Assembly (NCBI GenBank): GCA_041891055.1
Contig: CP169074.1
Coordinates: 992,001 to 1,056,000, forward strand
Length of the DNA: 64,000 bases
Direction: 5' to 3'
Source of the DNA: Halorutilales archaeon Cl-col2-1
GTDB lineage: Archaea; Halobacteriota; Halobacteria; Halobacteriales; Afararchaeaceae
Shown: piece after piece, positions 1-64,000 of the stretch
Position numbering within the stretch: position 1 is the first letter of the stretch
Layout of the letters: each line of letters opens with the position of its first letter
The notes under the pieces: model-generated
Databases searched by the model: none
Told to the model about the DNA's origin: nothing
What the model saw: only the letters and a program-made list of their open reading frames with translations
Program-made: the position numbers and the translations under genes

Positions 1-2357
1 CCTAATCCCGAGAAAGACACAGACACAGACCCACCCTCTCTGACATCAACTTCGGAGACATCGGTGTCTATCGATACCGAGGAGTCGCCCGTACTCACGT
101 TATACTCCCCTGGATACGGTACACGCAGAGAGAAACTGCGGTTCTGAGACTCAGTAGACTTCGAGTACACGAACTCTGTCTCGGGTATCTCGACACGTGT
201 TGAGGCTGTCACAGTAGAAGTCGAGTTAGACGAGACGTTGCCCTCTAAGACCGCGCCCTCAACTAAGGCAAACGCCTTCGTACTACCGTCGGAGTAGATC
301 CCTCTGTACCTGCCCGTCCGTGTGTCGAGTCTCGAGAGACGTGAGAAGACCGAGTCCGAGGGCACCGACCCCGACACATACGAGTCGCGGAGGACTACGA
401 ATCCCATCCTGCCGGAGTACTCACTGTAGACATCCTCTGGAGACTGTGACGACACGAATCCGTCGTAGTTACTCCGTGAGAAGCCGTATGACCCCGACTC
501 GCCGTTCACGAAGTAGTTATACATGCGGCTCTCTCCCCAGTTACTCAGAACCCGGTTGTTTGGATAAGACAGGTTGGCGTCGTCGGAGTACTCCTCCATG
601 GCGAGTGCGGCATCGTGCTGTGTCTCATCAGGTACTACCTTGTTGACCTGCACGGGGGTCTGTGCGACGTTTAACCCGGCGACGAGAGAAAACAGGAGAA
701 CGATGTATACAGACGTACTCAGACTCGGCATACTCACACCGGAGATGCCGTCTCCGAACGCCTCGAACTTCTGTGTCAGATCCATAGTATAAGACAGATG
801 CACGAAGCCTATCCCCGACAGAACAGCGAGGAGTACCGACAGCTGACCCGCGAACCTCTGCTGTATCAGAGCCAGAACCGCGAAGTACACTGTATATACT
901 GAGACCACCATCCATCCCTCAGATCCTTCGTCGTTGTCGTAGATGCCTCTTACAACCCACAGGAGATAGCCTATCCCGAGGAGATGGAGTGTGCCAAACT
1001 GTACGAAAGGACCGAAGAACCCGAACTCGCCTATGATCGACTGAGTCTCGACTATGTTACTACCGCTCAGACCCAAGAAAGCCGATATCTCCCCTCTGAG
1101 GCTCTCGGCTTCTTCGGGTAGACCGAACCAGAATCCGAGGGCTCCGGCTGTGAGTATCCCCGTTTCAGTCACAAGTGCCGTCCTCGTCGATCCTCCGACT
1201 CTGTAGACAGCCTCCGACCCGAGACTCAGAGCCACGGCACCTCCTAAGAGATAGATCGGGATATTGGCTACCGTGTCGGTATGCCATCCGTGCACAGAAT
1301 GGACGTAATAAGTGACCGACGACGTCACGAGAAGGGCTAAGAGAATCGGGGAGTTGTACTCAAGCGGAGAGGCTGACTCCGTTGTCGGGTCACGTACCGC
1401 ATTTACGGATCTTATAAATACATAGGCTCCTACCGGTGCTATGAGAGCCGGGCTATGATCCCACGATAGCACCTGTCCCGCAATGGAGAGTCCGAGTAAG
1501 ACGGAGAGTATCCACGTACTGGGCTTTCGGTTTCTTATGTAGTCGGTTCGAGTGTCGGTGTCAGACAGATACACGAGCCCTACGAGGGTAAACGAGAGCC
1601 ACACGTAATCGAATGCGTGGTGATCGGAGAAGCCAAGAGCCGTACGGAGGGCATGACCCGGTATGACAGCAAGCATAACCACAGAAGCTATACCCGCTCT
1701 GGCATCGTCGGTGAGCTTCTTGGCTATGAGATAGACAGAGACACCCGCTATCAGTGCCGAGACGACTGGGTACAGTCCGACGACCAGTAGCGTTGATCCG
1801 AATACCTCCGAGACCGTCCCGAGACTGTACACCAGAAGAGGCTCGCCCTTCTTCTGTCCGAAGCCGAGACTCCCCTCGGAGATGAATCTCTGTGTCCAGT
1901 AGAGGTAAGCGTAGGGATCGTTGCCGAGAAGGACTACGTCGCCCTTTCTGAAGACGGTGGGGTAGAAGTAAGACCGAAACGCTACGATAAGAAGGAATGA
2001 CAGACTGACACCGAGAAGCCAGACACGGCTGATCTCGATATTCAGGTTGGTGTCACGTAACGGGATATCGACGTTAGAATCAGCAGAATGAGTCTCCCTC
2101 TGGATTTCGTCTTGCGACTCTGGTTCTACTGCTGAGACTAGGGAGTCGGTATCGGATACCGAGTATAGACCCGTCGCGGTGTCTTTCTCTATAATACCCC
2201 TCGACACCAACTCGCCGAACTCCCCCGAGTCGAAAGGAGTGTCATCGAAGTCCCACGACTCGTTAGACGAGTCTATCTCTATAAGTTGACGTAGAGAATC
2301 CTCGATATCCGGCTTCTCGTCAAGGAGATCCTCGACCTCCTCACGCATCTCGTCCAT
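1..2357 (-). CDS. Divergent STT3/AglB-like oligosaccharyltransferase (GT-C), 3' end runs off window
   Basis: Missing from the ORF track because there is no stop in the window. Hand translation from ATG 2357 gives multiple TM helices and the motifs GNDPYAY, GFSDHHAFD, NIVETQS and QQRF; the WWDYG position reads VLSNWGESRMYNYFV. Confidence 0.85.
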   Translation of the reverse strand, partial: MDEMREEVEDLLDEKPDIEDSLRQLIEIDSSNESWDFDDTPFDSGEFGELVSRGIIEKDTATGLYSVSDTDSLVSAVEPESQDEIQRETHSADSNVDIPLRDTNLNIEISRVWLLGVSLSFLLIVAFRSYFYPTVFRKGDVVLLGNDPYAYLYWTQRFISEGSLGFGQKKGEPLLVYSLGTVSEVFGSTLLVVGLYPVVSALIAGVSVYLIAKKLTDDARAGIASVVMLAVIPGHALRTALGFSDHHAFDYVWLSFTLVGLVYLSDTDTRTDYIRNRKPSTWILSVLLGLSIAGQVLSWDHSPALIAPVGAYVFIRSVNAVRDPTTESASPLEYNSPILLALLVTSSVTYYVHSVHGWHTDTVANIPIYLLGGAVALSLGSEAVYRVGGSTRTALVTETGILTAGALGFWFGLPEEAESLRGEISAFLGLSGSNIVETQSIIGEFGFFGPFVQFGTLHLLGIGYLLWVVRGIYDNDEGSEGWMVVSVYTVYFAVLALIQQRFAGQLSVLLAVLSGIGFVHLSYTMDLTQKFEAFGDGISGVSMPSLSTSVYIVLLFSLVAGLNVAQTPVQVNKVVPDETQHDAALAMEEYSDDANLSYPNNRVLSNWGESRMYNYFVNGESGSYGFSRSNYDGFVSSQSPEDVYSEYSGRMGFVVLRDSYVSGSVPSDSVFSRLSRLDTRTGRYRGIYSDGSTKAFALVEGAVLEGNVSSNSTSTVTASTRVEIPETEFVYSKSTESQNRSFSLRVPYPGEYNVSTGDSSVSIDTDVSEVDVREGGSVSVSFSGL

Positions 2358-2448
2358 GGTTGAGATTATATCTAGTACGTAGTATAAAACTACTTACAGA
2401 CGTCGTCTATCCGACAGTATCAAAAAACCCCAGACCAATCTCGGTATA

Positions 2449-3285
2449 ATGACCGATATATCCCCTCTCATATCCCTGGTAATCGGCGTATTACAGGGTG
2501 TCTTCGAGTGGCTGCCCATATCGAGCGAGGGCAACATAACCCTGTTTCTGACTGCTTTCACTTCTCTTGAGCCCGACGCTGCGGTACAGCTGTCACTCTT
2601 TCTCCACGCGGGTACAGCCCTGTCTGCGACAGTTTATTACCGCGAAGAAGTTCTGGAGGTTCTGGACGACGTTAAGGACACGTCGAACTGGAGACCTTCG
2701 TCGGCTTTTGAACCACGTAATGCCGAAGCCTGGTTTCTGGGAGTCGCTACGTTTGCATCAGTTGTGACGGGGTTAGCCGCGTATTCGGCTATAATAGAGA
2801 TGGCAACAGAGGTCACGGGAGGTGTCTTCGTGGCGGTGATAGGACTTCTTCTGGTTATTACAGGGGTTCTACAGAGAGTAGCAGAAAGTAGAGGGAGTTA
2901 CGGTTCGCGTGATCCAAACCTCACGGACTCGTTGCTTGTGGGCGGTCTACAAGGACTCGCAATACTCCCGGGAGTCTCACGTTCGGGTACTACAGCGAGT
3001 GCGCTACTTCTACGTGGTCATGACGGTTCTACCTCCCTGCGTCTGTCTTTTCTTATGAGCATACCCGCGGCGTTCGGCGCTGGTGTTCTGACCGTCTTAG
3101 AGACCGGCGGTCTGCCTAGTGTGAGTCCGGTGTCTGCGGTAATAGCAGTTTCGGCGAGTGCCGTAGTAGGATACCTCACCATAGACGCTCTAATGAGGGT
3201 CGTCGAGAGGATAGCCTTCTGGCTCGTCTGTGTGGTCTTAGGGCTCCTCGCGGTCGTCGGCGGATACCTGACGCTCGTACTGTGA
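2449..3285 (+). CDS. uppP: Undecaprenyl/polyprenyl-diphosphate phosphatase (BacA family)
   Basis: QGVFEWLPISSEG and PGVSRSGTT BacA signatures; hydrophobic. Confidence 0.92.
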   Translation: MTDISPLISLVIGVLQGVFEWLPISSEGNITLFLTAFTSLEPDAAVQLSLFLHAGTALSATVYYREEVLEVLDDVKDTSNWRPSSAFEPRNAEAWFLGVATFASVVTGLAAYSAIIEMATEVTGGVFVAVIGLLLVITGVLQRVAESRGSYGSRDPNLTDSLLVGGLQGLAILPGVSRSGTTASALLLRGHDGSTSLRLSFLMSIPAAFGAGVLTVLETGGLPSVSPVSAVIAVSASAVVGYLTIDALMRVVERIAFWLVCVVLGLLAVVGGYLTLVL

Positions 3286-3909
3286 GTCACGCGGCGGCTC
3301 AGGAGGTTCGAGGACTGCGATAAGAAGCTTAGCGGGCTTCGACTCGGCTATCTCGTCCCACGACACGTGGGATCTCACACCCAATACGGAGAGTGAGCCA
3401 ACCCCGAAACGGAGAACAAAGCCGGTATTCGTCAGGTCTCCGAGTACTAGTGAGACAGAAGTGTTGACGAGTACTGAGGCTAGGACGACGAGGCTAATCG
3501 ACCTGACTGTCTCGTCTCGGACGTAAGCGTACGTCTCGGAGACGGTGGCGTGAACTCTCGATCTGACCCACGCGGGGACGAGAAAACTAACGGCTCTGTC
3601 GACCAGCTCTATCAAGGAGCCTACAGTTAGAGTCTCACGTAGATCTATGACCACGACCTCGGGCTCAGGCTCTGCGGTGAGCCATCTGTATAGCCAAGAA
3701 GACTCCGAGACTTCAACCGTCGATCTGCCTATACGTGAGAGCTTAGAACCGTGGACTGCTTTCTCTACGGAGTTGAGTAGATTCTGGAGACGTGACTCGT
3801 CGAATCCGTCTCTGATCGCGTCCGAGATACGTCCAAGCCCTCCGGCGACGGCTGAGCCACGTAATACGTCGATGTCTAAATCTGGGATTCTCGACTCGCT
3901 CCGGGACAT
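3238..3909 (-). CDS. Hypothetical membrane protein, co-oriented with the DUF4330 gene
   Basis: 223-aa ORF with two C-terminal hydrophobic segments; starts 4 nt after the upstream stop. Confidence 0.7.
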   Translation of the reverse strand: MSRSESRIPDLDIDVLRGSAVAGGLGRISDAIRDGFDESRLQNLLNSVEKAVHGSKLSRIGRSTVEVSESSWLYRWLTAEPEPEVVVIDLRETLTVGSLIELVDRAVSFLVPAWVRSRVHATVSETYAYVRDETVRSISLVVLASVLVNTSVSLVLGDLTNTGFVLRFGVGSLSVLGVRSHVSWDEIAESKPAKLLIAVLEPPEPPRDSQYERQVSADDREEP

Positions 3910-3913
3910 CGTT

Positions 3914-5332
3914 CTATCTGATCTGTGTCACTCTGCCGTTGACGTCTACGTTCTCGAACTCGAAGACCACGTCGTTGCCTATCCTGAGTGGCTTGCCGTG
4001 GAACCGTAGCCCTGTCTCAGTGTCGCGTGCGGTCACTCTCAGATTGAGGTAGACGTCCTTGTTTATAGGATGTTGACGCTCGAAGATCTCTCCCGAGTCG
4101 CTGGTGAGTGTAATCTTAGCGGGCTCCACCTCCTTGTCGACTACCTCGGCGAGAGTCCTGCCGCCTATCTCCTCTGACATACCCTCAGAGACCGATTCGG
4201 CGGTTTCAGGTGGGATATTATGTAGTTTTACACGTATACTCTTCTGAGTCGTGTCCTCGGAGAGTGTAGTGGTTCCCGTACTGCGTATATTACCCGTGAA
4301 GCTGTAAGATCCATTCGAGAACGTAACTGAGTTTCCGACTTCTATCCGGGTGTTGCCGAAATAAGTATCTCCCGAACGTTCGATGCTTCTGAGACTCAGA
4401 CCCGTCACGAGACGTCTCTGGTCGGAGTTGCCCGTCGGATAGAGTTCGACCGACTCGACGGTCGCCATCTCCTGTCCACGCACTCCGTACGTGTCACCGA
4501 CTTCGACGAGTTCGGCGGTCTGAGTCGGCACTGTCGACTCAGTCACGACACGAGCCATGGCTGTGGATATCTCCGAGGTGCCGGTCTGGGTTATACTCGG
4601 AGAGATGCTGTAGGAGTCAGTCTCGAAAGGCAGGGACGCTCCGATGGATGTCTGTCTCCCCGCGAAGAGCCTGTCGCCTCCCACAGAGACCGTCTCAAGA
4701 GTCATACCGAGATAGACAGTATTCTGGTTCTGTCCGCCGGGATGTACTTGTAGAGACTCCAAGACTGCGACCTCTTGTCCGCTGACGGTATAAGAGTCTC
4801 CAGCTTCTATGTTTTCTACCAGAGACGACGGGACTGTCGCCGTAGCTACCACAGGGTAGGTCTGAGTATCGAGTGTCGAGCCGTTCTGTCCTACAGATGT
4901 TACAGTACCCTCGACCCCGTACTCGTCGGTCTGTATCGGGATCGTGTCGCCCACACGTAGCCTCGATCCCCCGAACTCGAAGACAGTCTGTCCCTGTGAG
5001 TCCCCTACGAGAAGTCCGTCGAGCTTAGCACGTGCTAAGACAGAGACATTCTCGGAACTCGAAGGACTAGGAGTGGTATAGACATCCGTAACAGTCAGGT
5101 TGCCGTACGAGTTCTCCAAAGACATCGTGTCTCCTTCGGAGATGAGAGATGCGGTGTAGCTTCTCTGTGGGTCGAGTTCAACTGTGACATACCTTGTCGC
5201 CTCGTCTTGTGTCGAGAACGGGTCGACGAAGGCGACCCCGGCGACCACTACGGCTAAGACGAGTAGAACAGCCAGGGCATCGACAATATTTACGACGCCG
5301 AAGAGTCTGCCCTCGTCGTCAATTATGTCCAT
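3914..5332 (-). CDS. DUF4330-like membrane-anchored protein with internal repeats
   Basis: N-terminal IIDDEGRLFGVVNIVD plus TM helix; repeated beta-rich units ending in ..LRVG/LRIG.. Confidence 0.8.
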   Translation of the reverse strand: MDIIDDEGRLFGVVNIVDALAVLLVLAVVVAGVAFVDPFSTQDEATRYVTVELDPQRSYTASLISEGDTMSLENSYGNLTVTDVYTTPSPSSSENVSVLARAKLDGLLVGDSQGQTVFEFGGSRLRVGDTIPIQTDEYGVEGTVTSVGQNGSTLDTQTYPVVATATVPSSLVENIEAGDSYTVSGQEVAVLESLQVHPGGQNQNTVYLGMTLETVSVGGDRLFAGRQTSIGASLPFETDSYSISPSITQTGTSEISTAMARVVTESTVPTQTAELVEVGDTYGVRGQEMATVESVELYPTGNSDQRRLVTGLSLRSIERSGDTYFGNTRIEVGNSVTFSNGSYSFTGNIRSTGTTTLSEDTTQKSIRVKLHNIPPETAESVSEGMSEEIGGRTLAEVVDKEVEPAKITLTSDSGEIFERQHPINKDVYLNLRVTARDTETGLRFHGKPLRIGNDVVFEFENVDVNGRVTQIR

Positions 5333-5368
5333 GTTAGTCCCGAAACCTGCTTGCCTAATTAAAGTTGT

Positions 5369-5782
5369 CTATCCGAGACCGGCTCGTACGAACTTCATCC
5401 TCTTTTTGAGAACGATCCACGTAAGACCGAGTACCGCTCCTATACCGTTGGCTACCAAGTCGCCGAAGCCGAAGTAACGGTAAGGCAGAAACGACTGTAT
5501 GACCTCTATGCCTAAGCCGTATCCGAAGACAACCGAGAAGACTAGGAGCGCCTTGTGTAGAGAACGTCGGTCGCTTTCGCCGACTGTGGCGTACGCCAGG
5601 CTCCATCCGAGACCAGCGTACGCAAGAAAGTGTAGCCATTTGTCGAGTGGAGCGAACTCGGGCTTCGGCATCTCGGGAGGTACAGTTATGACTGATGCAT
5701 AGAAGATGACCGCGGCTACTGCGATTACGCCTAACCAGCGTAGCCACGGAGGTAACAGAGGTACAGGTATCTGTCTCTTCAT
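5369..5782 (-). CDS. VanZ-family membrane protein
   Basis: DKWLHFLAY, IEVIQSFLPYR, DLVAN motifs. Confidence 0.88.
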   Translation of the reverse strand: MKRQIPVPLLPPWLRWLGVIAVAAVIFYASVITVPPEMPKPEFAPLDKWLHFLAYAGLGWSLAYATVGESDRRSLHKALLVFSVVFGYGLGIEVIQSFLPYRYFGFGDLVANGIGAVLGLTWIVLKKRMKFVRAGLG

Positions 5783-5852
5783 CCGGTGTGGAGTGGTTGC
5801 TACAACAACAAAATATATGTCGTTTAACTCCTACTCTAATCCCGGATAAAGA

Positions 5853-7316
5853 GTGAAAGCGAGTCTGAGATACAGGTTTCTGAGAGGTGTGGGTGCAGTC
5901 GTGGCTACCGTGGTCTCCGTAGTTCTCGCTAACCATCCTCTTCTCCAGCGTGGTCTGACGACTTACGTGCCTCTCGTCAACCGTCTTAATCCTGTGGTTC
6001 TCTCCAACGGCGACCTGACTGTCACACTGATGACTACACTCGTGGTCGTACTCGGCAGTCTAATACCCCTCTTCAAGCCGAAGCCCCGGAGAATACTCGA
6101 CACCGTCTTTCTGACACACAAACGGATTCTCGTGGCGGGGTTTGCGCTCGCGGCTATCGGGTACTTCGACTACACGTACGAACTCCCGCGTCCGACTCTG
6201 ATACTCGTCGTGGCTGTCCTGTCGGTCACGTTACCCGCGTGGTTCGTCTACGTGCGTCGGTCTCCCGACACGGCAGAGACAGCGGTACTCGTGGGCAACG
6301 ACATAGAGACTATGAGAGAGATAGTCGAGAAGGATCTTCAGGAGAACCTCGTGGGATTTGTCTCGCCACTGTCTGTCTACTCCCAGATGACGGGTTCGGA
6401 TGTCTCGGTTGCGGACGGCGGCGCGTTTCTGGGTAAGCCCGAGTCGGGTGGTGTGGAGATCGAATGGCTAGGGAGCTTTACACGTCTCGACGACATACTC
6501 GTAAAGACGAACGCCGACACCGCTGTGCTTGCCTTCGTGGACGAGGATCGATCCGACTTCTTCGGGGTCTTAGACACGTGTTACGAACACGGTGTCAAGG
6601 CGAAGGCACACAGAGACCACGTTGACAGCGTTCTGATGAGTAGAGAGTCGGAAGATGAGCTCGTCGATATAGAGCTCGAGCCCATCGATCCACAGGACTA
6701 CGTCTTCAAGCGCGTCTTCGACATCGCCTTCGCGGGGTTCGGTCTGTTAGCTCTGTCCCCTCTGATCGGTGTTATCGCGGCGGCTATAAAGCTCGACAGT
6801 CCGGGTCCTGTGCTGTACGAACAGGAGCGTACCTCGGAGTTCGGTGACACGTTCAGCGTGTACAAGTTCAGGAGTATGATACCTGATGCCGAAGCTGAGA
6901 CGGGCGTTAAGCTCAGCGAGGAGGACGCAGGCGGTGTCGACCCGCGCGTTACGAGTGTCGGCAGAGTGCTACGTAAGACGCATATGGACGAGATACCCCA
7001 GCTTTGGTCGATACTCGTAGGAGACATGACTGTCGTGGGCCCACGTCCCGAACGTCCTGAGTTAGACAAAGAGATTGAGACAGGGATCGTTGAGTGGCGC
7101 AAGAGATGGTTCGTAAAACCCGGTCTGACCGGAGTTGCACAGATAAACGACGTTACGGGTCACGAGCCCGAGAAGAAGCTGAGATATGACCTCGAATACA
7201 TACGTGACCAGTCTTTCTGGCTCGATATCAAGATCGTGGTGAGACAGATCTGGATGGTCGTGGTCGACGCTCTGGGATTCGTCGTGGGTGAAGAAGACGA
7301 CGAGTCTCAAGGATAG
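5853..7316 (+). CDS. Polyprenyl-phosphate glycosylphosphotransferase (WcaJ/WbaP-like priming transferase)
   Basis: KRVFD, YKFRSM, DEIPQL, VGPRP and KPGLTG motifs of the Bac_transf domain after 4 TM helices. Confidence 0.92.
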   Translation: MKASLRYRFLRGVGAVVATVVSVVLANHPLLQRGLTTYVPLVNRLNPVVLSNGDLTVTLMTTLVVVLGSLIPLFKPKPRRILDTVFLTHKRILVAGFALAAIGYFDYTYELPRPTLILVVAVLSVTLPAWFVYVRRSPDTAETAVLVGNDIETMREIVEKDLQENLVGFVSPLSVYSQMTGSDVSVADGGAFLGKPESGGVEIEWLGSFTRLDDILVKTNADTAVLAFVDEDRSDFFGVLDTCYEHGVKAKAHRDHVDSVLMSRESEDELVDIELEPIDPQDYVFKRVFDIAFAGFGLLALSPLIGVIAAAIKLDSPGPVLYEQERTSEFGDTFSVYKFRSMIPDAEAETGVKLSEEDAGGVDPRVTSVGRVLRKTHMDEIPQLWSILVGDMTVVGPRPERPELDKEIETGIVEWRKRWFVKPGLTGVAQINDVTGHEPEKKLRYDLEYIRDQSFWLDIKIVVRQIWMVVVDALGFVVGEEDDESQG

Positions 7317-7336
7317 TCCGAGACGGCGATCCGTCT

Positions 7337-8740
7337 TTATAATATTTCTCTCAAGGTATCGAGGTCATAAAGTCGGACGTCATCCCTCTCTTTCGCCGTG
7401 TCTCTGAGATCCCGGCTGAAACCCGACCTAGAGAAGAGAGCGAATGTCTCGTCTCTGTCCTCGCCTCCCCATCTGACTTCGGACGACTTCTTCTCAAGTC
7501 TTCTGAGGAGATCGGCGTCCACCTGTCTCTCCGTCCACTTACACTCACCCAGGAGAAGACTCGCCTCGCTCTCGTCGAGACCTACTACGTCAATCTCGTT
7601 CTCTCCATACCACCAAGATCCGACTGACGAACCGTCGAACATAGACGAGTTAGCTACGGCTTCTCTACAGATGTCTTCGAATACCCTGCTCGTGTACACG
7701 TCTATACCCTCTCTTACTGTGTCGAGAACCATCTCGACTGATCCCCTTTCGAGGTCATCGAGGTTGGGGTACACGAATCTGAACCAGAAGCTGAAGAAGT
7801 TGTCTTTGATCTCGTAGATCCCTCTCTTCTTTTTCTTCTGAGACGCTGTGACAGGCACGGACTTCTCGACTAGATCGAGGCTCTGGAGCTTCTTGAGGTA
7901 CCTCGACATGTCCTTAGCCTCTCTGTGTGTCGAGTTAGCTATCTCGGTTACTGTCGTAGCCCCGAACGACATCGCTTCGAGTATGTCCATATAGCTCGAA
8001 GGCTCCCTCAACTCCTGACGCAGGAGAAACTCGGGCTCTTCGTAGAGAAAAGTGCCCTTCGACAGAATCTCGTCACGTATGTTCTCGAAGAGACCTCTCT
8101 GAGGATCGAACTTCTCGAGGTATGCCGGTATGCCTCCGAGAACGCCATATGCGCGTATCTTGTCATCGAACGGATACTCGGAGTCGGAGAAGAAATCAGT
8201 GCTGTCTCCGAACTCTAGGGGACGAAGCCTCCACTGTCCGGTTCTTCTGCCATAGAGGGGACTCTCGTAGCTAAGGACATCCTCCTCCATCATGGATATC
8301 GATGAGCCAAGGAGAACTAGCGATATCTGTGTGTCTTTCAGAATCTCGTCCCAGATAAGCTGAAACACTGACGGTACCGAGTCATCCTTTTCGACGAGGT
8401 ACGAGAACTCGTCTATCACGACGATAAGCTCGGTGTCATGACTTCTCTCACGTATGTACTTGAAGCAGTCGTCGAAGCTATCGACATCAGGCGGTATGTC
8501 GTCGAAATGTTCTGAGGCGTCTTTGGCGAGTCTCCGGGCATTAGACGAGGTGCCTCTCTGGTCAGCTAAGAAGTATATGCTCTGACTGTCGGGGACTTTT
8601 TTCTGAGTAACGTGGTTAATCAGCTCCGTCTTGCCGACTCTTCGACACCCATAGATAACGAGTAACTCGCGGTCGTTGGATCCGAGCTTCTCCTCAAGCC
8701 ACCCGATCTCCTCGTCACGGTTTACAAACTTTCGGATCAC
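7337..8740 (-). CDS. Archaeal ATPase + wHTH + DUF234 PD-(D/E)xK domain protein (likely GTG start)
   Basis: FVNR, YGCRRVGKT, IDEF, SPLYGRRT, EIDVV..GECKW. Confidence 0.88.
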   Translation of the reverse strand: MIRKFVNRDEEIGWLEEKLGSNDRELLVIYGCRRVGKTELINHVTQKKVPDSQSIYFLADQRGTSSNARRLAKDASEHFDDIPPDVDSFDDCFKYIRERSHDTELIVVIDEFSYLVEKDDSVPSVFQLIWDEILKDTQISLVLLGSSISMMEEDVLSYESPLYGRRTGQWRLRPLEFGDSTDFFSDSEYPFDDKIRAYGVLGGIPAYLEKFDPQRGLFENIRDEILSKGTFLYEEPEFLLRQELREPSSYMDILEAMSFGATTVTEIANSTHREAKDMSRYLKKLQSLDLVEKSVPVTASQKKKKRGIYEIKDNFFSFWFRFVYPNLDDLERGSVEMVLDTVREGIDVYTSRVFEDICREAVANSSMFDGSSVGSWWYGENEIDVVGLDESEASLLLGECKWTERQVDADLLRRLEKKSSEVRWGGEDRDETFALFSRSGFSRDLRDTAKERDDVRLYDLDTLREIL

Positions 8741-8763
8741 GATTATATAATCGTAGTCCGAAA
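8730..8763. promoter_or_regulatory. 34-bp palindrome over the ATPase start, putative operator
   Basis: tttcggatcacgattat|ataatcgtagtccgaaa, 2 mismatches. Confidence 0.55.
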
Positions 8764-8799
8764 AGATAGATGTTTCGGGACAGCAGTTCAATAGTTTGT

Positions 8800-8915
8800 A
8801 TCGCGGGTTGTCGGATTCAACCCCGAGGTCAAGTCAAGGAAAATCTTTGATTTTCCGTATCCCAAAAAGCTCTGCTTTTTGAAGACCCCGGGGCATTCTC
8901 CTTGTACCTCTGTAA
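8800..8915. mobile_element. Isolated IS200/IS605-type end hairpin (non-autonomous remnant) carrying a 49-bp mini-element
   Basis: ccccgaggtcaag..accccggggcattctcc resembles haloarchaeal IS605 termini; interrupted at 8834-8882. Confidence 0.6.
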
Positions 8916-8938
8916 AGAATCCTCAGGATAGTGCAGCA

Positions 8939-10234
8939 TCACCACGTCAAGCCTTCGTATACGATGTCATCTCTGGGTTCGATGACTCGCCGTCCGTCGA
9001 CTACCACTTTCTGGTTCATCGCATCGAACTCGTCGTCAAGTGCCGCGAACTCGTCCCAGTCGGTGACGACTACTGCGGCGTCGGCGTCTTCGAGTGCGTC
9101 CTCAGCCGAGTCAGCGTAATCGATGTCGCCGAAACGCTCTCTCATGTTGTTGACTGCGACGGGATCGTATGCGACTACCTCTGTGTCTCTGTCTCTGTCT
9201 TTGAGACCCTCTATCACGGGTATCGCACGTGAGTTTCTTATGTCGTCTGTGCCCGGCTTGAAGGAGAGTCCCAGGACGGCGACTCTCTTATCCACAGGAT
9301 CTATATGTTTATCAAGTAGCTGGAGGAGACGTTTTGGCTGTTTATCGTTGACTTCGACGGCGGAATGTAGCAACGAGGGATCGTATCCTTTCTCCTCGGC
9401 GGCGGCGATGAGTGCCTTGACGTCCTTCGGGAAACAGCTACCTCCCCAGCCTACTCCACTTCTCAGAAACTCCGAGCTTATGCGATGATCGAGTCCTATA
9501 GCGTCGGCGACCTCGTAGGCGTCGACTCCGTACTCCTTACAGATGTTGCCGAGTTCGTTTATGAGACTGACCTTCGAGGCGAGGAAGGCGTTGTTGGCGT
9601 ACTTGATCATCTCCGCCTCTCTAACTCCCGTCTCAACTACTGGTACGTCGTCGTTGCGTTCTACGAGAGGATCAAAGACCCGTCTTAGCTTCTCGTTGTC
9701 TTGGTTCTGCCCGAGAACTATCTTGTCAGGATGTAGAAAGTCGTCTACTGCGGTGCCTTCACGTAGGAACTCGGGGTTCATCGCCACGCTGAATTCTTCT
9801 CCTTCTTCTTTGTCCGAATTTTCTTCTATGATCGGGGTGAGAACCTCCTCGGTCGTACCAGGCACTACGGTACTCTTGACTACGACTGTGTGGCTGTCAT
9901 CCTTATGTCCCAACGCCTCGCCGAGTGACTCCGCTCCCTTCTTCATGTAGGTTAGATCGATACTGCCATCGTCGTTCGACGGTGTGGGGAGAGCGAGAAA
10001 CGTCACCTCGGTGTCGTTGACGGTACTGTAATCCGTCGTCGCTGTGAGACGGTCGCCGCCGTGTTCGGCTATAAGCTCATCCAACTGAGGCTCGTGTATA
10101 GGTGCTTCTCCCGAGTTTATGCTCTCTACTACGTCTTCGTCTATGTCTATGTTCGTAACTTCGTGTCCGAGGTCGGCGAAACACGCTGCCACCGTCGTAC
10201 CCACGTAGCCGCTCCCTACGATGCTTATCTTCAT
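8939..10234 (-). CDS. aglM: UDP-glucose 6-dehydrogenase
   Basis: [24 protein letters not shown]. Confidence 0.95.
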
Positions 10235-10320
10235 TGTGTTGGAGTTAGAATGCTTCTGAATTAATCTTTCTCGTTATCTATAGAATATAGTCTGACTAAA
10301 TTTTGTCTCAAACCGTTAGT

Positions 10321-10770
10321 TCACTCCCAGAACGATCTGACACGAGAATCCAGTTCATCTATCACTAGAGTCAAAACCTCTCGCCAGTCATTCGAAAAAT
10401 CAGCATCCTCCCCGGGCTTCTCTGCTACTGGTGGTGGGTGAAAATGGTCTCTCGTGTTGTGGCTGTTGGGGTGTCTGTCCCATCGACACTCCCAAGTATT
10501 ATCGTTATTATGTTGCTCTCTGTAGTGGACATTAAAGTCGTCTGTCTTGTACCATCGAATCTGTATATATGCAGTTTGGATATGTGAGGGGAAGTATCCT
10601 AAGTTGTATTCAGCAATTACCGAGTTGGGTGATCCTTTGGGACGAACCTCGACATCGGAGAAACGCTCACTCCCTGAAAGATATCCTCCTATCCGATCAA
10701 GAACATCGGTGTCTATCGACGCCACGTCTTTATCGGTTAGTTCGTCATCGGACTGACCTCTGTCAGGCAT
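10321..10770 (-). CDS. Putative toxin-like partner (RWDRHPN..HFHPPP family)
   Basis: Overlaps the HTH gene; paralog at 12140. Confidence 0.7.
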   Translation of the reverse strand: MPDRGQSDDELTDKDVASIDTDVLDRIGGYLSGSERFSDVEVRPKGSPNSVIAEYNLGYFPSHIQTAYIQIRWYKTDDFNVHYREQHNNDNTWECRWDRHPNSHNTRDHFHPPPVAEKPGEDADFSNDWREVLTLVIDELDSRVRSFWE

Positions 10771-11344
10771 TTATACCAGTATCAGTATCAGTACCCAGAC
10801 CGCCGCTTGTTTTTTCTTCACGCAGTGCTGTCTCAAGCAGTTCAGCACGTTCTTCGAGAGTCTGCCACTCAGAAAGGTCGTCCCATAGATCCTCAACTGT
10901 AGCTGTTTCACTAGCTTCTTTTAACGAGACTTCTCCCGGTTCATCTTCTCCGAACCTTTCTCGGTACTCTCTGATTGAGTCGATGGTCTCTTTGAGTTCA
11001 TCTAGTATCTCTTCATCGGAGTGATGGCTTCGTATCTGTTCGACTTGACGCCAGCGGAGAAAGGACTCGTTTCTCTCGTACTGTGTTGGTCTGTTACTGT
11101 GTTTTCGTACCAATCCCAGATCAGCAAACCAGTCTAGGTAGTCTCGTGCTGTCTCTGTGTCACAGCCTGCATGTTCTGCAATACTTGAGACTTTTGTAGG
11201 CTCACGTACCTGCATTATAACATCCATCAGACGCTCCCTGGTTGATCCTCCTTCAAACATCTCTTCGGGATCCTCCCAGTTACTGAAGTCCGGCTTTTCA
11301 CCATCCGGTCTAGATCTATCCGATATGTCTGTCAAATCCCTCAT
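10763..11344 (-). CDS. wHTH + coiled-coil protein, putative antitoxin/regulator
   Basis: KVSSIAEHAGCDTETARDYL HTH; paralogs at 12603 and 52677. Confidence 0.8.
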   Translation of the reverse strand: MRDLTDISDRSRPDGEKPDFSNWEDPEEMFEGGSTRERLMDVIMQVREPTKVSSIAEHAGCDTETARDYLDWFADLGLVRKHSNRPTQYERNESFLRWRQVEQIRSHHSDEEILDELKETIDSIREYRERFGEDEPGEVSLKEASETATVEDLWDDLSEWQTLEERAELLETALREEKTSGGLGTDTDTGINA

Positions 11345-11428
11345 AGATACCTTTACAGGTTAGACTGTAATATATCTACTGGGGGCTGTATTATTTCAGA
11401 GTATGGGTAGAAGAGTAAGTCTGCAGAT

Positions 11429-11514
11429 CTAGAATCTCCGCCAGTCCTGAACCTGTATGCCGTCTATCCTCTCGAAATGGGACACGTTTGGTGTCAAGAC
11501 TATGAGCTGGTTCA
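11429..11514 (-). pseudogene. VapC PIN toxin C-terminal remnant
   Basis: LIVLTPNVSHFERIDGIQVQDW resembles the end of vapC at 59150; the rest is deleted. Confidence 0.7.
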
Positions 11515-11730
11515 CTAACCCTGTTGCTCCGAAGCTTCTTCACTGAGTTTGCCTATGTCTTCTTTAACGTCTCTGTAAATCTCTTCATCTAGTACTCTTT
11601 GACCCGCAACGTCGGAGATAATACTTCCTTCTTCGATCTTCTCATCGATCACCTCGCTGAAGCTCTTACCGTCTTTCTCTCTACTGAGTTTCTCGTATAC
11701 TTCGTCCGAGATGGAGATATTCTTGCTCAT
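11515..11730 (-). CDS. vapB: VapB-family (DUF217-like) antitoxin
   Basis: MSKNISISDEVYEKL..KSFSEVI. Confidence 0.85.
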   Translation of the reverse strand: MSKNISISDEVYEKLSREKDGKSFSEVIDEKIEEGSIISDVAGQRVLDEEIYRDVKEDIGKLSEEASEQQG

Positions 11731-11912
11731 AGAGTATGTATGGGTACTCGTAGTAAAATATTAGCTTGCACGTCTTCGCGATAACTGAGGAGAAACGTCA
11801 TACGACGACGAAGGAGTCCAAGATAAGTACGTAGTCTCATCGGACTCTGTGGTTAGCTATTTCACCACCCGCGGTCTTAATGGGTTGCTATATATTTTAT
11901 TCAACATAGAGA

Positions 11913-12104
11913 ATGGATGAAGAAGAGATTGAACTCATCTATATAGCACTTCAGCGTTACCAGGAGGGAGAGATAGGCATGTGTGACGCTGCGGATATCG
12001 CCGGAGTCAGCATCTTCGAGATCATGGCGGAGGCGAACGAACGTGGCATCCTCAGTAACTACGATGACGCAGACCTAGAATACGACGTAGAGTCACTCCT
12101 ATGA
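11913..12104 (+). CDS. UPF0175-like antitoxin (possibly 5'-truncated), followed by a PIN start remnant MTMKLLVD
   Basis: ALQRYQEGEIG..AADIAGVS; ATGA overlap with a short broken PIN start. Confidence 0.65.
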   Translation: MDEEEIELIYIALQRYQEGEIGMCDAADIAGVSIFEIMAEANERGILSNYDDADLEYDVESLL

Positions 12105-12139
12105 CTATGAAACTTCTCGTCGACGTGTATTACTCGTAC

Positions 12140-12592
12140 TTACGGAGGATTACCTTGATTAAGGAGAGAGAAGTCGTCCGCCTCCCACGCTTGACGCCAT
12201 AGCTGAATTACAGCCAGTGCAACTAACCTATCAGTCTCGACCTCAATACACGACTCCTCTGGATCACGTCGTTCTCCCTTCTGAGGAGACGGAGGATGAA
12301 AATGCTTCTCCGGAGAATGGTGATTTGGATGCCGGTCGTATCTGAAGTCGAACTCTCCCGGCTCCGTGTAGTGAAAGTTGAAGTAGTTACGTGTACTCCA
12401 TCTGACATCGAACCTGCCCGGCTTCTCGAATCCATCTTCAAAATATACCTGTAGTTCATGCGGGTCAAACTCGTCTAACTGAGCCTCCTCAACTAACGGC
12501 TCATGGTTAACGAAAACATCACGTATTACCCTCAGCGAACTGACTTTGACTTCTCCGAACTCGCCTGTGTACTCCTCGTCAGTATCAGTCAT
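12140..12592 (-). CDS. Putative toxin-like partner (RYDRHPN..HFHPP family)
   Basis: Paralog of 10321..10770. Confidence 0.7.
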   Translation of the reverse strand: MTDTDEEYTGEFGEVKVSSLRVIRDVFVNHEPLVEEAQLDEFDPHELQVYFEDGFEKPGRFDVRWSTRNYFNFHYTEPGEFDFRYDRHPNHHSPEKHFHPPSPQKGERRDPEESCIEVETDRLVALAVIQLWRQAWEADDFSLLNQGNPP

Positions 12593-12602
12593 ACGAACTC
12601 TA

Positions 12603-13166
12603 TCAAGCTGTCGACTGTGTCCTCTCAGTGTCAGTACCTTCATCCGAGAACGTCAGAACCTGCTTGAACGCAAGAGCCGTCTTTGCTATAGCTAGATTCT
12701 CCCGCTTGGTTCTCCATTCTGAGACCACAGTCGGTATATCCATCTCGCCCTCATTCTCTCTCTCATCCATCTGAATTATGAGATCCTCGGGAGTCTCAAC
12801 CCCGTATTCTTCTCTGTATTCATGTATCTCGGATCTCATCTCCCTTATTCTGTCTTCTATCTCGTCTCTAGAGTAGGAGGAGCTGATATTTCTCACTCTC
12901 CTCATCTTCTCGGAGGACTCGTCCCATCTATAGAGCTTAGCACCTCCTCTCTCATCGATCTGTACCTCGTTCATCTCGTGAAGCCTACCGAGATACTTTC
13001 TCGCCGTGTTTGGGCTGACGTCAGCGGTTTCAGCTACCTGTTTTGCCTTCATCTTGTCACGACTGTTTCTAATCACGTCTCTGACTCTCTCGAATCCGTC
13101 TGTACTCTCTGACCATTCTCGTTTTACACGCTCGTTTATGTCCTCTGTGTCCTGTGGCATATACAT
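12603..13166 (-). CDS. wHTH + coiled-coil protein, putative antitoxin/regulator
   Basis: AKQVAETADVSPNTARKYL. Confidence 0.8.
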   Translation of the reverse strand: MYMPQDTEDINERVKREWSESTDGFERVRDVIRNSRDKMKAKQVAETADVSPNTARKYLGRLHEMNEVQIDERGGAKLYRWDESSEKMRRVRNISSSYSRDEIEDRIREMRSEIHEYREEYGVETPEDLIIQMDERENEGEMDIPTVVSEWRTKRENLAIAKTALAFKQVLTFSDEGTDTERTQSTA

Positions 13167-13310
13167 CTGATACTTACCGTGGACTCATATATTTTACTGA
13201 TACCTCATATGTTTGAATTATACGCGTTTATACGTAAGCACATAGAGGTATCGGAGAAAGGACAGAAACGAGAAGAAGATATTTACCTGTAGATCAACAA
13301 GTAAGTCAGC

Positions 13311-14060
13311 ATGAAAGCTGTCGTACTGGCTGGAGGCGAGGGCACACGTCTACGTCCTCTTACCGAAGATAAGCCTAAGGGTATGGTCGAAGTCGACGGT
13401 AAGCCTATTCTGACTCACTGTTTCAAACAACTATCCGATCTGGGTGCCGACGAGCTCGTGGTCGTTGTCGGATACATGAAAGAGAAGATCATCGACCACT
13501 ACGGAGACGACTTCGAAGGTATACCTATCACCTACACCCATCAGAGAGAGCAGAAGGGACTCGCTCACGCTCTTCTGACCGCCGAGAACCACATCGACGA
13601 CGACTTCATGCTGATGCTCGGCGACAATATCTTCAACGCCAACCTCGAAGACGTCGTCAAACGTCAGCGAGAGGATCGCGCCGACGCAGCCTTCTTGGTC
13701 GAGGAGGTGCCCTACGAAGAAGCATCACGGTACGGAGTCGCCGACACCAACAAGTACGGCGAGATAACCGACGTCATAGAGAAGCCTGAGGAGCCTCCTA
13801 CCAACCTCGTGATGACGGGCTTCTACACCTTCTCTCCCGCGATCTTTCACGCCTGTCATCTCGTTCAGCCGTCGAACCGCGGTGAGTACGAGATAAGTGA
13901 AGCTATAGACCTACTCATCAAGAGCGGACGGACGATAGATGCTATCGGCTTAGAGGGCTGGCGAGTCGACATCGGCTATCCCGAGGATCGCGACGAAGCA
14001 GAAAGACGTCTGAGTGACGACCAGGATATCGAAGACGACGTCGAGACTGCCGAAAGCTAA
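13311..14060 (+). CDS. aglF: Glucose-1-phosphate uridylyltransferase
   Basis: LAGGEGTRLRPLTEDKPK; matches the haloarchaeal AglF pattern. Confidence 0.9.
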   Translation: MKAVVLAGGEGTRLRPLTEDKPKGMVEVDGKPILTHCFKQLSDLGADELVVVVGYMKEKIIDHYGDDFEGIPITYTHQREQKGLAHALLTAENHIDDDFMLMLGDNIFNANLEDVVKRQREDRADAAFLVEEVPYEEASRYGVADTNKYGEITDVIEKPEEPPTNLVMTGFYTFSPAIFHACHLVQPSNRGEYEISEAIDLLIKSGRTIDAIGLEGWRVDIGYPEDRDEAERRLSDDQDIEDDVETAES

Positions 14061-14111
14061 GGCTGAGGCTTCTCGGCAGATTTTTAGTAGACTCTTGATA
14101 ACTTAGACAAA

Positions 14112-15098
14112 ATGAGCATACTCGTAACAGGAGGGGCGGGCTTCATTGGGGGACATCTCGCCGAGACCTTCGTCGAAGAGGGTCACGATGTCGTAGCTAT
14201 AGACAACTTCGATCCCTACTACAGCGTAGGTCTCAAGAGACACAACGTCGACTGTGCGCGTTCTGCGGCTGAGGAGAGTGACGGCACGTACGAGTTAGTA
14301 GAGGGCGACATCCGTGACGAGAAAGTCATCTCCGAGTTAGTCGAGGACGCCGACTACGTCTTTCACGAGGCGGCACAGGCAGGCGTACGTACGAGCGTCG
14401 AGAATCCACAGAAGGTCAACAGCATAAACGAGGGAGGTCTTCTCAATATACTCGAAGCCGCGAAGGACTCCGAGACTGGGCGTGTCGTAGTGGCGAGTTC
14501 GTCGTCTGTCTACGGCAAGCCAGAGTATCTGCCCTACGATGAGGAGCATCCCAAGAGTCCTGTGAGTCCGTACGGAGTCTCGAAGCTGGCTTCAGAGAAC
14601 TACACGCGTGTCTACAACGAGTTACACGGGCTCTCGACCGTCGTCATACGTCCCTTCACAGTCTACGGTCCACGTATGCGTCCCAACATGGCTATAACCA
14701 ACTTCGTCTCACGGTGTATCAACGGCAAGTCGCCGGTCGTCTACGGAGACGGCGAACAGACACGTGACTTCACGTATATCGAGGACATAGTCGACGCCCA
14801 CCGCACTCTTCTTGATACTGACGAAGCAGACGGCGAGGTCATGAATATCGGCAGTACTGACAATATCTCGATAAACGAGCTCGCGAGGGAGATACGGGAT
14901 GAGATAGATCCCGACCTCGACATCGAGTACGACGAGAGACACGACGCCGACGCCGAACACACCCACGCCGACATCTCGAAGGCTAAGAATCTTATAGGCT
15001 ACGAGCCGAATACGGAGATACGTGAAGGCGTCTCGGAGTTCGTCGACTGGTACCGCGACAACAGAGACTGGTACGAGACCCTAGTTCTGGAGTCTTAA
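14112..15098 (+). CDS. NAD-dependent nucleotide-sugar epimerase/dehydratase
   Basis: TGGAGFIG, SSSSVYG, YGVSK. Confidence 0.92.
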   Translation: MSILVTGGAGFIGGHLAETFVEEGHDVVAIDNFDPYYSVGLKRHNVDCARSAAEESDGTYELVEGDIRDEKVISELVEDADYVFHEAAQAGVRTSVENPQKVNSINEGGLLNILEAAKDSETGRVVVASSSSVYGKPEYLPYDEEHPKSPVSPYGVSKLASENYTRVYNELHGLSTVVIRPFTVYGPRMRPNMAITNFVSRCINGKSPVVYGDGEQTRDFTYIEDIVDAHRTLLDTDEADGEVMNIGSTDNISINELAREIRDEIDPDLDIEYDERHDADAEHTHADISKAKNLIGYEPNTEIREGVSEFVDWYRDNRDWYETLVLES

Positions 15099-15114
15099 AG
15101 TGTCACTCCCTTTG

Positions 15115-16509
15115 CTATGAAGAAGCTGAGAATATCTGATCTAGCTTTTCTATGTCGACCAGTGTCCATGTCTCCCCAGCCTCATCGAGGAGGTCTCGAG
15201 TGAAACCACTCTTCGAGAAGAGTACGTACTCCTCGTGACGCTCGTTGTTGTGCCATCTGACCTCGTCTGACTTGTTCTCTAAGTCACGCATGAGGTCGGT
15301 ATCCACCTTACTCTCTGTCCATTTACATTCACAGAAGACAGTACTCTTACTCTCCGGGTTGAGTCCGACGATATCGATCTCATATTCCTTGTACCACCAC
15401 TTACCCATCTTCGAGTAACTGTCTCGAAGCATACCTTGCCTGTTCATCTTCCACAGAGCCTCCGTGCATACCTCTTCGTATGTTTTGGAGACAAACCTAT
15501 CAAGCCGAGGCTGTATGTTGTTCTCAAGTACGAGTTCGGGGGACTCCTCTATGCCTGATCTGTTTGGCTCTATGAACCTAAACCAGAAACGTAAGAAGCT
15601 GTCTTTTATTTTATAGATAGATCTCTTCGATTTTTTCTTGTCTGCGGTCACCGGTACGACCCTTTCGATCAGGCGGATACGTCTAAGCTTCTGTAAATAG
15701 TTGGACAACGGACCAGAACCGATATCCGTCTGACCTGAAATCTCGTTAGGAGTCGTATGTCCGTTAGCGATCGCTTCCAATATACTCATGTACCTCGATG
15801 GGTTTCTGAGTTCTGTGCGTAGCAAGAACTCCGGCTCATTATACAGTACAGAGTTCTTCGAGAGATGGTTTTCAAGGAGATTCTGGCTAAGTGAGTTCTC
15901 GTAGTCGAAGAGCTGTAGGTACATAGGTGTCCCTCCCGTAGTAGAGTAAGACCGTACTGCGTCAACCATACTGTAGTCGATAATACTGAGTGAGTCTGAG
16001 AAGCTGAACGGCTTGAGATCAATCTGGGCGGTTCGCCTCCCGTAGAGTGGACTCTTGTGTCCCATGACGTCCGACTCCATGACACTGATAGACGAACCAC
16101 ATAAGATTAACATCGAGTCCATGTCTTCTGAGTTCTCGTCTATAACAGACTGAAGGCTCGAAAGAACCGAGCTGTCTGATCCTATCAGATACGGGAGTTC
16201 GTCAATAGCGAGTACTATCTTTTCCTCGGAGAGTTTCTCGCCTACGTAATCTATGGCATCGCTCCAGCTCTCGGTTCGGGGGACACGCTCGTTGAAGTAG
16301 TCGACTATGTCTTCTATGAGCTTCTCTCTCTGTAGCTTCTCGGAGTCCTGGGAGACTAGGTGGTATATATGAGGTTTGTCCTCGCAGAACTTCTTGATGA
16401 GCTCCGTCTTTCCAACGCGTCTTCTACCATATAGAACTACAAAACTGAATCCATCCGAACTGTATTCCTCTTCGAGTGTTCTGAGTTCAGAGTTCCTGTT
16501 GTGAAACAT
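15115..16509 (-). CDS. Archaeal ATPase + wHTH + DUF234 protein (second paralog)
   Basis: MFHNR, YGRRRVGKT, IDEL, EIDIV..CECKW. Confidence 0.9.
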   Translation of the reverse strand: MFHNRNSELRTLEEEYSSDGFSFVVLYGRRRVGKTELIKKFCEDKPHIYHLVSQDSEKLQREKLIEDIVDYFNERVPRTESWSDAIDYVGEKLSEEKIVLAIDELPYLIGSDSSVLSSLQSVIDENSEDMDSMLILCGSSISVMESDVMGHKSPLYGRRTAQIDLKPFSFSDSLSIIDYSMVDAVRSYSTTGGTPMYLQLFDYENSLSQNLLENHLSKNSVLYNEPEFLLRTELRNPSRYMSILEAIANGHTTPNEISGQTDIGSGPLSNYLQKLRRIRLIERVVPVTADKKKSKRSIYKIKDSFLRFWFRFIEPNRSGIEESPELVLENNIQPRLDRFVSKTYEEVCTEALWKMNRQGMLRDSYSKMGKWWYKEYEIDIVGLNPESKSTVFCECKWTESKVDTDLMRDLENKSDEVRWHNNERHEEYVLFSKSGFTRDLLDEAGETWTLVDIEKLDQIFSASS

Positions 16510-16510
16510 T

Positions 16511-16539
16511 ATTATCGTAATAATCATTATCGTGATAAT
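16511..16539. promoter_or_regulatory. Tandem palindromic operator-like boxes
   Basis: attatcgtaataat-c-attatcgtgataat directly upstream of ATG 16509. Confidence 0.55.
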
Positions 16540-16633
16540 GATATATAGAGGTTAGGCTTAGCTTCGAGACAAGGTGGCTAACTACGAGGTTTGACCGGAT
16601 CCATCACCTCTGGGAGTAGAAGGGAGAAAATAC

Positions 16634-16987
16634 TTAGCTAACTCCGAGGCTGAGTTTCAGAGCATCATCGATCTCCGACATCGTGGACGAGTCGAGGCTA
16701 CCGACCACCGACTCGATACGGCTTTCTACCGACACAGTCCGTATCTGATCGAGACGTACCGACGAGTCCTTCTCGAAAGGAGAACCCGACGCCTCGACAA
16801 AGACCTCGAAGGGATACTCCCTGTATGTACCTGTCGCAGGGGCGACGATAGTAGTACTCGAGTTTCTGTTACCCACGTCATTCTGTACGACCACGGCAGG
16901 ACATGTCTTTTTCATCTCGTTGCCCTCAGCAGGATCGAGACGAACTATAACAACATCACCTCTCCTTATCTCTATGTCGTCGCTCAT
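16634..16987 (-). CDS. mazF: PemK/MazF toxin with catalytic Arg changed to Cys
   Basis: RRGDV..LDPAEGNEMKKTCPAVVVQND; family consensus has RP. Confidence 0.88.
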   Translation of the reverse strand: MSDDIEIRRGDVVIVRLDPAEGNEMKKTCPAVVVQNDVGNRNSSTTIVAPATGTYREYPFEVFVEASGSPFEKDSSVRLDQIRTVSVESRIESVVGSLDSSTMSEIDDALKLSLGVS

Positions 16988-17217
16988 TCTTCGAGACTTT
17001 CCCACGCTTCGTCCGAAGTCTCAGTCCACTCCTCAGCAATACTCTCCGCAGTGTCAGAGGCATCTCGGTACGCCGACGCAAGATATTCCTCGTCGACGTC
17101 TGACTCGACCTCGACGATAGCAACAGTCACACGTTTGTTGGCGTACTCAGTCCCCAGATATAGCCTACCTCTGTCGTCCGTCTCGTTTGTCTGGAGTTCG
17201 TCTGCATCTACTTCCAT
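16984..17217 (-). CDS. Antitoxin of the MazF pair
   Basis: ETDDRGRLYLG swapped-hairpin-like N-terminus, acidic tail, ATGA overlap. Confidence 0.75.
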   Translation of the reverse strand: MEVDADELQTNETDDRGRLYLGTEYANKRVTVAIVEVESDVDEEYLASAYRDASDTAESIAEEWTETSDEAWESLEE

Positions 17218-17443
17218 ACATAGGATACAGTCTCCCAACAGATTAATTTTCCCACTATTACCCATTAATACCGGGTCGTTTTCTTACGATACTCACAAAG
17301 GAGAGAAGCTGTGACTCATCCTTAGGTCTCAGAGAGCGGTAGTCTGGCTGTTCACGAAGACAGTCCCTACGTGTGACAAACTTGACTGATTTCCGAGATG
17401 ACTGTCCAACGAATTTAACAGCCTGGGGATTCTAAGAAGAAGT

Positions 17444-17791
17444 ATGCCAAGTCAAAAGACCGGGGAAGTAGATGAGTCGGATATAGCAGAGCTGCGTGAT
17501 GAGTACCCGAGCGGTTGGCGTATCCTCACTCAGCACGAAAGCGTGGGATATATGATTGACGCTCTGATGGACGCACCAGAGTATCACTTCACTAAGTCAA
17601 AGCTGGCAGAGAAGGCTGGTGTGAGTCGCCAGTCCGTTCACACCCACCTCAGTCTCCTTCTGACTCTTGGCATAATAGAAGTAGTTGAGAACTCGTCGCC
17701 GGAGAAATACACGCTCAGTTCGGACAACGAGATAGTCAGAGAGCTACACCGACTGAATGGACTAGTAAATCAGAAGCTTAGTCAGGAGTAG
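17444..17791 (+). CDS. wHTH protein
   Basis: FTKSKLAEKAGVSRQSVHTHL. Confidence 0.8.
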   Translation: MPSQKTGEVDESDIAELRDEYPSGWRILTQHESVGYMIDALMDAPEYHFTKSKLAEKAGVSRQSVHTHLSLLLTLGIIEVVENSSPEKYTLSSDNEIVRELHRLNGLVNQKLSQE

Positions 17792-17792
17792 G

Positions 17793-17978
17793 ATGGATGG
17801 GAAAGCCCGCATCGTGTGGAAGCTGGCTCGGAACCACACATGGGGAACGCCGATGCCAGCCGACAAGTTAGTTCGTATCGCGGCTACTGACGAGGATCAC
17901 GACGAGATGAGACAATATCTTGAGGATGTTCTGGAGCTATCTTTCGTATCTCGTCCAACTGTCGGATTATCTAACTAA
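17793..17978 (+). pseudogene. Short, probably truncated partner of the wHTH gene
   Basis: Coupled 61-aa ORF that ends abruptly. Confidence 0.45.
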
Positions 17979-18058
17979 CCCATATCGGATCTATTCGAAG
18001 CTGTTGATTAAGCTAGGTACCGCAAGTTGAAAGTCTCTCGAAACTGGGTTTGATATAG

Positions 18059-19189
18059 ATGAAAATACTCCGAGTCGCACAGAACCTGTATCCCGAGGTG
18101 CCCGGGGGAGGTACGTACCATGTCCACGCTATGAGTCGTGATCAGGCGGAGATGGGACACGACGTGACCGTTCTTACTGTCTCGGATATTCATCAATCTT
18201 CGATTGATGAGCCTGCGGATCAAAGATTAACAGACGACGACAGTCTGCCTCGCCGAGAGGAGAGAGATGGGTATACAGTCGTACGTAGAAAGCCGACTGT
18301 CGGGGTCATAGGCAACGAGATATCAACTGGTGTTGGGAAGTTTCTACGTGATGCGTCGGGATTCGACGTGATTCACGCACACTCGCATCTGTACTTTTCT
18401 ACTAACTTAGCCGCGGTGAAACGCCGTCTCGGGGACATACCTCTGGCGATCACCAACCACGGACTCTACTCACAGAGCGCGCCCGAGTGGGTCTTCGACC
18501 TCTATCTGCGTACTGTGGGTCGGTGGACGTTTAACACGGCTGACGTCGTCTTCTGTTATACAGACGAGGACAGAAACAGGGTTCGGGAGTTCGGCGTCAA
18601 CTCACGTATAGAGGTCGTGCCAAACGGAGTCGACACCGAGCGGTTTACTCCTTCAGGTGAAGAGAGCGATCTCATCGATACTGACTCGGAGGTCGTCCTG
18701 TTTGTGGGTCGTCTAGTAGAGGGTAAACGTCCACAGGACGCCGTCGAAGCCGTCTCACGTCTCTCCGAGAGTAGGGATATCGAACTGTATGTCGTCGGAG
18801 ACGGCCCTATGCGTGACGATCTAGAGGAGACCGCAGACGAGAACGTGAGTTTTCTGGGGCAGGTGCCCTACGACGAGATGCCACGTGTCTATCGGTCGGG
18901 TGACGTTCTGATACTGCCTAGCCGTGCCGAGGGTCTGCCACGGACTGTTCTAGAGGCATTTTCGTCGGGGATTCCGGTCGTGTCGAGTCATCTGGAGCAT
19001 ACTGCTTCTATCGTGCAAGAAGGTGGTGAGACAGTCGAGGTCGGGGATGTTGAGGGTTATAGAGAGGCTCTGGAGAGTGTGTTGTCTGAGAAGGATAAGC
19101 TTGGTGTGAGAGGACGTGAGACCGTAGTCGACGGATTTCGATGGCAGGACACAGTCGAGGAGACGACAGATGTGCTCAAACAGATATGA
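18059..19189 (+). CDS. GT4 glycosyltransferase carrying a 16-codon in-frame mini-element insertion
   Basis: FVGRL..K, EGLPRTVLEA; insertion at 18189-18234. Confidence 0.93.
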   Translation: MKILRVAQNLYPEVPGGGTYHVHAMSRDQAEMGHDVTVLTVSDIHQSSIDEPADQRLTDDDSLPRREERDGYTVVRRKPTVGVIGNEISTGVGKFLRDASGFDVIHAHSHLYFSTNLAAVKRRLGDIPLAITNHGLYSQSAPEWVFDLYLRTVGRWTFNTADVVFCYTDEDRNRVREFGVNSRIEVVPNGVDTERFTPSGEESDLIDTDSEVVLFVGRLVEGKRPQDAVEAVSRLSESRDIELYVVGDGPMRDDLEETADENVSFLGQVPYDEMPRVYRSGDVLILPSRAEGLPRTVLEAFSSGIPVVSSHLEHTASIVQEGGETVEVGDVEGYREALESVLSEKDKLGVRGRETVVDGFRWQDTVEETTDVLKQI

Positions 19190-19201
19190 TTCACCAAAGC
19201 C
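19188..19201. mobile_element. Orphan IS5-family terminal inverted repeat
   Basis: gattcaccaaagcc is the exact reverse complement of 23999-24012. Confidence 0.65.
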
Positions 19202-19275
19202 GACTTAACAGGCTCACGACTACTAATTCCGGTAGCAACAAAAACCATAAGACGCACACACACGTCTACACAGAT

Positions 19276-19548
19276 ATGTCACTGAACCTGGGCGATGCCG
19301 TTCGGAATTCTCTTCTATATCGGGCAGTGTCACAGTTTCTGATCTGGTCAAAGCATAGTAAGATGGCACGTCTGCTTGGGAACGAAAGGGTTCTTGCCGC
19401 GATTATCGCTATCGGATTACTGGGAAGTATCTTCAGAGTCCTGAGTTCGGGTATGCAGGCTCCGGTCAAATTCTTGAGTTTCGCGCTGCTTTTTGTCATA
19501 ACCGTCGCGTTGACGTGGAACTACACCGAGCCACTCACGGACGAGTAA
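19276..19548 (+). CDS. Small two-TM membrane protein
   Basis: 90 aa from ATG 19276 with two hydrophobic helices. Confidence 0.55.
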   Translation: MSLNLGDAVRNSLLYRAVSQFLIWSKHSKMARLLGNERVLAAIIAIGLLGSIFRVLSSGMQAPVKFLSFALLFVITVALTWNYTEPLTDE

Positions 19549-20673
19549 CTCCCAACGCTGTATAACAGGCAGAGCAAACACGACTAACAAGAAGTCGAAA
19601 ACGATCCGGTGGCGGACATTCGTCCCGAAGTTTGAGTTGATTGTTCCATATCCGACGATGCCGGCGAGGTATATAACAACTAGAAATACTGCAGCCGTCT
19701 CGTCAGGCCTGCATTCGTACAGCGATCGGGCTGCACCCACGAAGAGAAATATAAGGGCTATGGAGACGGTGAAAGCCAAGAAGTGAAATACAGACTCGAC
19801 GTGCAACGGAAATGGAGCGAATTGGAAATAGATAGCCCTTGCCGGAGCAGCGAGGAGAAAATCGAACCAGGAGGTATACTCCATTCCATCGAGATATACT
19901 GCTCCGCCTCTCGATCGCCCAACCATTTGCGCGTTTGCACGCTCGAACGAGTAGAGAACTTCTGCGAACAGCCCGAATCCGATCACACCGACAGTACCGA
20001 TAACTGCTGTGAGTGACGTGAGCGACAAATCGACCGTAGTAGTACGAACCAGTTTGACGATCACACTTGCTATACTGCCAAGCACAAACACGAGCGAAAG
20101 TTCAGGTCTCAATAGGTATAGCATTCCCCAGAGTGGAACGGCAACGAGTACGGGCTTCAGCTGATGTGACAGGAGTGTACTGAGGCCGAGACTGAGGAGT
20201 GAGAAAAATAGCAGAACAGACAATGCATCTCGCATTGGGAGACTGAGGAACAGAAACTGTAGCGGTGCAAACAGAACGATAAGCATCAGACCGAGATGTG
20301 ATTCCCTTCGTGACGGATACAGTTGGCGGGCGATAGACGAGATCGGTACCACTGTCAGAACACCGAATAATCCGTTAAATATCGCGACTGTTTCAGGTTG
20401 TGGGCTAAATACGGTGTACGTAAGCGCCTGGAACCCTCCGAACGAACTCACAGTCGAGGATCCAGATGTAAACGTCCCTGCTGCAATTTCGCTCGCAGTC
20501 TGGTGAAACTGAGCAATATCCCATCTATAGGGTAGTCGAGGAAGTACCACTAACGCAACGAAGACGTGACCAATGAATGCAGTGATCGCTATTGGTCGAT
20601 ACCAGGGCAGATCAGTGTATTGTGCCACGAGTAGGAGTGAGACGAACGCCATTCCGACAGCTAAAAGTATCAT
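19417..20673 (-). CDS. Polytopic membrane protein, Wzy-like polymerase/GT-C candidate
   Basis: About 10 TM segments, MRD and NFGTNVRHR loops, glycan-cluster context. Confidence 0.7.
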   Translation of the reverse strand: MILLAVGMAFVSLLLVAQYTDLPWYRPIAITAFIGHVFVALVVLPRLPYRWDIAQFHQTASEIAAGTFTSGSSTVSSFGGFQALTYTVFSPQPETVAIFNGLFGVLTVVPISSIARQLYPSRRESHLGLMLIVLFAPLQFLFLSLPMRDALSVLLFFSLLSLGLSTLLSHQLKPVLVAVPLWGMLYLLRPELSLVFVLGSIASVIVKLVRTTTVDLSLTSLTAVIGTVGVIGFGLFAEVLYSFERANAQMVGRSRGGAVYLDGMEYTSWFDFLLAAPARAIYFQFAPFPLHVESVFHFLAFTVSIALIFLFVGAARSLYECRPDETAAVFLVVIYLAGIVGYGTINSNFGTNVRHRIVFDFLLVVFALPVIQRWELLVREWLGVVPRQRDGYDKKQRETQEFDRSLHTRTQDSEDTSQ

Positions 20674-20722
20674 ATGTTATTTTTGTGGGCATTCATATGC
20701 AGTCTAGTATTAATAAAATGTA

Positions 20723-21844
20723 TCATGGACTATCTTTGGATAATTGTCTGTAAATTTGAGTATATGAGTCCGACATGGTTTTCACATCGAAGTACTCCTT
20801 AGCACGCTCGTAACCCGCTTTTCCGTATTGGTTTTGCACCTCATTTTCGGCGATCTCATTTATAGCTTCAAGGAGACTATCGACGCGACCCAGAGGGTAG
20901 AGTATTCCTGTTTCACTGTCGTGTACTGCTTCTCTCACGCCTGGTATATCTGGAGCAACGACAGGCAATGATGCAGCCATCGCTTCAAGGATTGTTATTG
21001 GATGGCCCTCCGCTTTGGATCCAGACACAAAAGCATCAGCTGCTGCATAGTATGGGTGCACCTCAGGAACACGACCAGTAATATGGACAGTGTCCTGAAC
21101 ACCATGAGATTTAACTTCAGATCGGAGTTCCTTTTCAAGTTCCCCATGGCCCACGATGATAAGATGAGCATCCGTCTTACTCTGAGCAAAAGCATCGATG
21201 AGGTTCGACTGTCCTTTGACTGGTACATAACGACCGACATTGAGAAATATCGGTGTTTCCTGATCAATGTTGAGTTGCTCCCGGATATTAACGCCATCCG
21301 ATATTTTAACCTTTTGAGCGAATTTCTCAACATTGATGCCATTATATACTGTACACCAGTCGTCATCAAGCTCACCAGGTTCATGGGCGCTCCCAGTAAA
21401 TGCTCGTTCAACTCCCTGGGAAACTGCCACTGTCTTATCATCCAAAGAGCGTGTCAATCTCTCGGTTGTACGGGTCACAGGGTGATAGTTCGATGGGACA
21501 TTATGTTGAGTACTAACGATACGAACATCATTCATTGACCCAATGAGCCGTCCAAGAGTCTGTGCATACGGGAGATGAAGATGAAGAATGTCTATCTGCT
21601 TTTCACGAAGGTAGCTGTTGAATCGTTTTACAGCACGAGGGTCAAACCGAAACTCCTCACCAAAATGTCGAACTGGTACGCCTGCCTCTTCTATTTCTGG
21701 TACTAGGGCATCTTCGTCACCAAAAAATCCAACACTGAATTGAATTCGATCACTGGCACTGACGAGGTCACGAACCATATTCTCAGCACCCCCATACGGG
21801 AGGGCAGTAATTAATTGACAGACAGATATATCTTTAGCCATCAA
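20723..21844 (-). CDS. GT4 glycosyltransferase
   Basis: GGAE, NVGRY..KG, EGHPITILEAMA. Confidence 0.93.
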   Translation of the reverse strand: MMAKDISVCQLITALPYGGAENMVRDLVSASDRIQFSVGFFGDEDALVPEIEEAGVPVRHFGEEFRFDPRAVKRFNSYLREKQIDILHLHLPYAQTLGRLIGSMNDVRIVSTQHNVPSNYHPVTRTTERLTRSLDDKTVAVSQGVERAFTGSAHEPGELDDDWCTVYNGINVEKFAQKVKISDGVNIREQLNIDQETPIFLNVGRYVPVKGQSNLIDAFAQSKTDAHLIIVGHGELEKELRSEVKSHGVQDTVHITGRVPEVHPYYAAADAFVSGSKAEGHPITILEAMAASLPVVAPDIPGVREAVHDSETGILYPLGRVDSLLEAINEIAENEVQNQYGKAGYERAKEYFDVKTMSDSYTQIYRQLSKDSP

Positions 21845-21922
21845 TCATTGGTCTTCAACAAAGTATTTAAATGAATCGACATCGTGCAATTCATTAGACG
21901 AAAGAGAATACCTCTTAATCAG

Positions 21923-22849
21923 ATGAGTGTGATTTCACTATCCAGAATTGGACGAGGGCTCGAAAGCCCCAATTTGTTCCTCCGCGAATTAAATAGATTC
22001 TATTACAAACAGTTATATACTCAATCGTATAACACGGGCGGCATCGATATCTTTGAACAGGACTGGGACAACCTCATAGTCTTAGATGCCTGCAGATACG
22101 ATCTGTTTGAGAATACAGCTGATCTCGAAGGTCAGCTCGAATCTCGTATTTCACGTGCATCAAGTACGCCTGAGTGGCTCAGAGCAAATTTTAAAGGACG
22201 TAAGCTGCACGACACAGTATATATTACAGCAAATCCACAGCTTTTCCGACACAGAGAGGAAATAGATGTGGAATTTCACGATGTAATCAATATCTGGCAG
22301 GAGGACGGCTGGGATGAAGAGCATCAAACGGTACTTCCAGAAACGGTTACAAAGAGAAGTATTGAAGCAGCAGACAAGTACCCCAATAAAAGATTGCTCA
22401 TCCATTATATTCAGCCGCACTACCCATTCCTGACGAGTATTGATCAACCGTTTGAGGATAGCCAGGCGTTTCTAAAGCCAGATGAAGCTGGAAGCTGGCA
22501 TCAGGCAGTGATTGGAAAAATTGACCCAGACCCAGAGATTGTGTGGCAGGCATATCGCGATACACTAGAAAGGGCGCTCCCGCATGTTGAAGAGCTGGTT
22601 CAGGGTATAACTGGTAAATCAGTAGTTACTGCAGACCACGGGAATATGGTCGGCGAACGTGCTACTCCATTTCCCATTCGGGAGTGGGGTCACCCACGTG
22701 GGATTTATACTGATGAGCTGGTGAAAGTTCCGTGGCTTGTGATCGAAGGAGAGAGTCGAAAGATTACTGCCAGAAAGCCAGTCGAAAGTACAAATAGTGT
22801 CACGGATAAAGTTGTACAGGATCGACTCGAGAAGTTAGGATATACATGA
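21923..22849 (+). CDS. Sulfatase-like / alkaline-phosphatase superfamily protein
   Basis: LDACRYD, QPHYPF, TADHG, LVKVPW, RLEKLGY. Confidence 0.85.
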   Translation: MSVISLSRIGRGLESPNLFLRELNRFYYKQLYTQSYNTGGIDIFEQDWDNLIVLDACRYDLFENTADLEGQLESRISRASSTPEWLRANFKGRKLHDTVYITANPQLFRHREEIDVEFHDVINIWQEDGWDEEHQTVLPETVTKRSIEAADKYPNKRLLIHYIQPHYPFLTSIDQPFEDSQAFLKPDEAGSWHQAVIGKIDPDPEIVWQAYRDTLERALPHVEELVQGITGKSVVTADHGNMVGERATPFPIREWGHPRGIYTDELVKVPWLVIEGESRKITARKPVESTNSVTDKVVQDRLEKLGYT

Positions 22850-23985
22850 GTGGTATTGTTTTCGTAACTGTTGTTGATCTTTCAATCATTTCTGGAAGTG
22901 GAGTCGCCACACGTGAGATTATTCGAGGGATAGTCAGTGTAACAGATGAGCCGGTCATTGTTCTCTGCCCGGAGCCTAAAGAGAAGCTACCGGAGATGCT
23001 TGAAAGTCAGGTTGATGAGTTCATTTACTTACCAACGAGAACAAACCCTGGATCACCACGCTGGCACCTCAAAACCGAGTTCAGTATACTACGCAAATTG
23101 GGAAGGCTTTATAAAAATAGAGTCCCTTCACTTGTTGTAACTCGTTTATCGCCTTCTACTCTATTCCCAGCACTGTTTTCTACTATTTTCAATATCCCCC
23201 ATATATTGTTAATTAGGGGATGGGTTCGGAGAAAAGACAGCAGAGAAGATACAAAATTTGGATCACTCGTCGAACAATTAGTAAAAATGAATGTTCGCCT
23301 CTCAGACGAAGTCTACGTTGCGTTTGACGAACTCAAGGAGTGGGTAGATCCATATCGTAGCAACTCCAAGTCACCCGTGAAAGTGTTACCGAACGCAGTC
23401 GATCCTGATATTTTTTCGCCACAACCTCTCAGCTCTACCCGTGCTAAGATTGGAATTGATGCAGAAAAGTTTGTTGTTGGTTTTGTTGGATCGTTAGCTC
23501 CGCGTCATGAACTCAAGACATTATTCAGGGCCGCGGCAAAAACCGATGATGTTTATCTATTGATTGTTGGTGATGGTGTACGCCGGAACAGCCTTGATCA
23601 ACTTGCAGCTGACCTTGGGATCGATGACCGTGTGACGTTTACTGGTCAAGTCGATCATGAAGAAGTCCCAAAATACATCTCTTCTTTCGACGTCGGCTAT
23701 GGAGTTGTGAGCTCAGATAAAGCATCAAATCCAATTAAGTGTTATGAGTATCTATCATGCGAAAGACCAGTTATAACAAGCCAGAAAGAAGAATTTGAGT
23801 TTATTTCAAAAATAGACGCAGGCGTGCTAGTAAGTACTGTGTCAACTAAGGAAGTGTATGAGGCTATCGAATATTTGCGGAACCAGCCACGGAAGGAACG
23901 GCTTGAAATGGGAAAGACTGGTCGTTCGTATGTACAGGAACACTTTACTTGGAAACGCTTGGCTAACGAGCTTATCATAATATGA
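22846..23985 (+). CDS. GT4 glycosyltransferase
   Basis: PNAVD, GFVGSL, NPIKCYEYL. Confidence 0.9.
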   Translation: MSGIVFVTVVDLSIISGSGVATREIIRGIVSVTDEPVIVLCPEPKEKLPEMLESQVDEFIYLPTRTNPGSPRWHLKTEFSILRKLGRLYKNRVPSLVVTRLSPSTLFPALFSTIFNIPHILLIRGWVRRKDSREDTKFGSLVEQLVKMNVRLSDEVYVAFDELKEWVDPYRSNSKSPVKVLPNAVDPDIFSPQPLSSTRAKIGIDAEKFVVGFVGSLAPRHELKTLFRAAAKTDDVYLLIVGDGVRRNSLDQLAADLGIDDRVTFTGQVDHEEVPKYISSFDVGYGVVSSDKASNPIKCYEYLSCERPVITSQKEEFEFISKIDAGVLVSTVSTKEVYEAIEYLRNQPRKERLEMGKTGRSYVQEHFTWKRLANELIII

Positions 23986-23998
23986 TATATCAATTTTT

Positions 23999-24679
23999 GG
24001 CTTTGGTGAATCGCCATACGCAGCTTGATTTACTGTTTTATGGCATGTTTGATGTTATAGACAGAGCAGATCAGGACGAGTTCACGAAACTCCCTGTACC
24101 AGGCACGCGCACGCACGGCTTCACGAAGCACAGCTTCGTTAGCTGAAAATCTTCGATTTTAAGCTGTGCCGAGCGTGCGCTTGATGTTTGAGAAGACGGT
24201 TTCAGACAGGATATTTGACCGTAGAGAGACCCATCGATTCTGGTGTCGCAAATCTGAGATTTGCGTACATCCAAAAATCAGAGATTTTTGAATATGCTGT
24301 GCACCTGATCGATGGGTCGGAACTCACGGTGTTTGGTGAGTGGTGCTTCTCGGTAGGATTTCTCCAAGTAAATCCGTAGACAGTGGAGAGAAACGATGGC
24401 GTGAATCCGCGAAGCCGCCACCCTGCTCTGGGGCGGCGACTTCGCTCCGACCACCGACATCATGAACTCCATTCATGAACCTCAAAGCTCCACTTTGAGA
24501 CAGCGTTTTTAGCTAATGTCAAGGCTCTATCAGTGAAGTGCTGTGAATCGAAGATTCACATGCGTTGGGACGCTTGCGTTCCAAAACGGGAGATTTTGGA
24601 CATGTCATCGAAAACTTCCCGCTTCATCTCCTTTGCATTAGTGGCTTAATCCAACGTAGTCTAGTGATTCACCAGAGCC
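23999..24679 (-). mobile_element. Internally deleted IS5-family (ISH1/ISH9-like) element with four mini-element insertions
   Basis: 14-bp TIRs ggctttggtgaatc/gattcaccagagcc; remnant peptides MSKIS, TLAKNAVGG, LHCLRIYLEKSYREA, KHREFRPID, ETVFSNIKRTLG, RAWYREFRELVL. Confidence 0.9.
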
Positions 24680-24747
24680 CTATCAATAGCTCTAGGAAGG
24701 ACATCTGCCCGGTTGTAAGTTGGAATTACAACACTGACCGTGACCAT
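24680..24747 (-). pseudogene. GT2 glycosyltransferase N-terminus truncated by the IS5 element
   Basis: MVTVSVVIPTYNRADVLPRAID abuts the TIR. Confidence 0.8.
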
Positions 24748-25209
24748 ATTAATTTTGAATTCAGTATCAGAGGACATGAAAATGTTGGTTCACTCATCGG
24801 CGTTCTAAGAAAAAAGATCAATCCCAAATACTCTCACATCTCCGAGGTCTAAGTGAGTACGAGTTTGAATTAACTATCATTGGGGACGGGGGACTTAAGC
24901 CGATCCTTAGACAAGAGTTTGAGAACCGGAATCTCTCTTCACACGTGAGTTTCAGAGGATTCGTGTCCAACGATCTACTCCCTGAAGTCTATGCGAGTCA
25001 TGACCTCTTTCTTTATCCGGGTATCTGGGACGAGCCGTTTGGCAGGGTCTTTATAGAGTCACTCGCAACAGGCACTCCCGTAGTCTCCACGGATATCGGT
25101 TCGACCGAAGAGATCTTAGGAGACGCTGGTGTTACGGTGGAGCCAGACGTCGACAGGTTAGCCGAGGCAGTTCACCTAATTGCGAGGCGGAGGCCACGTC
25201 CTCAAGGAG

Positions 25210-25310
25210 TCATTCGAGAATCGAAGATTCTCGTGATCGAGCGAATCAAGGATTTGCGAGTCTTCAGAAATCTTCGATTTCTGTGATGCAGAAAACTCTA
25301 AGAGTTTTCC
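25210..25310. repeat. Two tandem double-hairpin mini-elements (25210-25258, 25261-25310) with AG duplications
   Basis: [ag]unit[ag]unit[ag] inside the IS left-end hairpin. Confidence 0.8.
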
Positions 25311-25451
25311 AGCACAAGCGAATCGAAGATTCGCATACGCAGTAGGGCGGGGAAGAGCCGACAACGCCGCAACCCAACACAGGCAATAGCATCCTGACTC
25401 CCGAACAAACCAAATTTTTATAAAAAAGATAGTTCAATATGTGAAATAGAG

Positions 25452-26762
25452 ATGGAGGTCATTCGCACGGTCAAGGTCAAACTCGACGTGCCTGACCAGC
25501 GACGGGACGACCTTCATCAGACCGCCGACCAGTTCCGCTACTGCGCCAATCAGACCAGTGAGTGGGCGTGGCGCGACTCCTCGGACGAATACTGCGTCAC
25601 CAGCAAAGCGAAAGCCGAAGACGCTCTCTACGACCGTCTTCGAGACGAAACCGACCTCACCGCCAATCTCGTCCAGAAAGGGATTCGGCGGGCTATTGAG
25701 GCAGTCAAAAGCGGTGTCGAAGCGTGGAAACGAGGTGACCGCACCAGCCAACCACACTTCGATGCGTGGAGCATCGTTTATGACAAGCGAAGCGCCACCT
25801 TCCACCGCGACCGTGTGTCCCTCTCGACCGTGGATGGACGAGTCGAATGCGAGTACGTCCTACCCGACAACACGGAGGGGACGCCGATTGGTGACTACCT
25901 ACTGAACAAGAACTTCGAGTTCCGAATGTCCACGCTCCAGTACGACCGCTTCGAGGACGAGTTCTACCTCCACGCCCGCATGAGACACACCCCAGAAAAT
26001 GGCGAAGAAGAGCGTTCAAGTTCGGACACGCACAGTGAGAACCCGACGGTTCTCGGCGTGGACTTGAACGTTGACGGCTACTTCGCCGTCACCAGCACGG
26101 GTGCGTTCATCGAATCAGCGGACTACCTCAACCACCGTCGGCGTGAGTTCGAGCAGACCCGTGGAAGCCTCCAAGAGACAGGCACACGGTCGGCGCATCT
26201 GACCATCCAGCAGATGAGCGACCGCGAACACCGCTGGATACAGGACGTACTCCACTCGGTTGCGAACGACATTCTCCGCGAAGCTCGTCGGGTGGACGCG
26301 ACTCATATCGCGTTCGAGAACCTGACGGGTATCCGTGACCGCATGGTGAACGCCAAGCGATTCCACGCGTGGGCGTTCCGCCAACTCTACGAGTACGTCG
26401 AGTACAAAGGTGAAGCCGAAGGCGTGACTGTCGAACAAGTGAGTCCTGCGTACACGAGTCAGCGGTGTTCGAAGTGCGGATGTACGCTGGAGGAGAATCG
26501 CCCGTCGAAACACGAGTTCTGCTGTCAGAAGTGCGGGTACGAACTCAACGCCGACTACAACGCGAGCAAGAACATCGCTCGCAAACTCGCCAAGGGTCTC
26601 CGCTCGGGGCAAAAGTCTCCGAGTGGAGGAGCCACCTATCAACTGGCTCTAACGTCGGGGACGCTGAACCTGAACGGCGATTTCCACGCCTCCGACCGTG
26701 TGTCGGCAGAAGGGGAGTCCACCGACAAACCCCATCGTGAACGAAAGTTCACGAGCCTCTGA
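25452..26762 (+). CDS. tnpB: TnpB RNA-guided nuclease
   Basis: RuvC GVDLN / AFENL / NADYNA; zinc finger CSKC..CQKC. Confidence 0.95.
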   Translation: MEVIRTVKVKLDVPDQRRDDLHQTADQFRYCANQTSEWAWRDSSDEYCVTSKAKAEDALYDRLRDETDLTANLVQKGIRRAIEAVKSGVEAWKRGDRTSQPHFDAWSIVYDKRSATFHRDRVSLSTVDGRVECEYVLPDNTEGTPIGDYLLNKNFEFRMSTLQYDRFEDEFYLHARMRHTPENGEEERSSSDTHSENPTVLGVDLNVDGYFAVTSTGAFIESADYLNHRRREFEQTRGSLQETGTRSAHLTIQQMSDREHRWIQDVLHSVANDILREARRVDATHIAFENLTGIRDRMVNAKRFHAWAFRQLYEYVEYKGEAEGVTVEQVSPAYTSQRCSKCGCTLEENRPSKHEFCCQKCGYELNADYNASKNIARKLAKGLRSGQKSPSGGATYQLALTSGTLNLNGDFHASDRVSAEGESTDKPHRERKFTSL

Positions 26763-26935
26763 GGTTCCCTCAGAGACATCACAAATCGTAGATTTGCGAG
26801 CAGTCAGAAGCTCTGCTTCTGACGACACCCTCAACGAGCGTTCGGAAATCTCTGATTTCCGAGCCATCAAACTCGTAGAGTTTGAGACGTTCGCGAATCT
26901 TCGATTCGCGTGCCTGTAAATCAAAGATTTACAGA
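26735..26935. repeat. Four double-hairpin mini-elements in two tandem pairs
   Basis: [ca]26735-26776[ca]26779-26825[ca] and [cg]26841-26887[cg]26890-26935[cg]. Confidence 0.85.
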
Positions 26936-27126
26936 CGAGGTCGTCAGACCGAGCGAAGTAGGGTGGGGTAGTTGATTCGGTTATTACAGAAGATAGATTA
27001 CGCGAGCTTTCTGAGAATGCCCACGATGAAGTACAGCAGTATTCGTCTGATCGGGTTATTGGGGAGTTTGATAGTCTTTATAACGAAGTATTTCTGTATT
27101 GATCTTTCCAGTATACTCAATGCCAC

Positions 27127-28266
27127 TCATTTACAGTTCACTATAGATGAAATCATATCTCTAAGCACTGGAGATAAAGCATCATAACTATAGTTATCCT
27201 GACACCGTTTGCGAGCATCTTTACCTAGTTGTTTCCGTCTTGAGTCGTCTTTTTTAAGATGAATGATTGCATTTTTGATCTGTTCTGGTTCTTCAGGCGG
27301 GACAAGTTCACCAGTTTTACCTAATATTCGAGGAATATCTCCTACATTAGTGGCGATAATTGGCTTCGCCATTGCCATTCCGTCAAATAATTTCGCGGGA
27401 AGCTGTCCGACAGTTGATTGGTTTTCCCTCTGAGGTATTGCAATAGTATCCGCAGTAGCAATCCACTTAGGGAGTTCATCAAACGGCTTCATTCCCTCAA
27501 TAAGTATCGATTCACCCCCAAGTTTGCGGAGCCTATCAGTATACTTGGATTCCGATGCCCCAATTATCACAGCAAGAATCTCATCCTGATCTATCATTTT
27601 AACTGCCTTGGCAAGTTCTTCAACTCCTTTATGTGGACGCGGAGTTCCTGAAAACATAACAATAAATTTATCTAAGGGCAACCCGACTTCTTTTCGGATA
27701 TTATATTTATTGAATTTTTCAGGGTTAAATTTCTCAGTATCACGAGCGTGAGGTACAACTGTCCCACCAAATTGATTCCGTAGAAAATAGTTTGAGACAG
27801 TACGACCATCGGCAATTTTAGTTAATGATTCCAATACCCTAGTATAGTATATTGAACTAGTATTAATAAGACGAGGGATGCCTCTCAAATATGCCGTGGC
27901 TTGGCTATTACCACTATACTTAAATCCCGACTCCCAATCATCTATATCAACAATTAAAGGTAAATTGGATCCTATTCGTTTTAGTAAACTAATTCCATAG
28001 CTCGCCAGTCTTGGCTTTGAAGCATATACCACATCACCAGAGATTTTATTGAGTAATTCTCGGATATTAGGAAGAAAACCATATACTCGACGGGAAGATT
28101 CCACCTCTTTATAATCATACTTATCTCTTAATGGCTTCCAGATGGTATCTCGTAATTTTGGACCGACAATCTCAATATCATAATTTCTCTCTAAAAGCTG
28201 AGCTAGAACATAAGCCCTACCCAAACAGTTATGAGACAGATCCGGAGTCACAATGGAAACAAGCAT
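27127..28266 (-). CDS. GT4 glycosyltransferase (AT-rich)
   Basis: FSGTPRPHKG, LPAKLFDGMAM. Confidence 0.9.
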   Translation of the reverse strand: MLVSIVTPDLSHNCLGRAYVLAQLLERNYDIEIVGPKLRDTIWKPLRDKYDYKEVESSRRVYGFLPNIRELLNKISGDVVYASKPRLASYGISLLKRIGSNLPLIVDIDDWESGFKYSGNSQATAYLRGIPRLINTSSIYYTRVLESLTKIADGRTVSNYFLRNQFGGTVVPHARDTEKFNPEKFNKYNIRKEVGLPLDKFIVMFSGTPRPHKGVEELAKAVKMIDQDEILAVIIGASESKYTDRLRKLGGESILIEGMKPFDELPKWIATADTIAIPQRENQSTVGQLPAKLFDGMAMAKPIIATNVGDIPRILGKTGELVPPEEPEQIKNAIIHLKKDDSRRKQLGKDARKRCQDNYSYDALSPVLRDMISSIVNCK

Positions 28267-28301
28267 TTTCTAGTTTATTATTAGATAGATATCTTCAGAC
28301 T

Positions 28302-28640
28302 TCAAGATTCCCCTATAGACACGATCCTCTCGAAGACCGAGATACCGAGTTTATCGTCTACTTTCTCCTCAACCCGTCTATCCGCTTCAGTAAAGCCGCG
28401 CAGGAGAATCAGTAATCCCGTGTAGACAACTACGACTGTAACCGGTAAAGTCACTCCGAGGAAGAGTCGCGTGTCGACAGCATCAGAGATGTAGATACCG
28501 AGTCCTAACGTCGGAATACCTGCGATCCAAGCTTTACCCAGACTCCAGCTGTAAGGATGGAGAGTCTTCAGGTGGTATATTTCGAGGACTCCTAGAAGTC
28601 CTGCGGTGCTTAAGGCAGTTGCAGTTCCGATGACGATCAC
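28302..28640 (-). pseudogene. C-terminal fragment of a Wzx-like flippase
   Basis: IGTATA plus 3 TM helices and a GFTEAD tail, typical of flippase C-termini; no 5' part. Confidence 0.6.
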
Positions 28641-28662
28641 TAAGTAATAGAAAAAGTTAAAC

Positions 28663-30071
28663 TTATAAATTTTGAGCCATATTTATTGCATCTGTTCGTA
28701 TTCGACTTGATAAAAATAAGACGATGGTATAAACAATCACTCCGAGAGAAATAACCATACCTAGCTGAATAATGTTGTTAACTCCATAGATTAGTTTGAT
28801 CGGTATGAGAACCCCAGTCATAATTAAGGCAGAAGCCAGGCTCCAAAGTATCTTCTTCGTCTCAAATCGAATCTTGATAAACTGGGAAAGATAATGTGCA
28901 TGTAGAATACTATTAACAATAAAAGAAACTGCTGTTGCAACAGCCGCACCTACTAAACCAAATTCCCAGATGAAAAAGATATTTAGAACAAAATTAATAA
29001 CTATTGCAATAATACCCGATTTAGCCGCTAGATCAGGCCGATTAATAGCTTGGAGAGATCGACCTAAGATTATATGTACTGATTGAAGTAGTTTTTCACC
29101 CATTAAAATAATAAGAGCTATCCAAGCTATTGTATATTCCTCACCAAATACTAACCCCAATATCTCTTTAGAAAGAACCACAGTACCGAAAAAAGCTGGT
29201 ATTGATAATAATAGTGCTGGAGTCATTGCCTCTGGCAGAATATTTTCTATTTTTTTATAAGAGTCCTTTGAGTCCCACTTACTAACATGGGGGAAATAGA
29301 AGTAGCAATTGAACTGCTGAGTAGCATAACAATAGTTGTAACTCGCCATGCCATTTCATATGCACCAATATGGGATTGGCTAAGAAAGATGCCGAGTATA
29401 GCAACATCCATCCAGCTATAAAAATACCCACCAATTGAAGAGATAAAACTGTACTTAGAGTAATCAAATATAGAACGAGCTGATTTTATTGAAGGTTTTC
29501 CTAAAGGTATGGATTTCCGGTACCAAGCAAAAATAAATGTCACGGCCGAACCAAATAGTACCCCATATACCAACCCGTAATAGTCAAAGCCCAATAAAAC
29601 AAATACTGCTCCCGCTCCAACCCAAGTTAATTTTTTAGAGAACCGAATAATCGCAGTATCACCGACGCGTAACTCACCATTTAGAACTTTTAACATTAGC
29701 TTACCCATCTGTTGAAGAAATAACCCGATCATAATATACATAGCGACTTCTCCTCCAATATATGAATTCAGATAGTCTTGGAAAATAAGTATAATAGCGG
29801 ATATAACGGATATAGATATAATTAACATTAAGAGAGAGGTGGTGAAGACACTATCCGGATTTTTCCCCTCACTTATTCTTTTTTCTACTCCCCCCTGTAT
29901 ACCAAAACCAGCCGGTATACCTAGAAAAACCAAGACTGTTTGAAATAAAAAAAACACTCCCATCTGGGATGCGCCAAGCTCCCGAGCAAAATAAGTTATA
30001 CCAATAAACGAGATGACTGTAGTTGTGGCACGGGCTATAAATAGCTTCAAGCTTGAACGAGCAATACCCAT
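28663..30071 (-). pseudogene. Wzx/MATE-like flippase with a 1-nt frameshift near 29295
   Basis: Two ORFs rejoin as ..SIATSI-FPHVSKW.. if one T is added. Confidence 0.85.
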
Positions 30072-30153
30072 TTATAATTTACCAGAGCTTCATATCACTA
30101 AACTCGTTTCATACGAGAAGATTAATTTATTTTGGTTGGTCTCGTCTAGTCCA

Positions 30154-30618
30154 ATGATACATGACGTGGAGAAACGCGATCTCCAAGTAAACGCCGACGA
30201 GAGGGGTCATCTCGTCGAGATATTCCGTGAGGACTGGGATCTATACGATCCAGACCCAGAGATGTCATACTACTCGATGACATATCCTGGTGTCATAAGG
30301 GCGTGGCACCGTCATAACCGAGGACAGATAGACCACTTCATATGTCCTAAAGGTAGGATTAAAGTCGCAATCTACGACGACCGTGAGGATTCGCCGACAA
30401 AGGGAGAACTCGATACCTTCGTAATAGGCGAACACAACCAGAAAGCAGTACGTATACCAGGAGACTGCTGGCATGGTTTCAAAGCGATAGGCGACGAGCC
30501 TGCTTTTCTGATCAACTTTCCCACCAATCTCTATGACTACGATGATCCCGACGAGGAGCGTCTACCCTACGACACAGACGAAATACCTTTGGACTGGGAG
30601 GAAGAACCTCACGGATAA
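30154..30618 (+). CDS. rmlC: dTDP-4-dehydrorhamnose 3,5-epimerase
   Basis: DERG, PGVIRAWH, WHGF cupin. Confidence 0.92.
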   Translation: MIHDVEKRDLQVNADERGHLVEIFREDWDLYDPDPEMSYYSMTYPGVIRAWHRHNRGQIDHFICPKGRIKVAIYDDREDSPTKGELDTFVIGEHNQKAVRIPGDCWHGFKAIGDEPAFLINFPTNLYDYDDPDEERLPYDTDEIPLDWEEEPHG

Positions 30619-30621
30619 ATA

Positions 30622-31391
30622 ATGAACACGATTAAATTAGTCAAAAAAGCCCAACAAATTTTTCAAGAAGAAGGCTTACTTAGCCTTATATCAAGAACGA
30701 TTTATTTTATTTATGCTAGAACATTTCAAAATATTTCCCCTAGAAAGACAACTGAATACAACGGTCAGCAGGTGCGTAGTATTTATTTATTTGATAGATA
30801 TATTCCATTTGCTAAGGCGGATGGCGAACGCCCCAATTATGAATCTGGAATAGTTCAATCCATTAAGAATCACTCAAAGAATGGTGATGAAGTGATTATT
30901 GTTGGTGGAGGATGGGGAGTAACTGCTACAGTAGCGGCGAAGAATGTAGGTGAAGATGGGGATGTAATGGTTTATGAAGGATCAGCTAGTGAAATAGAGA
31001 AAATTAATGATACAACTAAACTAAATAATGTAGAAGATAGCGTAGCAGTTAAGCATGCTATTGTTGGTCCTCTTGTCAGCTTAAGAGGATCAGCGAACGG
31101 TGCTGAGAAAGTCGCCCCTCAAGAGCTACCTAATTGTGATATTCTTGAACTGGACTGTGAAGGGTCAGAAATAGATATATTAGAGAATATGACAATCACC
31201 CCGAGAGTTATTATTGTAGAATCTCATGGTATGAATGGATCAAGCTCGGATAATGTTGAATCCTTACTCCAAGAGTTATCTTATAAGTTGTATCAAAAGA
31301 AATAGCAGATAAAGGTTTGGAAGAGACCTGCAAGGAAAATGATATTTACGTCCTAACTGGTATCAGAAGCAACATAAAAACCGAAACATAA
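30622..31391 (+). pseudogene. FkbM-like SAM methyltransferase, probable frameshift near 31285
   Basis: VGGGWG, LDCEGSE; alternative frame continues VVSKEIADKGLEETCKENDIYVLTG to stop 31391. Confidence 0.7.
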
Positions 31392-31400
31392 TTTAAAACT

Positions 31401-32474
31401 ATGAAAGGAGTCTTACTCTCAGGAGGCAAGGGCACGCGTCTCCGCCCCATCACACATACGGGACCCAAACAGCTCGTACCCGTGGCGAACAAGCCCGTAC
31501 TCGAATACGCTATAGAAGACTTCAAAGAAGCAGGTATAGACGAGATAGGCGTAATACTCGGAAACAAAGGACGTGAAGAGATACAGGAAGTCCTCGGCGA
31601 TGGCTCAGAATACGGAGTGGATATAACATATATCGTACAGGGTAATCCTCTCGGACTTGCCCACGCCGCAGGATGTGCTCGTGACTTCGTCGGTGACGAC
31701 GACTTCGTGATGTATCTCGGCGACAACATACTAAAGCAAGGTATAGTCGACCTAGTCGAGAGCTTCGAGGATGGGGACTACGACGCCGGTATAGCTCTCC
31801 AGGAGGTCGAGAATCCCGAGCAGTTCGGTATCGCCGACGTAAACCAGAACGACGAGGTAACAGAGCTTATAGAGAAACCCGACGATCCACCCACAAACCT
31901 CGCTCTTATCGGTATGTATGTCTTCTCGCCGAGGATCTTCGACGCCATAGAGAGTATAGAGCCGTCGTGGAGAGGAGAACTCGAAATTACCGACGCTATA
32001 CAGACCCTCTTAGAAGACGGAGAGAGAATAGACTCTCATGTCGTCGACGGATGGTGGAAAGACACCGGAAAGCCCGAAGACATACTCGAAGCAAACCGTC
32101 TTGTACTCGACGAACAGCTTGGTTCGACAGATGGCACTATAGAAGAAGAAGCAGAAGCCGTCGGATATATCGACCTCCACGAATCAGCGGTTATAGAAGA
32201 CGGTGCGGTGATCCGTGGACCCGTCTCTATCGACGCAAATACGACCATAAAAGAAGGAGCCTACATAGGACCTTATACATCGATAGGAGCTAACTCCACC
32301 GTAGAGAACGCACATATAGAAAACACAGTGATAGTCGGAGACTCAGACATAACCACGAGCGGTAAGATCGTCGACAGTCTGATAGGACGCGGCGCAGACA
32401 TAGAGAGCGCGGAAGACCTGTTACCCGAGGGTCGACGTCTCGTGGTTGGTGAAAACTCAAACCTCAAGCTCTAA
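31401..32474 (+). CDS. rmlA: Glucose-1-phosphate thymidylyltransferase (long form)
   Basis: GGKGTRLRPITHTGPKQL, RGELEITD, C-terminal hexapeptide repeats. Confidence 0.95.
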   Translation: MKGVLLSGGKGTRLRPITHTGPKQLVPVANKPVLEYAIEDFKEAGIDEIGVILGNKGREEIQEVLGDGSEYGVDITYIVQGNPLGLAHAAGCARDFVGDDDFVMYLGDNILKQGIVDLVESFEDGDYDAGIALQEVENPEQFGIADVNQNDEVTELIEKPDDPPTNLALIGMYVFSPRIFDAIESIEPSWRGELEITDAIQTLLEDGERIDSHVVDGWWKDTGKPEDILEANRLVLDEQLGSTDGTIEEEAEAVGYIDLHESAVIEDGAVIRGPVSIDANTTIKEGAYIGPYTSIGANSTVENAHIENTVIVGDSDITTSGKIVDSLIGRGADIESAEDLLPEGRRLVVGENSNLKL

Positions 32475-32489
32475 ACACCGAAACAAAAT

Positions 32490-32669
32490 ATGAAGATAAT
32501 AACCCATACCTGTCCGAGCTGTGGTACAATAGTAGCCGCAAACGAACTCGAAGAAAGACGTGTAATGAAATGCCCCGGTCTCGGCTGTGACGAAGTCCTT
32601 CGTTTTGAGGATCTACCGGAGAAAGACAGAAAACATTTTCTCGAAAACAAAGAGAAATACGAGATCTGA
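32490..32669 (+). CDS. 59-aa zinc-ribbon microprotein
   Basis: MKIITHTCPSCGT..KCPGLGC; below the ORF-track cutoff. Confidence 0.75.
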   Translation: MKIITHTCPSCGTIVAANELEERRVMKCPGLGCDEVLRFEDLPEKDRKHFLENKEKYEI

Positions 32670-32671
32670 TA

Positions 32672-33556
32672 TTATAGCCACTCAGCGACTGCTTCTATAT
32701 CCTCCTCAAGAGAAGGTTGCTTACGTTCTAACTCATTCTCTAGCTTACTAACATCGAGACAAGTGTATCTCGGACGTTCGGCTTCACGGTTTATATCCGA
32801 CAAACTGCTTTCTTCAAGAATATCCTCGGAAGCGTCCATCTGTTGTCTTAGGATCTCTCCAAACTCGTAAGGTGTCACACACGATTTGCTCGCAACGTGA
32901 TACAGACCTTTCTTGTTGTTTTCGATGAGTTCAAGCAGAACATCAGCGACCTGTCCAGCCCTGCTTGGAGTAATATGCTGGTCAGTAAAGAGAGGAGTCT
33001 CTTCTCCGGATCTTATTCGTTCACTGACCCACGCCGGAAAGCCTTCTAACTCATCCTTACTTCTGTGGACACCATATACGAATGAGAGACGAAGAGCAAG
33101 AGAGCCCGGCTTCTCCATCACGGCTTTTTCGCCTTCAAGCTTTGACTCTCCGTATACTTGTATTGGATTGGTACTGTCCCTCTCCGAGTATTTCGACTCG
33201 TTCTCCCCATCAAACACGTAGTCAGTCGAGATATGGACGAAATCAGACTCACCTTCGCAGACAGAAGCTATCTTCTCTGGTGCTTCTGAGTTAACTTCAA
33301 ACGCTCTCTCTGGGTCTCTTTCACAGCCGTCTACATCAGTCATAGCTGCGCAGTTTATGACAACGTCAGGGTCTATCTCATTAAAAATCGAGGAAAAACT
33401 GTCTATGTCAGTTATATCAAGTTGGTAAAACTCTCCCGTCTCGAAACCCGGCTTCTCTGAGTGATATGTGCCAGCCATCTCGTGACTGCGTTTAAGACCT
33501 GCTGTAACTACGTTACTGCCAAGCAGTCCATTCGATCCCAGAACGAGAATCCTCAT
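32672..33556 (-). CDS. rmlD: dTDP-4-dehydrorhamnose reductase
   Basis: GSNGLLG, STDYVFDG, YGESK. Confidence 0.95.
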   Translation of the reverse strand: MRILVLGSNGLLGSNVVTAGLKRSHEMAGTYHSEKPGFETGEFYQLDITDIDSFSSIFNEIDPDVVINCAAMTDVDGCERDPERAFEVNSEAPEKIASVCEGESDFVHISTDYVFDGENESKYSERDSTNPIQVYGESKLEGEKAVMEKPGSLALRLSFVYGVHRSKDELEGFPAWVSERIRSGEETPLFTDQHITPSRAGQVADVLLELIENNKKGLYHVASKSCVTPYEFGEILRQQMDASEDILEESSLSDINREAERPRYTCLDVSKLENELERKQPSLEEDIEAVAEWL

Positions 33557-33613
33557 ACTATATTCACAAATATCAATAGTAAGCTAAATCAGTACTGGTA
33601 ATTAGGTAAGAAT

Positions 33614-34540
33614 ATGCGAGTACTCGTTACGGGAGGCGCGGGTTTCATAGGATCGAACTTTGTTCATTATCTCCTGAAAGAGACAGAGGACACAGAGGTA
33701 GTCAGCTTAGATGCTCTGACTTACGCTGGTGACAAACAGAAGTTAGAGGGAGTATTAGACCATCCCAGACACGAATTTGTAGAAGGAGATATACGTGACA
33801 GAGAGTTGATTGATGATCTAATAGAAGACGTCGACGCAGTCGTCAATTTCGCGGCTGAGTCCCACGTCGACAGATCGATAGATACTGCAGAGCCGTTTGT
33901 CTCTACCAATGTACAGGGAGTCCAGACACTACTCGATGCCGCGAGAAACACCGAATTAGACGCATTCATACAGATATCTACTGACGAGGTATACGGTGAG
34001 ATCACCGAAGGTAAGTTTGATGAAGAAGATGAACTCAATCCCAGAAACCCCTACGCAGCGACCAAAGCGAGTGCAGATCTTCTCGCTGAGAGTTATTATA
34101 TAACCCACGACGTACCTGTTATCATTACGAGATCAATAAACAACTTCGGACCGAGACAGAACGAGGAGAAGCTGATACCCAAGTTCATAACTAAAGCCTC
34201 GAAAGGAGAGAGTCTACCTCTGTATGGAGACGGTACAAACGTGAGAGAGTGGCTCTATGTCGAAGACAACTGTAGCGCGATAGAAACTGTTCTGAGAAAA
34301 GGAGAAGTTGGAGAGGTATACAATATCGGTGGCGGTGAAGAACTCCAGAACAGAGAAGTTACAGAAAGGCTACTTGACGAAGTCGGTGCATCCGAAGATC
34401 TCATAGAGTACGTCGAGGATCGCAAAGGACACGACCAGCGTTATGCTCTGGATTCGTCTAAAATATACGAGTTAGGCTGGGAGCCACAGTGGTCATTTGA
34501 AGAAGGTCTGAAAGAGACTGTAGAGTATTGTTTGAAATAG
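33614..34540 (+). CDS. rmlB: dTDP-glucose 4,6-dehydratase
   Basis: AAESHVDRS, STDEVYG, GHDQRY. Confidence 0.96.
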   Translation: MRVLVTGGAGFIGSNFVHYLLKETEDTEVVSLDALTYAGDKQKLEGVLDHPRHEFVEGDIRDRELIDDLIEDVDAVVNFAAESHVDRSIDTAEPFVSTNVQGVQTLLDAARNTELDAFIQISTDEVYGEITEGKFDEEDELNPRNPYAATKASADLLAESYYITHDVPVIITRSINNFGPRQNEEKLIPKFITKASKGESLPLYGDGTNVREWLYVEDNCSAIETVLRKGEVGEVYNIGGGEELQNREVTERLLDEVGASEDLIEYVEDRKGHDQRYALDSSKIYELGWEPQWSFEEGLKETVEYCLK

Positions 34541-34659
34541 AGTCACTCGCAACAGGCACTCCCGTAGTCTCCACGGATATCGGTTCGACCGAAGAGATCT
34601 TAGGAGACTCTGGTGTTACGGTAGAGCCAGACGTCGACAGGTTAGGCGAGGCAGTTCAC
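34537..34659 (+). repeat. 123-bp direct repeat of 25053-25175 (GT4 fragment)
   Basis: 3 mismatches over 123 bp. Confidence 0.95.
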
Positions 34660-34834
34660 TCGGCAATGAAAGATCACTCATCTTAGATATTGACGACCAG
34701 TAATTGAACCTTCGATACAATAACAAGATTAGAATTCAGGCTACATAGGTAGAGATCTCCCGCCTTATAAATACGAATTCAGTTTTTTCTAGAGATTCCG
34801 AGACCAAGTCTGTCTCAAATCACATCCTACAGAA

Positions 34835-35008
34835 CCGGTAGCTTCTCGTCCCCTATGATTCGTGACAGACCTTCAAGACGCTATAGGGCGTCGCGGACGA
34901 AGAGACAAGGCATGTGCTCGGGAGCAGGCACGACAGAAATGTGTCGAGCAGTATAGCCACGATGGGGTTGCGCCGAGACTGGCTGATGTTGTGGAATCAG
35001 TTCGGTGA
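34835..35008 (+). pseudogene. Degraded GT4 C-terminal remnant
   Basis: LGSRARQKCVEQYSHDGVAPRL resembles the C-terminus of the GT at 27127. Confidence 0.6.
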
Positions 35009-35078
35009 TTTTGGGGAGGGGATTACCGTAGTTTTGGTGGAGTGATCTTTCGGCCAGGTCTTCACTGTATTTTTCGAG

Positions 35079-36503
35079 TTATCGGTAGCCCAATTCCTCT
35101 AATCGATTCTCAACACTCTTGCTTAGCTCTTCCTTGTCACTGTGCATAGCGACGTCATTATCCTGTAGATTATTAAAAGTGGATCTAATTTTTAGATCAG
35201 AGTCGCCTACCCTATATGAATATTGGGCATTCTCGGACAAAATTGTGGCTGTGCTATCTTTCCAGAGAATGTCTTTAATCACGGTATCCCCAGACGTACG
35301 GTAGATAGCTTTCGCTTCGCCTGTGAAGTTACTAAATCGATCCCCACAGAATTTTTTAGCATTCTGTAACATTCCTGCTCGCTGGTCAACTCCCGGCCCA
35401 ACTGAGATAGTGGGGCCTTCTGGTGTGAAATCAGTAGGTTCCCAATCGTTCTGAACGACTGAATTAATAACATCCGGGATTTTCGTCAAGCTTGTCACTT
35501 GTTCAATAGAATGCGCTGAATCTTGTCCAGGGTATTTGACGATCAACGGAACATGAACCATAACTTCGTGTATCCCTTGAGAATGAGTTGCAACTCTCTC
35601 ACCATTTCGAATCCGACTTTCTTCTCCGAAACCCTCACCATGGTCTCCTGTAAATATTATTAGGGTATCGTCGTACTCGCCCCTTTTTTGAAGCGCTTCA
35701 ATAAGCATCTTGAAATTGGCGTCAACCTGGCGGATCGTATTATTGTATAATGCCTCGAGGCTGGCCCGTTGCCACCATGGTCGCCTACCACCTACAAAAT
35801 CCCAAAGCATTTCGTCGATTTCTTGCTGTAGTGCTCTTGTTTCAGAACTGCCCCACAAGCGGTACTCTGATTGCGCATAATATGGAGCATGTGTATCCAT
35901 CAAATTCAGGAATCCAGCCCAGGGGCCAGTTTGGTTTTCTTGCCAGTCCAAGAATTCCTTCACAAAATATTTCGATTCAGGGTATCTATTACGTGGCAAG
36001 TAATTAATCTGTGAATACGTCCCATTAAGCAACGAGCGGAACGGCTTTCCAGAACTGATAGCATCTTTCGCAAATCCAAGGTATTCCGGATGCCCATCTG
36101 GGTTGGCATAGTCTGTAGGATTTAATCCCATCGGGAAGCGCGGAATATGAGACTTTAGGAACTTCTCGTCAAAGCCATGTGTTAATCCAATCGGCCGATC
36201 AACAAAGAATGGATTACTTGTGAAAACGGCAGTAGAATGCCCCCGTTCCTGCAGTTCTTCCCAGATCGTGTGTCCCGGTTTGAGAGTATACTCGTCAGAA
36301 ACTATGCCATGTTCCGGGACGTGATATCCAGTGAACATACTAACATGGCTCGTTATGCTGTCTGTGCCTGGTGATCTAGCTTGTAGATACGTTGTTGCTT
36401 CTTTGGACCAGGAATCAAGGAAAGGTGTTGTATTATTTGGGTACCCATGATATCCGATGTTCCGTGCTCTCAACGAGTCTGCAACGACTACGAGTACATT
36501 CAT
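35079..36503 (-). CDS. Sulfatase-like hydrolase/transferase
   Basis: ADSLR, SHVSMFTG, MDTHAPY, GDHGE. Confidence 0.9.
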   Translation of the reverse strand: MNVLVVVADSLRARNIGYHGYPNNTTPFLDSWSKEATTYLQARSPGTDSITSHVSMFTGYHVPEHGIVSDEYTLKPGHTIWEELQERGHSTAVFTSNPFFVDRPIGLTHGFDEKFLKSHIPRFPMGLNPTDYANPDGHPEYLGFAKDAISSGKPFRSLLNGTYSQINYLPRNRYPESKYFVKEFLDWQENQTGPWAGFLNLMDTHAPYYAQSEYRLWGSSETRALQQEIDEMLWDFVGGRRPWWQRASLEALYNNTIRQVDANFKMLIEALQKRGEYDDTLIIFTGDHGEGFGEESRIRNGERVATHSQGIHEVMVHVPLIVKYPGQDSAHSIEQVTSLTKIPDVINSVVQNDWEPTDFTPEGPTISVGPGVDQRAGMLQNAKKFCGDRFSNFTGEAKAIYRTSGDTVIKDILWKDSTATILSENAQYSYRVGDSDLKIRSTFNNLQDNDVAMHSDKEELSKSVENRLEELGYR

Positions 36504-38167
36504 TTTTGTCTGCTTAATCGGTTGTGGAGAGACTTGCTTAAGTCATAGTACTTTGATCCAACAATATTTACTATAGCTTTTCCAATAAACTTACCTCTGC
36601 TAGTATATTCGCCATTTGAATAGGTACGATAGAGAATTTGTAGTCGTTCGGAGAAAGAAAAACTACTATGCTTTTTTATTACTTGTGAGAGGAGTTTAGC
36701 ATTTGGATTAAAGTCTTTTCTCCGGAAACTTGCATATTCATTCATATTTATATTTTCGATTCCATAGGTTTGTTCTGGTATTTTCTGATTATATTCCCAT
36801 TTATCTGGATCCCTTAATAATTCACGAATGTTTCTCTTGACAACCTCTGGATCGTATGTTTTCTGAAAATGCTTCTTAAGCACATTCCCGGCTTTAGCCC
36901 TATCATTAGAGTTATTTATAAATTTACTTGCATAATTGACTATGTCGTTATGTGTTTCGGCTATGAATCCATATTCACTAGGAAGAAACGTAGGTGCTGA
37001 TAAAAATGGGAATCGAAGTTGCTTCGCCACGATTGGGAGTCCGAAGGCCATCGCCTCAATGCTGACCATCCCACCACCTACCGGAAAAGTCTGAATGAGA
37101 AAGTCAGACTCAGTATATATTTTTGAGAGATTGTCAAGCGGTCCAATTGGGTGGAATCGCGTCTGAGACGTATCTGATAGATACCTGTCCTCAAGATCAG
37201 TTTCGTGATGATTCGAAACAAACACATGATGATGGTCTTCGTTTTCACTTAGGATTTTATCAACAGCCTCTAAGTAGGGCGATTGACCATTGTTTTTGAT
37301 TTTATGAAAACTCCCTATAGACACTGAAACAGATTTATTATCAGGTATCTGCGGGAATTTTCCATAAACTTCACTCAGATGAATGTTAGTTGTCAAGGGT
37401 ATAATTCCAGATGGTTGTAAAGATCTATACGTTTTTGATAGTTGATATCCCGATTTTCGAAATTCTATAAAGTGATCGATAGACGGATGGGCAAGCCAAA
37501 AGGTATGGTCAGCATGATTATAAAATATAAACTCGCAGTCAGGATAGTCTCGAGCCAATGATGAAATTGCAACTACGTCGTTTGGATGGATAAATAGAAG
37601 AACTCGATCAGGCTCAATCGCGTCTATGTAATCAACTAGTTTCTGAACACGAGTAGTATATCGATCTTTAGGAGACAGTTCAATGCGTCTATCAAGTAAA
37701 CCGTTTAGATTTTTTCGCAACGAGTCATATTCTGAGGGTGTATTATTAGAATTTGTTAATATTAGATTAAGGGATTCTACAAAGCTATCCTTAGATGTGT
37801 AGGTTGCCCACTTTTCAAGCAATTCTGAATGGCCACCTTGATCATGCAATGAACTAGCAATAAATAGTATCGTGGAAGAGCAATCACTCGCCTGGTAGTC
37901 CGGCGAAACCTGTGGAAGTAATTCTGTACCAATATTATCAAGTAAAGCCTCAATATCATGGTCACGCCACATAAAATTATTTGACCACGCCAGTGAAGAT
38001 GCAATATAGAGATAATCCAATGCTTTCTCATAGTTTCCTAAACCTATTTCTTGCTCTGATTTTGATTTTAAATCATCATATAATACCTCATCCTCTTCTA
38101 CTGACTTTGACTTTTGAAGTTTTTTCATGTAGAAATTAGTTATTTTAATTAGTTTTCCAAACTCCAC
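36500..38167 (-). CDS. AT-rich GT-B (GT4-like) glycosyltransferase with helical N-terminus
   Basis: GGH, YNHADH, GGGMVSIEAMAFGLP. Confidence 0.78.
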   Translation of the reverse strand: MEFGKLIKITNFYMKKLQKSKSVEEDEVLYDDLKSKSEQEIGLGNYEKALDYLYIASSLAWSNNFMWRDHDIEALLDNIGTELLPQVSPDYQASDCSSTILFIASSLHDQGGHSELLEKWATYTSKDSFVESLNLILTNSNNTPSEYDSLRKNLNGLLDRRIELSPKDRYTTRVQKLVDYIDAIEPDRVLLFIHPNDVVAISSLARDYPDCEFIFYNHADHTFWLAHPSIDHFIEFRKSGYQLSKTYRSLQPSGIIPLTTNIHLSEVYGKFPQIPDNKSVSVSIGSFHKIKNNGQSPYLEAVDKILSENEDHHHVFVSNHHETDLEDRYLSDTSQTRFHPIGPLDNLSKIYTESDFLIQTFPVGGGMVSIEAMAFGLPIVAKQLRFPFLSAPTFLPSEYGFIAETHNDIVNYASKFINNSNDRAKAGNVLKKHFQKTYDPEVVKRNIRELLRDPDKWEYNQKIPEQTYGIENINMNEYASFRRKDFNPNAKLLSQVIKKHSSFSFSERLQILYRTYSNGEYTSRGKFIGKAIVNIVGSKYYDLSKSLHNRLSRQK

Positions 38168-39087
38168 TCGAAAAAGTCGTGTACAACAGGGCGTGCCCCA
38201 AAGGATTCTTTGTAATAGATGAGACCTTCGTTCAATTCAGATCCGGCTTGTTCTGTCGAAATTCCGAAATCAATGTACCTCTTATGGTTAAGATGTTCGT
38301 TTATCAGCTGATCGAACAGGTAGTCCGTCGCCCGTACGTCCCTTCCTTGGTCTGTTCCTGCAATATACTGGGTGCGAGCAGTGACATCACTCTCATAAAC
38401 AACGACGCCACTTACGATATCCCCATTAAGGAACGCACCAAACAACCGAATATTATCAGGAAATCGGTTGTGTAAGAGGCGTATCTCTTCTAGTGAGTGA
38501 ACTGGTTCGGTGTCATGTCTTTCCTGCAGATTGTCTATAAGGATATTCCAATATGATTTGTAGTCAGTGGTTTCTTTAACTTTAACGCCTGCGTCTACTG
38601 CTGAATCAATCGACCGTGAACGACTGTCCTTATATGAGGGCCCCCTCTCAAGATCAATTGCGGAGCTGACGTCTCGACGATAGAGTTCTGCATTCTTTCT
38701 AAATAATGCGTATCGATCACCTTCGGATGGAATATCATGATAAATAGTTGGGATCGCCTTATATTGTATTTTATTTATATTGGTATTAATGAGATATTCT
38801 TCCAAGGCCTGGAAAGCATCCATCGTCTTGTTAGTCGTCAATTTCTCGGAACCAATGAGTCCTCCAAACGTAAGGCCAGCATGGGAAACAAGAGTATTTG
38901 TTTCTTGATTCGCAGGGAAGACGGCAATCGGACTGCCTTTGTAATGTATCAGGAGTGAGTGATCGTTAAAACGGTCAGAGTGGTATTCCATATAGTCCCG
39001 TTTGAACATAAATGTACCGTTTGTTGACTCTTCGACAAGAGAATCCCAGTCCGACTTGAGATCGGGGGAATATTCGATTACTTCCAT
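38149..39087 (-). CDS. GNAT/FemAB-like acyltransferase
   Basis: YMEYHSDRF, DFGISTE..GLIYYKESFG. Confidence 0.85.
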   Translation of the reverse strand: MEVIEYSPDLKSDWDSLVEESTNGTFMFKRDYMEYHSDRFNDHSLLIHYKGSPIAVFPANQETNTLVSHAGLTFGGLIGSEKLTTNKTMDAFQALEEYLINTNINKIQYKAIPTIYHDIPSEGDRYALFRKNAELYRRDVSSAIDLERGPSYKDSRSRSIDSAVDAGVKVKETTDYKSYWNILIDNLQERHDTEPVHSLEEIRLLHNRFPDNIRLFGAFLNGDIVSGVVVYESDVTARTQYIAGTDQGRDVRATDYLFDQLINEHLNHKRYIDFGISTEQAGSELNEGLIYYKESFGARPVVHDFFEWSLEN

Positions 39088-39089
39088 CG

Positions 39090-40358
39090 TTACAGGTACC
39101 CTAGGTCATCCAGACGATCCTGTACCGATTCAGAAACAGTCTCGCCCGTTTGTGCCCACTGATCATCTTCTTCGAGCAATTCAGACAATTCACCGAATAA
39201 TTCGTCTGCTTTCTCCAGTTCATCGTCAATCAAATTCCTGCTCTCAGCTGGATCTTGGGCAATGTGGTATAATTCAACCGGCTCCAGTTGTTCATTTGCA
39301 GTACATATAAGTTTCCAGTCGTCAGTCCGGAGAGAAACCAGCGAATCAAGATCAGACCAGCCAAACTCGTATCGATCGTTCATATCGCGAGCGAATTTAT
39401 TTTCTTTGGTCAACTGACCGTGATACGTCTCAGAGTAAGCGCGGTCACTCGACTCGTTTGCCAAGAGTGAGTGGCCATCCACATCCGGAATCTCGAGATC
39501 GAGCGCATCTAGGAGGGTCGGGACAATATCGATGCTGCGAACTTGCTTGTGGACTGTTTTATCGGAAAATGCATCACCATCTAAAATCAATGGAACCCTG
39601 ACTGTATTGTCGTAGACATCAGCTCCTCGAAAGTGAGATCCGACTCGATCCCCCTCTTGATTGTATACCCAAGGGTAGCCATGTTCGTATGGCATTTTCG
39701 ATCCATGATCTCCGGTAATAACGAATGTGTCGATTTCAATTAGATCATCCAACAGTTCAAGTTGTCGCCCGATCTCATCAGCCTCGTCATAGTACCGTTG
39801 CTGTTGACGACCAATATACTGTTCAACGTTTTCGTATACATGCTGGTCGTCAAAGTCAGGCGGATCACGTTTCCCGAACTCCGACCGGAATGTAAAGTGA
39901 AGATCAAAAAAGTGAAGGAATACGAAATTATCTTCTCCTTGGTGATCCTTCAGCCAATCCACAGCACGATTTACGAGGATATTTGCGGGTCCAAATTCTT
40001 GCCGACCCTCCCATTCGTCCGTAATTGTGTTCACATCATCATACAAATCGAACCCCTTACTTATATTCCCAGTCGGCAATGGAAAACCACCAATGAACGC
40101 AGCAGTGTTGAATCCGTTCTCGCTTAATATTTCCTGTAGTAGTTGAGAGTTCGTTTCATAATTAACTAGCCATCGGACACCATGGTTGAATGGATAAAGT
40201 CCACTCAGCATTGATGTATGTGATGGACTTGTGAATGAGGCTTGAGTGATACAGGTATCATAATAACTGCCTATAGCTTGTTTTTTCTCAAAAAACCGAT
40301 GGCGTAGAGCGTCAACCCTCACGCAGTCGATCGAAGCTAAGACTATGTTCACGGGCAT
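39090..40358 (-). CDS. Sulfatase-like hydrolase/transferase
   Basis: IDCVR, FTSPSHTSMLSG, FDLH, GDHG. Confidence 0.9.
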   Translation of the reverse strand: MPVNIVLASIDCVRVDALRHRFFEKKQAIGSYYDTCITQASFTSPSHTSMLSGLYPFNHGVRWLVNYETNSQLLQEILSENGFNTAAFIGGFPLPTGNISKGFDLYDDVNTITDEWEGRQEFGPANILVNRAVDWLKDHQGEDNFVFLHFFDLHFTFRSEFGKRDPPDFDDQHVYENVEQYIGRQQQRYYDEADEIGRQLELLDDLIEIDTFVITGDHGSKMPYEHGYPWVYNQEGDRVGSHFRGADVYDNTVRVPLILDGDAFSDKTVHKQVRSIDIVPTLLDALDLEIPDVDGHSLLANESSDRAYSETYHGQLTKENKFARDMNDRYEFGWSDLDSLVSLRTDDWKLICTANEQLEPVELYHIAQDPAESRNLIDDELEKADELFGELSELLEEDDQWAQTGETVSESVQDRLDDLGYL

Positions 40359-40535
40359 ATTTGTTAACCAACTCCTATTAATGCTTACTATCGAACCAGC
40401 CACAGTATGACTTTATTTTGCCAGGTTTTAAATTACTAATTATATTTTAGATATGGCAGAAAGGATTGACCAGAAATCCCACTTTACCATTCAACTGATT
40501 AGAACACCACTCTATTCAAATCTATACTCCAAGTC

Positions 40536-40964
40536 CTATGTATTATTCACAAATTTATCATAATCTCTAATATAATCATCTTCGTCATAGTACTCCGAAG
40601 CAAGCACTAGACAAACAGACCCTGATGAGAAATTTTCCAGCTCACGCCAGGTCATCGTAGGAATATAGACTCCGTAGTACGATCGATTCAGATGAATGCG
40701 CTCGGTCTCGGAGCCGTCATCCAGAATTAGGTCAAAGCTTCCGTTCGCGGCTATCATGAACTGCTCTAATTCCTTGTGAGCATGTCCACCTCTGGATTCC
40801 CCACCTGGAACGTCGTAAAGGTAGTAAACTCGTTTGATATCGAACGGAATATGCTGCGATTGCTCAATGAAAGTGAGATTTCCTCGCTCATCATTGATTT
40901 TCGGTAGATCGATGCGTGTTCCGATAGAAAGTTCCTCAGTGACTTCTTCGTCCGATGACACCAT
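40536..40964 (-). CDS. FdtA/QdtA-type dTDP-sugar 3,4-ketoisomerase
   Basis: DERGNL, KRVYY, RGGHAHK, DYIRDY. Confidence 0.93.
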   Translation of the reverse strand: MVSSDEEVTEELSIGTRIDLPKINDERGNLTFIEQSQHIPFDIKRVYYLYDVPGGESRGGHAHKELEQFMIAANGSFDLILDDGSETERIHLNRSYYGVYIPTMTWRELENFSSGSVCLVLASEYYDEDDYIRDYDKFVNNT

Positions 40965-41102
40965 TACTTCACGGGATTGTTTGGCTATCACTTAGTAGTT
41001 TTCTTGACTGATCTCTCCTCTGTTCTACTGGACCGGTTCACAAGTTAAACAAGAACAGCTAAGTGATTGTTGTTTGCAATATTGGTAATAAAGATCCAGC
41101 AT

Positions 41103-42118
41103 ATGGCAGAGAAAATCCTCGATAGAATATTCCAACGCCCTTTTCATTCCCTCAAAAAAGCACCTTCCCTTCTCTGGAGCCGTTCTCTCAGACATAACGT
41201 CGCGAGGCAACTCAACAAGACCTGGCATACGAAAAACGGACGTCACGAGTACAATCCGGAAGGGGTCGACATTTTCGAAGAGGACTGGGATAACCTCGTC
41301 ATTCTCGACGCCTGTCGGTTTGATTTCTTTGCGAAAGCCTACCGGGAGCACGACCTTCCTGGAAAGTTGGAGTCACGAATCTCTCGAGGGTCACAGACTC
41401 CCGAGTGGCTGTGGGCAAATTTCGCTGATAGAACGCTACACGACACAGTCTACATTTCAGCTAGCTTTATGCCGTATCATATCGGTATTGAGAGATTTGA
41501 CGATCCGACTCCATTCCAGGAAAGATACTCATTTGATTTAGATGTATTTGATCTCGTAAGACTTAGAGAGGATTTAGCCGACGAAGTGCTGGAAACCTAT
41601 GATGAGCGCCTGACAAATACTGTTCTTCCAGCAGAAGCAACTGTCAATGGAGCCATCGAAGCTGCAAAAGAATATCCCAACAAGCGACTCATAATCCATA
41701 TTATCCAACCGCATAAACCGTATCTCGGTTCGGTAAGCAGATTCATCAGCAGTCATCTCACCCGTGGCGAGATACATATTTGGGTAAACAGTCGTTTTCG
41801 CAAGAAACGATGACCGAGGCGTATTGGGAAAATGTCGATAGAGCCGTCTCAGCGACGAAAGAGCTCATTCCAGAATTAGAAGGAAAAACCGTTGTTTCAG
41901 CGGATCACGGTGAATTGCTGCACGACCGCTCGTCTCCGATTCCAATCATGGAATACATGCATCCAGATAGAACATATGTGTCAGAGCTCGTGAAAGTACC
42001 ATGGCTGGTGATTGACTCTGATGACCGGAAATCAATTCAGTCGGAGTCGCCCACAGAACTCCCTCAATCCGATGAATCCATATCACAGGATCAGTTGGAA
42101 GCACTTGGATATCTTTAA
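41103..42118 (+). pseudogene. Sulfatase-like paralog of 21923, frameshifted near 41750-41790
   Basis: LDACRFD..QPHKPY in ORF1; SADHGE..LVKVPW..LEALGYL in ORF2. Confidence 0.8.
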
Positions 42119-42168
42119 ACTCTGTTCTTAGTGAGAGAATCCAGACACACCTACGGAGGGTTAGCTAT

Positions 42169-43272
42169 CTAATTTGCATACTCCCCAATCGAGTCGATAA
42201 CAGCCTGCACTTCGTCATCCTGCATCCACGGATGCATCGGCAACGAGAGAATCCGATCCGTCACTCGTTCTGTCACGGCAAGGTCTCCGTGCGTTCCTAT
42301 ATCACTGTATGACTGCTGCTGGTGAACCGGAATCGGATAATGGATCTGTGTCCCAATACCCCGTTCGTCAAGGTGTCGCTGCAACTCTTCGCGGTTCGGA
42401 GTCTGGATCACGTAAAGGTAATAGACATGCTTGCTGTCGTTGTGCTCGACAGGCGTTTCCACGCCGGATAGCGACTCCGTATACTGTCTGGCGATGGCAC
42501 GTCGACGATCGTTGTAATCATCCAGATACCCGAGTTTCTCTCGTAATATCGCCGCCTGAAGTTCATCGAGACGGCTGTTGACGCCGACCTCTTCGTAGCG
42601 GTATTTTCCCGACGTCCCGTATTCCCGAAGCTTCCCCACTCGATCGGCCAGTTCGTCGTCGTCCGTCACGACGATCCCTGCATCGCCGTACGCGCCGAGA
42701 TTCTTCGTTGGGTAGAGACTGAAACACGCGATATCTCCGAGACTCCCGACAAAACTATCATCGTACATTGCTCCGTGCGCTTGGGAGGCGTCCTCGACGA
42801 TAGTAAGGTCGTGCTCGTCCGCGATGGCTCGGATGTCGTCCATTGGAGCGGGATGGCCGTATAGGTGGACTGGAAGGATCGCTTTCGTATTCGGGGAAAT
42901 AGAGGCTTCGAGCTTGGTGGGATCGATCGTATACGTTCCAGGATCGATATCGACGAACACCGGCGTCGCCCCGTTTCGGACGATCGCATCCGCCGTCGAA
43001 ACGAAAGTATGGGAGACGGTGATGACTTCGTCTCCGGAGCCGATGCCCAGTGCTCGCAACGCCAGATAAAGTGCGTCGGAACCTGATCCAACACCGATTC
43101 CGTGCTCTACGCCGAGATACTCAGCAAATTCAGATTCGAATGTTGAAACCTCGTTTCCAAGGATGAAATCTCCGTTTTGTAATGTCTCCTCGATCTTAGA
43201 AAGTATCTCGTTCCTGTGGTCGTCCATCTCTCGTCGAAGTGGGAAAAATGGCACTTCGAGTTCGTCAGTCAT
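42169..43272 (-). CDS. DegT/DnrJ family PLP sugar aminotransferase (FdtB-like)
   Basis: PVHLYG, EDASQAHG, SLYPTKNLG, NSRLDE. Confidence 0.95.
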   Translation of the reverse strand: MTDELEVPFFPLRREMDDHRNEILSKIEETLQNGDFILGNEVSTFESEFAEYLGVEHGIGVGSGSDALYLALRALGIGSGDEVITVSHTFVSTADAIVRNGATPVFVDIDPGTYTIDPTKLEASISPNTKAILPVHLYGHPAPMDDIRAIADEHDLTIVEDASQAHGAMYDDSFVGSLGDIACFSLYPTKNLGAYGDAGIVVTDDDELADRVGKLREYGTSGKYRYEEVGVNSRLDELQAAILREKLGYLDDYNDRRRAIARQYTESLSGVETPVEHNDSKHVYYLYVIQTPNREELQRHLDERGIGTQIHYPIPVHQQQSYSDIGTHGDLAVTERVTDRILSLPMHPWMQDDEVQAVIDSIGEYAN

Positions 43273-43408
43273 GACAGGTCGTTCTTTGAAGGGGAAACTT
43301 ATGGTTGTTACGACCACAAAGAGCAGTAGCAATATCTTTGACATATCCAGAAATGGAAATCCTATGCTGCACTTCACAACATCATATCTAAACTTGACCT
43401 CTTCGATA

Positions 43409-45232
43409 TCACGCCATAGACTCGACCTGCATCGAATACAGATCTGAGTAGACATCCCCGTTGTCCATAAGCTCGTCGTGGTCTCCGGACTCTATGATCT
43501 CTCCGGATTCGAGAGTATAGATACAGTCAGCGTTGACGACTGTCGACAGACGATGAGCAATAACTAGAATAGCGTAGTCCCGATCCATCGACTCTATGGC
43601 ACGGTGTACCTTACGTTCGAGATCCATGTCGAGGTCACTCGTCGCTTCATCCAGTATTAGAAGATCAGCGTCCTTGAGAAGAGCACGTGCAATAGCCACA
43701 CGCTGCCGTTGACCACCCGAGAGTTTCACGCCTTGGTCACCCAGGACAGTGTCGTATCCGTTCGGGAGTTCGTCCAAAAACTCTGTGACTTGAGCAATCT
43801 CAGATACACGTTCAACGTCGTCATCAGTCGCATCTCTGTTACCGATAGTCACGTTTTTACGCAGCGTGTCGTTGAAGATATGCGGATCTTGTCTCACGAC
43901 GGATACCCTAGAACGCCACTCTGACACGTCAAAGTCGTCTATGGGAGTACCGTTAGCTTTTATCTCGCCTTCATCTGGCTCGTACATCCGGGACAGGAGT
44001 GACATTATAGTCGACTTGCCTGCTCCCGAAGGCCCGACAAAAGCCGCGAAGTCTCCCCTGTCGACCGAGAACGAAAGGTCACGAAGCACGGTTTCGTCAC
44101 TCGAATCGTAACTAAACCAGACGTTCTCGAAAGAAATCTCGTCTACTTCGTCGGGCATTGTCTCTTTAGGTTTATTAGGCTCGCGGCTACGGTCAAGATC
44201 TTCGAGAAACTCCTGTGTACGGACTAGATGTGGGAGTTCGCCCTCGGTTCTATAGAATAGTTTATTGATATTACTAACTCTGGGACCGAGTCGAAACATA
44301 GCAAACAGAAATATACTCAGAGATCCCAGCGATAAAGAAGAGAAGGTGAGTGCAGCGTATATAAGTACGAAGACAGTAACTGCAGTAGTAAGCTGATAGA
44401 AGTTCTGAATAGCGACTTGGTTTCTACGGAGATGGATATTCGAGTCCTCGAACTCCCTTACAGCAGTAGTGAACCCCTCGAAAACCTCATCCATCATATT
44501 GAACAGCTTGACATCACGTATGCCTTGAGTCCCTGCCTGAGCATACTCCTGTATGTCTTCTTTAGCCTGTGCTACTCTGTCTCCTATGGAGTAGCCAGTC
44601 TCAACCTTGCTTCTAAATAGATAAGTAACACCACCAAGAAAGATCCCAGTTACAACTGTTAGACGAGGAGCCAGATAGAAAGCCACACCCAGGTATATCA
44701 TAGCAAGTAAGCTCTGTTCAACTAAATTAATAGTAAACCGGATCACATTGCCCGCATTCTCCGCCTGAGTAACTATAGCATTCAGTATGTCGTCAGAACC
44801 CTCTCTGTCGAAATACGAGACCTTCGCGTTAAGCGCACTCTCGAAGGACTCTGTCTGAAGATGGCGCACGTACTTCGTCCTCAGAGCCGCACGTAGCCAT
44901 CCAACTAAGAAACTCGAAGTGAAACGTACGACCATGACTAGAGAAACCCCTACAACGAGATATCCCATGGTGAACGGTATACCCAGAAAGTCATACACAG
45001 TGAGAAACGCACCTAGAAGACCGTCAGCCTGAGCAGGATCTACACCATCAGACTGAGCGAGTTCGACGATAGGCAGTATAAAGCTGAGACCGAATCCCTC
45101 CAGAAGTGCGGCGAAGACACTCAGTACGAGTACACCACCAGCATACAGAGGTCGAAACTGGGCGACACGGTAAAGAGCCTCTAACTTATCGCGCCAGCCG
45201 ATCTCTGACTGCTCATTATCTACATCTGACAT
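43409..45232 (-). CDS. ABC exporter (TMD+NBD), PglK/MsbA-like
   Basis: GPSGAGKST, LSGGQRQR, LDEATS. Confidence 0.92.
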   Translation of the reverse strand: MSDVDNEQSEIGWRDKLEALYRVAQFRPLYAGGVLVLSVFAALLEGFGLSFILPIVELAQSDGVDPAQADGLLGAFLTVYDFLGIPFTMGYLVVGVSLVMVVRFTSSFLVGWLRAALRTKYVRHLQTESFESALNAKVSYFDREGSDDILNAIVTQAENAGNVIRFTINLVEQSLLAMIYLGVAFYLAPRLTVVTGIFLGGVTYLFRSKVETGYSIGDRVAQAKEDIQEYAQAGTQGIRDVKLFNMMDEVFEGFTTAVREFEDSNIHLRRNQVAIQNFYQLTTAVTVFVLIYAALTFSSLSLGSLSIFLFAMFRLGPRVSNINKLFYRTEGELPHLVRTQEFLEDLDRSREPNKPKETMPDEVDEISFENVWFSYDSSDETVLRDLSFSVDRGDFAAFVGPSGAGKSTIMSLLSRMYEPDEGEIKANGTPIDDFDVSEWRSRVSVVRQDPHIFNDTLRKNVTIGNRDATDDDVERVSEIAQVTEFLDELPNGYDTVLGDQGVKLSGGQRQRVAIARALLKDADLLILDEATSDLDMDLERKVHRAIESMDRDYAILVIAHRLSTVVNADCIYTLESGEIIESGDHDELMDNGDVYSDLYSMQVESMA

Positions 45233-45352
45233 GAGTCTTATAGGATGTATCCCTGGTACGACTTGAATATTTAGGTTTGGGTGAAAAAGACTACACGACG
45301 AAGTTTGTACTCGACATTATTGTATCAGGCTTGCCCGAAGAATAGTTAGATA

Positions 45353-45559
45353 TCAGTTTTGACGCGGATCATCTACGAGCTCATACAGACCACGGTGAAC
45401 CTTCTCGATCAGACCATGCTCTTCGAGTCTCCTAAGCCGGTTGGTTATATGCTGTCGACTCAGATCTAACTCGTCGGCTATGTAGTTAGGAGTACATCTA
45501 CCCTCAGATAACATATCCAGAATCCGTCGGTCAGTCTGATTCAGATCGATCTCGCCCAT
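45353..45559 (-). CDS. Small wHTH regulator divergent from the plasmid-like operon
   Basis: TPNYIADELDLSRQHITNRLRRLEEHGLIEKVHRGLY. Confidence 0.85.
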   Translation of the reverse strand: MGEIDLNQTDRRILDMLSEGRCTPNYIADELDLSRQHITNRLRRLEEHGLIEKVHRGLYELVDDPRQN

Positions 45560-45670
45560 GTTACCTACTGTGGTTACTGACACATATATCCATACGGTAG
45601 CTAAGAAAACGTGGCTTGGAGGTAATGTATCCAAACGTTAGTAAACTTTAAGTGATCTCCCAAACATTGT

Positions 45671-45756
45671 ATGGTCAGAAGCGCGGTAATACGAGTCAGA
45701 ATTCAGAAGATGGCCGGATGTTAGGGCATCCGACCGCGCTTCACGCCAGGTGAAGC
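45671..45756 (+). promoter_or_regulatory. Structured leader with overlapping hairpins and a 17-codon uORF
   Basis: gaagcgcggt/accgcgcttc, cggatg/catccg and gcttcac/gtgaagc; TATA-like ctttaag about 25 nt upstream. Confidence 0.55.
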
Positions 45757-45758
45757 AA

Positions 45759-46169
45759 ATGTACGATACCCACGAGACTCAGAAAAACGTATCGTTATTA
45801 GAGCAACTACTACACGGACTCCGCGTTGGAGTAGGAGAGTCACGTAACGAGTTCGCCGTATGCGATAGCTGTGGCATACGTCTACGTGAAGGCTCAGAGG
45901 TCACTGTATACGCATACTCCAGAGCCGACGACAGTAGCTGGCATACGAGAGGTGTCTACTGCCGTAACTGTGAGAAGACTCAGATAGAGACATCCACTAA
46001 GAACAACGAAGAAGCCGTCGCACAGTCACACATAGCTCTTCTTCAGGATGCCAAGTACCAGACTGCCTCGCTGGTAGTAGTCGACCCCGAAGTACTCGAT
46101 TACAGCAGCGAGAAAGAAGGCGTCGAGTCTCAGACAGTCGCGGTGACCGAGAAAGGAGGGGGTCGCTAA
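45759..46169 (+). CDS. Zn-finger hypothetical of haloarchaeal plasmid type
   Basis: CDSC..CRNC pairs. Confidence 0.75.
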   Translation: MYDTHETQKNVSLLEQLLHGLRVGVGESRNEFAVCDSCGIRLREGSEVTVYAYSRADDSSWHTRGVYCRNCEKTQIETSTKNNEEAVAQSHIALLQDAKYQTASLVVVDPEVLDYSSEKEGVESQTVAVTEKGGGR

Positions 46170-46269
46170 ACAGCTATGTCTCAGACCACCCAACCGACTT
46201 TAGCCGTGTCAACGGTCTGAGACACTGTTGTCCCCCATTCGGTCTACACAGAAAGCAGAAAGAGACAGA

Positions 46270-47298
46270 ATGTCTACTACGAGACTCGATAAAGACATCC
46301 TAACCCCGAGGATAGATCTGAGTCTCTCCGAGCTAACACGCAGGGAGTTTCACGAGAGATTCTGGAGTCAGAACTTCGGTCTTCTACGAACGGCGGTAAA
46401 GAGGATAGTCGAAGACCTCGGACTCACGACCTGGAGTGAACTGCCGTCGTATATCTGGCGCAACGGAGTCGACGAGATGAACCGCGAGTACGCAGTCGAC
46501 ATGGTAGCCTTCGAGTTCGAGAAAGAGACCTCGGTAGAGAGACTCAAAAACCTCACTCTAGCACTCGGATCAGGTAAGAGGATCAGCCCGGTCGACGAAG
46601 AGCTATACGGCACATACAACACCACCAAAGACGACGTCTTCGCTCCCTTCAAGATCCTCGATATAGCCGGCATACGTCCCAAAGTCGGTATAGACGCCGA
46701 CTCCAGAGCGGTGGGTGGGATCGATACAGAGTTTTTTGATAAACTGAGTGAATATGTCGACTTAGAGATAGAGGTCAGCCTTGGAGACACAGACGAGCCT
46801 ACCCAACTACCGGAGTATGTCCATATAGATTTAGATACAGGGCACTCGAAGAGAGACAAGTACGGATACTGGTATAAAAGACAAGATCTCCACAAAGCCG
46901 TAGAGACCCCAGACAGAGCTCTGAGAGTTCTCAAAGAGATTGCTGGAGACCTACAGACTAAGAGCAACCACACCAAGTACACCTACGACGAACTACAGAA
47001 GATAACTGATCTCGACAGGAGTACTCTGATAACCTATACGAGGCTCTTAGAGGCGAATAGTCTCATAGATAGGTCTCGGGACGAAAGACGTGTAAAAATC
47101 TCTCTGACCGACGTAGGTGTAGCTTTCGTGAGTTTAGTCATGGATGTCGACATAGAGAAGACAGCCAGATTCAGATCCTCTCTTTCAGGTTTCTTCGTAG
47201 AAGATCTTCTCCCGGAGGCAGGATCCAGTAAGACCGATACCAGCAGTAGAAAACAGAGAAAGCCTCCTCCAAAGACAAAGAAAAGTAAGGTAATCTAG
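46270..47298 (+). CDS. wHTH protein resembling the N-terminal part of haloarchaeal plasmid Rep (RepH-like)
   Basis: TYDELQKITDLDRSTLITYTRLLEANSLI wHTH; the Rep assignment rests on recalled similarity and context only. Confidence 0.5.
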   Translation: MSTTRLDKDILTPRIDLSLSELTRREFHERFWSQNFGLLRTAVKRIVEDLGLTTWSELPSYIWRNGVDEMNREYAVDMVAFEFEKETSVERLKNLTLALGSGKRISPVDEELYGTYNTTKDDVFAPFKILDIAGIRPKVGIDADSRAVGGIDTEFFDKLSEYVDLEIEVSLGDTDEPTQLPEYVHIDLDTGHSKRDKYGYWYKRQDLHKAVETPDRALRVLKEIAGDLQTKSNHTKYTYDELQKITDLDRSTLITYTRLLEANSLIDRSRDERRVKISLTDVGVAFVSLVMDVDIEKTARFRSSLSGFFVEDLLPEAGSSKTDTSSRKQRKPPPKTKKSKVI

Positions 47299-47491
47299 CC
47301 TTACACCGACGCCTTACGGCAGTTTGTTAGCTTTCGTCTCGTTAGAGTCATCTCCGAGAAACTCTCGGCTCACTCTCCCACGGAGTCTTCGTCTTCTTGC
47401 GATTTTGGTGAAAGTAACCTAGACCGACCTTTTCTGAGAACAACGTCGAGAACCATACCAAAAATCAATCCTCAGCTCATTCTACGGATCC

Positions 47492-47777
47492 TCTGAGAAG
47501 GTCTTCTATAGAGTCTCTACCTAACTCCATTTGTCTGTTCTCAAGAAAAATCAAAGACATCGTGTACATAATGCCATACGTGGTGCTATTCTCCTCTCCA
47601 CGAGACCTACAGATAGAATTCTATTTCTTCTTTAGATGTCGTTACCCCCGTAGGCAGTCTATACCGTCCAAGGTTTATTCTGTCCAATTAGCTAACCAAC
47701 ATTCTCTAGACAGTTTTCAGATATGTTGGTTAGCTCTTTAGCATGGCCTATACATAACCCATCCGAGGTAGTTTGGA
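47492..47777 (+). repeat. Long non-coding repeat, copy 1
   Basis: Aligns with 53905-54184; contains core taggcagtctataccgtccaagg and hairpin agctaaccaacat..atgttggttagct. Confidence 0.92.
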
Positions 47778-47840
47778 CAGATTCTGCAACTAAAACAGAG
47801 AGGAGATCAGTTTGCTCAAGCTCGTCCACAGTCTCCTCGG

Positions 47841-48350
47841 TTAATCGACAAGGTGATTGATAAATTCACGTCCTTCTACGACAGTGATACTTTTTGTTCT
47901 AGAGGTAAGCACGTCTCTGATAGCACGTTCAGCCACTCTATCACTAACAAGTACTGCTACATGATCCGATATGCGGCTGTACTGATACGCTAAGCCAGCA
48001 AGAACCGTGTCAGTTTTTTCGATTTCGTCTTGCGAAACATCGTCAGACGAAATATTAGCCATTCTGTCTCTCGTATCATCCACGACGTTTGAGACGCCTG
48101 AAACACCAAAATCGGTTTCTGCAGAGTCGAGCCACCCGGATTCACTCGCAGCACGTAGACGGTTGCGTTGATACTCGTATTCATCAGGACTCTCTCCTAA
48201 CTCTTCAGCAACTCTTTCGGGCATCTTGACATTGATGTTTTTTCTCTCGAAGTATCTCTCGAAAGCCTGATACTTCTCATTCTCCGGCCCTCCTATCGCA
48301 AAAAGTACGCTACTATCAACTATAACAGTAGATCCAGAGGGTATATTCAT
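47841..48350 (-). CDS. PIN-domain toxin
   Basis: IVDSSVL, EEL, TDTVL, VSD acidic tetrad. Confidence 0.82.
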   Translation of the reverse strand: MNIPSGSTVIVDSSVLFAIGGPENEKYQAFERYFERKNINVKMPERVAEELGESPDEYEYQRNRLRAASESGWLDSAETDFGVSGVSNVVDDTRDRMANISSDDVSQDEIEKTDTVLAGLAYQYSRISDHVAVLVSDRVAERAIRDVLTSRTKSITVVEGREFINHLVD

Positions 48351-48889
48351 CGATTTCGGTGGTCTTGAATAACGTCTTGTAATGCAGTTATCACTGTCAT
48401 AGCTTCTGTGGGATGAACATCGAGTTTTTCAGCGGCAGTACGCTGAGTCAGTTCTTCATCTATAACTCGACGTGTGTAATGTAGAGCAGATGCGAGTTTC
48501 GAGACTCCGTTTCTTTCTACAAAGACTCGTATATCTTCGCTTTCAGACTGTCTCCCAACGGCATCGATAAGTTCCGGTGTAGCTGTAACAGTTCCGTTCG
48601 GGGTTTCGACGTTGATCTCAAGGGTCTCTACCTCCATCTTTGCAGGCTTCTGGTCTTCTTGTCGGGTAAGTATCTGTTTTTCTTCGAGTTCGGATATATA
48701 TTTGTAGGTAGTGGAGTGAGGTAAGCCGAGACCATCCTTTATAGATTCAACTTCGACGGGTTGATTCTTGTATATGTAGGTATACAGGCGTGCAAGCTGT
48801 TGGTTGTTGAGAAGCTCTGAAATGGCGAGGATATTATCGATGGTCTCCTCTGGGTCAGGTTCGTTAGAGGCTGTGTTTTCTACTGACAT
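48347..48889 (-). CDS. HTH antitoxin/regulator
   Basis: LGLPHSTTYKYISELEE; ATGA overlap with the PIN gene. Confidence 0.82.
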   Translation of the reverse strand: MSVENTASNEPDPEETIDNILAISELLNNQQLARLYTYIYKNQPVEVESIKDGLGLPHSTTYKYISELEEKQILTRQEDQKPAKMEVETLEINVETPNGTVTATPELIDAVGRQSESEDIRVFVERNGVSKLASALHYTRRVIDEELTQRTAAEKLDVHPTEAMTVITALQDVIQDHRNR

Positions 48890-48908
48890 CTGCTACATAA
48901 TACATGTA

Positions 48909-49097
48909 CTATGTATTAATCTCTTGTGAAAAGAAAAACAGATGCATATTCACTTCTGATCTCCAGTACTCAAAGCAACTATCCCATCCTACTTTATGTA
49001 AATTCTGAGTGATCCGAGACCAGAGGCTCGTGTTAGCTACAGCAATCATGGCATCTGTATCGACTATAACAGGATGTCGCGAACCATCACCTACCAT
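48909..49097 (-). pseudogene. Truncated PIN toxin
   Basis: VIVDTDAMIAVANTSLW matches paralog 49572, then homology is lost after about 30 aa. Confidence 0.8.
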
Positions 49098-49106
49098 TCT
49101 CCAGTC

Positions 49107-49415
49107 TTACTCCTGAAGTACATCGCTAGTATCGAGATCCATGGCTTTCTCAAACTCTTCAGTTTCTCGTTTAATCTCGTCTAGAGCATCACCAAGAAGG
49201 ACTTGTGCAGCCTCTTTCGAGATCTCACCTTGTTCGTACTTTTGATGAATACTGATCTTTTCTTCGTCAGACAGGGTTTCCTGAAGCTTCTCTTGGAGTC
49301 CTTCTCGAGCAAGTTCACTGATATTTATGCCTCCAAGGCGCATCTGATCGAGAAGATGTGATGCTTCTTTTTCAGCCTCCCCCCGAAACTGGATCTTATC
49401 GTTGTTCGTTGCCAT
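49107..49415 (-). CDS. Antitoxin (RHH-like), paralog of 50142
   Basis: KIQFR..GGINISELAREGL. Confidence 0.78.
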   Translation of the reverse strand: MATNNDKIQFRGEAEKEASHLLDQMRLGGINISELAREGLQEKLQETLSDEEKISIHQKYEQGEISKEAAQVLLGDALDEIKRETEEFEKAMDLDTSDVLQE

Positions 49416-49497
49416 CCTACTCAGATATTCACTCGCCTCCAATATATGTGTTGTGACCAGTAATCCATGTCATGACAAATGGTTCTTCTGAAAGTAC

Positions 49498-49550
49498 TCT
49501 ATCTCTTCTCTAGATGTCGTTACCACCGTAGGCAGTCTATACCGTTCAAG
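49498..49550 (+). repeat. Partial copy of the non-coding repeat
   Basis: tagatgtcgttaccaccgtaggcagtctataccgttcaag. Confidence 0.9.
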
Positions 49551-49571
49551 ATGTCTAACCTAGAAGATACA

Positions 49572-50141
49572 TCAAGCAAAATACTCAGAGTCGACAAAAC
49601 CGGAGCAATCGACGGGTATACCTTCCCATACAACTATGATGGACTTGTATCCGGTCCAACCCTCACTTTCGACCATCTCCTGTGTAGCCTCACAGAACTC
49701 TTTCTTACTAATTATACCGTTGTCGTATAGAATATATATCGGAAAAGCAGGTGACGAAATACTGACTTCGTAGCCTTCTCTGTGTGCAGTATTCTCTATA
49801 CGCTCTCTACCAGCTTGATCCCGTATGAAAACTGCGTCGAAGTGACTCCCGTTCTGAGCTATCTGTATTCGTATCGACTCCTCTCCTGCGTCCTCGCCGC
49901 TCGGTTTCGGCACGGTGTTGACTAGATCTATACTCCCCTCCTCAATCCCGGATAATGCGTGGAGACTAGCTTCATAGATATGGTCGTCTCTATCACTCTT
50001 CTCGGTGTGGTTCTGTAGCTCTGACTTACACGTGTAGGTGGTAGTCAGTCCAACTTTAGTAAATGTCTTCTCCCACAGACTCGTGTTACCTATAGCGATC
50101 AAAGCATCAGTATCGATCAGAAGTCGAGAACAGTCCATCAT
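49572..50141 (-). CDS. PIN-domain toxin
   Basis: LIDTDAL, SEL, DAGEESI, RD. Confidence 0.8.
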   Translation of the reverse strand: MMDCSRLLIDTDALIAIGNTSLWEKTFTKVGLTTTYTCKSELQNHTEKSDRDDHIYEASLHALSGIEEGSIDLVNTVPKPSGEDAGEESIRIQIAQNGSHFDAVFIRDQAGRERIENTAHREGYEVSISSPAFPIYILYDNGIISKKEFCEATQEMVESEGWTGYKSIIVVWEGIPVDCSGFVDSEYFA

Positions 50142-50453
50142 TTACTCGGCAAGATACTTCTCGGTACCTTCATCTGCTAACTCTCTTGTGTTCTCTATCG
50201 TCTTCTGTATCTGATCGAAGTCTTCTCCAAGCGCTATTCGGACAACCTTCTCAGATACATCGCCTCTCCTATACATCTCGTAGAACTCAATTTTCTCCTC
50301 GTCGGAGAGTATATCGGGTAAGAGACGTCTCATCGCTTCTCTGCTTACTTCACTTTCGTTAACTCCTCCGACACGTATCTCATCCAGCTTCTCTAACAAC
50401 TTCTTGATAGCGTCCGACCGAAACTTAACCGTATCAGTATCTGACTGACCCAT
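50142..50453 (-). CDS. Antitoxin (RHH-like)
   Basis: TVKFR..GGVNESEVSREAM; abuts the PIN gene. Confidence 0.78.
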   Translation of the reverse strand: MGQSDTDTVKFRSDAIKKLLEKLDEIRVGGVNESEVSREAMRRLLPDILSDEEKIEFYEMYRRGDVSEKVVRIALGEDFDQIQKTIENTRELADEGTEKYLAE

Positions 50454-50589
50454 ACTCTGATTACCAGTGTCTTAGAGAAAAAGTTTGTGTCACAGGTAAC
50501 ATTGTAGCCACAGAAAGAGACCTACTGATTTTTAGGTGCGAATAAAGGTCATAGGGAGAGTCTGCCCACTTCTCTCGGCAATACTAACT

Positions 50590-50639
50590 CCGTAGGCAGT
50601 CTATACCGTCCAAGGTTTGTTCTGTCCTATTATAGCTAA
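50590..50639 (+). repeat. Partial copy of the non-coding repeat
   Basis: ccgtaggcagtctataccgtccaaggtttgttctgtcc. Confidence 0.9.
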
Positions 50640-50916
50640 AACATACTATTCGTGAGCTTAGGCACACGTTCTCTAAGCTCATCAAGGCAGAGCTCTAAGA
50701 CAGCCATCGGGTTGGGATCGCTAAACGATGCTGCCTCTCTGTGAGAGGAGTCCCAGTCTCTGTGATCGACCTGAAAATGACTCGACCCTAGATCCTCGTG
50801 GCTTTGGTCTTGATGCCAGCCACAAGACCAGTCAGATCCTCGTTGGTTGTACTGTATGCGAAACTCGTCTCTGTCCTCTCGTGGTCTCCACTCTATTTCG
50901 AGTTGTGCTTCTACTC

Positions 50917-52458
50917 GTAAACTACTCCACCCTACTTCGCTCGGGCAAACCCTCGCTCGTGGAGGGATGGGGCTTTGACGTGGACTTCCGTTCTATGGCT
51001 ATGTAACCAACGGAGAGGCCTGTCTCCCCGGTCGAAGGGGCGTCAGTACTTACACGTTCACGGTCATCGTCCCGCCATTTAGCGCAACGTTTACGGGTGC
51101 GCCTCCGCCGCCCCCAGTCTGGTTGCGACGGAGTAGCCGCCGACAACACCGCACCGCCACGTTCTTTGCTGCGTTGTAGTCGGCGTGATTCTCGTAGCCA
51201 CACTTCTGGCACTCGAACTGTTCTTGCGTGGGGCGGTTGTCTTCGTGGGTGAATCCACAACTGCTACACCGCTGTGAGGTGTAGTAGGCTGACACCGTCT
51301 TAGCCTGTGGACTCCGCTCCAACTCCTCAACATCGATTCCGTAGGCCTTCGCTTTGTACTCGACGTAGTTATACAGGCGGTTAAACCGCCAGCGGTGGTG
51401 CCACGTTGCCCCCTGCGCCCGTTTCCGGATGTCGGTCAAGTCCTCGAAGGCGATCACCGAACAGTCGTATTCGACCGCTTCGTCGACAATTTCGTTGGCA
51501 ACGATATGGAGATACTGCTTGTAGTACGCACGTTCTTTTTCTCCGACATGTTGTAGAGTGCGGTGGGCTTCCTGTGTACCACGTTCTTGAAGTGATCTAC
51601 GTCGCTTCTCGAACTCACGGTGCCAGTGGTCGAGTTCGTCGCCCGTCCAGAACGTGCCGGTTGATGCGACAGCAAGGTTCTCGACGCCGAGGTCGATCCC
51701 GAGGACTGTGTTGTGCTCGGGGACATCAGCGTCAGTTTCTGTGTCGTCTTCAGTGCGTTTGAAGCCGATGTGGAGCCAGAACTTGTCTTCGAACGGCTTG
51801 TAGTGGAGTGTGCTGGTGCGGAACTCCCAGTCGTCGTTTTCGAGGTATTCTTCGAAAGGAGTGTCTGCTGTGTCGTTTGGGAGTACGTAGTCTGCTTCGA
51901 TACGTCCATCCACGGTGGACAGCGAGATATGGTCATCATGGAAGGTAGCGGCTCGTTTGTCGAAACGAGCCGTGTCAGCGGTAAACTCGGGTTGGCTGGT
52001 TTTTTCGTTCTTTTCGAGACGTTCGACACCAGCTTTGACGGCTTCAACGGCTTGGAAGATAGCTTGCTGGACGAGGTTCGCCGTGAGGTCGTACTCTGAT
52101 TTCAGGTCGTGGTAGAGCTCGTCTTTTACGGCATACTTCGCTGTTTTCTTGTAGTCGTCTTCGTCCCAGCAGTGGTCGCTAGTTTCGTTAGCGCAATGTT
52201 TGTACTGGTCGATAGTGTCGAGAAGTGCGTCCTTGTCGTTGTCGTCCACGACGAGTTTAACCGGTAGCGTCCGACGCACTTCCATACTGGTTTCAACGTA
52301 TTCTATCTATTTAAATTCTTTAGGAGTGGGGGAGTTAACCGAGTACAGAGAACAGATATCGAGGAGGTATTTGACGCGCTCCTCCCCTCCCTACTGTGCT
52401 GCTTGAGAGCCTGGGCTCTCTGCGCTGCTCGTTGAGGAAGGGGGCTCCGCGCTATCTT
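50917..52458 (-). mobile_element. IS200/IS605-family tnpB-only element
   Basis: Subterminal hairpins; right end gtagtttac; removal restores ..SSA-R-VEAQ.. Confidence 0.85.
51050..52285 (-). CDS. tnpB: TnpB RNA-guided nuclease
   Basis: GIDLG / AFEDL / HADYNA; CSSC..CQKC. Confidence 0.95.
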   Translation of the reverse strand: MEVRRTLPVKLVVDDNDKDALLDTIDQYKHCANETSDHCWDEDDYKKTAKYAVKDELYHDLKSEYDLTANLVQQAIFQAVEAVKAGVERLEKNEKTSQPEFTADTARFDKRAATFHDDHISLSTVDGRIEADYVLPNDTADTPFEEYLENDDWEFRTSTLHYKPFEDKFWLHIGFKRTEDDTETDADVPEHNTVLGIDLGVENLAVASTGTFWTGDELDHWHREFEKRRRSLQERGTQEAHRTLQHVGEKERAYYKQYLHIVANEIVDEAVEYDCSVIAFEDLTDIRKRAQGATWHHRWRFNRLYNYVEYKAKAYGIDVEELERSPQAKTVSAYYTSQRCSSCGFTHEDNRPTQEQFECQKCGYENHADYNAAKNVAVRCCRRLLRRNQTGGGGGAPVNVALNGGTMTVNV

Positions 52459-52676
52459 GTGCTGAAGACTCCTTTGAGTATGGCTCGGAGAAAAAGACCC
52501 CCCTTATCGAGAGTAGCTTTAACCCGAATAGGTCTCATAGGGCTGGGCTCTGCTTCGACGTTTTTGATCCCTTCGGTTCTTTCAAGACGGTTTCGAAACC
52601 GTTTGTGAATCTCGTACCTACTGAGATGAGAGCTTGCTTCGACAGGAGAGGTCATAGAACTCTTGGCACCAGTATT

Positions 52677-53183
52677 TCAGACAGAGACTTTCTCGTCTTT
52701 TGTCTTTTCTACAGAAGTATACATGCTGACAGCATGTTTTATCATCTCGGCTCGTTGGCGGTAATACTCCCAGTCCTCCGCGAGTCTTCTTCGTTCTCTT
52801 GCTTCTTCACCGGAGAGGTCTTGGTCACCTATAGAAGCTCGGAGTTCGTCGGGAGAAGAAACTCCATAACTGTCTCGCCATTCATCTATGTCTTCTCGGA
52901 TCGAGACAAGCTCATCAGTTAGCTCTTGTTTACTGTATTCTTCTATCAGTTCACGGACTTGATCAAAGTACTGAGTGACAGGATCAGGTCGATATAGAGT
53001 CTCACGTCCATTCTGTATCTCCGAGATCTTGTTTAGTTCGACTATATGCTGTAGATACTTCTCAGCAGTATTTCGTGCTACACCTGCCATTTCAGCTATC
53101 TCTCCTGCATTGCGGGGTTCACGAACTGTCATAGCCACCTCCTCTATCCTCTCAAACTTATCCTCGTGGTCAGCCTGGGTCAT
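52677..53183 (-). CDS. wHTH + coiled-coil antitoxin/regulator (third paralog)
   Basis: AGEIAEMAGVARNTAEKYL. Confidence 0.8.
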   Translation of the reverse strand: MTQADHEDKFERIEEVAMTVREPRNAGEIAEMAGVARNTAEKYLQHIVELNKISEIQNGRETLYRPDPVTQYFDQVRELIEEYSKQELTDELVSIREDIDEWRDSYGVSSPDELRASIGDQDLSGEEARERRRLAEDWEYYRQRAEMIKHAVSMYTSVEKTKDEKVSV

Positions 53184-53201
53184 ATACTCACTACGTAGCC
53201 C

Positions 53202-53327
53202 TTATTTTAATATCTTACTACAGGATTCATTATGCTGATCTTGTGCACGTTGAGTATCATATCCATTGGATCGAAGAGCGTTAACCACTGCACCTGGGAC
53301 GTGTTCGTCAACTACGATGTCGAACAT
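53202..53327 (-). pseudogene. Truncated DUF5615-like PIN toxin
   Basis: MFDIVVDEHVPGAVVNALRSNGYD followed by an early stop. Confidence 0.75.
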
Positions 53328-53603
53328 CTACTTTTCAGCTTTTTCAGGGGCATTTGACATCTTGATCAGCTCCTCCTCTAGCTCTCTGTGTCTCTCACGT
53401 ATCTTCTCCATCTCATCAGGATGTCGGTAGTAATACGCTAGGGCTTCGTGTACTTCATCGAGTCCTAACTCGAGCTGATCGGCTACATATTCTGGGGACT
53501 CACCGTTTTTAATAACCATATCAGCTATCTGTATCACCGAGACACGTCTACCCTCAAGACGTGGCTCACCTCCGAGTGTGTCTTCAGTCTTTACAACTGT
53601 CAT
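53328..53603 (-). CDS. DUF433 antitoxin
   Basis: LGGEPRLEGRRVSV..VHEALAYY. Confidence 0.9.
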   Translation of the reverse strand: MTVVKTEDTLGGEPRLEGRRVSVIQIADMVIKNGESPEYVADQLELGLDEVHEALAYYYRHPDEMEKIRERHRELEEELIKMSNAPEKAEK

Positions 53604-53824
53604 TCTACCACCATCCACACGAGAGAGTTACCGACTAGCTTGCTCTTCACACGTCCGTCTTCTTCGATCTTTCGAAGACGATAGTCGGCGTTTTGACGTG
53701 AGCATCCCACAGTATCTCCTATCTCTTTCGTAGATGCAGGCTCATTCTCACGTATAGCATCTATAAACTCATTGTCGGCAAATGACGGTTCAAATTCACC
53801 GGTCGAAGATCTTTGTCGCCCCAT
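53600..53824 (-). CDS. Small wHTH protein
   Basis: STKEIGDTVGCSRQNADYRL. Confidence 0.8.
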   Translation of the reverse strand: MGRQRSSTGEFEPSFADNEFIDAIRENEPASTKEIGDTVGCSRQNADYRLRKIEEDGRVKSKLVGNSLVWMVVE

Positions 53825-53904
53825 TATACCACTAATAGATCATCCATCCACTTAATCATTATCTCCATAGCAAAAGATACCAGCAAGATAAAGCTAAGAA
53901 CAAT

Positions 53905-54184
53905 TCTGAGAAAGTCTTGTCTAGAGTCTCTACCCAACTCTATTTCTTCATCCTCAAGAAACTCGCAGACATCGTGTACATAATGCCGTACGTGGTGCTA
54001 TTCTTCTCTCCACGAGAGTTACAGATAGAATTCTATCTCTTCTCTAGGATAGGCAGTCTATACCGTCCAAGGTTTGTTCTGTCCCATTAGCTAACCAACA
54101 TTCTCTAGAGAATTTTCGAAAGTGTTGGTTAGCTCCCCGAACACACTCTATACAAACCAATTTGTGCATCCGAGATAGTTTGGA
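53905..54184 (+). repeat. Long non-coding repeat, copy 2
   Basis: Aligns with 47492-47777. Confidence 0.92.
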
Positions 54185-54331
54185 TATCTCTTATACTCCA
54201 AAGTAGGTGGTGAATTAGGTCAGGTGACCCAGTTCACTAGTGAGAACATGATTCATACCTCCATGTGTCACATATAAATAGAAGTCACTTTATTAATAAA
54301 CTATTTAAGTAATAGTAACGTTAAGCGTAAT

Positions 54332-55033
54332 ATGAAACGTGGTGTGAAAGAAGAACATGATAAAAGCGGTATATCGATCTCTCTCCCGGTGCCTTCTCTC
54401 GACTCTGATCTGTTCAAACACAAAGCTACTAATAACGTACTTCTATTTCTATCACATCACAGACAGGACGAGTTTACTATATCTGAGATAGCTTCTCAGA
54501 CAGGGCATACTCAGCCATCAGTAAAGAGATCGGTAGACGTTCTAGAGAAAAACGATCTAGTCATAGATAATCCTCAGGGCAACAGACGTCTGATACGAAT
54601 AAACCGTGAACGGCTTTCTGTGCCAGATGATCCCTATCTTCAGATACCTCAGATACAGTTTCAGAAACCCGTAAAAGAAGCTGTCGAACAACTGAAGAAA
54701 GGTCTCAAAGATGTTGAAGCTGTAGTCCTATATGGGAGTGTAGCTCGGGGAGAAGCAGATAGCCGGAGTGACATCGACCTATGGATCCTCGTTACTGAAG
54801 ACAGAGCTAAAAACCAAAGAAAAGCTAACAAAATAAAATTAGACCTCGAAGAAAAAAGATTTGACGGCGATAGGTATAGCTATGACATCGATGTCGAGTC
54901 TATTTCTGCTATACCTAGATACACAGAAGACCTACGACAGATAGTCGTCTCCGGGATCCCAGTCTATCAGACAGAGAAGTTCAAAACTGTCGAAAAGATC
55001 CTAATGGAGGATCTGGAGGGAGAAGATGACTGA
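54332..55033 (+). CDS. HTH-fused minimal nucleotidyltransferase (MNT antitoxin)
   Basis: LYGSVARGEADSRSDIDL. Confidence 0.9.
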   Translation: MKRGVKEEHDKSGISISLPVPSLDSDLFKHKATNNVLLFLSHHRQDEFTISEIASQTGHTQPSVKRSVDVLEKNDLVIDNPQGNRRLIRINRERLSVPDDPYLQIPQIQFQKPVKEAVEQLKKGLKDVEAVVLYGSVARGEADSRSDIDLWILVTEDRAKNQRKANKIKLDLEEKRFDGDRYSYDIDVESISAIPRYTEDLRQIVVSGIPVYQTEKFKTVEKILMEDLEGEDD

Positions 55034-55225
55034 TCCCAGCTCTATCGTGGATGCTATCGGCCGTGCAGAAGACGCATTCGAAGAGAGAGCCGGAGGAGTG
55101 CCAAAGTACGAAGAAGGTATTGCCTCGGGCGGGGGCTGGGAGACACAGATGAGTTAGCTGAAGAAGTCCATAGCTTCGTCGTCGATCAGATCAGAGAAGG
55201 TGGTGTATGTATCTGTAGTTTGTGA
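55026..55225 (+). pseudogene. HEPN-like partner with a large internal deletion
   Basis: MTDPSSIVDAIGRAEDAF..WETQ joined out of frame to ELAEEVHSFVVDQI..CICSL*. Confidence 0.7.
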
Positions 55226-55270
55226 TGGTATCGGATACAATACAAAAGCCATTCTCCGAGAGTCTGATCA

Positions 55271-55317
55271 TAGCTAACCAACATTCTCTAGAGGATTTTC
55301 GAAAATGTTGGTTAACT
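55271..55317 (+). repeat. Hairpin-only copy of the non-coding repeat
   Basis: tagctaaccaacattctctagaggattttcgaaaatgttggttaact. Confidence 0.9.
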
Positions 55318-55342
55318 ATTTCTTGAGCTTTCTTGCCTCGGA

Positions 55343-55750
55343 CTACGCCGTAACAGGTATATCGACGCTAATACTGTCGTACCAGACTGTGGGCTTCTTT
55401 CTCCTGCCTTCTTCTTCAAGCTCTATTAACCCGAGTTTCTCTAGCTCGGTAACACTATCATGTACTTGGCGTACGTCTCGATCTACTCGACGTGCGAGGT
55501 CACGTATACTCTCGACGTTTTCTCGGGCTATGGTTCGTATGAGTTCTAGATTTCTGTCGTCGAAAATCTCGTTAACTCGCTCTTCTGTCTCGAGTGTCAG
55601 ACCGTAGCTCTCTTCGGGCTCTTCGCCCTCATCGATTGCTTTCATAGCCTCGGCGACGGGGTCTTGGTGTCGAGTCGCGCTAACTCCGGCTACTTTGACG
55701 TGTAAGACTTTCTTTCCGTCGGGGTTCTTGGTGTCGGCTTCTATCGCCAT
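55343..55750 (-). CDS. HVO_A0114-like HTH antitoxin
   Basis: SIRDLARRVDRDVRQVHDSVTELEKLGLI..KPTVWYD. Confidence 0.85.
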   Translation of the reverse strand: MAIEADTKNPDGKKVLHVKVAGVSATRHQDPVAEAMKAIDEGEEPEESYGLTLETEERVNEIFDDRNLELIRTIARENVESIRDLARRVDRDVRQVHDSVTELEKLGLIELEEEGRRKKPTVWYDSISVDIPVTA

Positions 55751-56038
55751 AATGTATCAACTCCTTCGTTTTTCTTGACGTATTCTCTGAAACGTTCGTA
55801 TGCCTCGAAGTACTCGATATCGACATCCACCGGATTTTCTTCACCTTCGTGCTTCTCGAAGACTCCATGGCTGTTATCGTATCGAAGCAGTGTTTCACCG
55901 TTCTGAGTCCCGTAGTGTAACCGTATTTTTGTATCCGTCAGGATACTTTTCGGATTCGGGCACTTCAAGTATCACGGCACGAACTACCGTATCTTCGAAC
56001 TCCCGGGTCTCATCAACGACGCGTTCGATATCCGACAT
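55741..56038 (-). pseudogene. DUF6516/TumE-like toxin with a +1 frameshift in an A5 run
   Basis: MSDIERV..VPESEKYPDGYK | RLHYG..RYDNSHG; span 298 nt = 3n+1. Confidence 0.8.
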
Positions 56039-56043
56039 CTACT

Positions 56044-56068
56044 ACATTGTTGTTAAATCCTACAACAA
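56044..56068. promoter_or_regulatory. Palindromic operator upstream of the DUF6516 operon
   Basis: attgttgt-taaatcct-acaacaat. Confidence 0.55.
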
Positions 56069-56237
56069 TAAAACGTTGTGGGGTCTTAACAACAGTCCTC
56101 CATTCTCATCTCTGAAAAACGTAGCTGGGAGAGTAACTCGTATGTTCAGCATTCGAGAAACTGGTTCGAGTCTCGGGATTGACGACGCATTACCACAAAA
56201 CTACGATAGCTGATAGTCAGGGTTCAGTCACTCCTCA

Positions 56238-56804
56238 CTAATTATCGAGATACTCCTGCCGTAGATGCTCGATGTACTGCGGATCCCAAGATTTAGTTTC
56301 GACGTAGTAGGTAAGCGCAGAGTCAACATACTCCGCGGGCAGAATCTCGTGTGTCGCTAACGCACAGAGTAGATGCGGTGTTGTAAACAGTGTGTTTCGG
56401 TCGTCGAGTGCGAGGTTAACGAAGAGATAGTTGGTACTGTTGAACTCATCTGTGACAAAAAGATCTGCCTCTAACTCGTTTGCCAGCCAGATGCTCTCAG
56501 ACTCTCCACGATCGAGACCGTAGTCGAGATCCACGTCGTTGAAGTCGTCGGTATCGTGTGTCGTCAGATGGTGGGATGCCTGGAGCACGAGGTCAGCGGC
56601 TGCGGACAATAGGTCGTCGTTCTCCGTCGCTTCGGCGACCTCGCCCAAGACAGCCGCAGGTATATGGATATCGTATACGTTGAGGAGAGCCTTGAGTGGA
56701 TCAGCACCCGAAGGAGACCGCGAACGCCCGTCAACGACAGGTGTAGCGACGTTTAACAGAACATTTGTGTCGACAACAGCAATCGCCTTCTCCGGCATCG
56801 TCAT
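56238..56804 (-). CDS. PIN-domain toxin
   Basis: VVDTNVL, GEV, DRGESESI, VTDE. Confidence 0.85.
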   Translation of the reverse strand: MTMPEKAIAVVDTNVLLNVATPVVDGRSRSPSGADPLKALLNVYDIHIPAAVLGEVAEATENDDLLSAAADLVLQASHHLTTHDTDDFNDVDLDYGLDRGESESIWLANELEADLFVTDEFNSTNYLFVNLALDDRNTLFTTPHLLCALATHEILPAEYVDSALTYYVETKSWDPQYIEHLRQEYLDN

Positions 56805-57184
56805 CTCTGTGATCCACTGTCCGACTCAGACTGCGTCCACTCTGGGACATCGCCGTCATAGAAGGCATCGTCAGTCGGGAGACTGTCCTCAAGCCGGGGT
56901 TCAGGAGGAGCCCTGTCGATCGACTCACGGAGGAGTTTCATCCGGAGTGCTTCTTCACGTCCGAGTATCTCTTCGACTGTGTCATACTCGACACGGTCGT
57001 TATAGTATGCGTCGCTGAGACGTCGGCGAAACTCCTTGTCATCTGCGAGCTCTTCGAGTTCGTCTTCTAGTGCATCGATAAGGAGACGGGTGCGGGATAT
57101 ATCGAGGACTTCAACGACGCTGTCGGCACGCTCAACTAGAGATTTCGGGGCATTAAAATCGACACGGGTTTTCTCCTCAGCCAT
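56801..57184 (-). CDS. RHH antitoxin
   Basis: RVDFNAPKSLVERAD..SRTRLLIDAL. Confidence 0.8.
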   Translation of the reverse strand: MAEEKTRVDFNAPKSLVERADSVVEVLDISRTRLLIDALEDELEELADDKEFRRRLSDAYYNDRVEYDTVEEILGREEALRMKLLRESIDRAPPEPRLEDSLPTDDAFYDGDVPEWTQSESDSGSQR

Positions 57185-57446
57185 CAGTTCATGTGTAGAC
57201 CCTACACATACTTAAACCTCTCGCCAGTATAGACCGACCTGACATCCTCCCACGACTGAAGACACGGTGGAGTTGGATCTATGTATTCGACATACATTGG
57301 GTATTCGACACTCTAATAGCAAGAATACAAGAAAGAACGGAGTTCTATGGAGAGTAAGCCCTCAGAGCCGACTCCAGAGCGTAGGTAGAGACCTAGCTAA
57401 CACTCCTCACACGGTACTTTATCCGTCGTCGGAACGTAGTAGTCTT

Positions 57447-57737
57447 ATGAGTAAGAAAACCCAGACAGGTCACCGTAACCTACGTATGCCCGAGGGCGAC
57501 GAGTTATTCGCCGTAGTCACACAGCACAACGGAGGCAACCATGTGAGTATCAGATGTGAGGACGGTGAGGAGCGCATGGGACGTATCCCGGGACGTATGA
57601 AGTACAGGACATGGATAGAGGAGGGCGACATCGTAATAGCCGAGCCCTGGGACTGGCAGGACGGCAAGGCTAACATAGAGTGGAGATACGACAGCCAGGA
57701 CGCCGACCAGCTTCGTGAAGAAGGACATATAGACTAA
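57447..57737 (+). CDS. eif1A: Translation initiation factor aIF-1A
   Basis: [31 protein letters not shown]. Confidence 0.95.
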
Positions 57738-57882
57738 CTCTTCTCTACTTAGTAAGTAAGCTGTATTCTCTATTATTGTAAACTTACGACTGGCTAACTA
57801 TATCTACGACAGAGCCCAAGCTACCGGATCTCAACTAATTAACACAAACAAAAGAATCTTCTGTCTAACTTAAAATCCGAGC

Positions 57883-58083
57883 TTATACGCGGACGACGTC
57901 CGTCGCGCGGGGACCCTTGGGAGCCTCTTCTATCTCGAACTCTATCTCTGTGCCCTCTGTGAGGTCGTCACCGCCGACGTCCTCCATGTGGAAGAAGACA
58001 TCCTCGCCTTCCTCCGTCGCGTCAGTCTCTATGAAACCGTAACCGCCTGTGTCGTTGAAGAAGTCAACCTTACCGTTTGCCAT
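57883..58083 (-). CDS. cspA: Cold-shock protein
   Basis: GKVDFFNDTGGYGFI..DVFFH. Confidence 0.95.
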   Translation of the reverse strand: MANGKVDFFNDTGGYGFIETDATEEGEDVFFHMEDVGGDDLTEGTEIEFEIEEAPKGPRATDVVRV

Positions 58084-58300
58084 TGCAACTTAACAAACTG
58101 AACGTACACGGATAAAACTTCCGTATCTGTATGCTGAGAACAGTGAGGAGTAAACAGATGTTCTGATACACAGACTCTGAGGCGAATCCTACTGTAGATA
58201 CGGTGTTCTGACGACAGATACCGACCGATCTGTCACAAATACGTCCGAGTTCGGGTTTTGTACCATAAGTATAATACTACACAGATGTGTCTAACCTCCA

Positions 58301-58861
58301 ATGCCGAGGTCTGGCGAGGAAGGTGTGTCACCTGTTATAGGTGTCGTGCTTCTCGTGGCTACCGTAGTCCTACTTGCGGCGGGGGTCTTCTTCTCAGTCT
58401 CGGGGACAGCCTCACAGCTGAGTCAGCCGAAGATGGTGGGTATCGAAGCGGGTACTCTCAAAGCCGACGAGGTATGCGAGGGAGGCTACTGTGACCAGAC
58501 GGTACGTCTCCGCAACGTCGCTGGCGGCGATATCGACGTCTCGGAGACCGAGATAGTCGTCGAACTCCCGAACGGAAACGCGGGTAGGCTCGTCGATCTG
58601 CCGTCGGACGACAGAGACCTCGACGACGAGAACGTCGAAGGAGACGACATCTTCTCCCTGAGTGCTCTCCAAGCAGGAGGATCTATAACAGAAGGAGGCT
58701 CCGACACCGACGGCGTCTGGTCGTCGGGTGAGAAGATTAGGTTCAGGATAAAGCAGAGCGACGACGGAATGAGCCTCGAACCGGGAGACGAGGTGAGGGT
58801 CAGGGTAGTCGACACTGCGTCGGGCACGGTTATTTATAGACAGAGCCTGACAGCCGAGTAA
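58301..58861 (+). CDS. Archaeal type IV pilin-like protein
   Basis: Class III signal G|VSPVIGVVLLVA. Confidence 0.85.
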   Translation: MPRSGEEGVSPVIGVVLLVATVVLLAAGVFFSVSGTASQLSQPKMVGIEAGTLKADEVCEGGYCDQTVRLRNVAGGDIDVSETEIVVELPNGNAGRLVDLPSDDRDLDDENVEGDDIFSLSALQAGGSITEGGSDTDGVWSSGEKIRFRIKQSDDGMSLEPGDEVRVRVVDTASGTVIYRQSLTAE

Positions 58862-58901
58862 GCCAAAGACTGATACGTCGAAAATGCATACATGTACATA
58901 C

Positions 58902-59153
58902 ATGGGAACCAAGACAATCTCCCTCTCGGACGACGCTTACGAGAAGCTAAAAGCAGAGAAAAAGGAAGGTGAAAGCTTCAGCGACGTTGTTAGACGATTG
59001 ACATCTAAAAACATCAGTCTCAGGGACTTTCACGGTATTTTGTCAGAGGGGAGTGCGGAAGAAATAAGAGAGGTAGTTCAAAAAAGAAGACAAGATAGGC
59101 AGGAAATTAGGGAGCAAAGACGTGAGAATTTAGTAGAAAGACTCGGAAAATGA
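58902..59153 (+). CDS. vapB: VapB-family antitoxin
   Basis: TKTISLSDDAYEKL..ESFSDVVRRL. Confidence 0.9.
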   Translation: MGTKTISLSDDAYEKLKAEKKEGESFSDVVRRLTSKNISLRDFHGILSEGSAEEIREVVQKRRQDRQEIREQRRENLVERLGK

Positions 59154-59539
59154 TACTTGACACAACATTTCTCATCGATGTCCTCGACGGGAAAGAAGAA
59201 GCCAGGGAGGCTGAGGAGGTACTCGATAAGAGAGGATCAGCACACGTCACACCGGTATCGGTGATGGAGCTTCTGGAGGGTGCATATCTCTCTGACACGA
59301 CGGACGAAGAGATAGAGGCAGTCAGGACACTTCTCGAAGGACTGAATCATTACAGCTTCGACACCGAAGACGGCATAGCCGCTGGAAAGATTAGTGCTGA
59401 TCTGATACAGAAAGGTGAAAGAGTAGGAATTGAGGACACGATGATAGGAGCCGTTGCACTCAACGAGAACGAGAAAGTCCTCACACGTAATGTCTCGGAT
59501 TTCGAGAGAATAGAAGGCGTCGAGGTCGAGAGTTACTAA
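59150..59539 (+). CDS. vapC: VapC PIN toxin
   Basis: MILDTTFLID, MEL, EDTMIG, TRNVSDF. Confidence 0.92.
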   Translation: MILDTTFLIDVLDGKEEAREAEEVLDKRGSAHVTPVSVMELLEGAYLSDTTDEEIEAVRTLLEGLNHYSFDTEDGIAAGKISADLIQKGERVGIEDTMIGAVALNENEKVLTRNVSDFERIEGVEVESY

Positions 59540-60499
59540 TTACATATACCCGAGATCGCGGAGACGCTCCATCAGGTCTTCCTTGTCCTGTGCACGTCCG
59601 GCTCTCTCGGTCGTCTCGTCGAGGTTCTGTAGCCAAGCGGGCTCGTCGGCGCTCTTCTCGGTCGACACCTCGCTTCCGAGCGAACGGAATCCCTTGAAGT
59701 ACTTCGGGGAGACGGGGATGTCGTCGTGTTCGACTCCGTCGGGAAGGTCGTCGTATCCCTGGGGAACGTAGCCGTCTTCGGGGTATCCGTCGACCCACTC
59801 GGGGACTAGGAAGTTCCAGGTCGTGTCCCAGACAGCCTCCTCGTCGAACTGGAGTATCGGCTGGATACGGTCGTGGGGCGGGTACTTGTCGGAGTCGTGG
59901 CGCGGCGAGAAGAATGTCTCGTCGGCGCGTGCCTCCTGTTCGTCCCACCGCACTCCCGAGATTACGCCGTCGACGTCGTTCTCTTCGAGTGCGTCGTTGA
60001 GCGCGACAGTCTTGAGAAGATGGTTTCCGACGTAGGTGTCGAGGAGGAACGGGAAGGTGTCCTCCTCATACTCTAGCTTCTCGCGCACCTCTCTCTGGTT
60101 CTTCTCGTTGAGGTCGTCGACAAGTACCTCGTCGCCGGGCTTCTCGGCGTTGTCGGCGACATCGTCGTTCCGTGCGTATATTACGTCGAAGCCGAGTTGG
60201 TCGCTCCAGTCCTCGACGAATCCGAGTATGGAGTCGAAGTGCTGGAAATGGTCTATGAAGATAGCGGGAGGCATATCGTACCCGAGTTCATCGGCGACCT
60301 CCTTCACGACGTAGAGAGTGAGTGTCGAGTCCTTTCCGCCGGTCCACATCACAGCGGGGTTCTCGTACTCCTCGAGAGCCTTCTCACAGACATCGATGCC
60401 CTTCTCGACCTTGTCGGCGAGCGAGGGATAGTCCTCGGGGCTCTCACCCTTGCCGTCTGAGTAGTCTACGCTAACGTACTCCGGAAATCCGTCTGACAT
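59540..60499 (-). CDS. PAPS-reductase-family protein (CysD/CysH-like)
   Basis: WTGGKDS, GVRWDE, GFRSLG. Confidence 0.9.
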   Translation of the reverse strand: MSDGFPEYVSVDYSDGKGESPEDYPSLADKVEKGIDVCEKALEEYENPAVMWTGGKDSTLTLYVVKEVADELGYDMPPAIFIDHFQHFDSILGFVEDWSDQLGFDVIYARNDDVADNAEKPGDEVLVDDLNEKNQREVREKLEYEEDTFPFLLDTYVGNHLLKTVALNDALEENDVDGVISGVRWDEQEARADETFFSPRHDSDKYPPHDRIQPILQFDEEAVWDTTWNFLVPEWVDGYPEDGYVPQGYDDLPDGVEHDDIPVSPKYFKGFRSLGSEVSTEKSADEPAWLQNLDETTERAGRAQDKEDLMERLRDLGYM

Positions 60500-60544
60500 G
60501 ACGCATGTTTAGGAGAGATCGGGATAAGTGAGTTGTGGTCTACT

Positions 60545-61828
60545 CTACTCGGCGACCTCCGAGTCGAGTCTCACAGAAGCCTCTATAGCGTCTTGCTTGA
60601 CCTTCTCCTCGTCGAGTGTCAGAACCTTCCGATCCTCCATCACGACTTCGCCGTCGACGACAGTAGCCACGACGTCAGTTCCCTTCGCCGAGTAGACGAG
60701 GTTGGATATGAGGTCGTGGTGTGGCGTGAGATGGGGCGATCCTACGTCGACTACGATCATGTCGGCGGGACGACCTCTTTCTATCACTCCCGCCTCGGTT
60801 CCGAGTGCGTATCCCCCGTTACGTGTCGCCATCTCGATAGCAGTCTCGGCGGGAACCGCGGCGGCGTCCGACTCGGTGACCTTCGAGAGGAGCGCGGCGC
60901 GTCTCGTCTCCTCGAACATGTCGAGGTTGTTGTTCGACGCCGCGCCGTCGGTTCCTATCGCGACGTTGACCCCCTTCGCGTCCATCAGGTCGACAGGAGC
61001 GGCTCCGGAGGCGAGCTTCATGTTCGCCGACGGACAGTGTGCTACGCTGACGTCCCTATCGCTCAGAAGCTCGATCTCCTCGTGGTCGAGATGGACGCCG
61101 TGTGCGACATAGACGTTGTCACCGAGTATCCCGTGGTTATCGAGATGCCACGCCGGACTCACACCCGTATTAGCTACCGAGTTCTCGACCTCGTTCTGTG
61201 TCTCGCTGAGATGTGTGTGGAAGACACAGCCGAGGTCGTCGGCTTTCTCCGAGGCTTCTTCGAGGAACCAGTCGTCACACGAGTAAGGTGCGTGGGGGGC
61301 GAGCATAGCCGAGACTCTGCCGTTCGCGGCGCCGTCGTACTCGCGGACGAACTCGACGCCACCTTCGAGCTCCTCACGTTTCTCGTCCTCAGTCTCCTTG
61401 TTCTCAGTGATCATTCCGTAGCCGAGGGTCGCGCGGAGACCCGCCTCCTCGACCGCCTCGGCAACCCTCTCCATCTCGAAGTACATGTCCCCGAAGGAGG
61501 TCGTCCCCGACTTTATCATCTCGAGCGCGGCGAGACGCGTTCCTGCGTAGATGTCGTCGGGCTGTAGCCTCGCCTCTATGGGCCAGATCTTCTCACGTAG
61601 CCAGGTTTCGAGGGGGAGGTCGTCGGCGTACCCCCTGAAGAGTGTCATAGCGGCGTGTGTGTGGGCGTTGACGAGCCCGGGCATCACGAGGTTGCCGTCG
61701 GCATCGAGTACTCTGTCGGCGTCATCTATGTCGCCTATCTCGACTATCTCGCCGTCACGCACACCGACGTCCTTCTCGGCTATCCTGCCGTCGGTATAGA
61801 CGTATCCGTTACGTACACAGAGATCCAT
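60545..61828 (-). CDS. Amidohydrolase, MTA/SAH deaminase-like
   Basis: PGLVNAHTH, HLSET, GTDGAASNN. Confidence 0.9.
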   Translation of the reverse strand: MDLCVRNGYVYTDGRIAEKDVGVRDGEIVEIGDIDDADRVLDADGNLVMPGLVNAHTHAAMTLFRGYADDLPLETWLREKIWPIEARLQPDDIYAGTRLAALEMIKSGTTSFGDMYFEMERVAEAVEEAGLRATLGYGMITENKETEDEKREELEGGVEFVREYDGAANGRVSAMLAPHAPYSCDDWFLEEASEKADDLGCVFHTHLSETQNEVENSVANTGVSPAWHLDNHGILGDNVYVAHGVHLDHEEIELLSDRDVSVAHCPSANMKLASGAAPVDLMDAKGVNVAIGTDGAASNNNLDMFEETRRAALLSKVTESDAAAVPAETAIEMATRNGGYALGTEAGVIERGRPADMIVVDVGSPHLTPHHDLISNLVYSAKGTDVVATVVDGEVVMEDRKVLTLDEEKVKQDAIEASVRLDSEVAE

Positions 61829-61870
61829 GGCTGGAGTATCAGACACTCATAGTTAAATCTGGGTACTACG

Positions 61871-63631
61871 CTACGGTGTCTCGCCCTCCCAGTCCGCCTC
61901 ATCGAGTGTGCTCTGTACTGCCTCCTCTCCGACTGCGCCTGCTAGCCTCTCGAATCCCGCTCTCTCGGTCCGGTCTGAGGCGTTCGCCACGAGACGTGAG
62001 ACTATGAACTCGGGGGTCGATCTGCCGACCGTCTCGAAACGCGGCTGGTAGTCGACCTCAAGCTGTAGGTCGTCGTCGAGACCCTCGGCGAATATGCCGT
62101 CGACACGGGCTTCTTCGGGCAGAGGTTCGAGGTCGTCGGCAAGATGTGTCACAAAGACACCTATGGCGTCGGTGTCTACGGTGAGACCCACGAGACCGTG
62201 TAGGAGACTCGCCGCACTTCCGGGCTCTGTGATCGCCTCGAACTCGTCGACGAGCATCAGTGTCGTCTCGTCGGTCGTGAGAGGCGGGACGATCGAACGC
62301 AGGGTGGATTCAAGAACCCCGGCGTTGAAGCTCGCATGTCTCCTGTGGAAGACGACCGAGTCGAAGTACGAGACCTCGGCGGACTCCGCGGGTACGGGGA
62401 GTCCCATATGTGCGAGAAGAACCGTCTGACAGACGGTTTCGAGGAGTGTCGTCTTACCTCCACTGTTCGCCCCCGTGAGGACGGCGACTCTGTCGGTCGG
62501 AACCTCCGATCCTGAGGTATCACCTACTCCGTACGTGACAGGCTGGACGTCTACGCCCTCGGCTGAGAGGCTGAGGTTACGTGCGCCGACGACCTCAGCG
62601 ACGTTCTCGTCGTCGGTGAACTCGGGACGTCTGAGATCGTACTCGTCGACGAACCGGGCAAGTGAGACGAGGAAGGCGAGTTGGTCAACAGTATGTACGG
62701 CTTCATCAATCTCGTCACGTGCCTCATCCAGTCTCGTCTCTATGCGCTCGCGAACCTCCTTCTCTCTCTCCTCGACGGCTTCTTCGAGTGTCTTCGAGAG
62801 GTTACGGAGAGTGTTTGTAACGAGGTCGGCGGCATCGACGGCGTCGTTGGGAGCGGCGGAGTAGACGGTATCGAGATCGACCCCAGTCTCCTCGGTAACG
62901 TGGTAGACGAACTCCTCCCTGAAGTCGTCACTCGTTCTTCTCCCGCCGGTATCGAGTCTCGAACGTACTGTCTCTACGAGGTCGAAAGCCGAGTCACGCA
63001 TCGAGTCAACGTCGTCCGCCTGAGCGCGTAGCTCGTCGAGTCTATCGTCGGTTCCCTCCCCGACTTCGTCTCCGTCTAGGTTTCCGAGAACACCGACCGT
63101 GTCGTCGAGAGTCTCGACATCGAGGCGCGAGATCCTCTCGAAGACTCCAGTCTCGTCTATCTCGGCGAGGCGCAGAGCTGTCTCGACAGCCGCTTTCCGG
63201 CTTCCGTCGGAGCCGTACTCGTCGAAGACCTCGGTAACCTCGCGGCGCTCGTCGTCGGAGAGGCTCGACCAGGACTCGGCGGAGTCGAGCACCTCGTCGA
63301 GTCTTTCCTCAGCCTCCGCCCTCGACTCGAAGGGAGTCATGACACGTATCCTGTTCTCGGCGTCCTCGGTGACAGCGTACCGGGTAACCACGTCTATGAT
63401 GTCGGTGTAGACGTCCCTCGTGTCACTCGTCTCTAGGAGGTCGAGAGCCGCAGACTCCGACTCGGTGGCACGTCTGAGTATACGCACGACACGTCCCCTG
63501 CTCACGCCGGCGTCTACGAGTGTCCTGACTTCGGCGTTCTGTATAGCCTCTATTGCTTTATCAGCCCCTATCTCCGACTCAAGCGTCTGTCTCGTCTTGG
63601 GTCCGATTCCCCAGTAGTCTTCGAGATCCAT
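61871..63631 (-). CDS. Haloarchaeal MutS-like ATPase (HhH + domain V)
   Basis: GIGPKT HhH, TGANSGGKTT, LVDEFE, VTH. Confidence 0.9.
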   Translation of the reverse strand: MDLEDYWGIGPKTRQTLESEIGADKAIEAIQNAEVRTLVDAGVSRGRVVRILRRATESESAALDLLETSDTRDVYTDIIDVVTRYAVTEDAENRIRVMTPFESRAEAEERLDEVLDSAESWSSLSDDERREVTEVFDEYGSDGSRKAAVETALRLAEIDETGVFERISRLDVETLDDTVGVLGNLDGDEVGEGTDDRLDELRAQADDVDSMRDSAFDLVETVRSRLDTGGRRTSDDFREEFVYHVTEETGVDLDTVYSAAPNDAVDAADLVTNTLRNLSKTLEEAVEEREKEVRERIETRLDEARDEIDEAVHTVDQLAFLVSLARFVDEYDLRRPEFTDDENVAEVVGARNLSLSAEGVDVQPVTYGVGDTSGSEVPTDRVAVLTGANSGGKTTLLETVCQTVLLAHMGLPVPAESAEVSYFDSVVFHRRHASFNAGVLESTLRSIVPPLTTDETTLMLVDEFEAITEPGSAASLLHGLVGLTVDTDAIGVFVTHLADDLEPLPEEARVDGIFAEGLDDDLQLEVDYQPRFETVGRSTPEFIVSRLVANASDRTERAGFERLAGAVGEEAVQSTLDEADWEGETP

Positions 63632-63688
63632 CCGTGTGTTACCGAGACGGTTCGTCGGGCTTAACCGTTTCGTGGTTCTACTTGGGTT

Positions 63689-64000
63689 ATGTACGAAGCC
63701 GTCGTCTACGACCTCGACGGGACTCTGATCTTGCTTGACGTCGACTGGGGCAGAGTCAGACACGAGATCTCGGAACTGCTTTCGGAGAAGGGAGTCGAGA
63801 CCTCAGCAAGCGTCTGGGAGATGTATGCCACGGCACAAGAAAGAGGGATCGATGAAGTCGAGGAGATCATAAGACGACACGAGGTAGAGGGTGCGAGGTT
63901 CTCGGAGAGACTCGAAACCGCCGACGAGGTCGAGTTCGACGTTCCGACGGGAGTCTGTTCGCTCAACTCGGAACACGCTTGTCGTGTCGGAATCGAGAGA
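63689..64000 (+). CDS. HAD-superfamily hydrolase (partial, runs off window)
   Basis: MYEAVVYDLDGTL motif I. Confidence 0.85.
   Translation, partial: MYEAVVYDLDGTLILLDVDWGRVRHEISELLSEKGVETSASVWEMYATAQERGIDEVEEIIRRHEVEGARFSERLETADEVEFDVPTGVCSLNSEHACRVGIER

Follow-up and report, generated by a model that had tools for sequence, protein, structure and literature searches.

Gene content of the window

The window, a stretch of 64,000 nt analyzed here as a whole, comes from Halorutilales archaeon Cl-col2-1 (GCA_041891055.1 CP169074.1:992001-1056000), and all the genes that an earlier note on this DNA had named in it were recovered by translation and Pfam searches. At its start lies the gene of a WWD-less transferase of the STT3/AglB fold, here called STT3L (3..2357, minus strand), whose 785 residues match the Pfam families STT3 (37.8 bits, cut-off 24.5) and AglB_L1 (28.8 bits, cut-off 23.6). 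This ORF extends past the window edge at its 3' end, which truncates the C-terminus, and the length of its homologs (770-800 residues) indicates that it is nearly complete. Divergent from it across a 91-bp gap is a gene for a UppP/BacA polyprenyl-diphosphate phosphatase (2449..3285, plus strand; BacA PF02673, 169 bits, cut-off 33.4, E 2e-49), which covers positions 2-256 of the 257 in the BacA profile, a full-length domain, and scores below the bacterial NCBIfam equivalog cut-offs (for example 141 bits vs 354).

Next come a 223-residue protein with one predicted transmembrane (TM) segment (3238..3909, minus strand) and the DUF4330 protein with which it is usually paired (3914..5332, minus strand; 124 bits, cut-off 27.6, E 8.5e-36). 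The former matches no family in Pfam or NCBIfam, and its look-alikes in the Atlas are unnamed archaeal clusters. The latter consists of an N-terminal anchor (its one TM segment) and a large extracellular repeat region, and carries the sequons announced for it (NLT78, NVS95, NGS150 and NGS340); the Atlas also holds a bacterial cluster in which DUF4330 is fused to GT4. They are followed by a VanZ-like small membrane protein (5369..5782, minus strand; 42.6 bits, cut-off 30.1, E 1.1e-10) and by a large polytopic phosphoglycosyl transferase (PGT) of the WbaP/WcaJ type (5853..7316, plus strand; Bac_transf PF02397, 200.3 bits, cut-off 27, E 2.4e-59), which scores just under the cut-off of TIGR03025 (279.7 bits vs 295.55) and is built of an N-terminal TM block (residues 7-135) and a catalytic domain (286-470).

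Further into the window are a protein of the UDP-glucose/GDP-mannose dehydrogenase family (8939..10234, minus strand), a conserved neighbor of STT3L, and two sulfatase-family proteins (Pfam Sulfatase; 35079..36503 and 39090..40403, minus strand), between whose genes lie a glycosyltransferase gene and a FemAB-like gene. By analogy with the sulfatase-like proteins VNG1056C and VNG1057C, described as proven glycan sulfotransferases in an excerpt of PMC11980604, these two are likely glycan sulfotransferases. As to the export and polymerization genes that had been proposed downstream, the PglK-like one stands as an ABC exporter with a fused TM domain (PglK/MsbA-like; 43409..45232, minus strand; ABC_membrane and ABC_tran). 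The Wzx/MurJ-type flippase (28663..30071, minus strand) is present as well but split into overlapping ORFs in separate frames (28663..29349 and 29247..30071), with a Polysacc_synt N-terminal half and a MurJ C-terminal half. The label "Wzy-like" is a guess for the multi-pass membrane protein at 19417..20673 (minus strand; 14 partly overlapping hydrophobic segments), a possible Wzy-type polymerase that matches no family at a threshold as loose as E<=1. The Wzx/Wzy-type parts of the window are the PGT, the split Wzx and this candidate Wzy without a family match, and no chain-length regulator of this type was recognized in the window.

Fold and sequence motifs of STT3L

The closest match to STT3L in both sequence and fold is AfAglB-L of Archaeoglobus fulgidus (PDB 3WAJ, 5GMY, 7E9S). 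The STT3L family profile matches 3waj at E 5.6e-35 (HMMER), and the AlphaFold2 model of STT3L (pLDDT 84.4, pTM 0.77) has AfAglB (7e9s_A) as its top Foldseek match (E 6.9e-23, TMq 0.64), with eukaryotic STT3 and PglB (E about 1e-6) ranking after it, so that the closest structures are all N-oligosaccharyltransferases (N-OSTs). The two proteins share the NDPY, DHH, TIXE-type and Q-x-R-F motifs and a C-terminal peripheral beta domain (AglB_L1), at an identity of about 16-17% in the fold alignment. Unlike AfAglB-L, STT3L lacks WWDYG and begins with some 80 additional residues that form a cytoplasmic domain.

The catalytic elements reported earlier, the NWGES in place of WWDYG and the acidic N-terminal domain were all read back by translating the window. 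NDPY (1911..1922, minus strand), which includes the EL1 catalytic Asp D147, aligns to GNDPWYY of AfAglB-L; N146 is found in 316/316 and D147 in 315/316 sequences of the STT3L family. The second metal-binding motif, DHH (1617..1625, minus strand), with D245 and H247, aligns to GFNDHHIWE and is similarly kept (D245 316/316, H246 315/316, H247 307/316). The TIXE-type motif of EL5 appears as I435-V-E437 (1047..1055, minus strand), aligned to TIAE, with E437 in 314/316 sequences, and QQRF (852..863, minus strand), aligned to QNRF, holds the conserved R501 (316/316) and F502 (315/316).

Where OSTs carry WWDYG, which binds the +2 Ser/Thr of the sequon, STT3L has S-N-W-G-E-S-R-M-Y-N (516..545, minus strand), and its family shows the signature S-x-W-(G/S/D)-x-N-R-x-Y-N. 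Among the 316 sequences, S605 is kept in 294, W607 in 313, R611 in 310 and N614 in all, position 606 is variable, and position 608 is most often G (201), less often S (65) or D (32); only W607 of the WWDYG site is thereby retained, and R611 and N614 are new invariants. WW-D at 606-608 occurs in none of the 316, and WW[DE][YWFN]G in no ORF of more than 300 residues in the window or in 80 related loci. The S-x-W-G is taken as the WWDYG counterpart by its position and order, since HMMER left this region (AfAglB 452-675) unaligned; in the model, residues 603-604 form a strand and a helix starts at 607. The Asp at 608 suggests that the pocket may be partly preserved in some members. Judged from its sequence, STT3L is a real STT3/AglB homolog that looks catalytically intact and lacks WWD.

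The N-terminal domain (residues 1-80; 2118..2357, minus strand) is conserved and acidic, and a disordered linker continues from it to about residue 108; the first 108 residues hold 33 Asp/Glu vs 7 Lys/Arg, and W35, F37, G45, F47 and G48 are invariant in sets of 20 and of 21 sequences. It is modeled with pLDDT >90 in the order H-H-H-E-E-H. The domain matches no Pfam family and no PDB entry at E<=0.001; winged-helix domains are among its weak PDB matches, the best of which has E 0.32.

Distribution and gene neighborhood of the family

The STT3L family is large, and in these searches its members came almost only from Halobacteria. A relative was encoded in 186 of 203 pattern matches (species-representative genomes), and among representatives at 50% identity the top 150 all had E<1e-222, with 437 at E<=1e-30. 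Against TIGR04154, the model of canonical haloarchaeal AglB, STT3L scores 134.7 bits where the cut-off is 450, in an alignment that covers residues 189-566 only, and by this sequence measure the family is distinct from canonical AglB. Six copies are plasmid-borne, and Salinibaculum rarum and Halorientalis persicus have two copies each, which marks the gene as accessory. Many members bear a LamG-type C-terminal extension, and LamG folds often bind carbohydrate.

Linkage was counted within 10 kb in STT3L loci only, 58 of them, each flanked by 8 kb or more on either side; two loci from Halorussus aquaticus (L006 and L012) look like duplicates, and both were counted. A PGT lies within 10 kb in 41 of the 58 (within 600 bp in 12 of these, and absent in 17), and UppP in only 7, while PGT or UppP occurs in 45 and none of six window genes in 3. 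The linkage that had been proposed to both is therefore conserved for the PGT and not for UppP. UDP-glucose dehydrogenase is found in 32/58 loci and VanZ in 18/58 (12 of them <600 bp from STT3L), and further common neighbors are NAD epimerase, sugar nucleotidyltransferase, GT4, GlmS and a sulfatase-like protein. In locus L081, a RefSeq "O-antigen ligase family protein" is encoded in the same cluster as STT3L. DUF4330 and relatives of the 223-residue protein occur in only 13/58 and 14/58 loci, respectively; therefore, they are not obligate subunits of STT3L, which weakens the accessory role suggested as possible for them in the earlier note. Many species of Halorubrum are listed with a PGT ortholog (65-73% identity), a genus with no member among the STT3L matches listed (80 loci and two lists of 120 homologs), indicating that the PGT does not require STT3L. 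Only 4/80 loci have an S-layer-like or PGF-CTERM gene within 10 kb, and the gene context thus gives no pointer to the acceptor.

Halobacterium salinarum has an STT3L member, VNG_0005H (AAG18648.1 in NRC-1, CAP12885.1 in R1), which matches along its entire length (32% identity, E 2e-93), and a PGT four accession numbers away (AAG18652.1/CAP12889.1), an offset that recurs in 10 further strain pairs. The canonical aglB of this species is VNG1068G (according to excerpts of PMC6591318 and PMC11980604). STT3L therefore coexists with canonical AglB in at least one species, in keeping with the idea of a second system.

Proposed function and possible acceptors

STT3L has the AglB fold and conserved catalytic residues, lacks WWD, shows the gene linkage described above and coexists with AglB in Hbt. 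salinarum; from these observations we infer a donor type, an acceptor and an activity for it. It would be a functional second oligosaccharyltransferase (STT3/AglB, GT-C) that has kept the catalytic machinery, lost the Ser/Thr-reading WWD and moves a lipid-pyrophosphate (lipid-PP)-linked glycan to a non-sequon acceptor (probability about 0.55). In such a pathway, the large WbaP/WcaJ-type PGT would add a sugar-1-phosphate to dolichol phosphate to give a lipid-pyrophosphate-linked primer, on which cytoplasmic glycosyltransferases, sulfatase-like sulfotransferases and a methyltransferase would build an acidic or sulfated unit. This unit would be exported by a Wzx or ABC-type flippase, and may be polymerized. 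STT3L would then take it off lipid-PP and attach it outside the cell to an acceptor without need of N-X-S/T, most probably an Asn in a surface protein, and a UppP-type phosphatase, encoded nearby or elsewhere, would recycle the released lipid-PP.

Known systems share parts of this scheme. Canonical haloarchaeal AglB (TIGR04154; Hfx. volcanii AglB, VNG1068G) resembles STT3L in superfamily, host organisms and adjoining sugar-nucleotide genes, but it uses dolichol-monophosphate glycans and sequons (as described in part of PMC11407970), whereas STT3L is linked to a lipid-pyrophosphate-forming PGT. Campylobacter PglB is an STT3-family OST with a polyprenyl-pyrophosphate glycan, priming by a Bac_transf-family PGT and flipping by the ABC protein PglK; unlike STT3L, it has WWDYG and an extended sequon (excerpt of PMC2952790). 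With WaaL and PglL there is functional analogy only, namely the final transfer of a Wzx/Wzy-made, lipid-PP-linked glycan without an N-X-S/T sequon; they belong to unrelated families, whereas STT3L is a true STT3 homolog.

A WaaL- or PglL-like ligase, which would pass a lipid-PP-linked polymer to a lipid, another glycan or Ser/Thr, would fit the loss of the +2-reading motif (n=316), the bacterial-style Wzx/Wzy-like context of PGT, flippases and possible polymerase, the ligase-annotated protein of locus L081 and the LamG-type extensions. However, the OST acidic residues that match the near-invariant D147 and E437 act on the Asn carboxamide, and the nearest structures are all N-OSTs. Furthermore, the Dol-PP glycan of Hbt. 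salinarum is Asn-linked and does not depend on Ser, according to the same PMC2952790 excerpt. Because of these residues and this precedent, sequon-independent N-linkage seems at least as likely as an O-linked, glycan or lipid acceptor, and we regard the ligase as unlikely. The earlier proposal of a non-sequon acceptor keeps its footing in the loss of WWD (present in 0/316), while its preference for O-links, glycans or lipids is weakened.

Archaeoglobus fulgidus has several AglB paralogs that are thought to act on N-X-S/T sequons with another glycan, and STT3L could likewise be an ordinary AglB paralog with a different glycan, as its AglB fold and catalytic residues, its agl-cluster-like neighbors (UDP-glucose dehydrogenase, nucleotidyltransferase, GT4), the retained second Trp and the Asp at 608 in 32/316 members would allow. 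This is less probable still, in view of the score far under the canonical AglB cut-off and of WWD in 0/316 members, the WWDXG motif being common to AglB, PglB and Stt3 and part of their mechanism (in the text excerpted from PMC11407970). The strongly conserved cytoplasmic N-terminal domain, unusual for an OST, might also point to a degenerate OST serving as a scaffold, a polymerase or a sensor (via the winged-helix-like domain), but near-invariant metal-binding and catalytic residues over 316 diverse sequences would be unexpected in a pseudo-enzyme, making a non-transferase very improbable.

For the sequon-independent oligosaccharyltransferase, Hbt. salinarum offers a concrete substrate. The repeating-unit glycan at Asn-2 of its S-layer protein is built on Dol-PP in a bacitracin-sensitive pathway, linked through GalNAc-Asn without need of Ser-4 (+2), and consists of sulfated acidic repeats (PMC2952790, PMC12624080 and PMC11407970, each in excerpt); "Nothing is known" is the wording on its assembly in the latter two excerpts. 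These features fit, circumstantially, the set of PGT, GlmS/GlmU, UDP-glucose dehydrogenase/epimerase, sulfatase-like protein and WWD-less OST, and STT3L is a candidate transferase for this Ser-independent Dol-PP glycan. The glycan of the window's own cluster, with rhamnose and 3-amino-dideoxy-sugar genes, probably differs from it.

The Hbt. salinarum member is thereby a testable candidate for the long-missing second transferase. More tentatively, and with some doubt, the family may be the long-postulated "second" archaeal oligosaccharyltransferase, with VNG_0005H, the PGT four genes away and the neighboring GlmS/GlmU-type genes attaching the GalNAc-linked, sulfated glycan to Asn-2 without a sequon. 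If this is true, haloarchaea would gain a sequon-independent N-glycosylation for polymer-type glycans, swapped between strains and plasmids.

An AglB-type fold without WWD

The 785-aa protein encoded at 3..2357 (-), which is named STT3L here together with its family, loses its last residues to the window edge, and little of it is missing because its homologues have 770-800 aa. A profile of 20 family members matched AfAglB-L of Archaeoglobus fulgidus with an E-value of 5.6e-35, with the motif pairs (profile/AfAglB-L) GNDPYYY/GNDPWYY, GFADHHAFD/GFNDHHIWE, GIAE/TIAE and QVRFAG/QNRFAY. The AF2 model of STT3L (pLDDT 84.4, pTM 0.77) had four AfAglB entries as its top matches in the PDB (best E 6.9e-23, TMq 0.64), followed by eukaryotic STT3, DPY19, PglB and ArnT. 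STT3L scored 134.7 bits with the NCBIfam model TIGR04154, whose cut-off is 450, indicating that it is not a canonical haloarchaeal AglB.

In the structures of PglB and AglB, WWD forms hydrogen bonds to the Ser/Thr at +2, and two acidic residues, the Asp of EL1 and the Glu of TIXE, act on the carboxamide of Asn. WWDXG is described as part of the oligosaccharyltransferase (OST) mechanism in passages of PMC11407970. The family profile served to align the window protein with 315 stored homologues, none shorter than 740 aa (n = 316; numbering of the window protein), and the catalytic positions are strongly constrained: N146, D245 and R501 occur in all 316 sequences, D147, H246 and F502 in 315, E437 in 314 and H247 in 307. 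At the place of WWDYG, the family has Y-V-(F/L)-S-x-W-(G/S/D)-x-N-R-x-Y-N, with S605 in 294, W607 in 313, R611 in 310 and N614 in 316 of the 316 sequences; the residue preceding W607 is variable, and at position 608 Gly (201 sequences) is followed in frequency by Ser (65) and Asp (32). The equivalence of S-x-W and WWDYG is positional, based on strand 603-604 and the following helix in the AF2 model, as HMMER left this stretch unaligned to AfAglB. WWD was found in none of the 316 aligned sequences, and a scan for WW[DE][YWFN]G gave no match in the window or in the 80 genomic loci kept from species-representative genomes. The motifs that the earlier note had read in the window protein, NDPY, DHH, IVE and QQRF, with SNWGESRMYN at the place of WWDYG, were all read back by translation. 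With D147 and E437 retained but WWD lost, STT3L would most likely still form an Asn linkage, without sequon reading.

The acidic N-terminal domain of about 100 aa that had also been described was borne out, with 33 acidic and 7 basic residues among residues 1-108. Its first 80 residues are confidently modelled by AF2 as an H-H-H-E-E-H domain with invariant W35, F37, G45, F47 and G48, which, judged from OST topology, would be cytoplasmic. Searches with this domain returned nothing beyond two chance-level rows from Pfam at E<=10 and no PDB fold at E<=0.001. Its weak PDB matches include winged-helix domains, and a winged-helix-like nature is only a lead. The weak matches also include the C-terminal domains of the archaeal ATP-binding proteins 3h92, 3bjo and 2qen (E 0.3-1.6, not significant), which we take to be members of the ATPase_2 + DUF234 family.

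Residues 1-50 of STT3L (window 2208..2357) are identical at 50/50 positions to those of its closest database homologue, P0001, while all later 50-residue blocks share 18-33 of 50. Owing to this drop after the first block, the STT3L gene looks mosaic, with a putative recombination break near residue 55. A comparable break within aglB of Halobacterium salinarum is described in a section of PMC7002104.

Linkage to a phosphoglycosyl transferase gene

The earlier note had described 1..7316 as a candidate second glycosylation system, and the observation itself was confirmed: six genes, that of STT3L included, occupy this stretch. UppP/BacA (2449..3285, +) is divergent from STT3L across a gap of 91 bp. 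VanZ (5369..5782, -), DUF4330 (3914..5332, -) and a 223-aa protein without family match (3238..3909, -) are encoded in a tight row on one strand, spaced 36 and 4 bp apart, and 70 bp separate VanZ from the divergent gene of a large Bac_transf-type phosphoglycosyl transferase (PGT; 5853..7316, +). The 223-aa protein found no match in Pfam or NCBIfam, and its look-alikes in the Atlas are unnamed. DUF4330 carries all four sequons attributed to it (NLT, NVS and two NGS); its Atlas matches were solely DUF4330 clusters, one of which is fused to GT4 in bacteria, and the literature search gave no paper with the term.

Enzymes of the Bac_transf type attach sugar-1-phosphate to polyprenyl phosphate and therefore make lipid-pyrophosphate (lipid-PP)-sugar, and lipid-PP is recycled by BacA. 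Neighbourhoods, of STT3L loci only, were compared by tblastn of the window proteins against the 80 loci (E<=1e-3), 58 of which extend for 8 kb or more to either side of STT3L. Of the two linkages set as a test in the earlier note, that to PGT is conserved (41/58 loci, <=600 bp from STT3L in 12), but that to UppP is not (7/58, <=600 bp in 1); the interpretation given there is supported in part. UDP-glucose dehydrogenase was found in 32/58 loci (<=600 bp from STT3L in 3), VanZ in 18 (12), the 223-aa protein in 14 (4) and DUF4330 in 13 (2); DUF4330, its 223-aa partner and VanZ would be optional companions of STT3L. Of the 58 loci, 45 encode PGT, UppP or both, and three have none of the six genes counted here. 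When all 80 loci were counted at E<=1e-5, PGT was found in 49, UDP-glucose dehydrogenase in 36, VanZ in 18, the 223-aa protein and DUF4330 in 16 each, and UppP in 9. Clustering of all ORFs, with annotation of the largest clusters, brought up further common neighbours: NAD epimerase (34 loci), sugar nucleotidyltransferase (29), GT4 (21), YdjM (15), GlmS (13) and one sulfatase-like protein (10). Two loci of Halorussus aquaticus (L006 and L012, NZ_CP100400.1) lie about 55 kb apart across the circular chromosome start, with near-identical STT3L genes and equal neighbour spacing; either a large segment is duplicated here or the assembly contains an overlap. The two loci entered the synteny counts separately, possibly as one region counted twice. 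Many Halorubrum species have an orthologue of PGT, with 65-73% identity to that of Halobacterium. No Halorubrum STT3L occurs among the 80 loci kept or the matches listed (two lists of 120), so the PGT family seems wider than STT3L.

Downstream of the first 7.3 kb, the window contains a low-GC sugar island of 40 kb (GC 39-47% at about 20-42 kb), encoding UDP-glucose dehydrogenase, several GT4 enzymes, rhamnose and FdtA/DegT amino-sugar genes, an FkbM-type methyltransferase and two sulfatase-family proteins. The latter are probably sulfotransferases, as was shown for the sulfatase-like VNG1056C and VNG1057C according to passages of PMC11980604, and the glycan of the window is probably sulfated and methylated, with uronic acid, rhamnose and amino sugar. 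Of the Wzx flippase and Wzy-like protein that had been noted downstream, a Wzx/MurJ-type gene is present (28663..30071, -), but split into two ORFs in different frames that overlap by about 100 nt, because of a frameshift that would make it a pseudogene or because of an error in the sequence, and the Wzy-like protein, a multi-pass membrane protein that may be a polymerase, has no family match. The working flippase may be the ABC exporter at 43409..45232. The island also encodes two ATPase_2 + DUF234 proteins (7337..8791(-) and 15115..16527(-)) and three scattered DUF7342 winged-helix paralogues (10763..11344(-), 12603..13166(-) and 52677..53183(-)). Four further ORFs inside or beside it, at 25452..26762(+), 51050..52285(-), 16634..17005(-) and 59150..59539(+), comprise two TnpB/Cas12f-like genes, one MazF/PemK-type toxin ORF and one PIN-domain ORF; these genes and the low GC are consistent with a glycosylation island exchanged horizontally.

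The acceptor was also sought from gene context. A RefSeq plasmid of Salinigranum rubrum encodes STT3L, UppP, a sugar transferase, a GT, an ABC transporter and an 'O-antigen ligase family' protein, with two S-layer-like PGF-CTERM proteins upstream. PGF-CTERM-type ORFs lie within 10 kb of STT3L in only 4/80 loci, so their linkage is not general. STT3L would carry out the last transfer step in a lipid-PP pathway, and the clade probably serves lipid-PP glycans.

Distribution of the STT3L family

In these searches, STT3L is a WWD-less AglB-type clade found almost only in Halobacteria. Species-representative genomes yielded 203 pattern matches, 186 of which encode a relative; the 80 loci kept from these are all from Halobacteria, except for one MAG labelled Methylophaga. 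When 1.84 billion representatives were searched with a profile, 2625 matches reached E<=0.001 and 437 of them E<=1e-30, and the best 150 of the 2625 are all full-length family members (E<1e-222). All six copies from a plasmid search are STT3L-type, and at least two species have two copies among the 80 loci kept. In the tree (FastTree, 80 rows, SH-like support, midpoint root), genus clades are coherent, families are interleaved, and P0001 is the sister of the window protein with support of 100. Many members have a C-terminal LamG/laminin-G jelly-roll extension, reaching about 960-1060 aa and in a few cases more (for example P0029, P0047 and P0079, and those of loci L003 and L005), which may bind carbohydrate or the acceptor; within the sequence that the window covers, its STT3L has no such extension. 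Haloferax is represented among the matches listed by one strain, Atlit-6N, and the AglB-independent low-salt pathway of Hfx. volcanii is a separate matter.

Within reach of our literature search, which is short on subscription journals, the family is unstudied: no paper describing it or naming VNG0005H was found, and the portions available of PMC5898192, PMC4973528, PMC10384203 and PMC5867893 do not mention the family.

VNG_0005H and the Asn-2 glycan of Halobacterium salinarum

With the Hbt. noricense member as query, we retrieved a 773-aa protein of Hbt. salinarum, whose cluster comprises AAG18648.1 ('hypothetical protein VNG_0005H', NRC-1) and CAP12885.1 (R1). VNG_0005H aligns end to end with the window STT3L (32% identity, E 2e-93) and has the motifs NDPY, DHH, IVE-T, QVRF and S-R-W-S-R-N-R-L-Y-N. 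This species also has a canonical aglB, VNG1068G, and loses the tetrasaccharide when that gene is deleted, as stated in parts of PMC6591318 and PMC11980604; by accession and literature, Hbt. salinarum is the only case in which STT3L and canonical AglB were placed in one genome. The PGT orthologue (AAG18652.1 in NRC-1, CAP12889.1 in R1) is four accession numbers from VNG_0005H, an offset also seen in ten further strain pairs; by serial accession numbering, three genes would lie between the two. [quoted passage not shown] If its low gene number means the first kilobases, VNG_0005H would lie between these genes and the island. Halobacterium sp. CBA1126 has, one after the other, genes for S-layer glycoprotein (932.9 bits with TIGR04216, cut-off 400), IS element, PKD protein, STT3L, GlmS, archaeal GlmU-type enzyme and PGT.

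The repeating-unit glycan at Asn-2 in Hbt. salinarum is built up on dolichol pyrophosphate in a process that bacitracin blocks, and it is still attached when Ser-4 is replaced by Val, Leu or Asn, according to passages of a 2010 review that also states that genome sequencing gave one OST gene only (PMC2952790). Excerpts of later papers call the role of AglB for this glycan 'still not clear' (PMC6591318) and say of its assembly that 'virtually nothing is known' (PMC11407970) or, in 2025, that 'nothing is known' (PMC12624080). As a second STT3-family gene without the Ser/Thr reader and with PGT beside it, VNG_0005H has the profile expected of the missing Asn-2 transferase, as judged from sequence, and UDP-HexNAc genes and an S-layer gene adjoining STT3L in the sister species CBA1126 fit the same profile. 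However, recent reviews call the Asn-2 glycan only 'reportedly' present, the tie between genes and glycan is circumstantial, drawn from sequence and context, and S-layer-like genes are near in only 4/80 loci. In two S-layer(-like) glycoproteins next to STT3L, at 120..2549(-) of L067 and 121..2733(-) of L019, G-N-I-D and V-N-T-A follow a likely A-x-A site; with cleavage sites guessed in this way, Asn stands at mature position 2 outside a sequon, which recalls the S-layer Asn-2 of Hbt. salinarum. Two other neighbours, in L081 and L015, are without a non-sequon Asn at position 2.

To our knowledge, N-glycosylation in all three domains relies on a single enzyme family and a single rule, N-X-S/T, which WWD reads. 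A large natural clade that has the catalytic core without the reader would reveal a way in which an OST is redirected, and a sequon-free OST is of interest for glyco-engineering. Non-eukaryotic N-glycosylation was reportedly first found in Hbt. salinarum, and with VNG_0005H beside PGT in this tractable and harmless species, the decades-old Asn-2 question is open to a gene-deletion test.

Follow-up and report, generated by a model that had tools for sequence, protein, structure and literature searches.

Several kinds of very short mobile-looking repeats are known. Those of cyanobacteria (SDR) and the palindromic ones of Methanocaldococcus jannaschii are tens of bases long and lie nested in repeats or in frame in genes, but they belong to other taxa and have other architectures than the units described here. 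Closer are the bacterial REP, BIME, and REPIN sequences with their RAYT (Y1/HUH) transposases, including CGTC-tagged REPs and Rickettsia RPE-4 and RPE-6, which are described as short hairpin repeats with heterogeneous stems and kept pairing, usually paired, often within other palindromes, sometimes in frame in genes, and presumably mobilized in trans as single-stranded DNA (Di Nocera 2013, PMC3733652). Our units are alike in all these respects, and the second hairpin of CG-type units begins with CGTC on the bottom strand. However, the same description gives REP loops of 4 to 5 nt or more, REPIN partners that are inverted copies folding together, hosts for REP and RPE families that are named as bacterial only, and no mention of a flanking dinucleotide repeat (PMC3733652), whereas the units are haloarchaeal, have 3-nt loops, consist of two unlike hairpins that fold separately, and carry such a repeat. 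REP and REPIN also have a cognate RAYT, and none was found here.

Two haloarchaeal systems are also similar. The SMR-A small mobile repeats of Haloquadratum walsbyi (HqIRS42, 43, and 55) likewise lack a transposase, move in a way that has been termed enigmatic, and have a strong preference for palindromes near the ends of IS605-type elements and PATEs (Dyall-Smith 2011, PMC3119063). As described there, they differ in being about 110 bp long with prominent terminal inverted repeats and no reported target duplication; two units placed head to head, as in the 113-bp arrangement of locus L073, would resemble SMR-A. PATEs (palindrome-associated transposable elements) are, like the units, tiny, non-coding, hairpin-bearing, and tied to IS200/IS605. 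Their described palindromes are IS605-type ends (8-bp stem, TTCA loop), with a one-sided 4- to 6-nt target and no flank repeat, whereas the units, which insert into such palindromes, differ from them in their stems and in having loops of 3 nt (PMC3119063; PMC4615843).

Twelve double-hairpin units in a 64-kb window

We analyzed a 64-kb stretch of the genome of Halorutilales archaeon Cl-col2-1 (hereafter the window). Twelve inserts of 41 to 50 bases are copies of a family of tiny non-coding mobile DNA with two hairpins each. The observations are best explained by a class-wide family of miniature non-coding mobile elements in Halobacteria that would be recognized as folded single-stranded DNA and moved in trans, an explanation to which, taken as a whole, we assign a probability of about 0.55. 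The units and their hosts are listed with left/right flanking dinucleotides, covariance-model E values, and folding z scores; both this model and the limits of the units were defined by the analyst.

8834..8882, + strand, unit 1: AG/AG; E 3.5e-10; z -5.6; occupies the loop of a terminator-like host palindrome (~8823-8893) downstream of a UDP-glucose dehydrogenase gene
18189..18234, + strand, unit 2: TA/CG; E 1.4e-3; z -2.2; in frame within an intact GT4 glycosyltransferase gene (18059-19189), second hairpin degraded
23996..24660, - strand, remnant of an IS5-family element (ISH19/ISH28-like) that has lost an internal part and carries units 3 to 6; boundaries approximate (blastn against plasmids, alignment)
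24121..24163, - strand, unit 3: CT/CT when read on the + strand, which is AG in the orientation that ends in GA; z -3.5; in the loop of a host palindrome within the IS5 remnant
24246..24294, + strand, unit 4: TG/TG; E 8e-9; z -5.8; lies in the IS5 remnant, parting the two arms of an inverted repeat (11 bp) of the host
24460..24500, + strand, unit 5: CA/CA; z -6.8; IS5 remnant; missed by the model at E <=0.01; C-A mismatch adjoining the loop in both hairpins
24541..24586, - strand, unit 6: TG/CG; z -3.8; in the IS5 remnant close to the transposase gene's 5' end; partial model match only; the empty site has CG once
25176..26978, + strand, IS1341-type (TnpB-only) IS200/IS605 element carrying units 7 to 12; boundaries approximate, comparison with elements L001 and L002 having served to place the ends
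25210..25258, + strand, unit 7: AG/AG; E 6e-3; z -1.7; first of a tandem pair at the left end of the TnpB insertion sequence
25261..25310, + strand, unit 8: AG/AG; E 2e-7 on the - strand and 3.9e-5 on the + strand; z -4.7; second of the left-end pair; outside the model seed
25318..25334, strand unassigned, single hairpin directly after unit 8: 7-bp stem, GAA loop; partial model match, E 0.86
26735..26776, + strand, unit 9: CA/CA; z -6.5; first of a tandem pair; interrupts the 3' end of tnpB; missed by the model
26779..26825, + strand, unit 10: CA/CA; E 2e-9; its second-hairpin stem is that of the unit at the same site in Halorubrum locus L055
26841..26887, + strand, unit 11: CG/CG; E 2.7e-5; z -5.6; opens a tandem pair in the element's right-end region; outside the seed
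26890..26935, + strand, unit 12: CG/CG; E 2.7e-6; z -6.9; forms one subfamily with unit 2, with identical loops and linker type

The tnpB reading frame (25452-26762; Pfam Cas12f1-like_TNB and OrfB_IS605) ends within unit 9. Across the family, units are 41 to 57 bp long and consist of a pair of dissimilar hairpins with a short linker between them, in most cases including GCC; one end reads TC or TTC and the opposite end GA.

A preliminary description of the window had reported the twelve double-hairpin inserts, and folding statistics bear it out. Perfect hairpins (stem of at least 8 bp, 3-nt loop) occur 17 times in the window, compared with a mean of 1.13 (SD 1.24, maximum 5) in 100 dinucleotide-preserving shuffles, and 15 of the 17 fall within the units, the other two lying at 57191 and 62420. 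When folded as single-stranded DNA, 12 of 12 units form two hairpins; for ten of them none of 200 shuffles folds as well, and the weaker folders are 18189-18234 (7 of 200 shuffles as good) and 25210-25258 (8 of 200). The description's other structural claims also hold: GA ends one strand in 11 units (24541-24586 is the exception), more exactly as a TC...GA or TTC...GA end pair; ten have an exact flanking dinucleotide, the others being 24541-24586 (TG/CG) and 18189-18234 (TA/CG, none); and the partners of three tandem pairs are spaced by their shared dinucleotide. Run unfiltered, the covariance model found no further units elsewhere in the window at E <=0.01; at that threshold it missed three of the window's own twelve (24460, 24541, and 26735).

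Pairing is conserved by covariation

In an alignment that was fitted to the covariance model and holds both strands of some units (A9), 94.8% of cells are paired (71.0 ± 1.1 in shuffles) and 190 are changed on both sides (64.9 ± 7.6 in shuffles), values that none of 500 shuffles reached. Cross-locus similarity and covariation are both present, contrary to the alternative, raised in the preliminary description, of local duplications lacking them. Its proposal that structure rather than sequence is conserved stands for pairing, which is kept by covariation, but the sequence is not free: AATC-loop-GATT is common to many stems, the GCC linker recurs, and in other genomes entire subfamilies retain near-identical stems. 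Base pairs are nearly all Watson-Crick, with few G-T.

Loops follow GNA/TNC in 28 of 62 cases (P 2e-10) and RNA/TNY in 50 of 62 (P 6e-20); loops of the GNA/TNC type stabilize DNA minihairpins. Members of a subfamily retain their stems, linker, and ends, whereas the 3-nt loops vary by drift and flipping, same-site copies showing reverse-complement loop pairs. Five tnpB copies that are 69 to 78% identical at third codon positions show one change in the non-loop part of the unit, a low rate that, judged from sequence comparison, would reflect selective constraint.

Insertion sites and empty alleles

Insertions favor sites in or beside existing palindromes, most notably the end hairpins of IS200/IS605 (TnpA/TnpB) elements, but also palindromes in genes of IS5 and IS6, a hairpin resembling a terminator, and the ends of units already present. 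At 6 of 22 sites the junction is spanned by a perfect inverted repeat of 8 bp or more, compared with 4.4% of random positions (P 3e-4), and 15 of 25 places in the loci lie within tnpB ± 300 bp, which makes up 11% of the sequence. Each insertion adds the unit and one dinucleotide, mostly CG but also CA/TG or AG/CT, which ends up on both sides; the two flanks are identical at 18 of 25 delimited sites. Because units insert preferentially at the ends of resident units, stacks arise in which the same dinucleotide serves as spacer.

Removal of a unit with its dinucleotide had been said to restore the host sequence, and clean empty sites were indeed found in related copies for nine of the twelve. Units 24121, 24246, 24460, and 24541 have an empty site in two plasmid IS5 copies, and units 26735, 26779, 26841, and 26890 in two 89%-identical TnpB elements (L001 and L002); unit 18189 is a 16-residue in-frame insertion in the glycosyltransferase that is missing in all six aligned homologues. 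Units 25210 and 25261 are only loosely comparable with related copies. The left-end hairpin site of IS200/IS605 elements is filled in four copies and empty in seven clearly aligned ones, the site inside tnpB is filled in five and empty in three, and a single CG in an IS6 gene was found with 0, 1, 2, and 3 units. Filled copies of the left-end site do not form one clade (p-AU 5e-12), and their tree has four changes; at the tnpB-internal site, the well-supported branches are compatible with one origin of the filled state.

Distribution beyond the window

A covariance-model scan, which the preliminary description had suggested, located units in 18 of 77 haloarchaeal loci. One subfamily occurs at 82 places in 58 plasmid records, with 80 to 100% identity over 59 bases and only haloarchaeal genera listed; among these records is Haloferax volcanii pHV3, where the unit splits the right-end hairpin of ISHvo18. 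Counts throughout include copies related by descent. A single subfamily occupies at least four unrelated target contexts. Near-identical copies of the window's own units were found neither in the window nor in the plasmids, so that recent movement in this genome would be conjectural.

Alternative explanations

MITEs of the IS630/Tc1 or IS30 type have a 2-bp flank repeat as the units do, and IS30 prefers palindromic hot spots and its own ends, which it joins in tandem at a distance of 2 bp. If the units were double-stranded MITEs of the ordinary sort, with a DDE transposase making a 2-bp staggered cut and with palindromes serving as protein-dimer binding sites, this would fit the exact repeat at 18 of 25 sites, the stack spacing of exactly that dinucleotide, the palindromic targets, and a loop or spacer fixed in length and free in sequence. 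Yet stems differ almost completely between units of one window while pairing is kept, and a sequence-reading protein would not tolerate such units; moreover, the ends have only TC...GA in common, with no terminal inverted repeats beyond 2 to 3 nt, TA never occurs as the repeat, empty sites lack footprints and are seamless, and neither the window nor the loci showed a parent insertion sequence whose ends match. We regard this explanation as rather unlikely. It is also unlikely that the units are PATEs in the sense of minimal IS200/IS605 derivatives, with fused left- and right-end hairpins, moved by the TnpA of surrounding elements. Two hairpins in about 50 bp and the strong IS200/IS605 association would agree with this, as would the terminal-only 52-bp PATEs described in Haloquadratum (PMC3119063) and the left/right-end fusions reportedly common in haloarchaea (PMC4615843). 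However, host end hairpins are unrelated in sequence and longer-looped (8-bp stem with TTCA; CCCGCG stems with 8-nt loops), and the units interrupt rather than resemble them, also occurring in IS5, IS6, and a glycosyltransferase gene; the 52-bp PATEs, as described, retain one palindrome and cause no target duplication (PMC3119063).

The repeated insertion into left- and right-end hairpins of IS200/IS605 and into IS5 and IS6 transposase genes, with stem and linker conservation far exceeding that of third codon positions, could instead mark host-selected motifs that are not purely selfish DNA, for example ones that disable insertion sequences by splitting transposase-binding hairpins, a role proposed for SMR-A in Haloquadratum (PMC3119063). 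Such a view concerns benefit rather than mechanism; insertion sequences may also be rich in units because they tolerate insertions, tnpA and tnpB remain intact in some carriers, and we hold the idea to be improbable. Near-perfect palindromes and loop flips of the type made by template switching are what immobile snap-back filler from replication or break repair would leave, but one unit type in 58 plasmid records from many genera, in unrelated flanks, contradicts local duplication, and linker and ends are conserved and not flank-derived, so that this origin has very little probability. Just as improbable is an origin from a small structured RNA that was reverse-transcribed and inserted as DNA, a suggestion of the preliminary description with no direct evidence in its favor: there is no Rfam match, G-U equivalents are few, loops are 3 nt, the flank repeat is fixed at 2 nt, a tail is absent, and both orientations occur. 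Its other suggestion, a REP-like origin, fits better because of the few G-T pairs, the GNA/TNC-type loops, and the two orientations.

Proposed mobilization

That the units are mobile elements is very probable, and the best reading is a REP-like element that is recognized by its structure, mobilized in trans, and probably handled as folded single-stranded DNA. The non-autonomous, structure-recognized unit of the preliminary description is supported by filled and empty alleles, by one subfamily in unrelated contexts, and by covarying base pairs. As it also held, the moving enzyme is not encoded here: among 68 window ORFs, Pfam scans found no transposase or recombinase genes besides two TnpB genes, the IS5 transposase remnant being found through DNA similarity. 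In the loci and plasmid records examined, no RAYT-like or unit-flanked gene was found, and the only Y1_Tnp genes seen were ordinary IS605 tnpA genes in L046 and L080.

We consider it fairly probable that the unit is recognized as a folded single-stranded DNA structure rather than by its sequence. Cutting and rejoining would then fall to an enzyme supplied in trans, the leading candidate being an HUH/Y1-type single-strand transposase such as an IS200-type TnpA or a RAYT-like relative, although a Y1 enzyme as the mover is only a tentative proposal. IS200/IS605-type Y1 transposases are not known to produce a 2-bp repeat, which counts against Y1, and the occurrence of both orientations relative to the host element counts against the best explanation. 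The repeat may not be a target duplication in the strict sense; on the single-strand model its right-hand copy would be part of the element and its left-hand copy part of the target, an arrangement that would explain seamless loss and head-to-tail stacking. The single hairpin at 25318..25334 may represent half a unit on its own or else belong to the left end of the insertion sequence.

Double-hairpin units of the window and their empty alleles

The hairpin units that a preliminary description had picked out in the window proved to be real. In the window, 17 hairpins pair perfectly over a stem of 8 bp or more and close with a 3-nt loop, compared with a mean of 1.13 (SD 1.24, maximum 5) for 100 dinucleotide-preserving shuffles; 15 of the 17 fall within the 12 reported units. 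When folded as single-stranded DNA, every unit forms two separate stem-loops, as had been proposed, and for 10 of the 12 none of 200 shuffles folded equally well, the exceptions being 18189-18234 and 25210-25258. The predicted GA end also stood, with 11 units starting in TC or TTC and ending in GA on one strand or the other, and GCC is usually present in the linker. An identical dinucleotide flanks 10 of the 12 units, and in three tandem pairs the shared dinucleotide serves as the spacer. The original observation was thereby confirmed, and its interpretation, a structure-recognised mobile unit moved by an enzyme not encoded here, is supported in its main lines.

Double-hairpin units of the window, by start position
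8834: unit 1
18189: unit 2, in a GT4 glycosyltransferase gene
24121, 24246, 24460, 24541: units 3 to 6, in an IS5 remnant
25210, 25261, 26735, 26779, 26841, 26890: units 7 to 12, in a TnpB element (25176-26978)

Empty alleles establish that a unit plus a dinucleotide was inserted for every window unit that has a close comparator. The best-matching relatives of the window TnpB protein (25452-26762), in Haloglomus and Halobellus, are 89% identical, and their right ends are uninterrupted at all four sites held by units 9 to 12, with one copy each of the dinucleotides at the CA and CG positions and a single base difference. Likewise, the sites of units 3 to 6 are uninterrupted in two plasmid IS5 copies. 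The GT4 glycosyltransferase encoded at 18059-19189 carries a 16-residue insert that is exactly unit 2 plus two bases and is missing from all six aligned homologues (72-78% identity). At units 7 and 8, in the left end of the TnpB element, relatives align only loosely. A single hairpin with a 7-bp stem and a GAA loop (25318-25334) adjoins this tandem pair; the homologous stretch in two 89%-identical TnpB elements forms no hairpin, and the window copy is perhaps half a unit standing alone, or else belongs to the element's left end.

A family spread across the haloarchaea

The same double-hairpin architecture was found in many genera by a hairpin scan of 77 haloarchaeal loci that had been fetched with the TnpB protein. 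We also built a covariance model (R1) on a seed of 17 units, to which the window contributed four. At E <= 0.01 this model recovered five further reported units in the window, missed those at 24460, 24541 and 26735, and gave no match outside the reported sites. Elsewhere it placed units in 18 of the 77 loci, representing Halorubrum, Haloferax, Haloplanus, Halogranum, Halogeometricum, Halapricum, Natronorubrum and Natronocalculus as well as two uncultured Halobacteriales. A 59-base query for one subfamily matched 82 places in 58 plasmid records, all from haloarchaea among the genera listed, including Haloferax volcanii DS2 pHV3 (100% identity) and Hfx. mediterranei pHME132, and annotation is absent beneath nearly all of the plasmid matches listed. 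The density is 12 units in the 64 kb of the window and eight in the 132-kb plasmid pHME132.

By blastn, the commonest subfamily had no match among phage records, and window units 11 and 12 together had none among plasmids. The AT-richer window units are nevertheless tied to the family by their model matches, by shared stems and by related unit pairs at unrelated sites. The stem of the second hairpin of unit 10 recurs in a unit that occupies the same site in Halorubrum. Units 2 and 12 form one related pair, both with CG on the right and unit 2 with TA on the left; units 5 and 9, both flanked by CA, form the other. We conclude that the double-hairpin units are a REP/SMR-like miniature element that is widespread and apparently unannotated. 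If this reading holds, Halobacteria, including Hfx. volcanii and Hfx. mediterranei, harbour an overlooked family that is among the smallest mobile elements known, and it could be tested in a genetically tractable archaeon. It would bear on the control of TnpB elements, on genome annotation and on the small mobile repeats of Haloquadratum, which lack an explanation.

The family is probably broader than model R1. The model missed further double hairpins that the hairpin scan had shown; these have other stems, of the CGAAAGGCGC and CGAGAGAGC types, and in some cases loops of 5 nt.

Double hairpins with other stems, by comparison locus (hairpin scan)
L049: 18286-18339
L071: 16667-16716 and 16757-16810
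L072: 11272-11317
L064: 8005-8055

One comparison locus, an 881-kb contig of a Balneolaceae bacterium MAG, carries near one end a tnpB fragment (10001-10579 of the locus) that is 73% identical to the haloarchaeal query; it could be a cross-domain transfer or an artefact of binning or assembly.

Conservation of pairing and divergence of loops

The proposal that structure rather than sequence is conserved was borne out by covariation. The 44 aligned model matches come from about 33 places, include both strands of some units and are fitted to the model; 94.8% of the alignment cells are paired, against 71.0 +/- 1.1 in column shuffles. Changes on both sides occur at 17 of 19 pairs and in 190 cells (64.9 +/- 7.6 in shuffles), and G-T pairs are few. 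None of 500 shuffles reached the observed values, and the signal was lost when the partner was slid by 1-3 columns.

The loops are far from random. Among 62 loops on perfect stems in 37 units, a count that takes in copies related by descent, 28 are GNA or its complement TNC (one in eight expected, P = 2e-10) and 50 fit the degenerate motifs RNA or TNY (P = 6e-20). GNA triloops closed by a C-G pair give unusually stable DNA minihairpins, and the bias taken with this stability points to folded DNA rather than RNA.

Copies at a single site illustrate how the parts of a unit evolve. One unit lies in frame at the same codon position in five tnpB genes, and three relatives are empty there. Overall identity among the five filled genes is 83-89%, against 69-78% at third codon positions, and their units differ by one change outside the loops, while both loops together agree in 14 of 60 pairwise comparisons (counted by hand). 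Because the stems, linker and ends are nearly unchanged while the loops diverge, these parts are either under strong constraint or repeatedly renewed. Loop pairs that are reverse complements of each other occur at this tnpB-internal site and also at the left-end site of IS1341-type elements. Flipping thus accounts for part of the loop divergence, so that the loops genuinely outpace neutral sites in their rate of change, though by a modest margin. A compensated stem change is seen in one of the left-end copies. About 600 nt into tnpB, just 3' of the unit site, approximately 40 bases (columns about 146-190 of L009, L011, L018, L029, L062, L016, L044 and L046) are almost invariant in all eight copies, third positions included. 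This stretch includes an inverted repeat with an 8-bp stem and a 12-nt spacer, which suggests a conserved DNA or RNA structure within tnpB.

The four elements filled at the left end are not one clade on the tnpB tree (p-AU 5e-12); forcing them together costs 101 log-likelihood units, and the tree requires four changes. One filled copy has an empty copy as its sister, with strong support. Recombination of left ends between elements could give this patchiness; failing that, a single subfamily has entered the site repeatedly or units have been lost seamlessly. For the tnpB-internal five, a group named after the first tree was seen, a single clade is marginal (p-AU 0.022) and the well-supported branches are compatible with one origin. 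In the left-end context of L046 and L073, no empty copy was found among the loci, and the unit may therefore be native to that one context.

Preference for hairpins and for unit ends

Target sites are enriched for palindromes that were already there. At six of 22 rebuilt sites the junction lies across a perfect inverted repeat of 8 bp or more, one of the six drawing on the end of a neighbouring unit, compared with 4.4% of 4,000 random positions (P = 3e-4).

Palindromes and hairpins holding a unit
Unit 1: loop of a terminator-like hairpin
Unit 3: loop of an IS5 host palindrome, 8 perfectly paired bp, longer with one mismatch
Unit 4: within an 11-bp IS5 inverted repeat, between its arms
IS1341-type elements of Halorubrum and Haloplanus: left-end hairpin, in its 3' arm; filled in 4 copies, empty in 7 that align clearly
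Halogranum element: left-end hairpin
ISHvo18 of Hfx. volcanii pHV3: junction of 5' arm and loop in the right-end hairpin
pHME132: small intergenic palindrome

A wider comparison of the IS1341-type site gave 17 contiguous empty left ends. Fifteen of 25 places found by the model in the loci lie in tnpB or within 300 bp on either side of it, which is 11% of the locus sequence (P = 5e-9, for copies that are not independent and loci chosen for tnpB). Units preferentially split the hairpins required by IS200/IS605 transposases, and a link between units and the control of TnpB-bearing insertion sequences is testable. They also break or remodel genes, as in the glycosyltransferase insert, a tnpB gene whose 3' end is cut and the interrupted transposase genes of IS5 and IS6. 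A complete IS605 of Hfx. prahovense has intact tnpA and tnpB ORFs and two units inside. The second TnpB gene of the window (51050-52285, minus strand) has no double-hairpin unit and contains a hairpin with a 10-bp stem and a 4-nt loop at 51949-51972.

Stacking is best documented on pHME132, where an allelic series occupies one CG in an IS6-family transposase gene. Relatives in Hfx. gibbonsii and Halogeometricum have the same CG without a unit; on the plasmid one copy holds one unit, another holds two and two hold three, the middle unit being inverted, with CG at every junction. The pattern is the same in the three tandem pairs of the window and in a head-to-head pair in L073, and this recurrence indicates that unit ends are good targets. 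The annotated IS6 genes of two pHME132 loci (L083, 7227-7865; L084, 10852-11490) begin inside or just after the stacked units, so that their N terminus is shortened relative to the intact Hfx. gibbonsii and Halogeometricum genes.

Candidate mechanisms of movement

We favor a mechanism in which the folded single-stranded form of the unit would be recognised and mobilised in trans by an enzyme of the HUH/Y1 type. The right-hand dinucleotide, at which the element is cleaved, would be its own, and the left-hand dinucleotide would belong to the target. Such ownership would account for the repeated flank, head-to-tail stacking and seamless empty sites, and it would explain why related units carry the same dinucleotide at unrelated sites and why several left flanks resemble the 3' end of a unit, a loose likeness at most. 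The only such transposase genes seen near units are IS605 tnpA genes, and Pfam revealed no RAYT-like gene among 68 window ORFs or among 82 ORFs at the loci, out of 189 listed in the vicinity of units. Counting against a Y1 enzyme are this negative result, the mixed orientation of the units and the dinucleotide repeat itself, since no such repeat is known at IS200/IS605 elements. A DDE enzyme that cuts with a 2-bp stagger is a serious rival. A MITE of a DDE insertion sequence should have terminal inverted repeats like those of an autonomous element and a target duplication of equal length; the units have only TC...GA in common at their ends, and no parent element with matching ends was present in the window or the loci, a small sample. 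A closed dumbbell, in which the ends complement the linker, is ruled out because the two do not match, and copying of stems from the flanks is rejected because the same stems are present in unrelated flanks.

A bolder extension, which we think unlikely, would cast the units as a hyperparasite of insertion sequences that seeks out hairpins and is moved by a structure-specific strand-transfer activity undescribed in archaea. Any stable pair of DNA minihairpins would be recognised, cut at the adjoining dinucleotide and joined to another hairpin, at its loop or its foot. Throughout the class Halobacteria, the hairpins bound by the transposases of IS200/IS605 (TnpB) elements would thereby be split, and SMR-A of Haloquadratum would be a dimer of such units.

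Comparison with known repeats

REPs bear a GTAG or CGTC tag. Units of the CG type have CG+TT at one end and CG+TC on the opposite strand, a tag that would include the dinucleotide also supplied by the target, whereas AG- and CA-type units lack one. REPINs consist of inverted copies of one REP that form one long hairpin, unlike the units, whose two differing hairpins fold separately in all 12 cases. A RAYT system also has a cognate RAYT gene, present once and with repeats on both sides, and its REPs number tens to hundreds per genome. According to PMC3733652, bacterial REPs, especially those tagged CGTC, resemble the units in their occurrence in pairs, palindrome insertion and in-frame copies, and differ in loop length, partner relation and host range; CGTC-type REPs are described there as having no dedicated transposase.

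PATE palindromes are IS605-type ends of 8 bp with a TTCA loop, according to PMC3119063 and PMC4615843. Identity with PATEs is rejected: the units interrupt PATE/IS605-type palindromes, and the left- and right-end hairpins of the hosts have neither stem sequence nor loop length in common with the units. The dinucleotide is also repeated at 18 of 25 sites, against a PATE rule of no flank repeat and a fixed 4-6-nt 5' target. By the description in PMC3119063, SMR-A shares with the units a preference for near-terminal palindromes of IS605-type or PATE elements and an enigmatic movement, but it is about 110 bp long, so that a single unit is half its length, and has prominent terminal inverted repeats without a duplication. 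A scan of Hqr. walsbyi plasmid PL47 gave no unit-like hairpin pairs. No Rfam family reached its gathering score in the window, and 24000-27100 gave only two chance-level matches (E = 0.64 and 1.6), and a search of the full-text literature, with ISfinder and subscription journals outside its scope, returned no description of 41-57-bp haloarchaeal double-hairpin elements with a dinucleotide repeat.

Genomic setting of the window units

The window units are set in a haloarchaeal, low-GC island of glycosylation genes. GC content is 54-59% at the window edges (1-8000 and 60000-64000) versus 39-52% over 10000-56000, a dip that fits a horizontally acquired surface-glycan island, and the AT-rich stems of the units match this lower GC. 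The apparent insertion point of the TnpB element follows TTCAC in a GT4 glycosyltransferase gene (24945-25175 and 26979-27100) whose 3' part seems to resume past the element's right end. On its upstream side this gene is truncated by the IS5 remnant, so that the region is a stack of nested mobile elements. The other genes observed were as follows.

7337-8791 and 15115-16527: two archaeal ATPase+DUF234 genes in the island
16634-17005: MazF/PemK-like toxin ORF in the island
10763-11344, 12603-13166 and 52677-53183: three paralogous DUF7342 ORFs in the window

Follow-up and report, generated by a model that had tools for sequence, protein, structure and literature searches.

In the 64-kb window analysed here (the whole stretch of DNA, 64,000 nt, from the chromosome of a Halorutilales-type haloarchaeon), a non-coding repeat of ~310 nt occurs in five copies, all on the + strand and all within 7.8 kb (47.5–55.3 kb), interspersed with small operons of the toxin–antitoxin (TA) type. 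We read this array, tentatively and with a probability of roughly 0.4, as the relics of a serial insertion of related mobile elements. According to this scenario, related mobile or plasmid-like DNAs would have inserted in succession and most of each would later have been deleted, the survivors being TA-type operons, which maintain themselves, and parts of a single conserved non-coding segment of the backbone, i.e., the ~310-nt repeat. The DNA would have been joined at a 25-nt core and at the foot of a 13-bp hairpin, both of which might serve as attachment-like sites for a recombinase encoded elsewhere in the genome, rather than as parts of a promoter-driven integron platform. A recombination role for the repeat is plausible, while joining by site-specific recombination, the membership of a neighbouring gene pair in the same element family and the trimming of the remainder by deletion are what we infer.

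Two of the copies are full (c1 and c4) and three are fragments (c2, c3 and c5). Their recovery was agreed upon by a repeat search, a MAFFT alignment and an nhmmer profile of 329 positions made from the two full copies; in the 64-kb window, with all filters off, nhmmer returned no further repeat above the inclusion threshold, except the reverse-strand self-matches of the hairpins. Copy c1 (47482–47800 for profile 3–329; delimited as 47482–47795 from its parts) successively comprises an L part, a palindrome centred on GAATTC, the core (47648–47672), a 16-nt spacer, the hairpin (47690–47735) and an R part. The second full copy, c4 (53894–54202 for profile 2–324; delimited as 53894–54200), has divergent gene starts on either side (53824 on the − strand and 54332 on the + strand); immediately 5' of its 22-mer core, 2 nt take the place of 15 nt in c1, which makes c4 shorter by 13 nt on balance. 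Among the fragments, c2 (49486–49554; profile 129–197) retains the left arm and the core, its similarity ending directly after the latter, 17–21 nt short of the stop codon of a PIN_13 gene; c3 (50567–50647; profile 146–226) is of high identity only over the core and spacer (50590–50632), and at its end what is left of the 5' hairpin arm is degenerate and holds the stop codon (50636–50638) of the upstream gene; c5 (55271–55319; profile 210–258) is the hairpin alone, lying between the convergent ends of an MNT gene and of module E, with the stop codon at 55343 only 24 nt away. A sequence-only reading of the window had already reported five same-orientation copies of a non-coding repeat, with ends that are right within about 10–15 nt, and both statements hold: stops occur in all frames, c1 and c4 differ by indels of 13 nt and 1 nt and have no common open frame, and the longest frame through c1 has no protein match among 5.8 billion clusters. 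Neither did the repeat match any known RNA (Rfam, even at E up to 10), nor is there a tRNA or known RNA gene at the array. No second genome carrying the repeat came to light: the full copy c1 found no match in plasmid and phage records, and the core was not found in 185,579 species genomes, in a scan that also missed the window itself.

Conservation is uneven along the repeat. The 25-nt core (CCG plus a 22-mer, + strand) is found at 47648–47672 in c1, at 49526–49550 in c2 (1 mismatch) and at 50590–50614 in c3, and the 22-mer without CCG at 54050–54071 (+ strand) in c4. The 22-nt core, searched with up to 3 mismatches, yields four matches (47651, 49529 with 1 mismatch, 50593 and 54050) and the first 22 nt of the hairpin yield three (47689, 54088 and 55271), against none in 100 shuffles for either, which corroborates the four core positions and the three hairpins noted earlier. 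The hairpin (47690–47735, 54089–54134 and 55272–55317) is 46–47 nt long and, folded as single-stranded DNA, forms a perfect, bulge-free stem of 12–13 bp, which in c1 has 13 bp (AGCTAACCAACAT / ATGTTGGTTAGCT) and encloses a variable loop of 20 nt; fold z-scores range from −4.4 to −5.5 in five of the six strand/copy combinations, the + strand of c5 reaching −2.85. Between c1 and c4, identity amounts to 22/22 in the core 22-mer, 14/14 in the 5' hairpin arm and 12/13 in the 3' arm, versus 86% in the L part, 75% in the loop, 62% in the R part and 62–87.5% in the core flanks. The core of c3 is identical to those of c1 and c4, and across these three copies the core and the 16-nt spacer are free of indels. 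The L part features a + strand hairpin with three G–U pairs, followed by a U-rich tail. Tyrosine-recombinase core sites are mostly dyad-symmetric; the dyad symmetry of the core region here is not above chance (best 8/11, equalled by 160 of 2000 shuffles).

At most fragment ends, an in-register comparison shows identity dropping to background, from 9–10 of 10, over a single 10-nt step (the left end of c2 is more gradual), and these ends fall at the edges of the two best-conserved sub-elements. Three of them, the right end of c3 and both ends of c5, are located at the structure-defined hairpin foot; by our own binomial estimate, at least three of eight end points within 3 nt of the two hairpin-foot positions would occur by chance with p of about 0.004. 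Similar end points would also result if two functional sub-elements were under purifying selection and the remainder was deleted. Around module B, c2 runs from the left arm through the core into unrelated DNA and c3 from unrelated DNA into the core and right arm; the two fragments have only the 25-nt core in common and enclose one complete operon (about 1.0 kb). These direct core copies match an attL/attR pattern, an argument that is partly circular because it is the overlap of c2 and c3 that defines the core. Moreover, c2, c3 and c5 follow one another on the chromosome in the same order as along the repeat, with overlapping profile ends, as expected if insertions split a single copy. Repeat and modules meet at four profile positions (about 197, 216, 258 and 329), so that no one crossover point accounts for all junctions. 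As for the claim that four copies lie near the stops of minus-strand modules, the stops at 47841, 49572, 50636 and 55343 are right, the one at 50636–50638 being that of a gene which an insertion sequence has interrupted; furthermore, c4 has no adjacent minus-strand module, and no repeat follows module D or module F. The idea of a recombination site draws some support from the abrupt ends at sub-element edges and from the core copies around the PIN_13 module, but no recombinase was found: the 137 ORFs/frames of the window contain no tyrosine, serine or HUH recombinase domain, in line with the earlier remark that the window is devoid of an integrase.

In addition to eight small, mostly two-gene, TA-like operons, the cargo includes one TnpB insertion sequence, by which one of the operons is split. 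The count of eight TA modules is reproducible and the cargo is largely TA-like, but a toxin type could be assigned in five of the eight modules only, once on weak evidence. Module A (47841–48889, − strand) associates an upstream TrmB-type wHTH with DUF7437 (48347–48889; E 3.4e-25) and a downstream PIN_halo protein (47841–48350; PIN_halo clusters score 0.95, TM 0.85), the two genes overlapping by 4 nt. Module B (49572–50453, − strand), bracketed by c2 and c3, encodes an antitoxin-like protein of 103 aa (50142–50453) and a PIN_13 protein of 189 aa (49572–50141; PIN_13 clusters score 0.94, TM 0.86). Its neighbour B' (48909–49442, − strand), with an antitoxin-like protein of 111 aa (49107–49442) and a 62-aa N-terminal PIN stump (48909–49097), is an old tandem paralogue of B: identity with the 103-aa protein is 35% over 100 aa, and with the N-terminal end of the 189-aa PIN it is 41% over 49 aa. 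Module C (− strand) is the one that was split: its 5' part (52463–53183) comprises a DUF7342 wHTH (52677–53183; E 1.2e-46) together with the 5' portion of its partner gene, down to TTCA at 52463–52466, while the severed 3' piece (50636–50916) shows 28% identity to a 149-aa partner protein at 10321–10770 (tblastn E 0.008 for a 2.4-kb subject), and the partner reading frame, read by eye, carries on across the boundaries of the insertion. The latter is a TnpB-only insertion sequence of the IS200/IS605 family (IS1341-like; 50917–52462, − strand; tnpB 51050–52285, with OrfB_IS605 and Cas12f1-like TNB domains), inserted 3' of TTCA and closing at its right end with GTAGTTTAC; its ends were set by comparison with five copies in other genera (79–83% nt identity), and the fact that the array also hosts an insertion sequence of a type common to other genera supports serial insertion. 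Module D (53328–53824, − strand) combines a small HTH_20 protein (53600–53824) with a DUF433 protein (53328–53618), neither identified as a toxin. Beyond c4 lies a solo gene (54332–55033, + strand) that encodes a fusion of a MarR-type HTH with a minimal nucleotidyltransferase (MNT / MntA-like), with no HEPN partner in the 237 nt downstream. Module E (55343–55968, − strand) encodes a TumE-family toxin (55741–55968; E 1.5e-5) and an HVO_A0114-family wHTH (55343–55750; E 1e-28), and module F (56238–57184, − strand) a 127-aa protein (56801–57184) and a 188-aa protein (56238–56804) whose PIN similarity is weak (E 0.021, under the family cut-off); module F also matches PADLOC PDC-S70 (E 5.7e-8). TATA-like motifs located by eye 25–35 nt upstream of the first genes suggest that the modules carry their own promoters. 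Among ten array proteins looked up, three are absent from the collection with the start used and five of the other seven are singletons at 90% identity; hence, there is no sign of recent module movement.

On its left side, c1 is preceded, at a distance of 184 nt, by a lineage-specific gene pair (45750–47298, + strand; 136 aa at 45750–46169 and 342 aa at about 46270–47298). Both genes have 81% paralogues elsewhere on the same chromosome, and the 342-aa gene has an additional 76% paralogue on a 116-kb plasmid, its protein counting 3 representatives among 1.84 billion. These paralogues and the plasmid copy fit accretion beside a decayed mobile or plasmid-like element, which is the part that stands of an earlier proposal of accretion downstream of a decayed plasmid replicon, although we found no evidence that the 342-aa protein is a replicase. 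The region is a variable island of low GC content: 0.41–0.53 in the array, as opposed to 0.60 in the housekeeping genes on its right side.

The repeat might instead be a small non-autonomous mobile element (MITE-/PATE-like) that landed repeatedly, left decayed fragments and took no part in bringing the modules. IS200/IS605-family element ends carry strong sub-terminal hairpins, as the repeat does, c1 and c4 share their ends and resemble MITEs in size, and the region accepts transposons, witness the TnpB element in the array. We nevertheless regard this possibility as unlikely, in view of the lack of terminal inverted repeats and target-site duplications at c1 or c4 (flanks inspected by eye), of the confinement of the five copies to a single strand and 7.8 kb of the 64-kb window and of fragment ends that are abrupt and colinear instead of random. 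Furthermore, when the repeat was compared with the right ends of the two resident TnpB elements and the left end of the array insertion sequence, 37–200 of 200 shuffles were as good (12 comparisons); for an arbitrary stretch upstream of the second tnpB, 2/200 (c1, + strand) and 7/200 (c4, + strand) shuffles were as good, a similarity that looks like chance, with c1 and c4 aligning by different parts. Local segmental duplication followed by deletion, by which a non-coding stretch would have been copied two or three times through unequal or illegitimate recombination and would now be decaying without function, seems to us quite unlikely. It agrees with the tandem paralogy of B and B', with full copies that are alike only at 86% (L part) and 62% (R part) and with the host order, whose genomes are streamlined, so that deletion is expected (the available text of PMC10134839 describes a streamlined genome for the type species). 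However, the B and B' proteins are 35–41% identical next to a core conserved at 96–100% at the DNA level, the core and hairpin arms reach 92–100% beside a loop at 75% and an R part at 62%, and the flanks of c1 and c4 share no similarity outside the repeat.

The conserved sub-elements could also be cis-acting expression signals travelling with the modules, either as a portable + strand promoter in the core (whose TCTATA precedes the start of the hairpin by about 26 nt), which would yield antisense RNA over the minus-strand toxin 3' ends and a leader for the MNT gene, or as a 3'-end or terminator element formed by the core/hairpin pair. The constraint revealed by uneven conservation, the indel-free core and spacer, the L-part hairpin with its U-rich tail and the fact that four of the five copies adjoin a convergent toxin-type gene at its 3' end all go in this direction, yet a promoter requires about 12–14 conserved bases, not 22–25, c5 has no core and c2 no hairpin, and the acquisition of the same sequence by unrelated modules is left unexplained. 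In addition, the motifs were assigned by eye, Rfam gives no match, and covariation is negligible, with compensatory changes in 0/64 predicted pairs on the + strand and 2/68 on the − strand of two sequences only; overall, such a function as the source of the pattern is rather improbable. As to a true integron-type system, in which an IntI-type integrase encoded outside the window would capture the cassettes and the hairpin would act as a folded single-strand site similar to attC (CALIN), its probability is very low. Compared by eye with the attC box consensus (RYYYAAC / GTTRRRY), the outermost 7 nt of either hairpin arm (AGCTAAC and GTTAGCT) agree at 6/7 positions, three fragment ends fall at the hairpin foot, and the cargo is rich in TA modules, as is that of sedentary chromosomal integrons. 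According to the available text of PMC9668308, attC clusters without integrase are common, but the same text sets less than 4 kb between attCs as a criterion, against hairpin spacings of 6.4 kb and 1.2 kb here, and "Halobacter" has 0 occurrences in the main text, as available, of this archaeal integron survey. Moreover, the hairpin is restricted to three of five copies and lies downstream of two of eight modules, the best-conserved junction element is the non-palindromic core, and the modules are two-gene operons, apparently with their own promoters. As the sequence-only reading had itself noted, the hairpin is shorter than attC and without the unpaired central spacer; with its 46–47 nt and perfect stem, it also has no extrahelical bases. 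The integron-like label of that reading was not borne out, given the lack of a recombinase and of attC hallmarks, a hairpin absent from two of the five copies and four junction positions.

Compared with known systems, the array resembles sedentary chromosomal integrons (e.g., the super-integron of Vibrio, which has TA cassettes and VCR attC repeats that are nearly identical) by its single orientation, the similarity of repeats within the array, its TA-rich cargo and its hairpin-forming repeat. It differs from them in that no integrase, attI or common promoter is seen, an attC would be longer and less perfect than the hairpin, the repeat is ~310 nt long and mostly non-palindromic, with fragments of varying extents and junctions at more than one position, the cargo units are two-gene operons and the host belongs to Halobacteria. 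With MITEs and palindrome-associated elements derived from IS200/IS605, it has in common the size and non-coding nature of the repeat, TnpB elements in the same window, a strong sub-terminal hairpin and ends devoid of terminal inverted repeats, but no significant similarity to the resident TnpB ends survived inspection, and the copies are clustered, not dispersed, within the window. Xer/dif modules (IMEX; pdif of Acinetobacter plasmids), for which the host recombinase is encoded elsewhere and of which some pdif modules carry TA genes, are likewise small and discrete, with TA pairs among them and a recombination site of about 25–28 nt, whereas the sites here are direct, not inverted, and embedded in a longer conserved repeat with a hairpin. 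Nor does the core show, above chance, the dyad symmetry of the 11-6-11 dif architecture given in the available text of PMC8371274. The same text reports that archaeal mobile elements integrate in tandem at one att site and leave direct att repeats, the integrase being later lost. Most such att sites lie in tRNA genes, unlike the array, where no tRNA or known RNA gene occurs, where the bracketed unit is a single TA operon of about 1 kb and where the partial copies, in contrast to tRNA-type att remnants, have no common end. What the array shares with these tandem integrations (PMC8371274, same text) is direct repeats bracketing foreign segments, unrelated segments lying side by side and a location in a low-GC island.

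Five forward-strand copies of one non-coding repeat were recovered concordantly by repeat search, by MAFFT and by a 329-position nhmmer profile of the two full copies, i.e., c1 (47482-47800, profile positions 3-329) and c4 (53894-54202, profile positions 2-324), the other three being fragments: c2 (49486-49554, profile 129-197), c3 (50567-50647, profile 146-226) and c5 (55271-55319, profile 210-258). All five are confined to 7.8 kb of the 64-kb window, in which nhmmer (filters off) detected no further repeat above the inclusion threshold except reverse-strand self-matches of the palindromic hairpin. The 22-nt core occurs four times (once with one mismatch) and the start of the hairpin three times, vs. 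no occurrence of either in 100 shuffles. The same-orientation, five-copy repeat described in the sequence-only reading is thus borne out by all of these approaches. The same reading had allowed for a decayed ORF, and this can be ruled out: c1 and c4 have stops in all six frames and are separated by a 13-nt and a 1-nt indel. Moreover, the only long frame of c1 (107 codons, forward strand) belongs to no Pfam family, and a search of 5.8 billion protein clusters, limited to proteins of 58-188 aa, found nothing related to it, yielding three word candidates, none of them at E <= 0.01. Nor is the repeat a known RNA, considering that Rfam returned nothing, either for the whole window at its gathering score or for 47-56 kb at E <= 1, that lax scans of c1 and c4 (E <= 10) gave chance-level rows only, and that no tRNA genes were found. 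A blastn search of c1 against plasmid and phage collections returned no match. An exact search for a 20-mer of the core had no match among single genomes of 185,579 species; since it did not return the window itself either, it says nothing on dispersal within the source genome. Finally, no description of such a repeat was found among the papers listed by a literature search on haloarchaeal TA islands and direct repeats.

In a full copy, a left part of about 165 nt, which holds a weak hairpin with G-U pairs and a GAATTC-centred palindrome, is followed by the core and, after a spacer of 16 nt, by a 46-nt hairpin and a right part of 60-66 nt. In the hairpin (46-47 nt), a perfect stem of 12-13 bp encloses a 20-nt loop, with no bulge on either strand, and folding is far better than in shuffles (z of -4.4 to -5.5 in five of six folds and of -2.85 in the sixth, the forward strand of c5). 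Folding of the core region is no better than in shuffles (z of 0.47). Between c1 and c4, identity is complete in the core (22/22) and in the 5' hairpin arm (14/14), and amounts to 92% in the 3' arm, 87.5% in the spacer, 86% in the left part, 75% in the loop and 62% in the right part. This striking unevenness means that the core and the hairpin arms are under constraint, or that gene conversion keeps them alike, while the rest drifts. When the minus strands of the two full copies (47492-47795 and 53905-54192) were folded together with RNAalifold, a long-range 5-bp helix appeared around the hairpin, the core and the palindrome, with two adjacent double compensatory changes (AGGCC/GGTCT in c1, AGAGT/ACTCT in c4); with two sequences only, this helix is no more than a lead.

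The window is part of a haloarchaeal chromosome, and its first 43 kb form a cell-surface glycosylation island, with an AglB/STT3-type protein, many glycosyltransferases, sugar-nucleotide enzymes and sulfatases. To its right come an ABC transporter (43.4-45.2 kb), the repeat/TA array and a housekeeping stretch (eIF-1A at 57.3-57.7 kb, a cold-shock protein, a pilin, VapBC, a PAPS-reductase-domain protein, an amidohydrolase and a MutS-like protein). GC content is 0.41-0.53 in the array vs. 0.60 for the genes to its right. The type species of Halorutilales has a 2.1-Mb genome of 59.8% G+C, according to PMC10134839, with which the 0.60 of the flank agrees and against which the array stands out as low-GC island DNA. 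Within the glycosylation island, glycosyltransferase gene fragments at 24945-25286 and 34501-34686 share a 41-aa stretch that is 95% identical, one of the two sites adjoining the second TnpB element of the window (described below), which suggests an IS-associated rearrangement. Two consecutive ORFs of 248 and 112 aa (41067-42118) are 46% and 43% identical to the front and back parts, respectively, of a 321-aa protein (gene at 21884-22849) and look like a frameshifted or split paralogue of it. In addition, two ATPase_2/DUF234 genes (7337-8791 and 15115-16527, 44% identical) flank a stretch with TA-type genes, i.e., a MazF/PemK toxin (16634-17005), a VapB-like ORF (11518-11760) and a UPF0175 ORF (11910-12101), so that TA-type genes are scattered in the glycosylation island too, without the repeat.

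On the left side of the array, c1 starts 184 nt past a 342-aa gene, itself preceded by a 136-aa gene; this pair (45750-47298) is lineage-specific and multi-copy in the genome. Both genes have a second chromosomal copy (81%), the locus tags of the paralogues being four steps apart, and further copies of the 342-aa protein are found on a 116-kb plasmid (76%) and in a MAG (84%, on a contig of 3,257 nt). With four relatives in a word-indexed search and three representatives among 1.84 billion proteins in a full HMMER search, its family is almost confined to this lineage. The protein was assigned to no family of Pfam, NCBIfam or PADLOC and has no tblastn match among plasmids and phages, and its AlphaFold model (mean pLDDT of 42.6) is unusable, so that we did not retain it as a replicase or recombinase. 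Of the decayed plasmid replicon postulated upstream of the array by the sequence-only reading, what stands is a gene that its chromosomal and plasmid copies show to be multi-copy and plasmid-linked, whereas a replicase or recombinase role finds no family match.

The cargo of the array consists of eight modules, as first counted, but a toxin-type fold can be assigned only to A, B, B' (a PIN stump) and E, and weakly to F. In chromosomal order, these are: A, a wHTH/DUF7437 protein and a 169-aa PIN_halo protein; B', a 111-aa protein and a 62-aa stump, which share 35% and 41% identity with the respective B proteins; B, a 103-aa protein and a 189-aa PIN_13 protein; C, a DUF7342 protein (E-value of 1.2e-46) and a partner gene; D, HTH_20 and DUF433; MNT, a solo HTH-nucleotidyltransferase on the forward strand, with a twin at least 90% identical on a related MAG contig of 1,337 nt; E, TumE and HVO_A0114; and F, a 127-aa protein and a 188-aa protein with PADLOC PDC-S70 matches. 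The layout of type II systems, in which one operon of two genes encodes a recognisable toxin fold and a small partner that binds DNA, is seen in the putative TA modules A (PIN_halo), B (PIN_13) and E (TumE and wHTH). In F, the PIN match of the 188-aa protein is sub-threshold (E-value of 0.021) and the single-sequence structure model is too poor for use (pLDDT of 40.3), while PDB sequence searches with the three PIN-type proteins returned zero, zero and one chance-level row. Family searches identified no toxin in D or MNT and no family for the partner gene of C, and the label "TA" is a guess for these three modules. A TATA-like motif lies 25-35 nt upstream of the first-gene start of each module (by eye), hence the modules resemble operons complete in themselves more than cassettes that lack a promoter. 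The DUF7342 wHTH and its 149-167-aa partner occur three times in the window (10321-11344, 12140-13166, and 52463-53183 plus 50636-50916), the partner genes of the first two being at 10321-10770 and 12140-12643. The three copies are 28-34% identical mutually, and an R(W/Y)D..H..H.H motif is conserved among the partners. Searches of Pfam, NCBIfam and PADLOC gave no match for the partner family, and a resemblance to TumE was rejected, being not significant (E-values of 24 and 5.4 for the motif in the partner of module C).

The partner gene of module C is interrupted by a TnpB-only, IS1341-like insertion sequence (50917-52462), and its two pieces share one frame once the insertion is removed (by eye). 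This element lies 3' of TTCA, its right end finishes GTAGTTTAC, and its tnpB gene (51050-52285, minus strand) encodes 411 aa. Its ends were fixed by comparison with five copies in other genera, 79-83% identical at the nucleotide level over about 1.6 kb: two in Halorientalis persicus and one each in a Salinarchaeum MAG, Halapricum hydrolyticum and a Halobacteriales MAG. Together with a TnpB at least 90% identical annotated on a Halorutilales plasmid, these copies point to a recent spread between genera. A genome scan for TnpB returned six loci, none of them from the source genome, and the repeat profile found nothing in these six (nhmmer). The second TnpB element of the window lies within the glycosylation island (25452-26762, right end near 26976; 49% amino acid identity to the first TnpB), and its right end ...GGGTGGGGTAGTTGA is close to the ...GGGTGGAGTAGTTTAC of the first element. 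Neither of them matches an omega-RNA-type Rfam family. A link between the repeat and TnpB through a common GTAGTTT near the right ends was discarded, given that this 7-mer occurs 10 times in the window vs. 7.1 expected.

Where the repeat adjoins the modules, the split partner gene of module C has its stop codon at 50636-50638, 3 nt past the well-conserved block of c3. Therefore, four copies (c1, c2, c3 and c5) are found 3-50 nt past the stop of a module on the minus strand, and the placement of four copies at module stops, as first noted, is upheld; c4 follows no such stop, and modules D and F have no repeat behind them. Fragment ends are not random. Identity to c1 falls from 9-10/10 to background within a single 10-nt step at either end of c3 and of c5 and on the right side of c2, while similarity fades more gradually at the left end of c2 (in-register comparison). 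The core marks the place where c2 ends, directly after it, and where the well-conserved block of c3 begins, directly at it; in c4, 15 nt immediately 5' of the core are replaced by 2 nt. As for the hairpin, its 5' foot corresponds to the end of c3 and the start of c5, and its 3' foot to the end of c5. Three of the eight end points fall within 3 nt of a hairpin foot (binomial p of about 0.004), a position defined by structure and not by the fragments. An extension of c3 through a collapsed hairpin is weak (6/500 shuffles are as good vs. c1, and 83/500 vs. c4). From left to right, c2 is made of left arm, core and foreign DNA, c3 of foreign DNA, core and right arm, and the two enclose a single intact operon and nothing else, namely module B (about 1.0 kb). 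It is plausible that c2 and c3 are the attL- and attR-like sides of module B, as left by an insertion into the core of a copy already present. The three fragments are colinear with the repeat, as would be expected if one ancestral copy had been broken at the core and later at the hairpin foot.

Based on this single locus, we tentatively favour, with a probability of roughly 0.4, that the array is what remains after related mobile or plasmid-like DNAs entered one low-GC island in series. The repeat would then be a conserved non-coding backbone piece of the inserted elements, the core and the hairpin foot would have been DNA joining points for an enzyme encoded outside the window, and deletion in a streamlined genome would account for the loss of most other sequence, sparing the TA-type operons. 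The joining role is plausible, with two real caveats: the core is partly defined by the overlap of c2 and c3, and selection on two sub-elements, combined with deletion of everything else, could mimic the same pattern. A bolder proposal is a previously undescribed cassette-capture platform of Halobacteria. In it, a recombinase encoded elsewhere in the genome would move complete TA operons of about 1 kb, each with its own promoter, into and out of a landing-pad repeat of about 310 nt, acting at an asymmetric core of 25 nt and at the foot of the adjacent 13-bp hairpin. We regard it as unlikely.

That the repeat is MITE-like and mobile, unconnected with the gain of modules, is rather unlikely. MITEs and IS-derived elements have terminal inverted repeats and a target-site duplication, or the ends of a resident IS, whereas no inverted repeat joins the two ends of the repeat, the flanks of c1 and c4 differ, and local alignments with the IS ends are at shuffle level. 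The one exception, a low-p alignment of c1 with a stretch upstream of the second tnpB, was dismissed, as it pairs different parts of c1 and c4. A portable expression signal, for instance an antisense promoter or a 3'-end element, we deem improbable. Plain local duplication followed by decay likewise has little probability. If the core or the hairpin is a genuine joining site, the array would offer a first look at the shuffling of small TA or defence operons into archaeal chromosomal islands without a linked integrase, along with a compact testable substrate, namely a 25-nt site and a 1-kb circle. If it is only debris of repeated insertions, the array is a tidy example of a general pattern, in which a streamlined genome keeps the TA operons and short conserved backbone pieces of decayed mobile elements.

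A true integron-type system, as the sequence-only reading had it, is highly improbable. An attC site is an imperfect palindrome of about 55-140 nt, with R''/L'' and L'/R' boxes, an unpaired central spacer and extrahelical bases, whereas the hairpin is shorter and devoid of an unpaired spacer (two points already noted correctly) or extrahelical bases, even though its outer 7 nt agree with the R-box consensus at 6/7 positions each (by eye). In integrons, an attC follows each cassette and the junctions fall at one fixed point of the site, whereas here the hairpin follows only two of the eight modules and the repeat/module junctions are found at four profile positions (about 197, 216, 258 and 329). 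Domain searches found no recombinase, Phage_integrase included, in any of the 137 ORFs/frames of the window (33 + 39 + 65 scanned), which agrees with the initial statement that no integrase is encoded there; CALIN elements are by definition without intI, hence its absence alone is not decisive. The hairpins, present in three copies only (at 47690, 54089 and 55272), are spaced by 6.4 kb and 1.2 kb, whereas an attC cluster requires two or more attCs separated by less than 4 kb, according to a survey of archaeal integrons (PMC9668308), in whose main text "Halobacter" does not occur. Altogether, the array is not an integron, and it does not extend integrons to Halobacteria, be it a joining site or debris. 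With respect to other known sites, an Xer/dif site (as in IMEX or pdif modules) has two 11-nt inverted arms around a 6-nt spacer, whereas the best dyad in the 46 nt surrounding the core reaches 8/11, a chance level (equalled by 160/2000 shuffles) at which a dif-like dyad was rejected. Att remnants of the tRNA-gene type are part of an RNA gene and have partial copies with one common end, whereas the fragments of the repeat, at profile positions 129-197, 146-226 and 210-258, share none. A capture platform of the kind considered here would be functionally analogous to integron or pdif-module systems, while being unrelated to them in site architecture.
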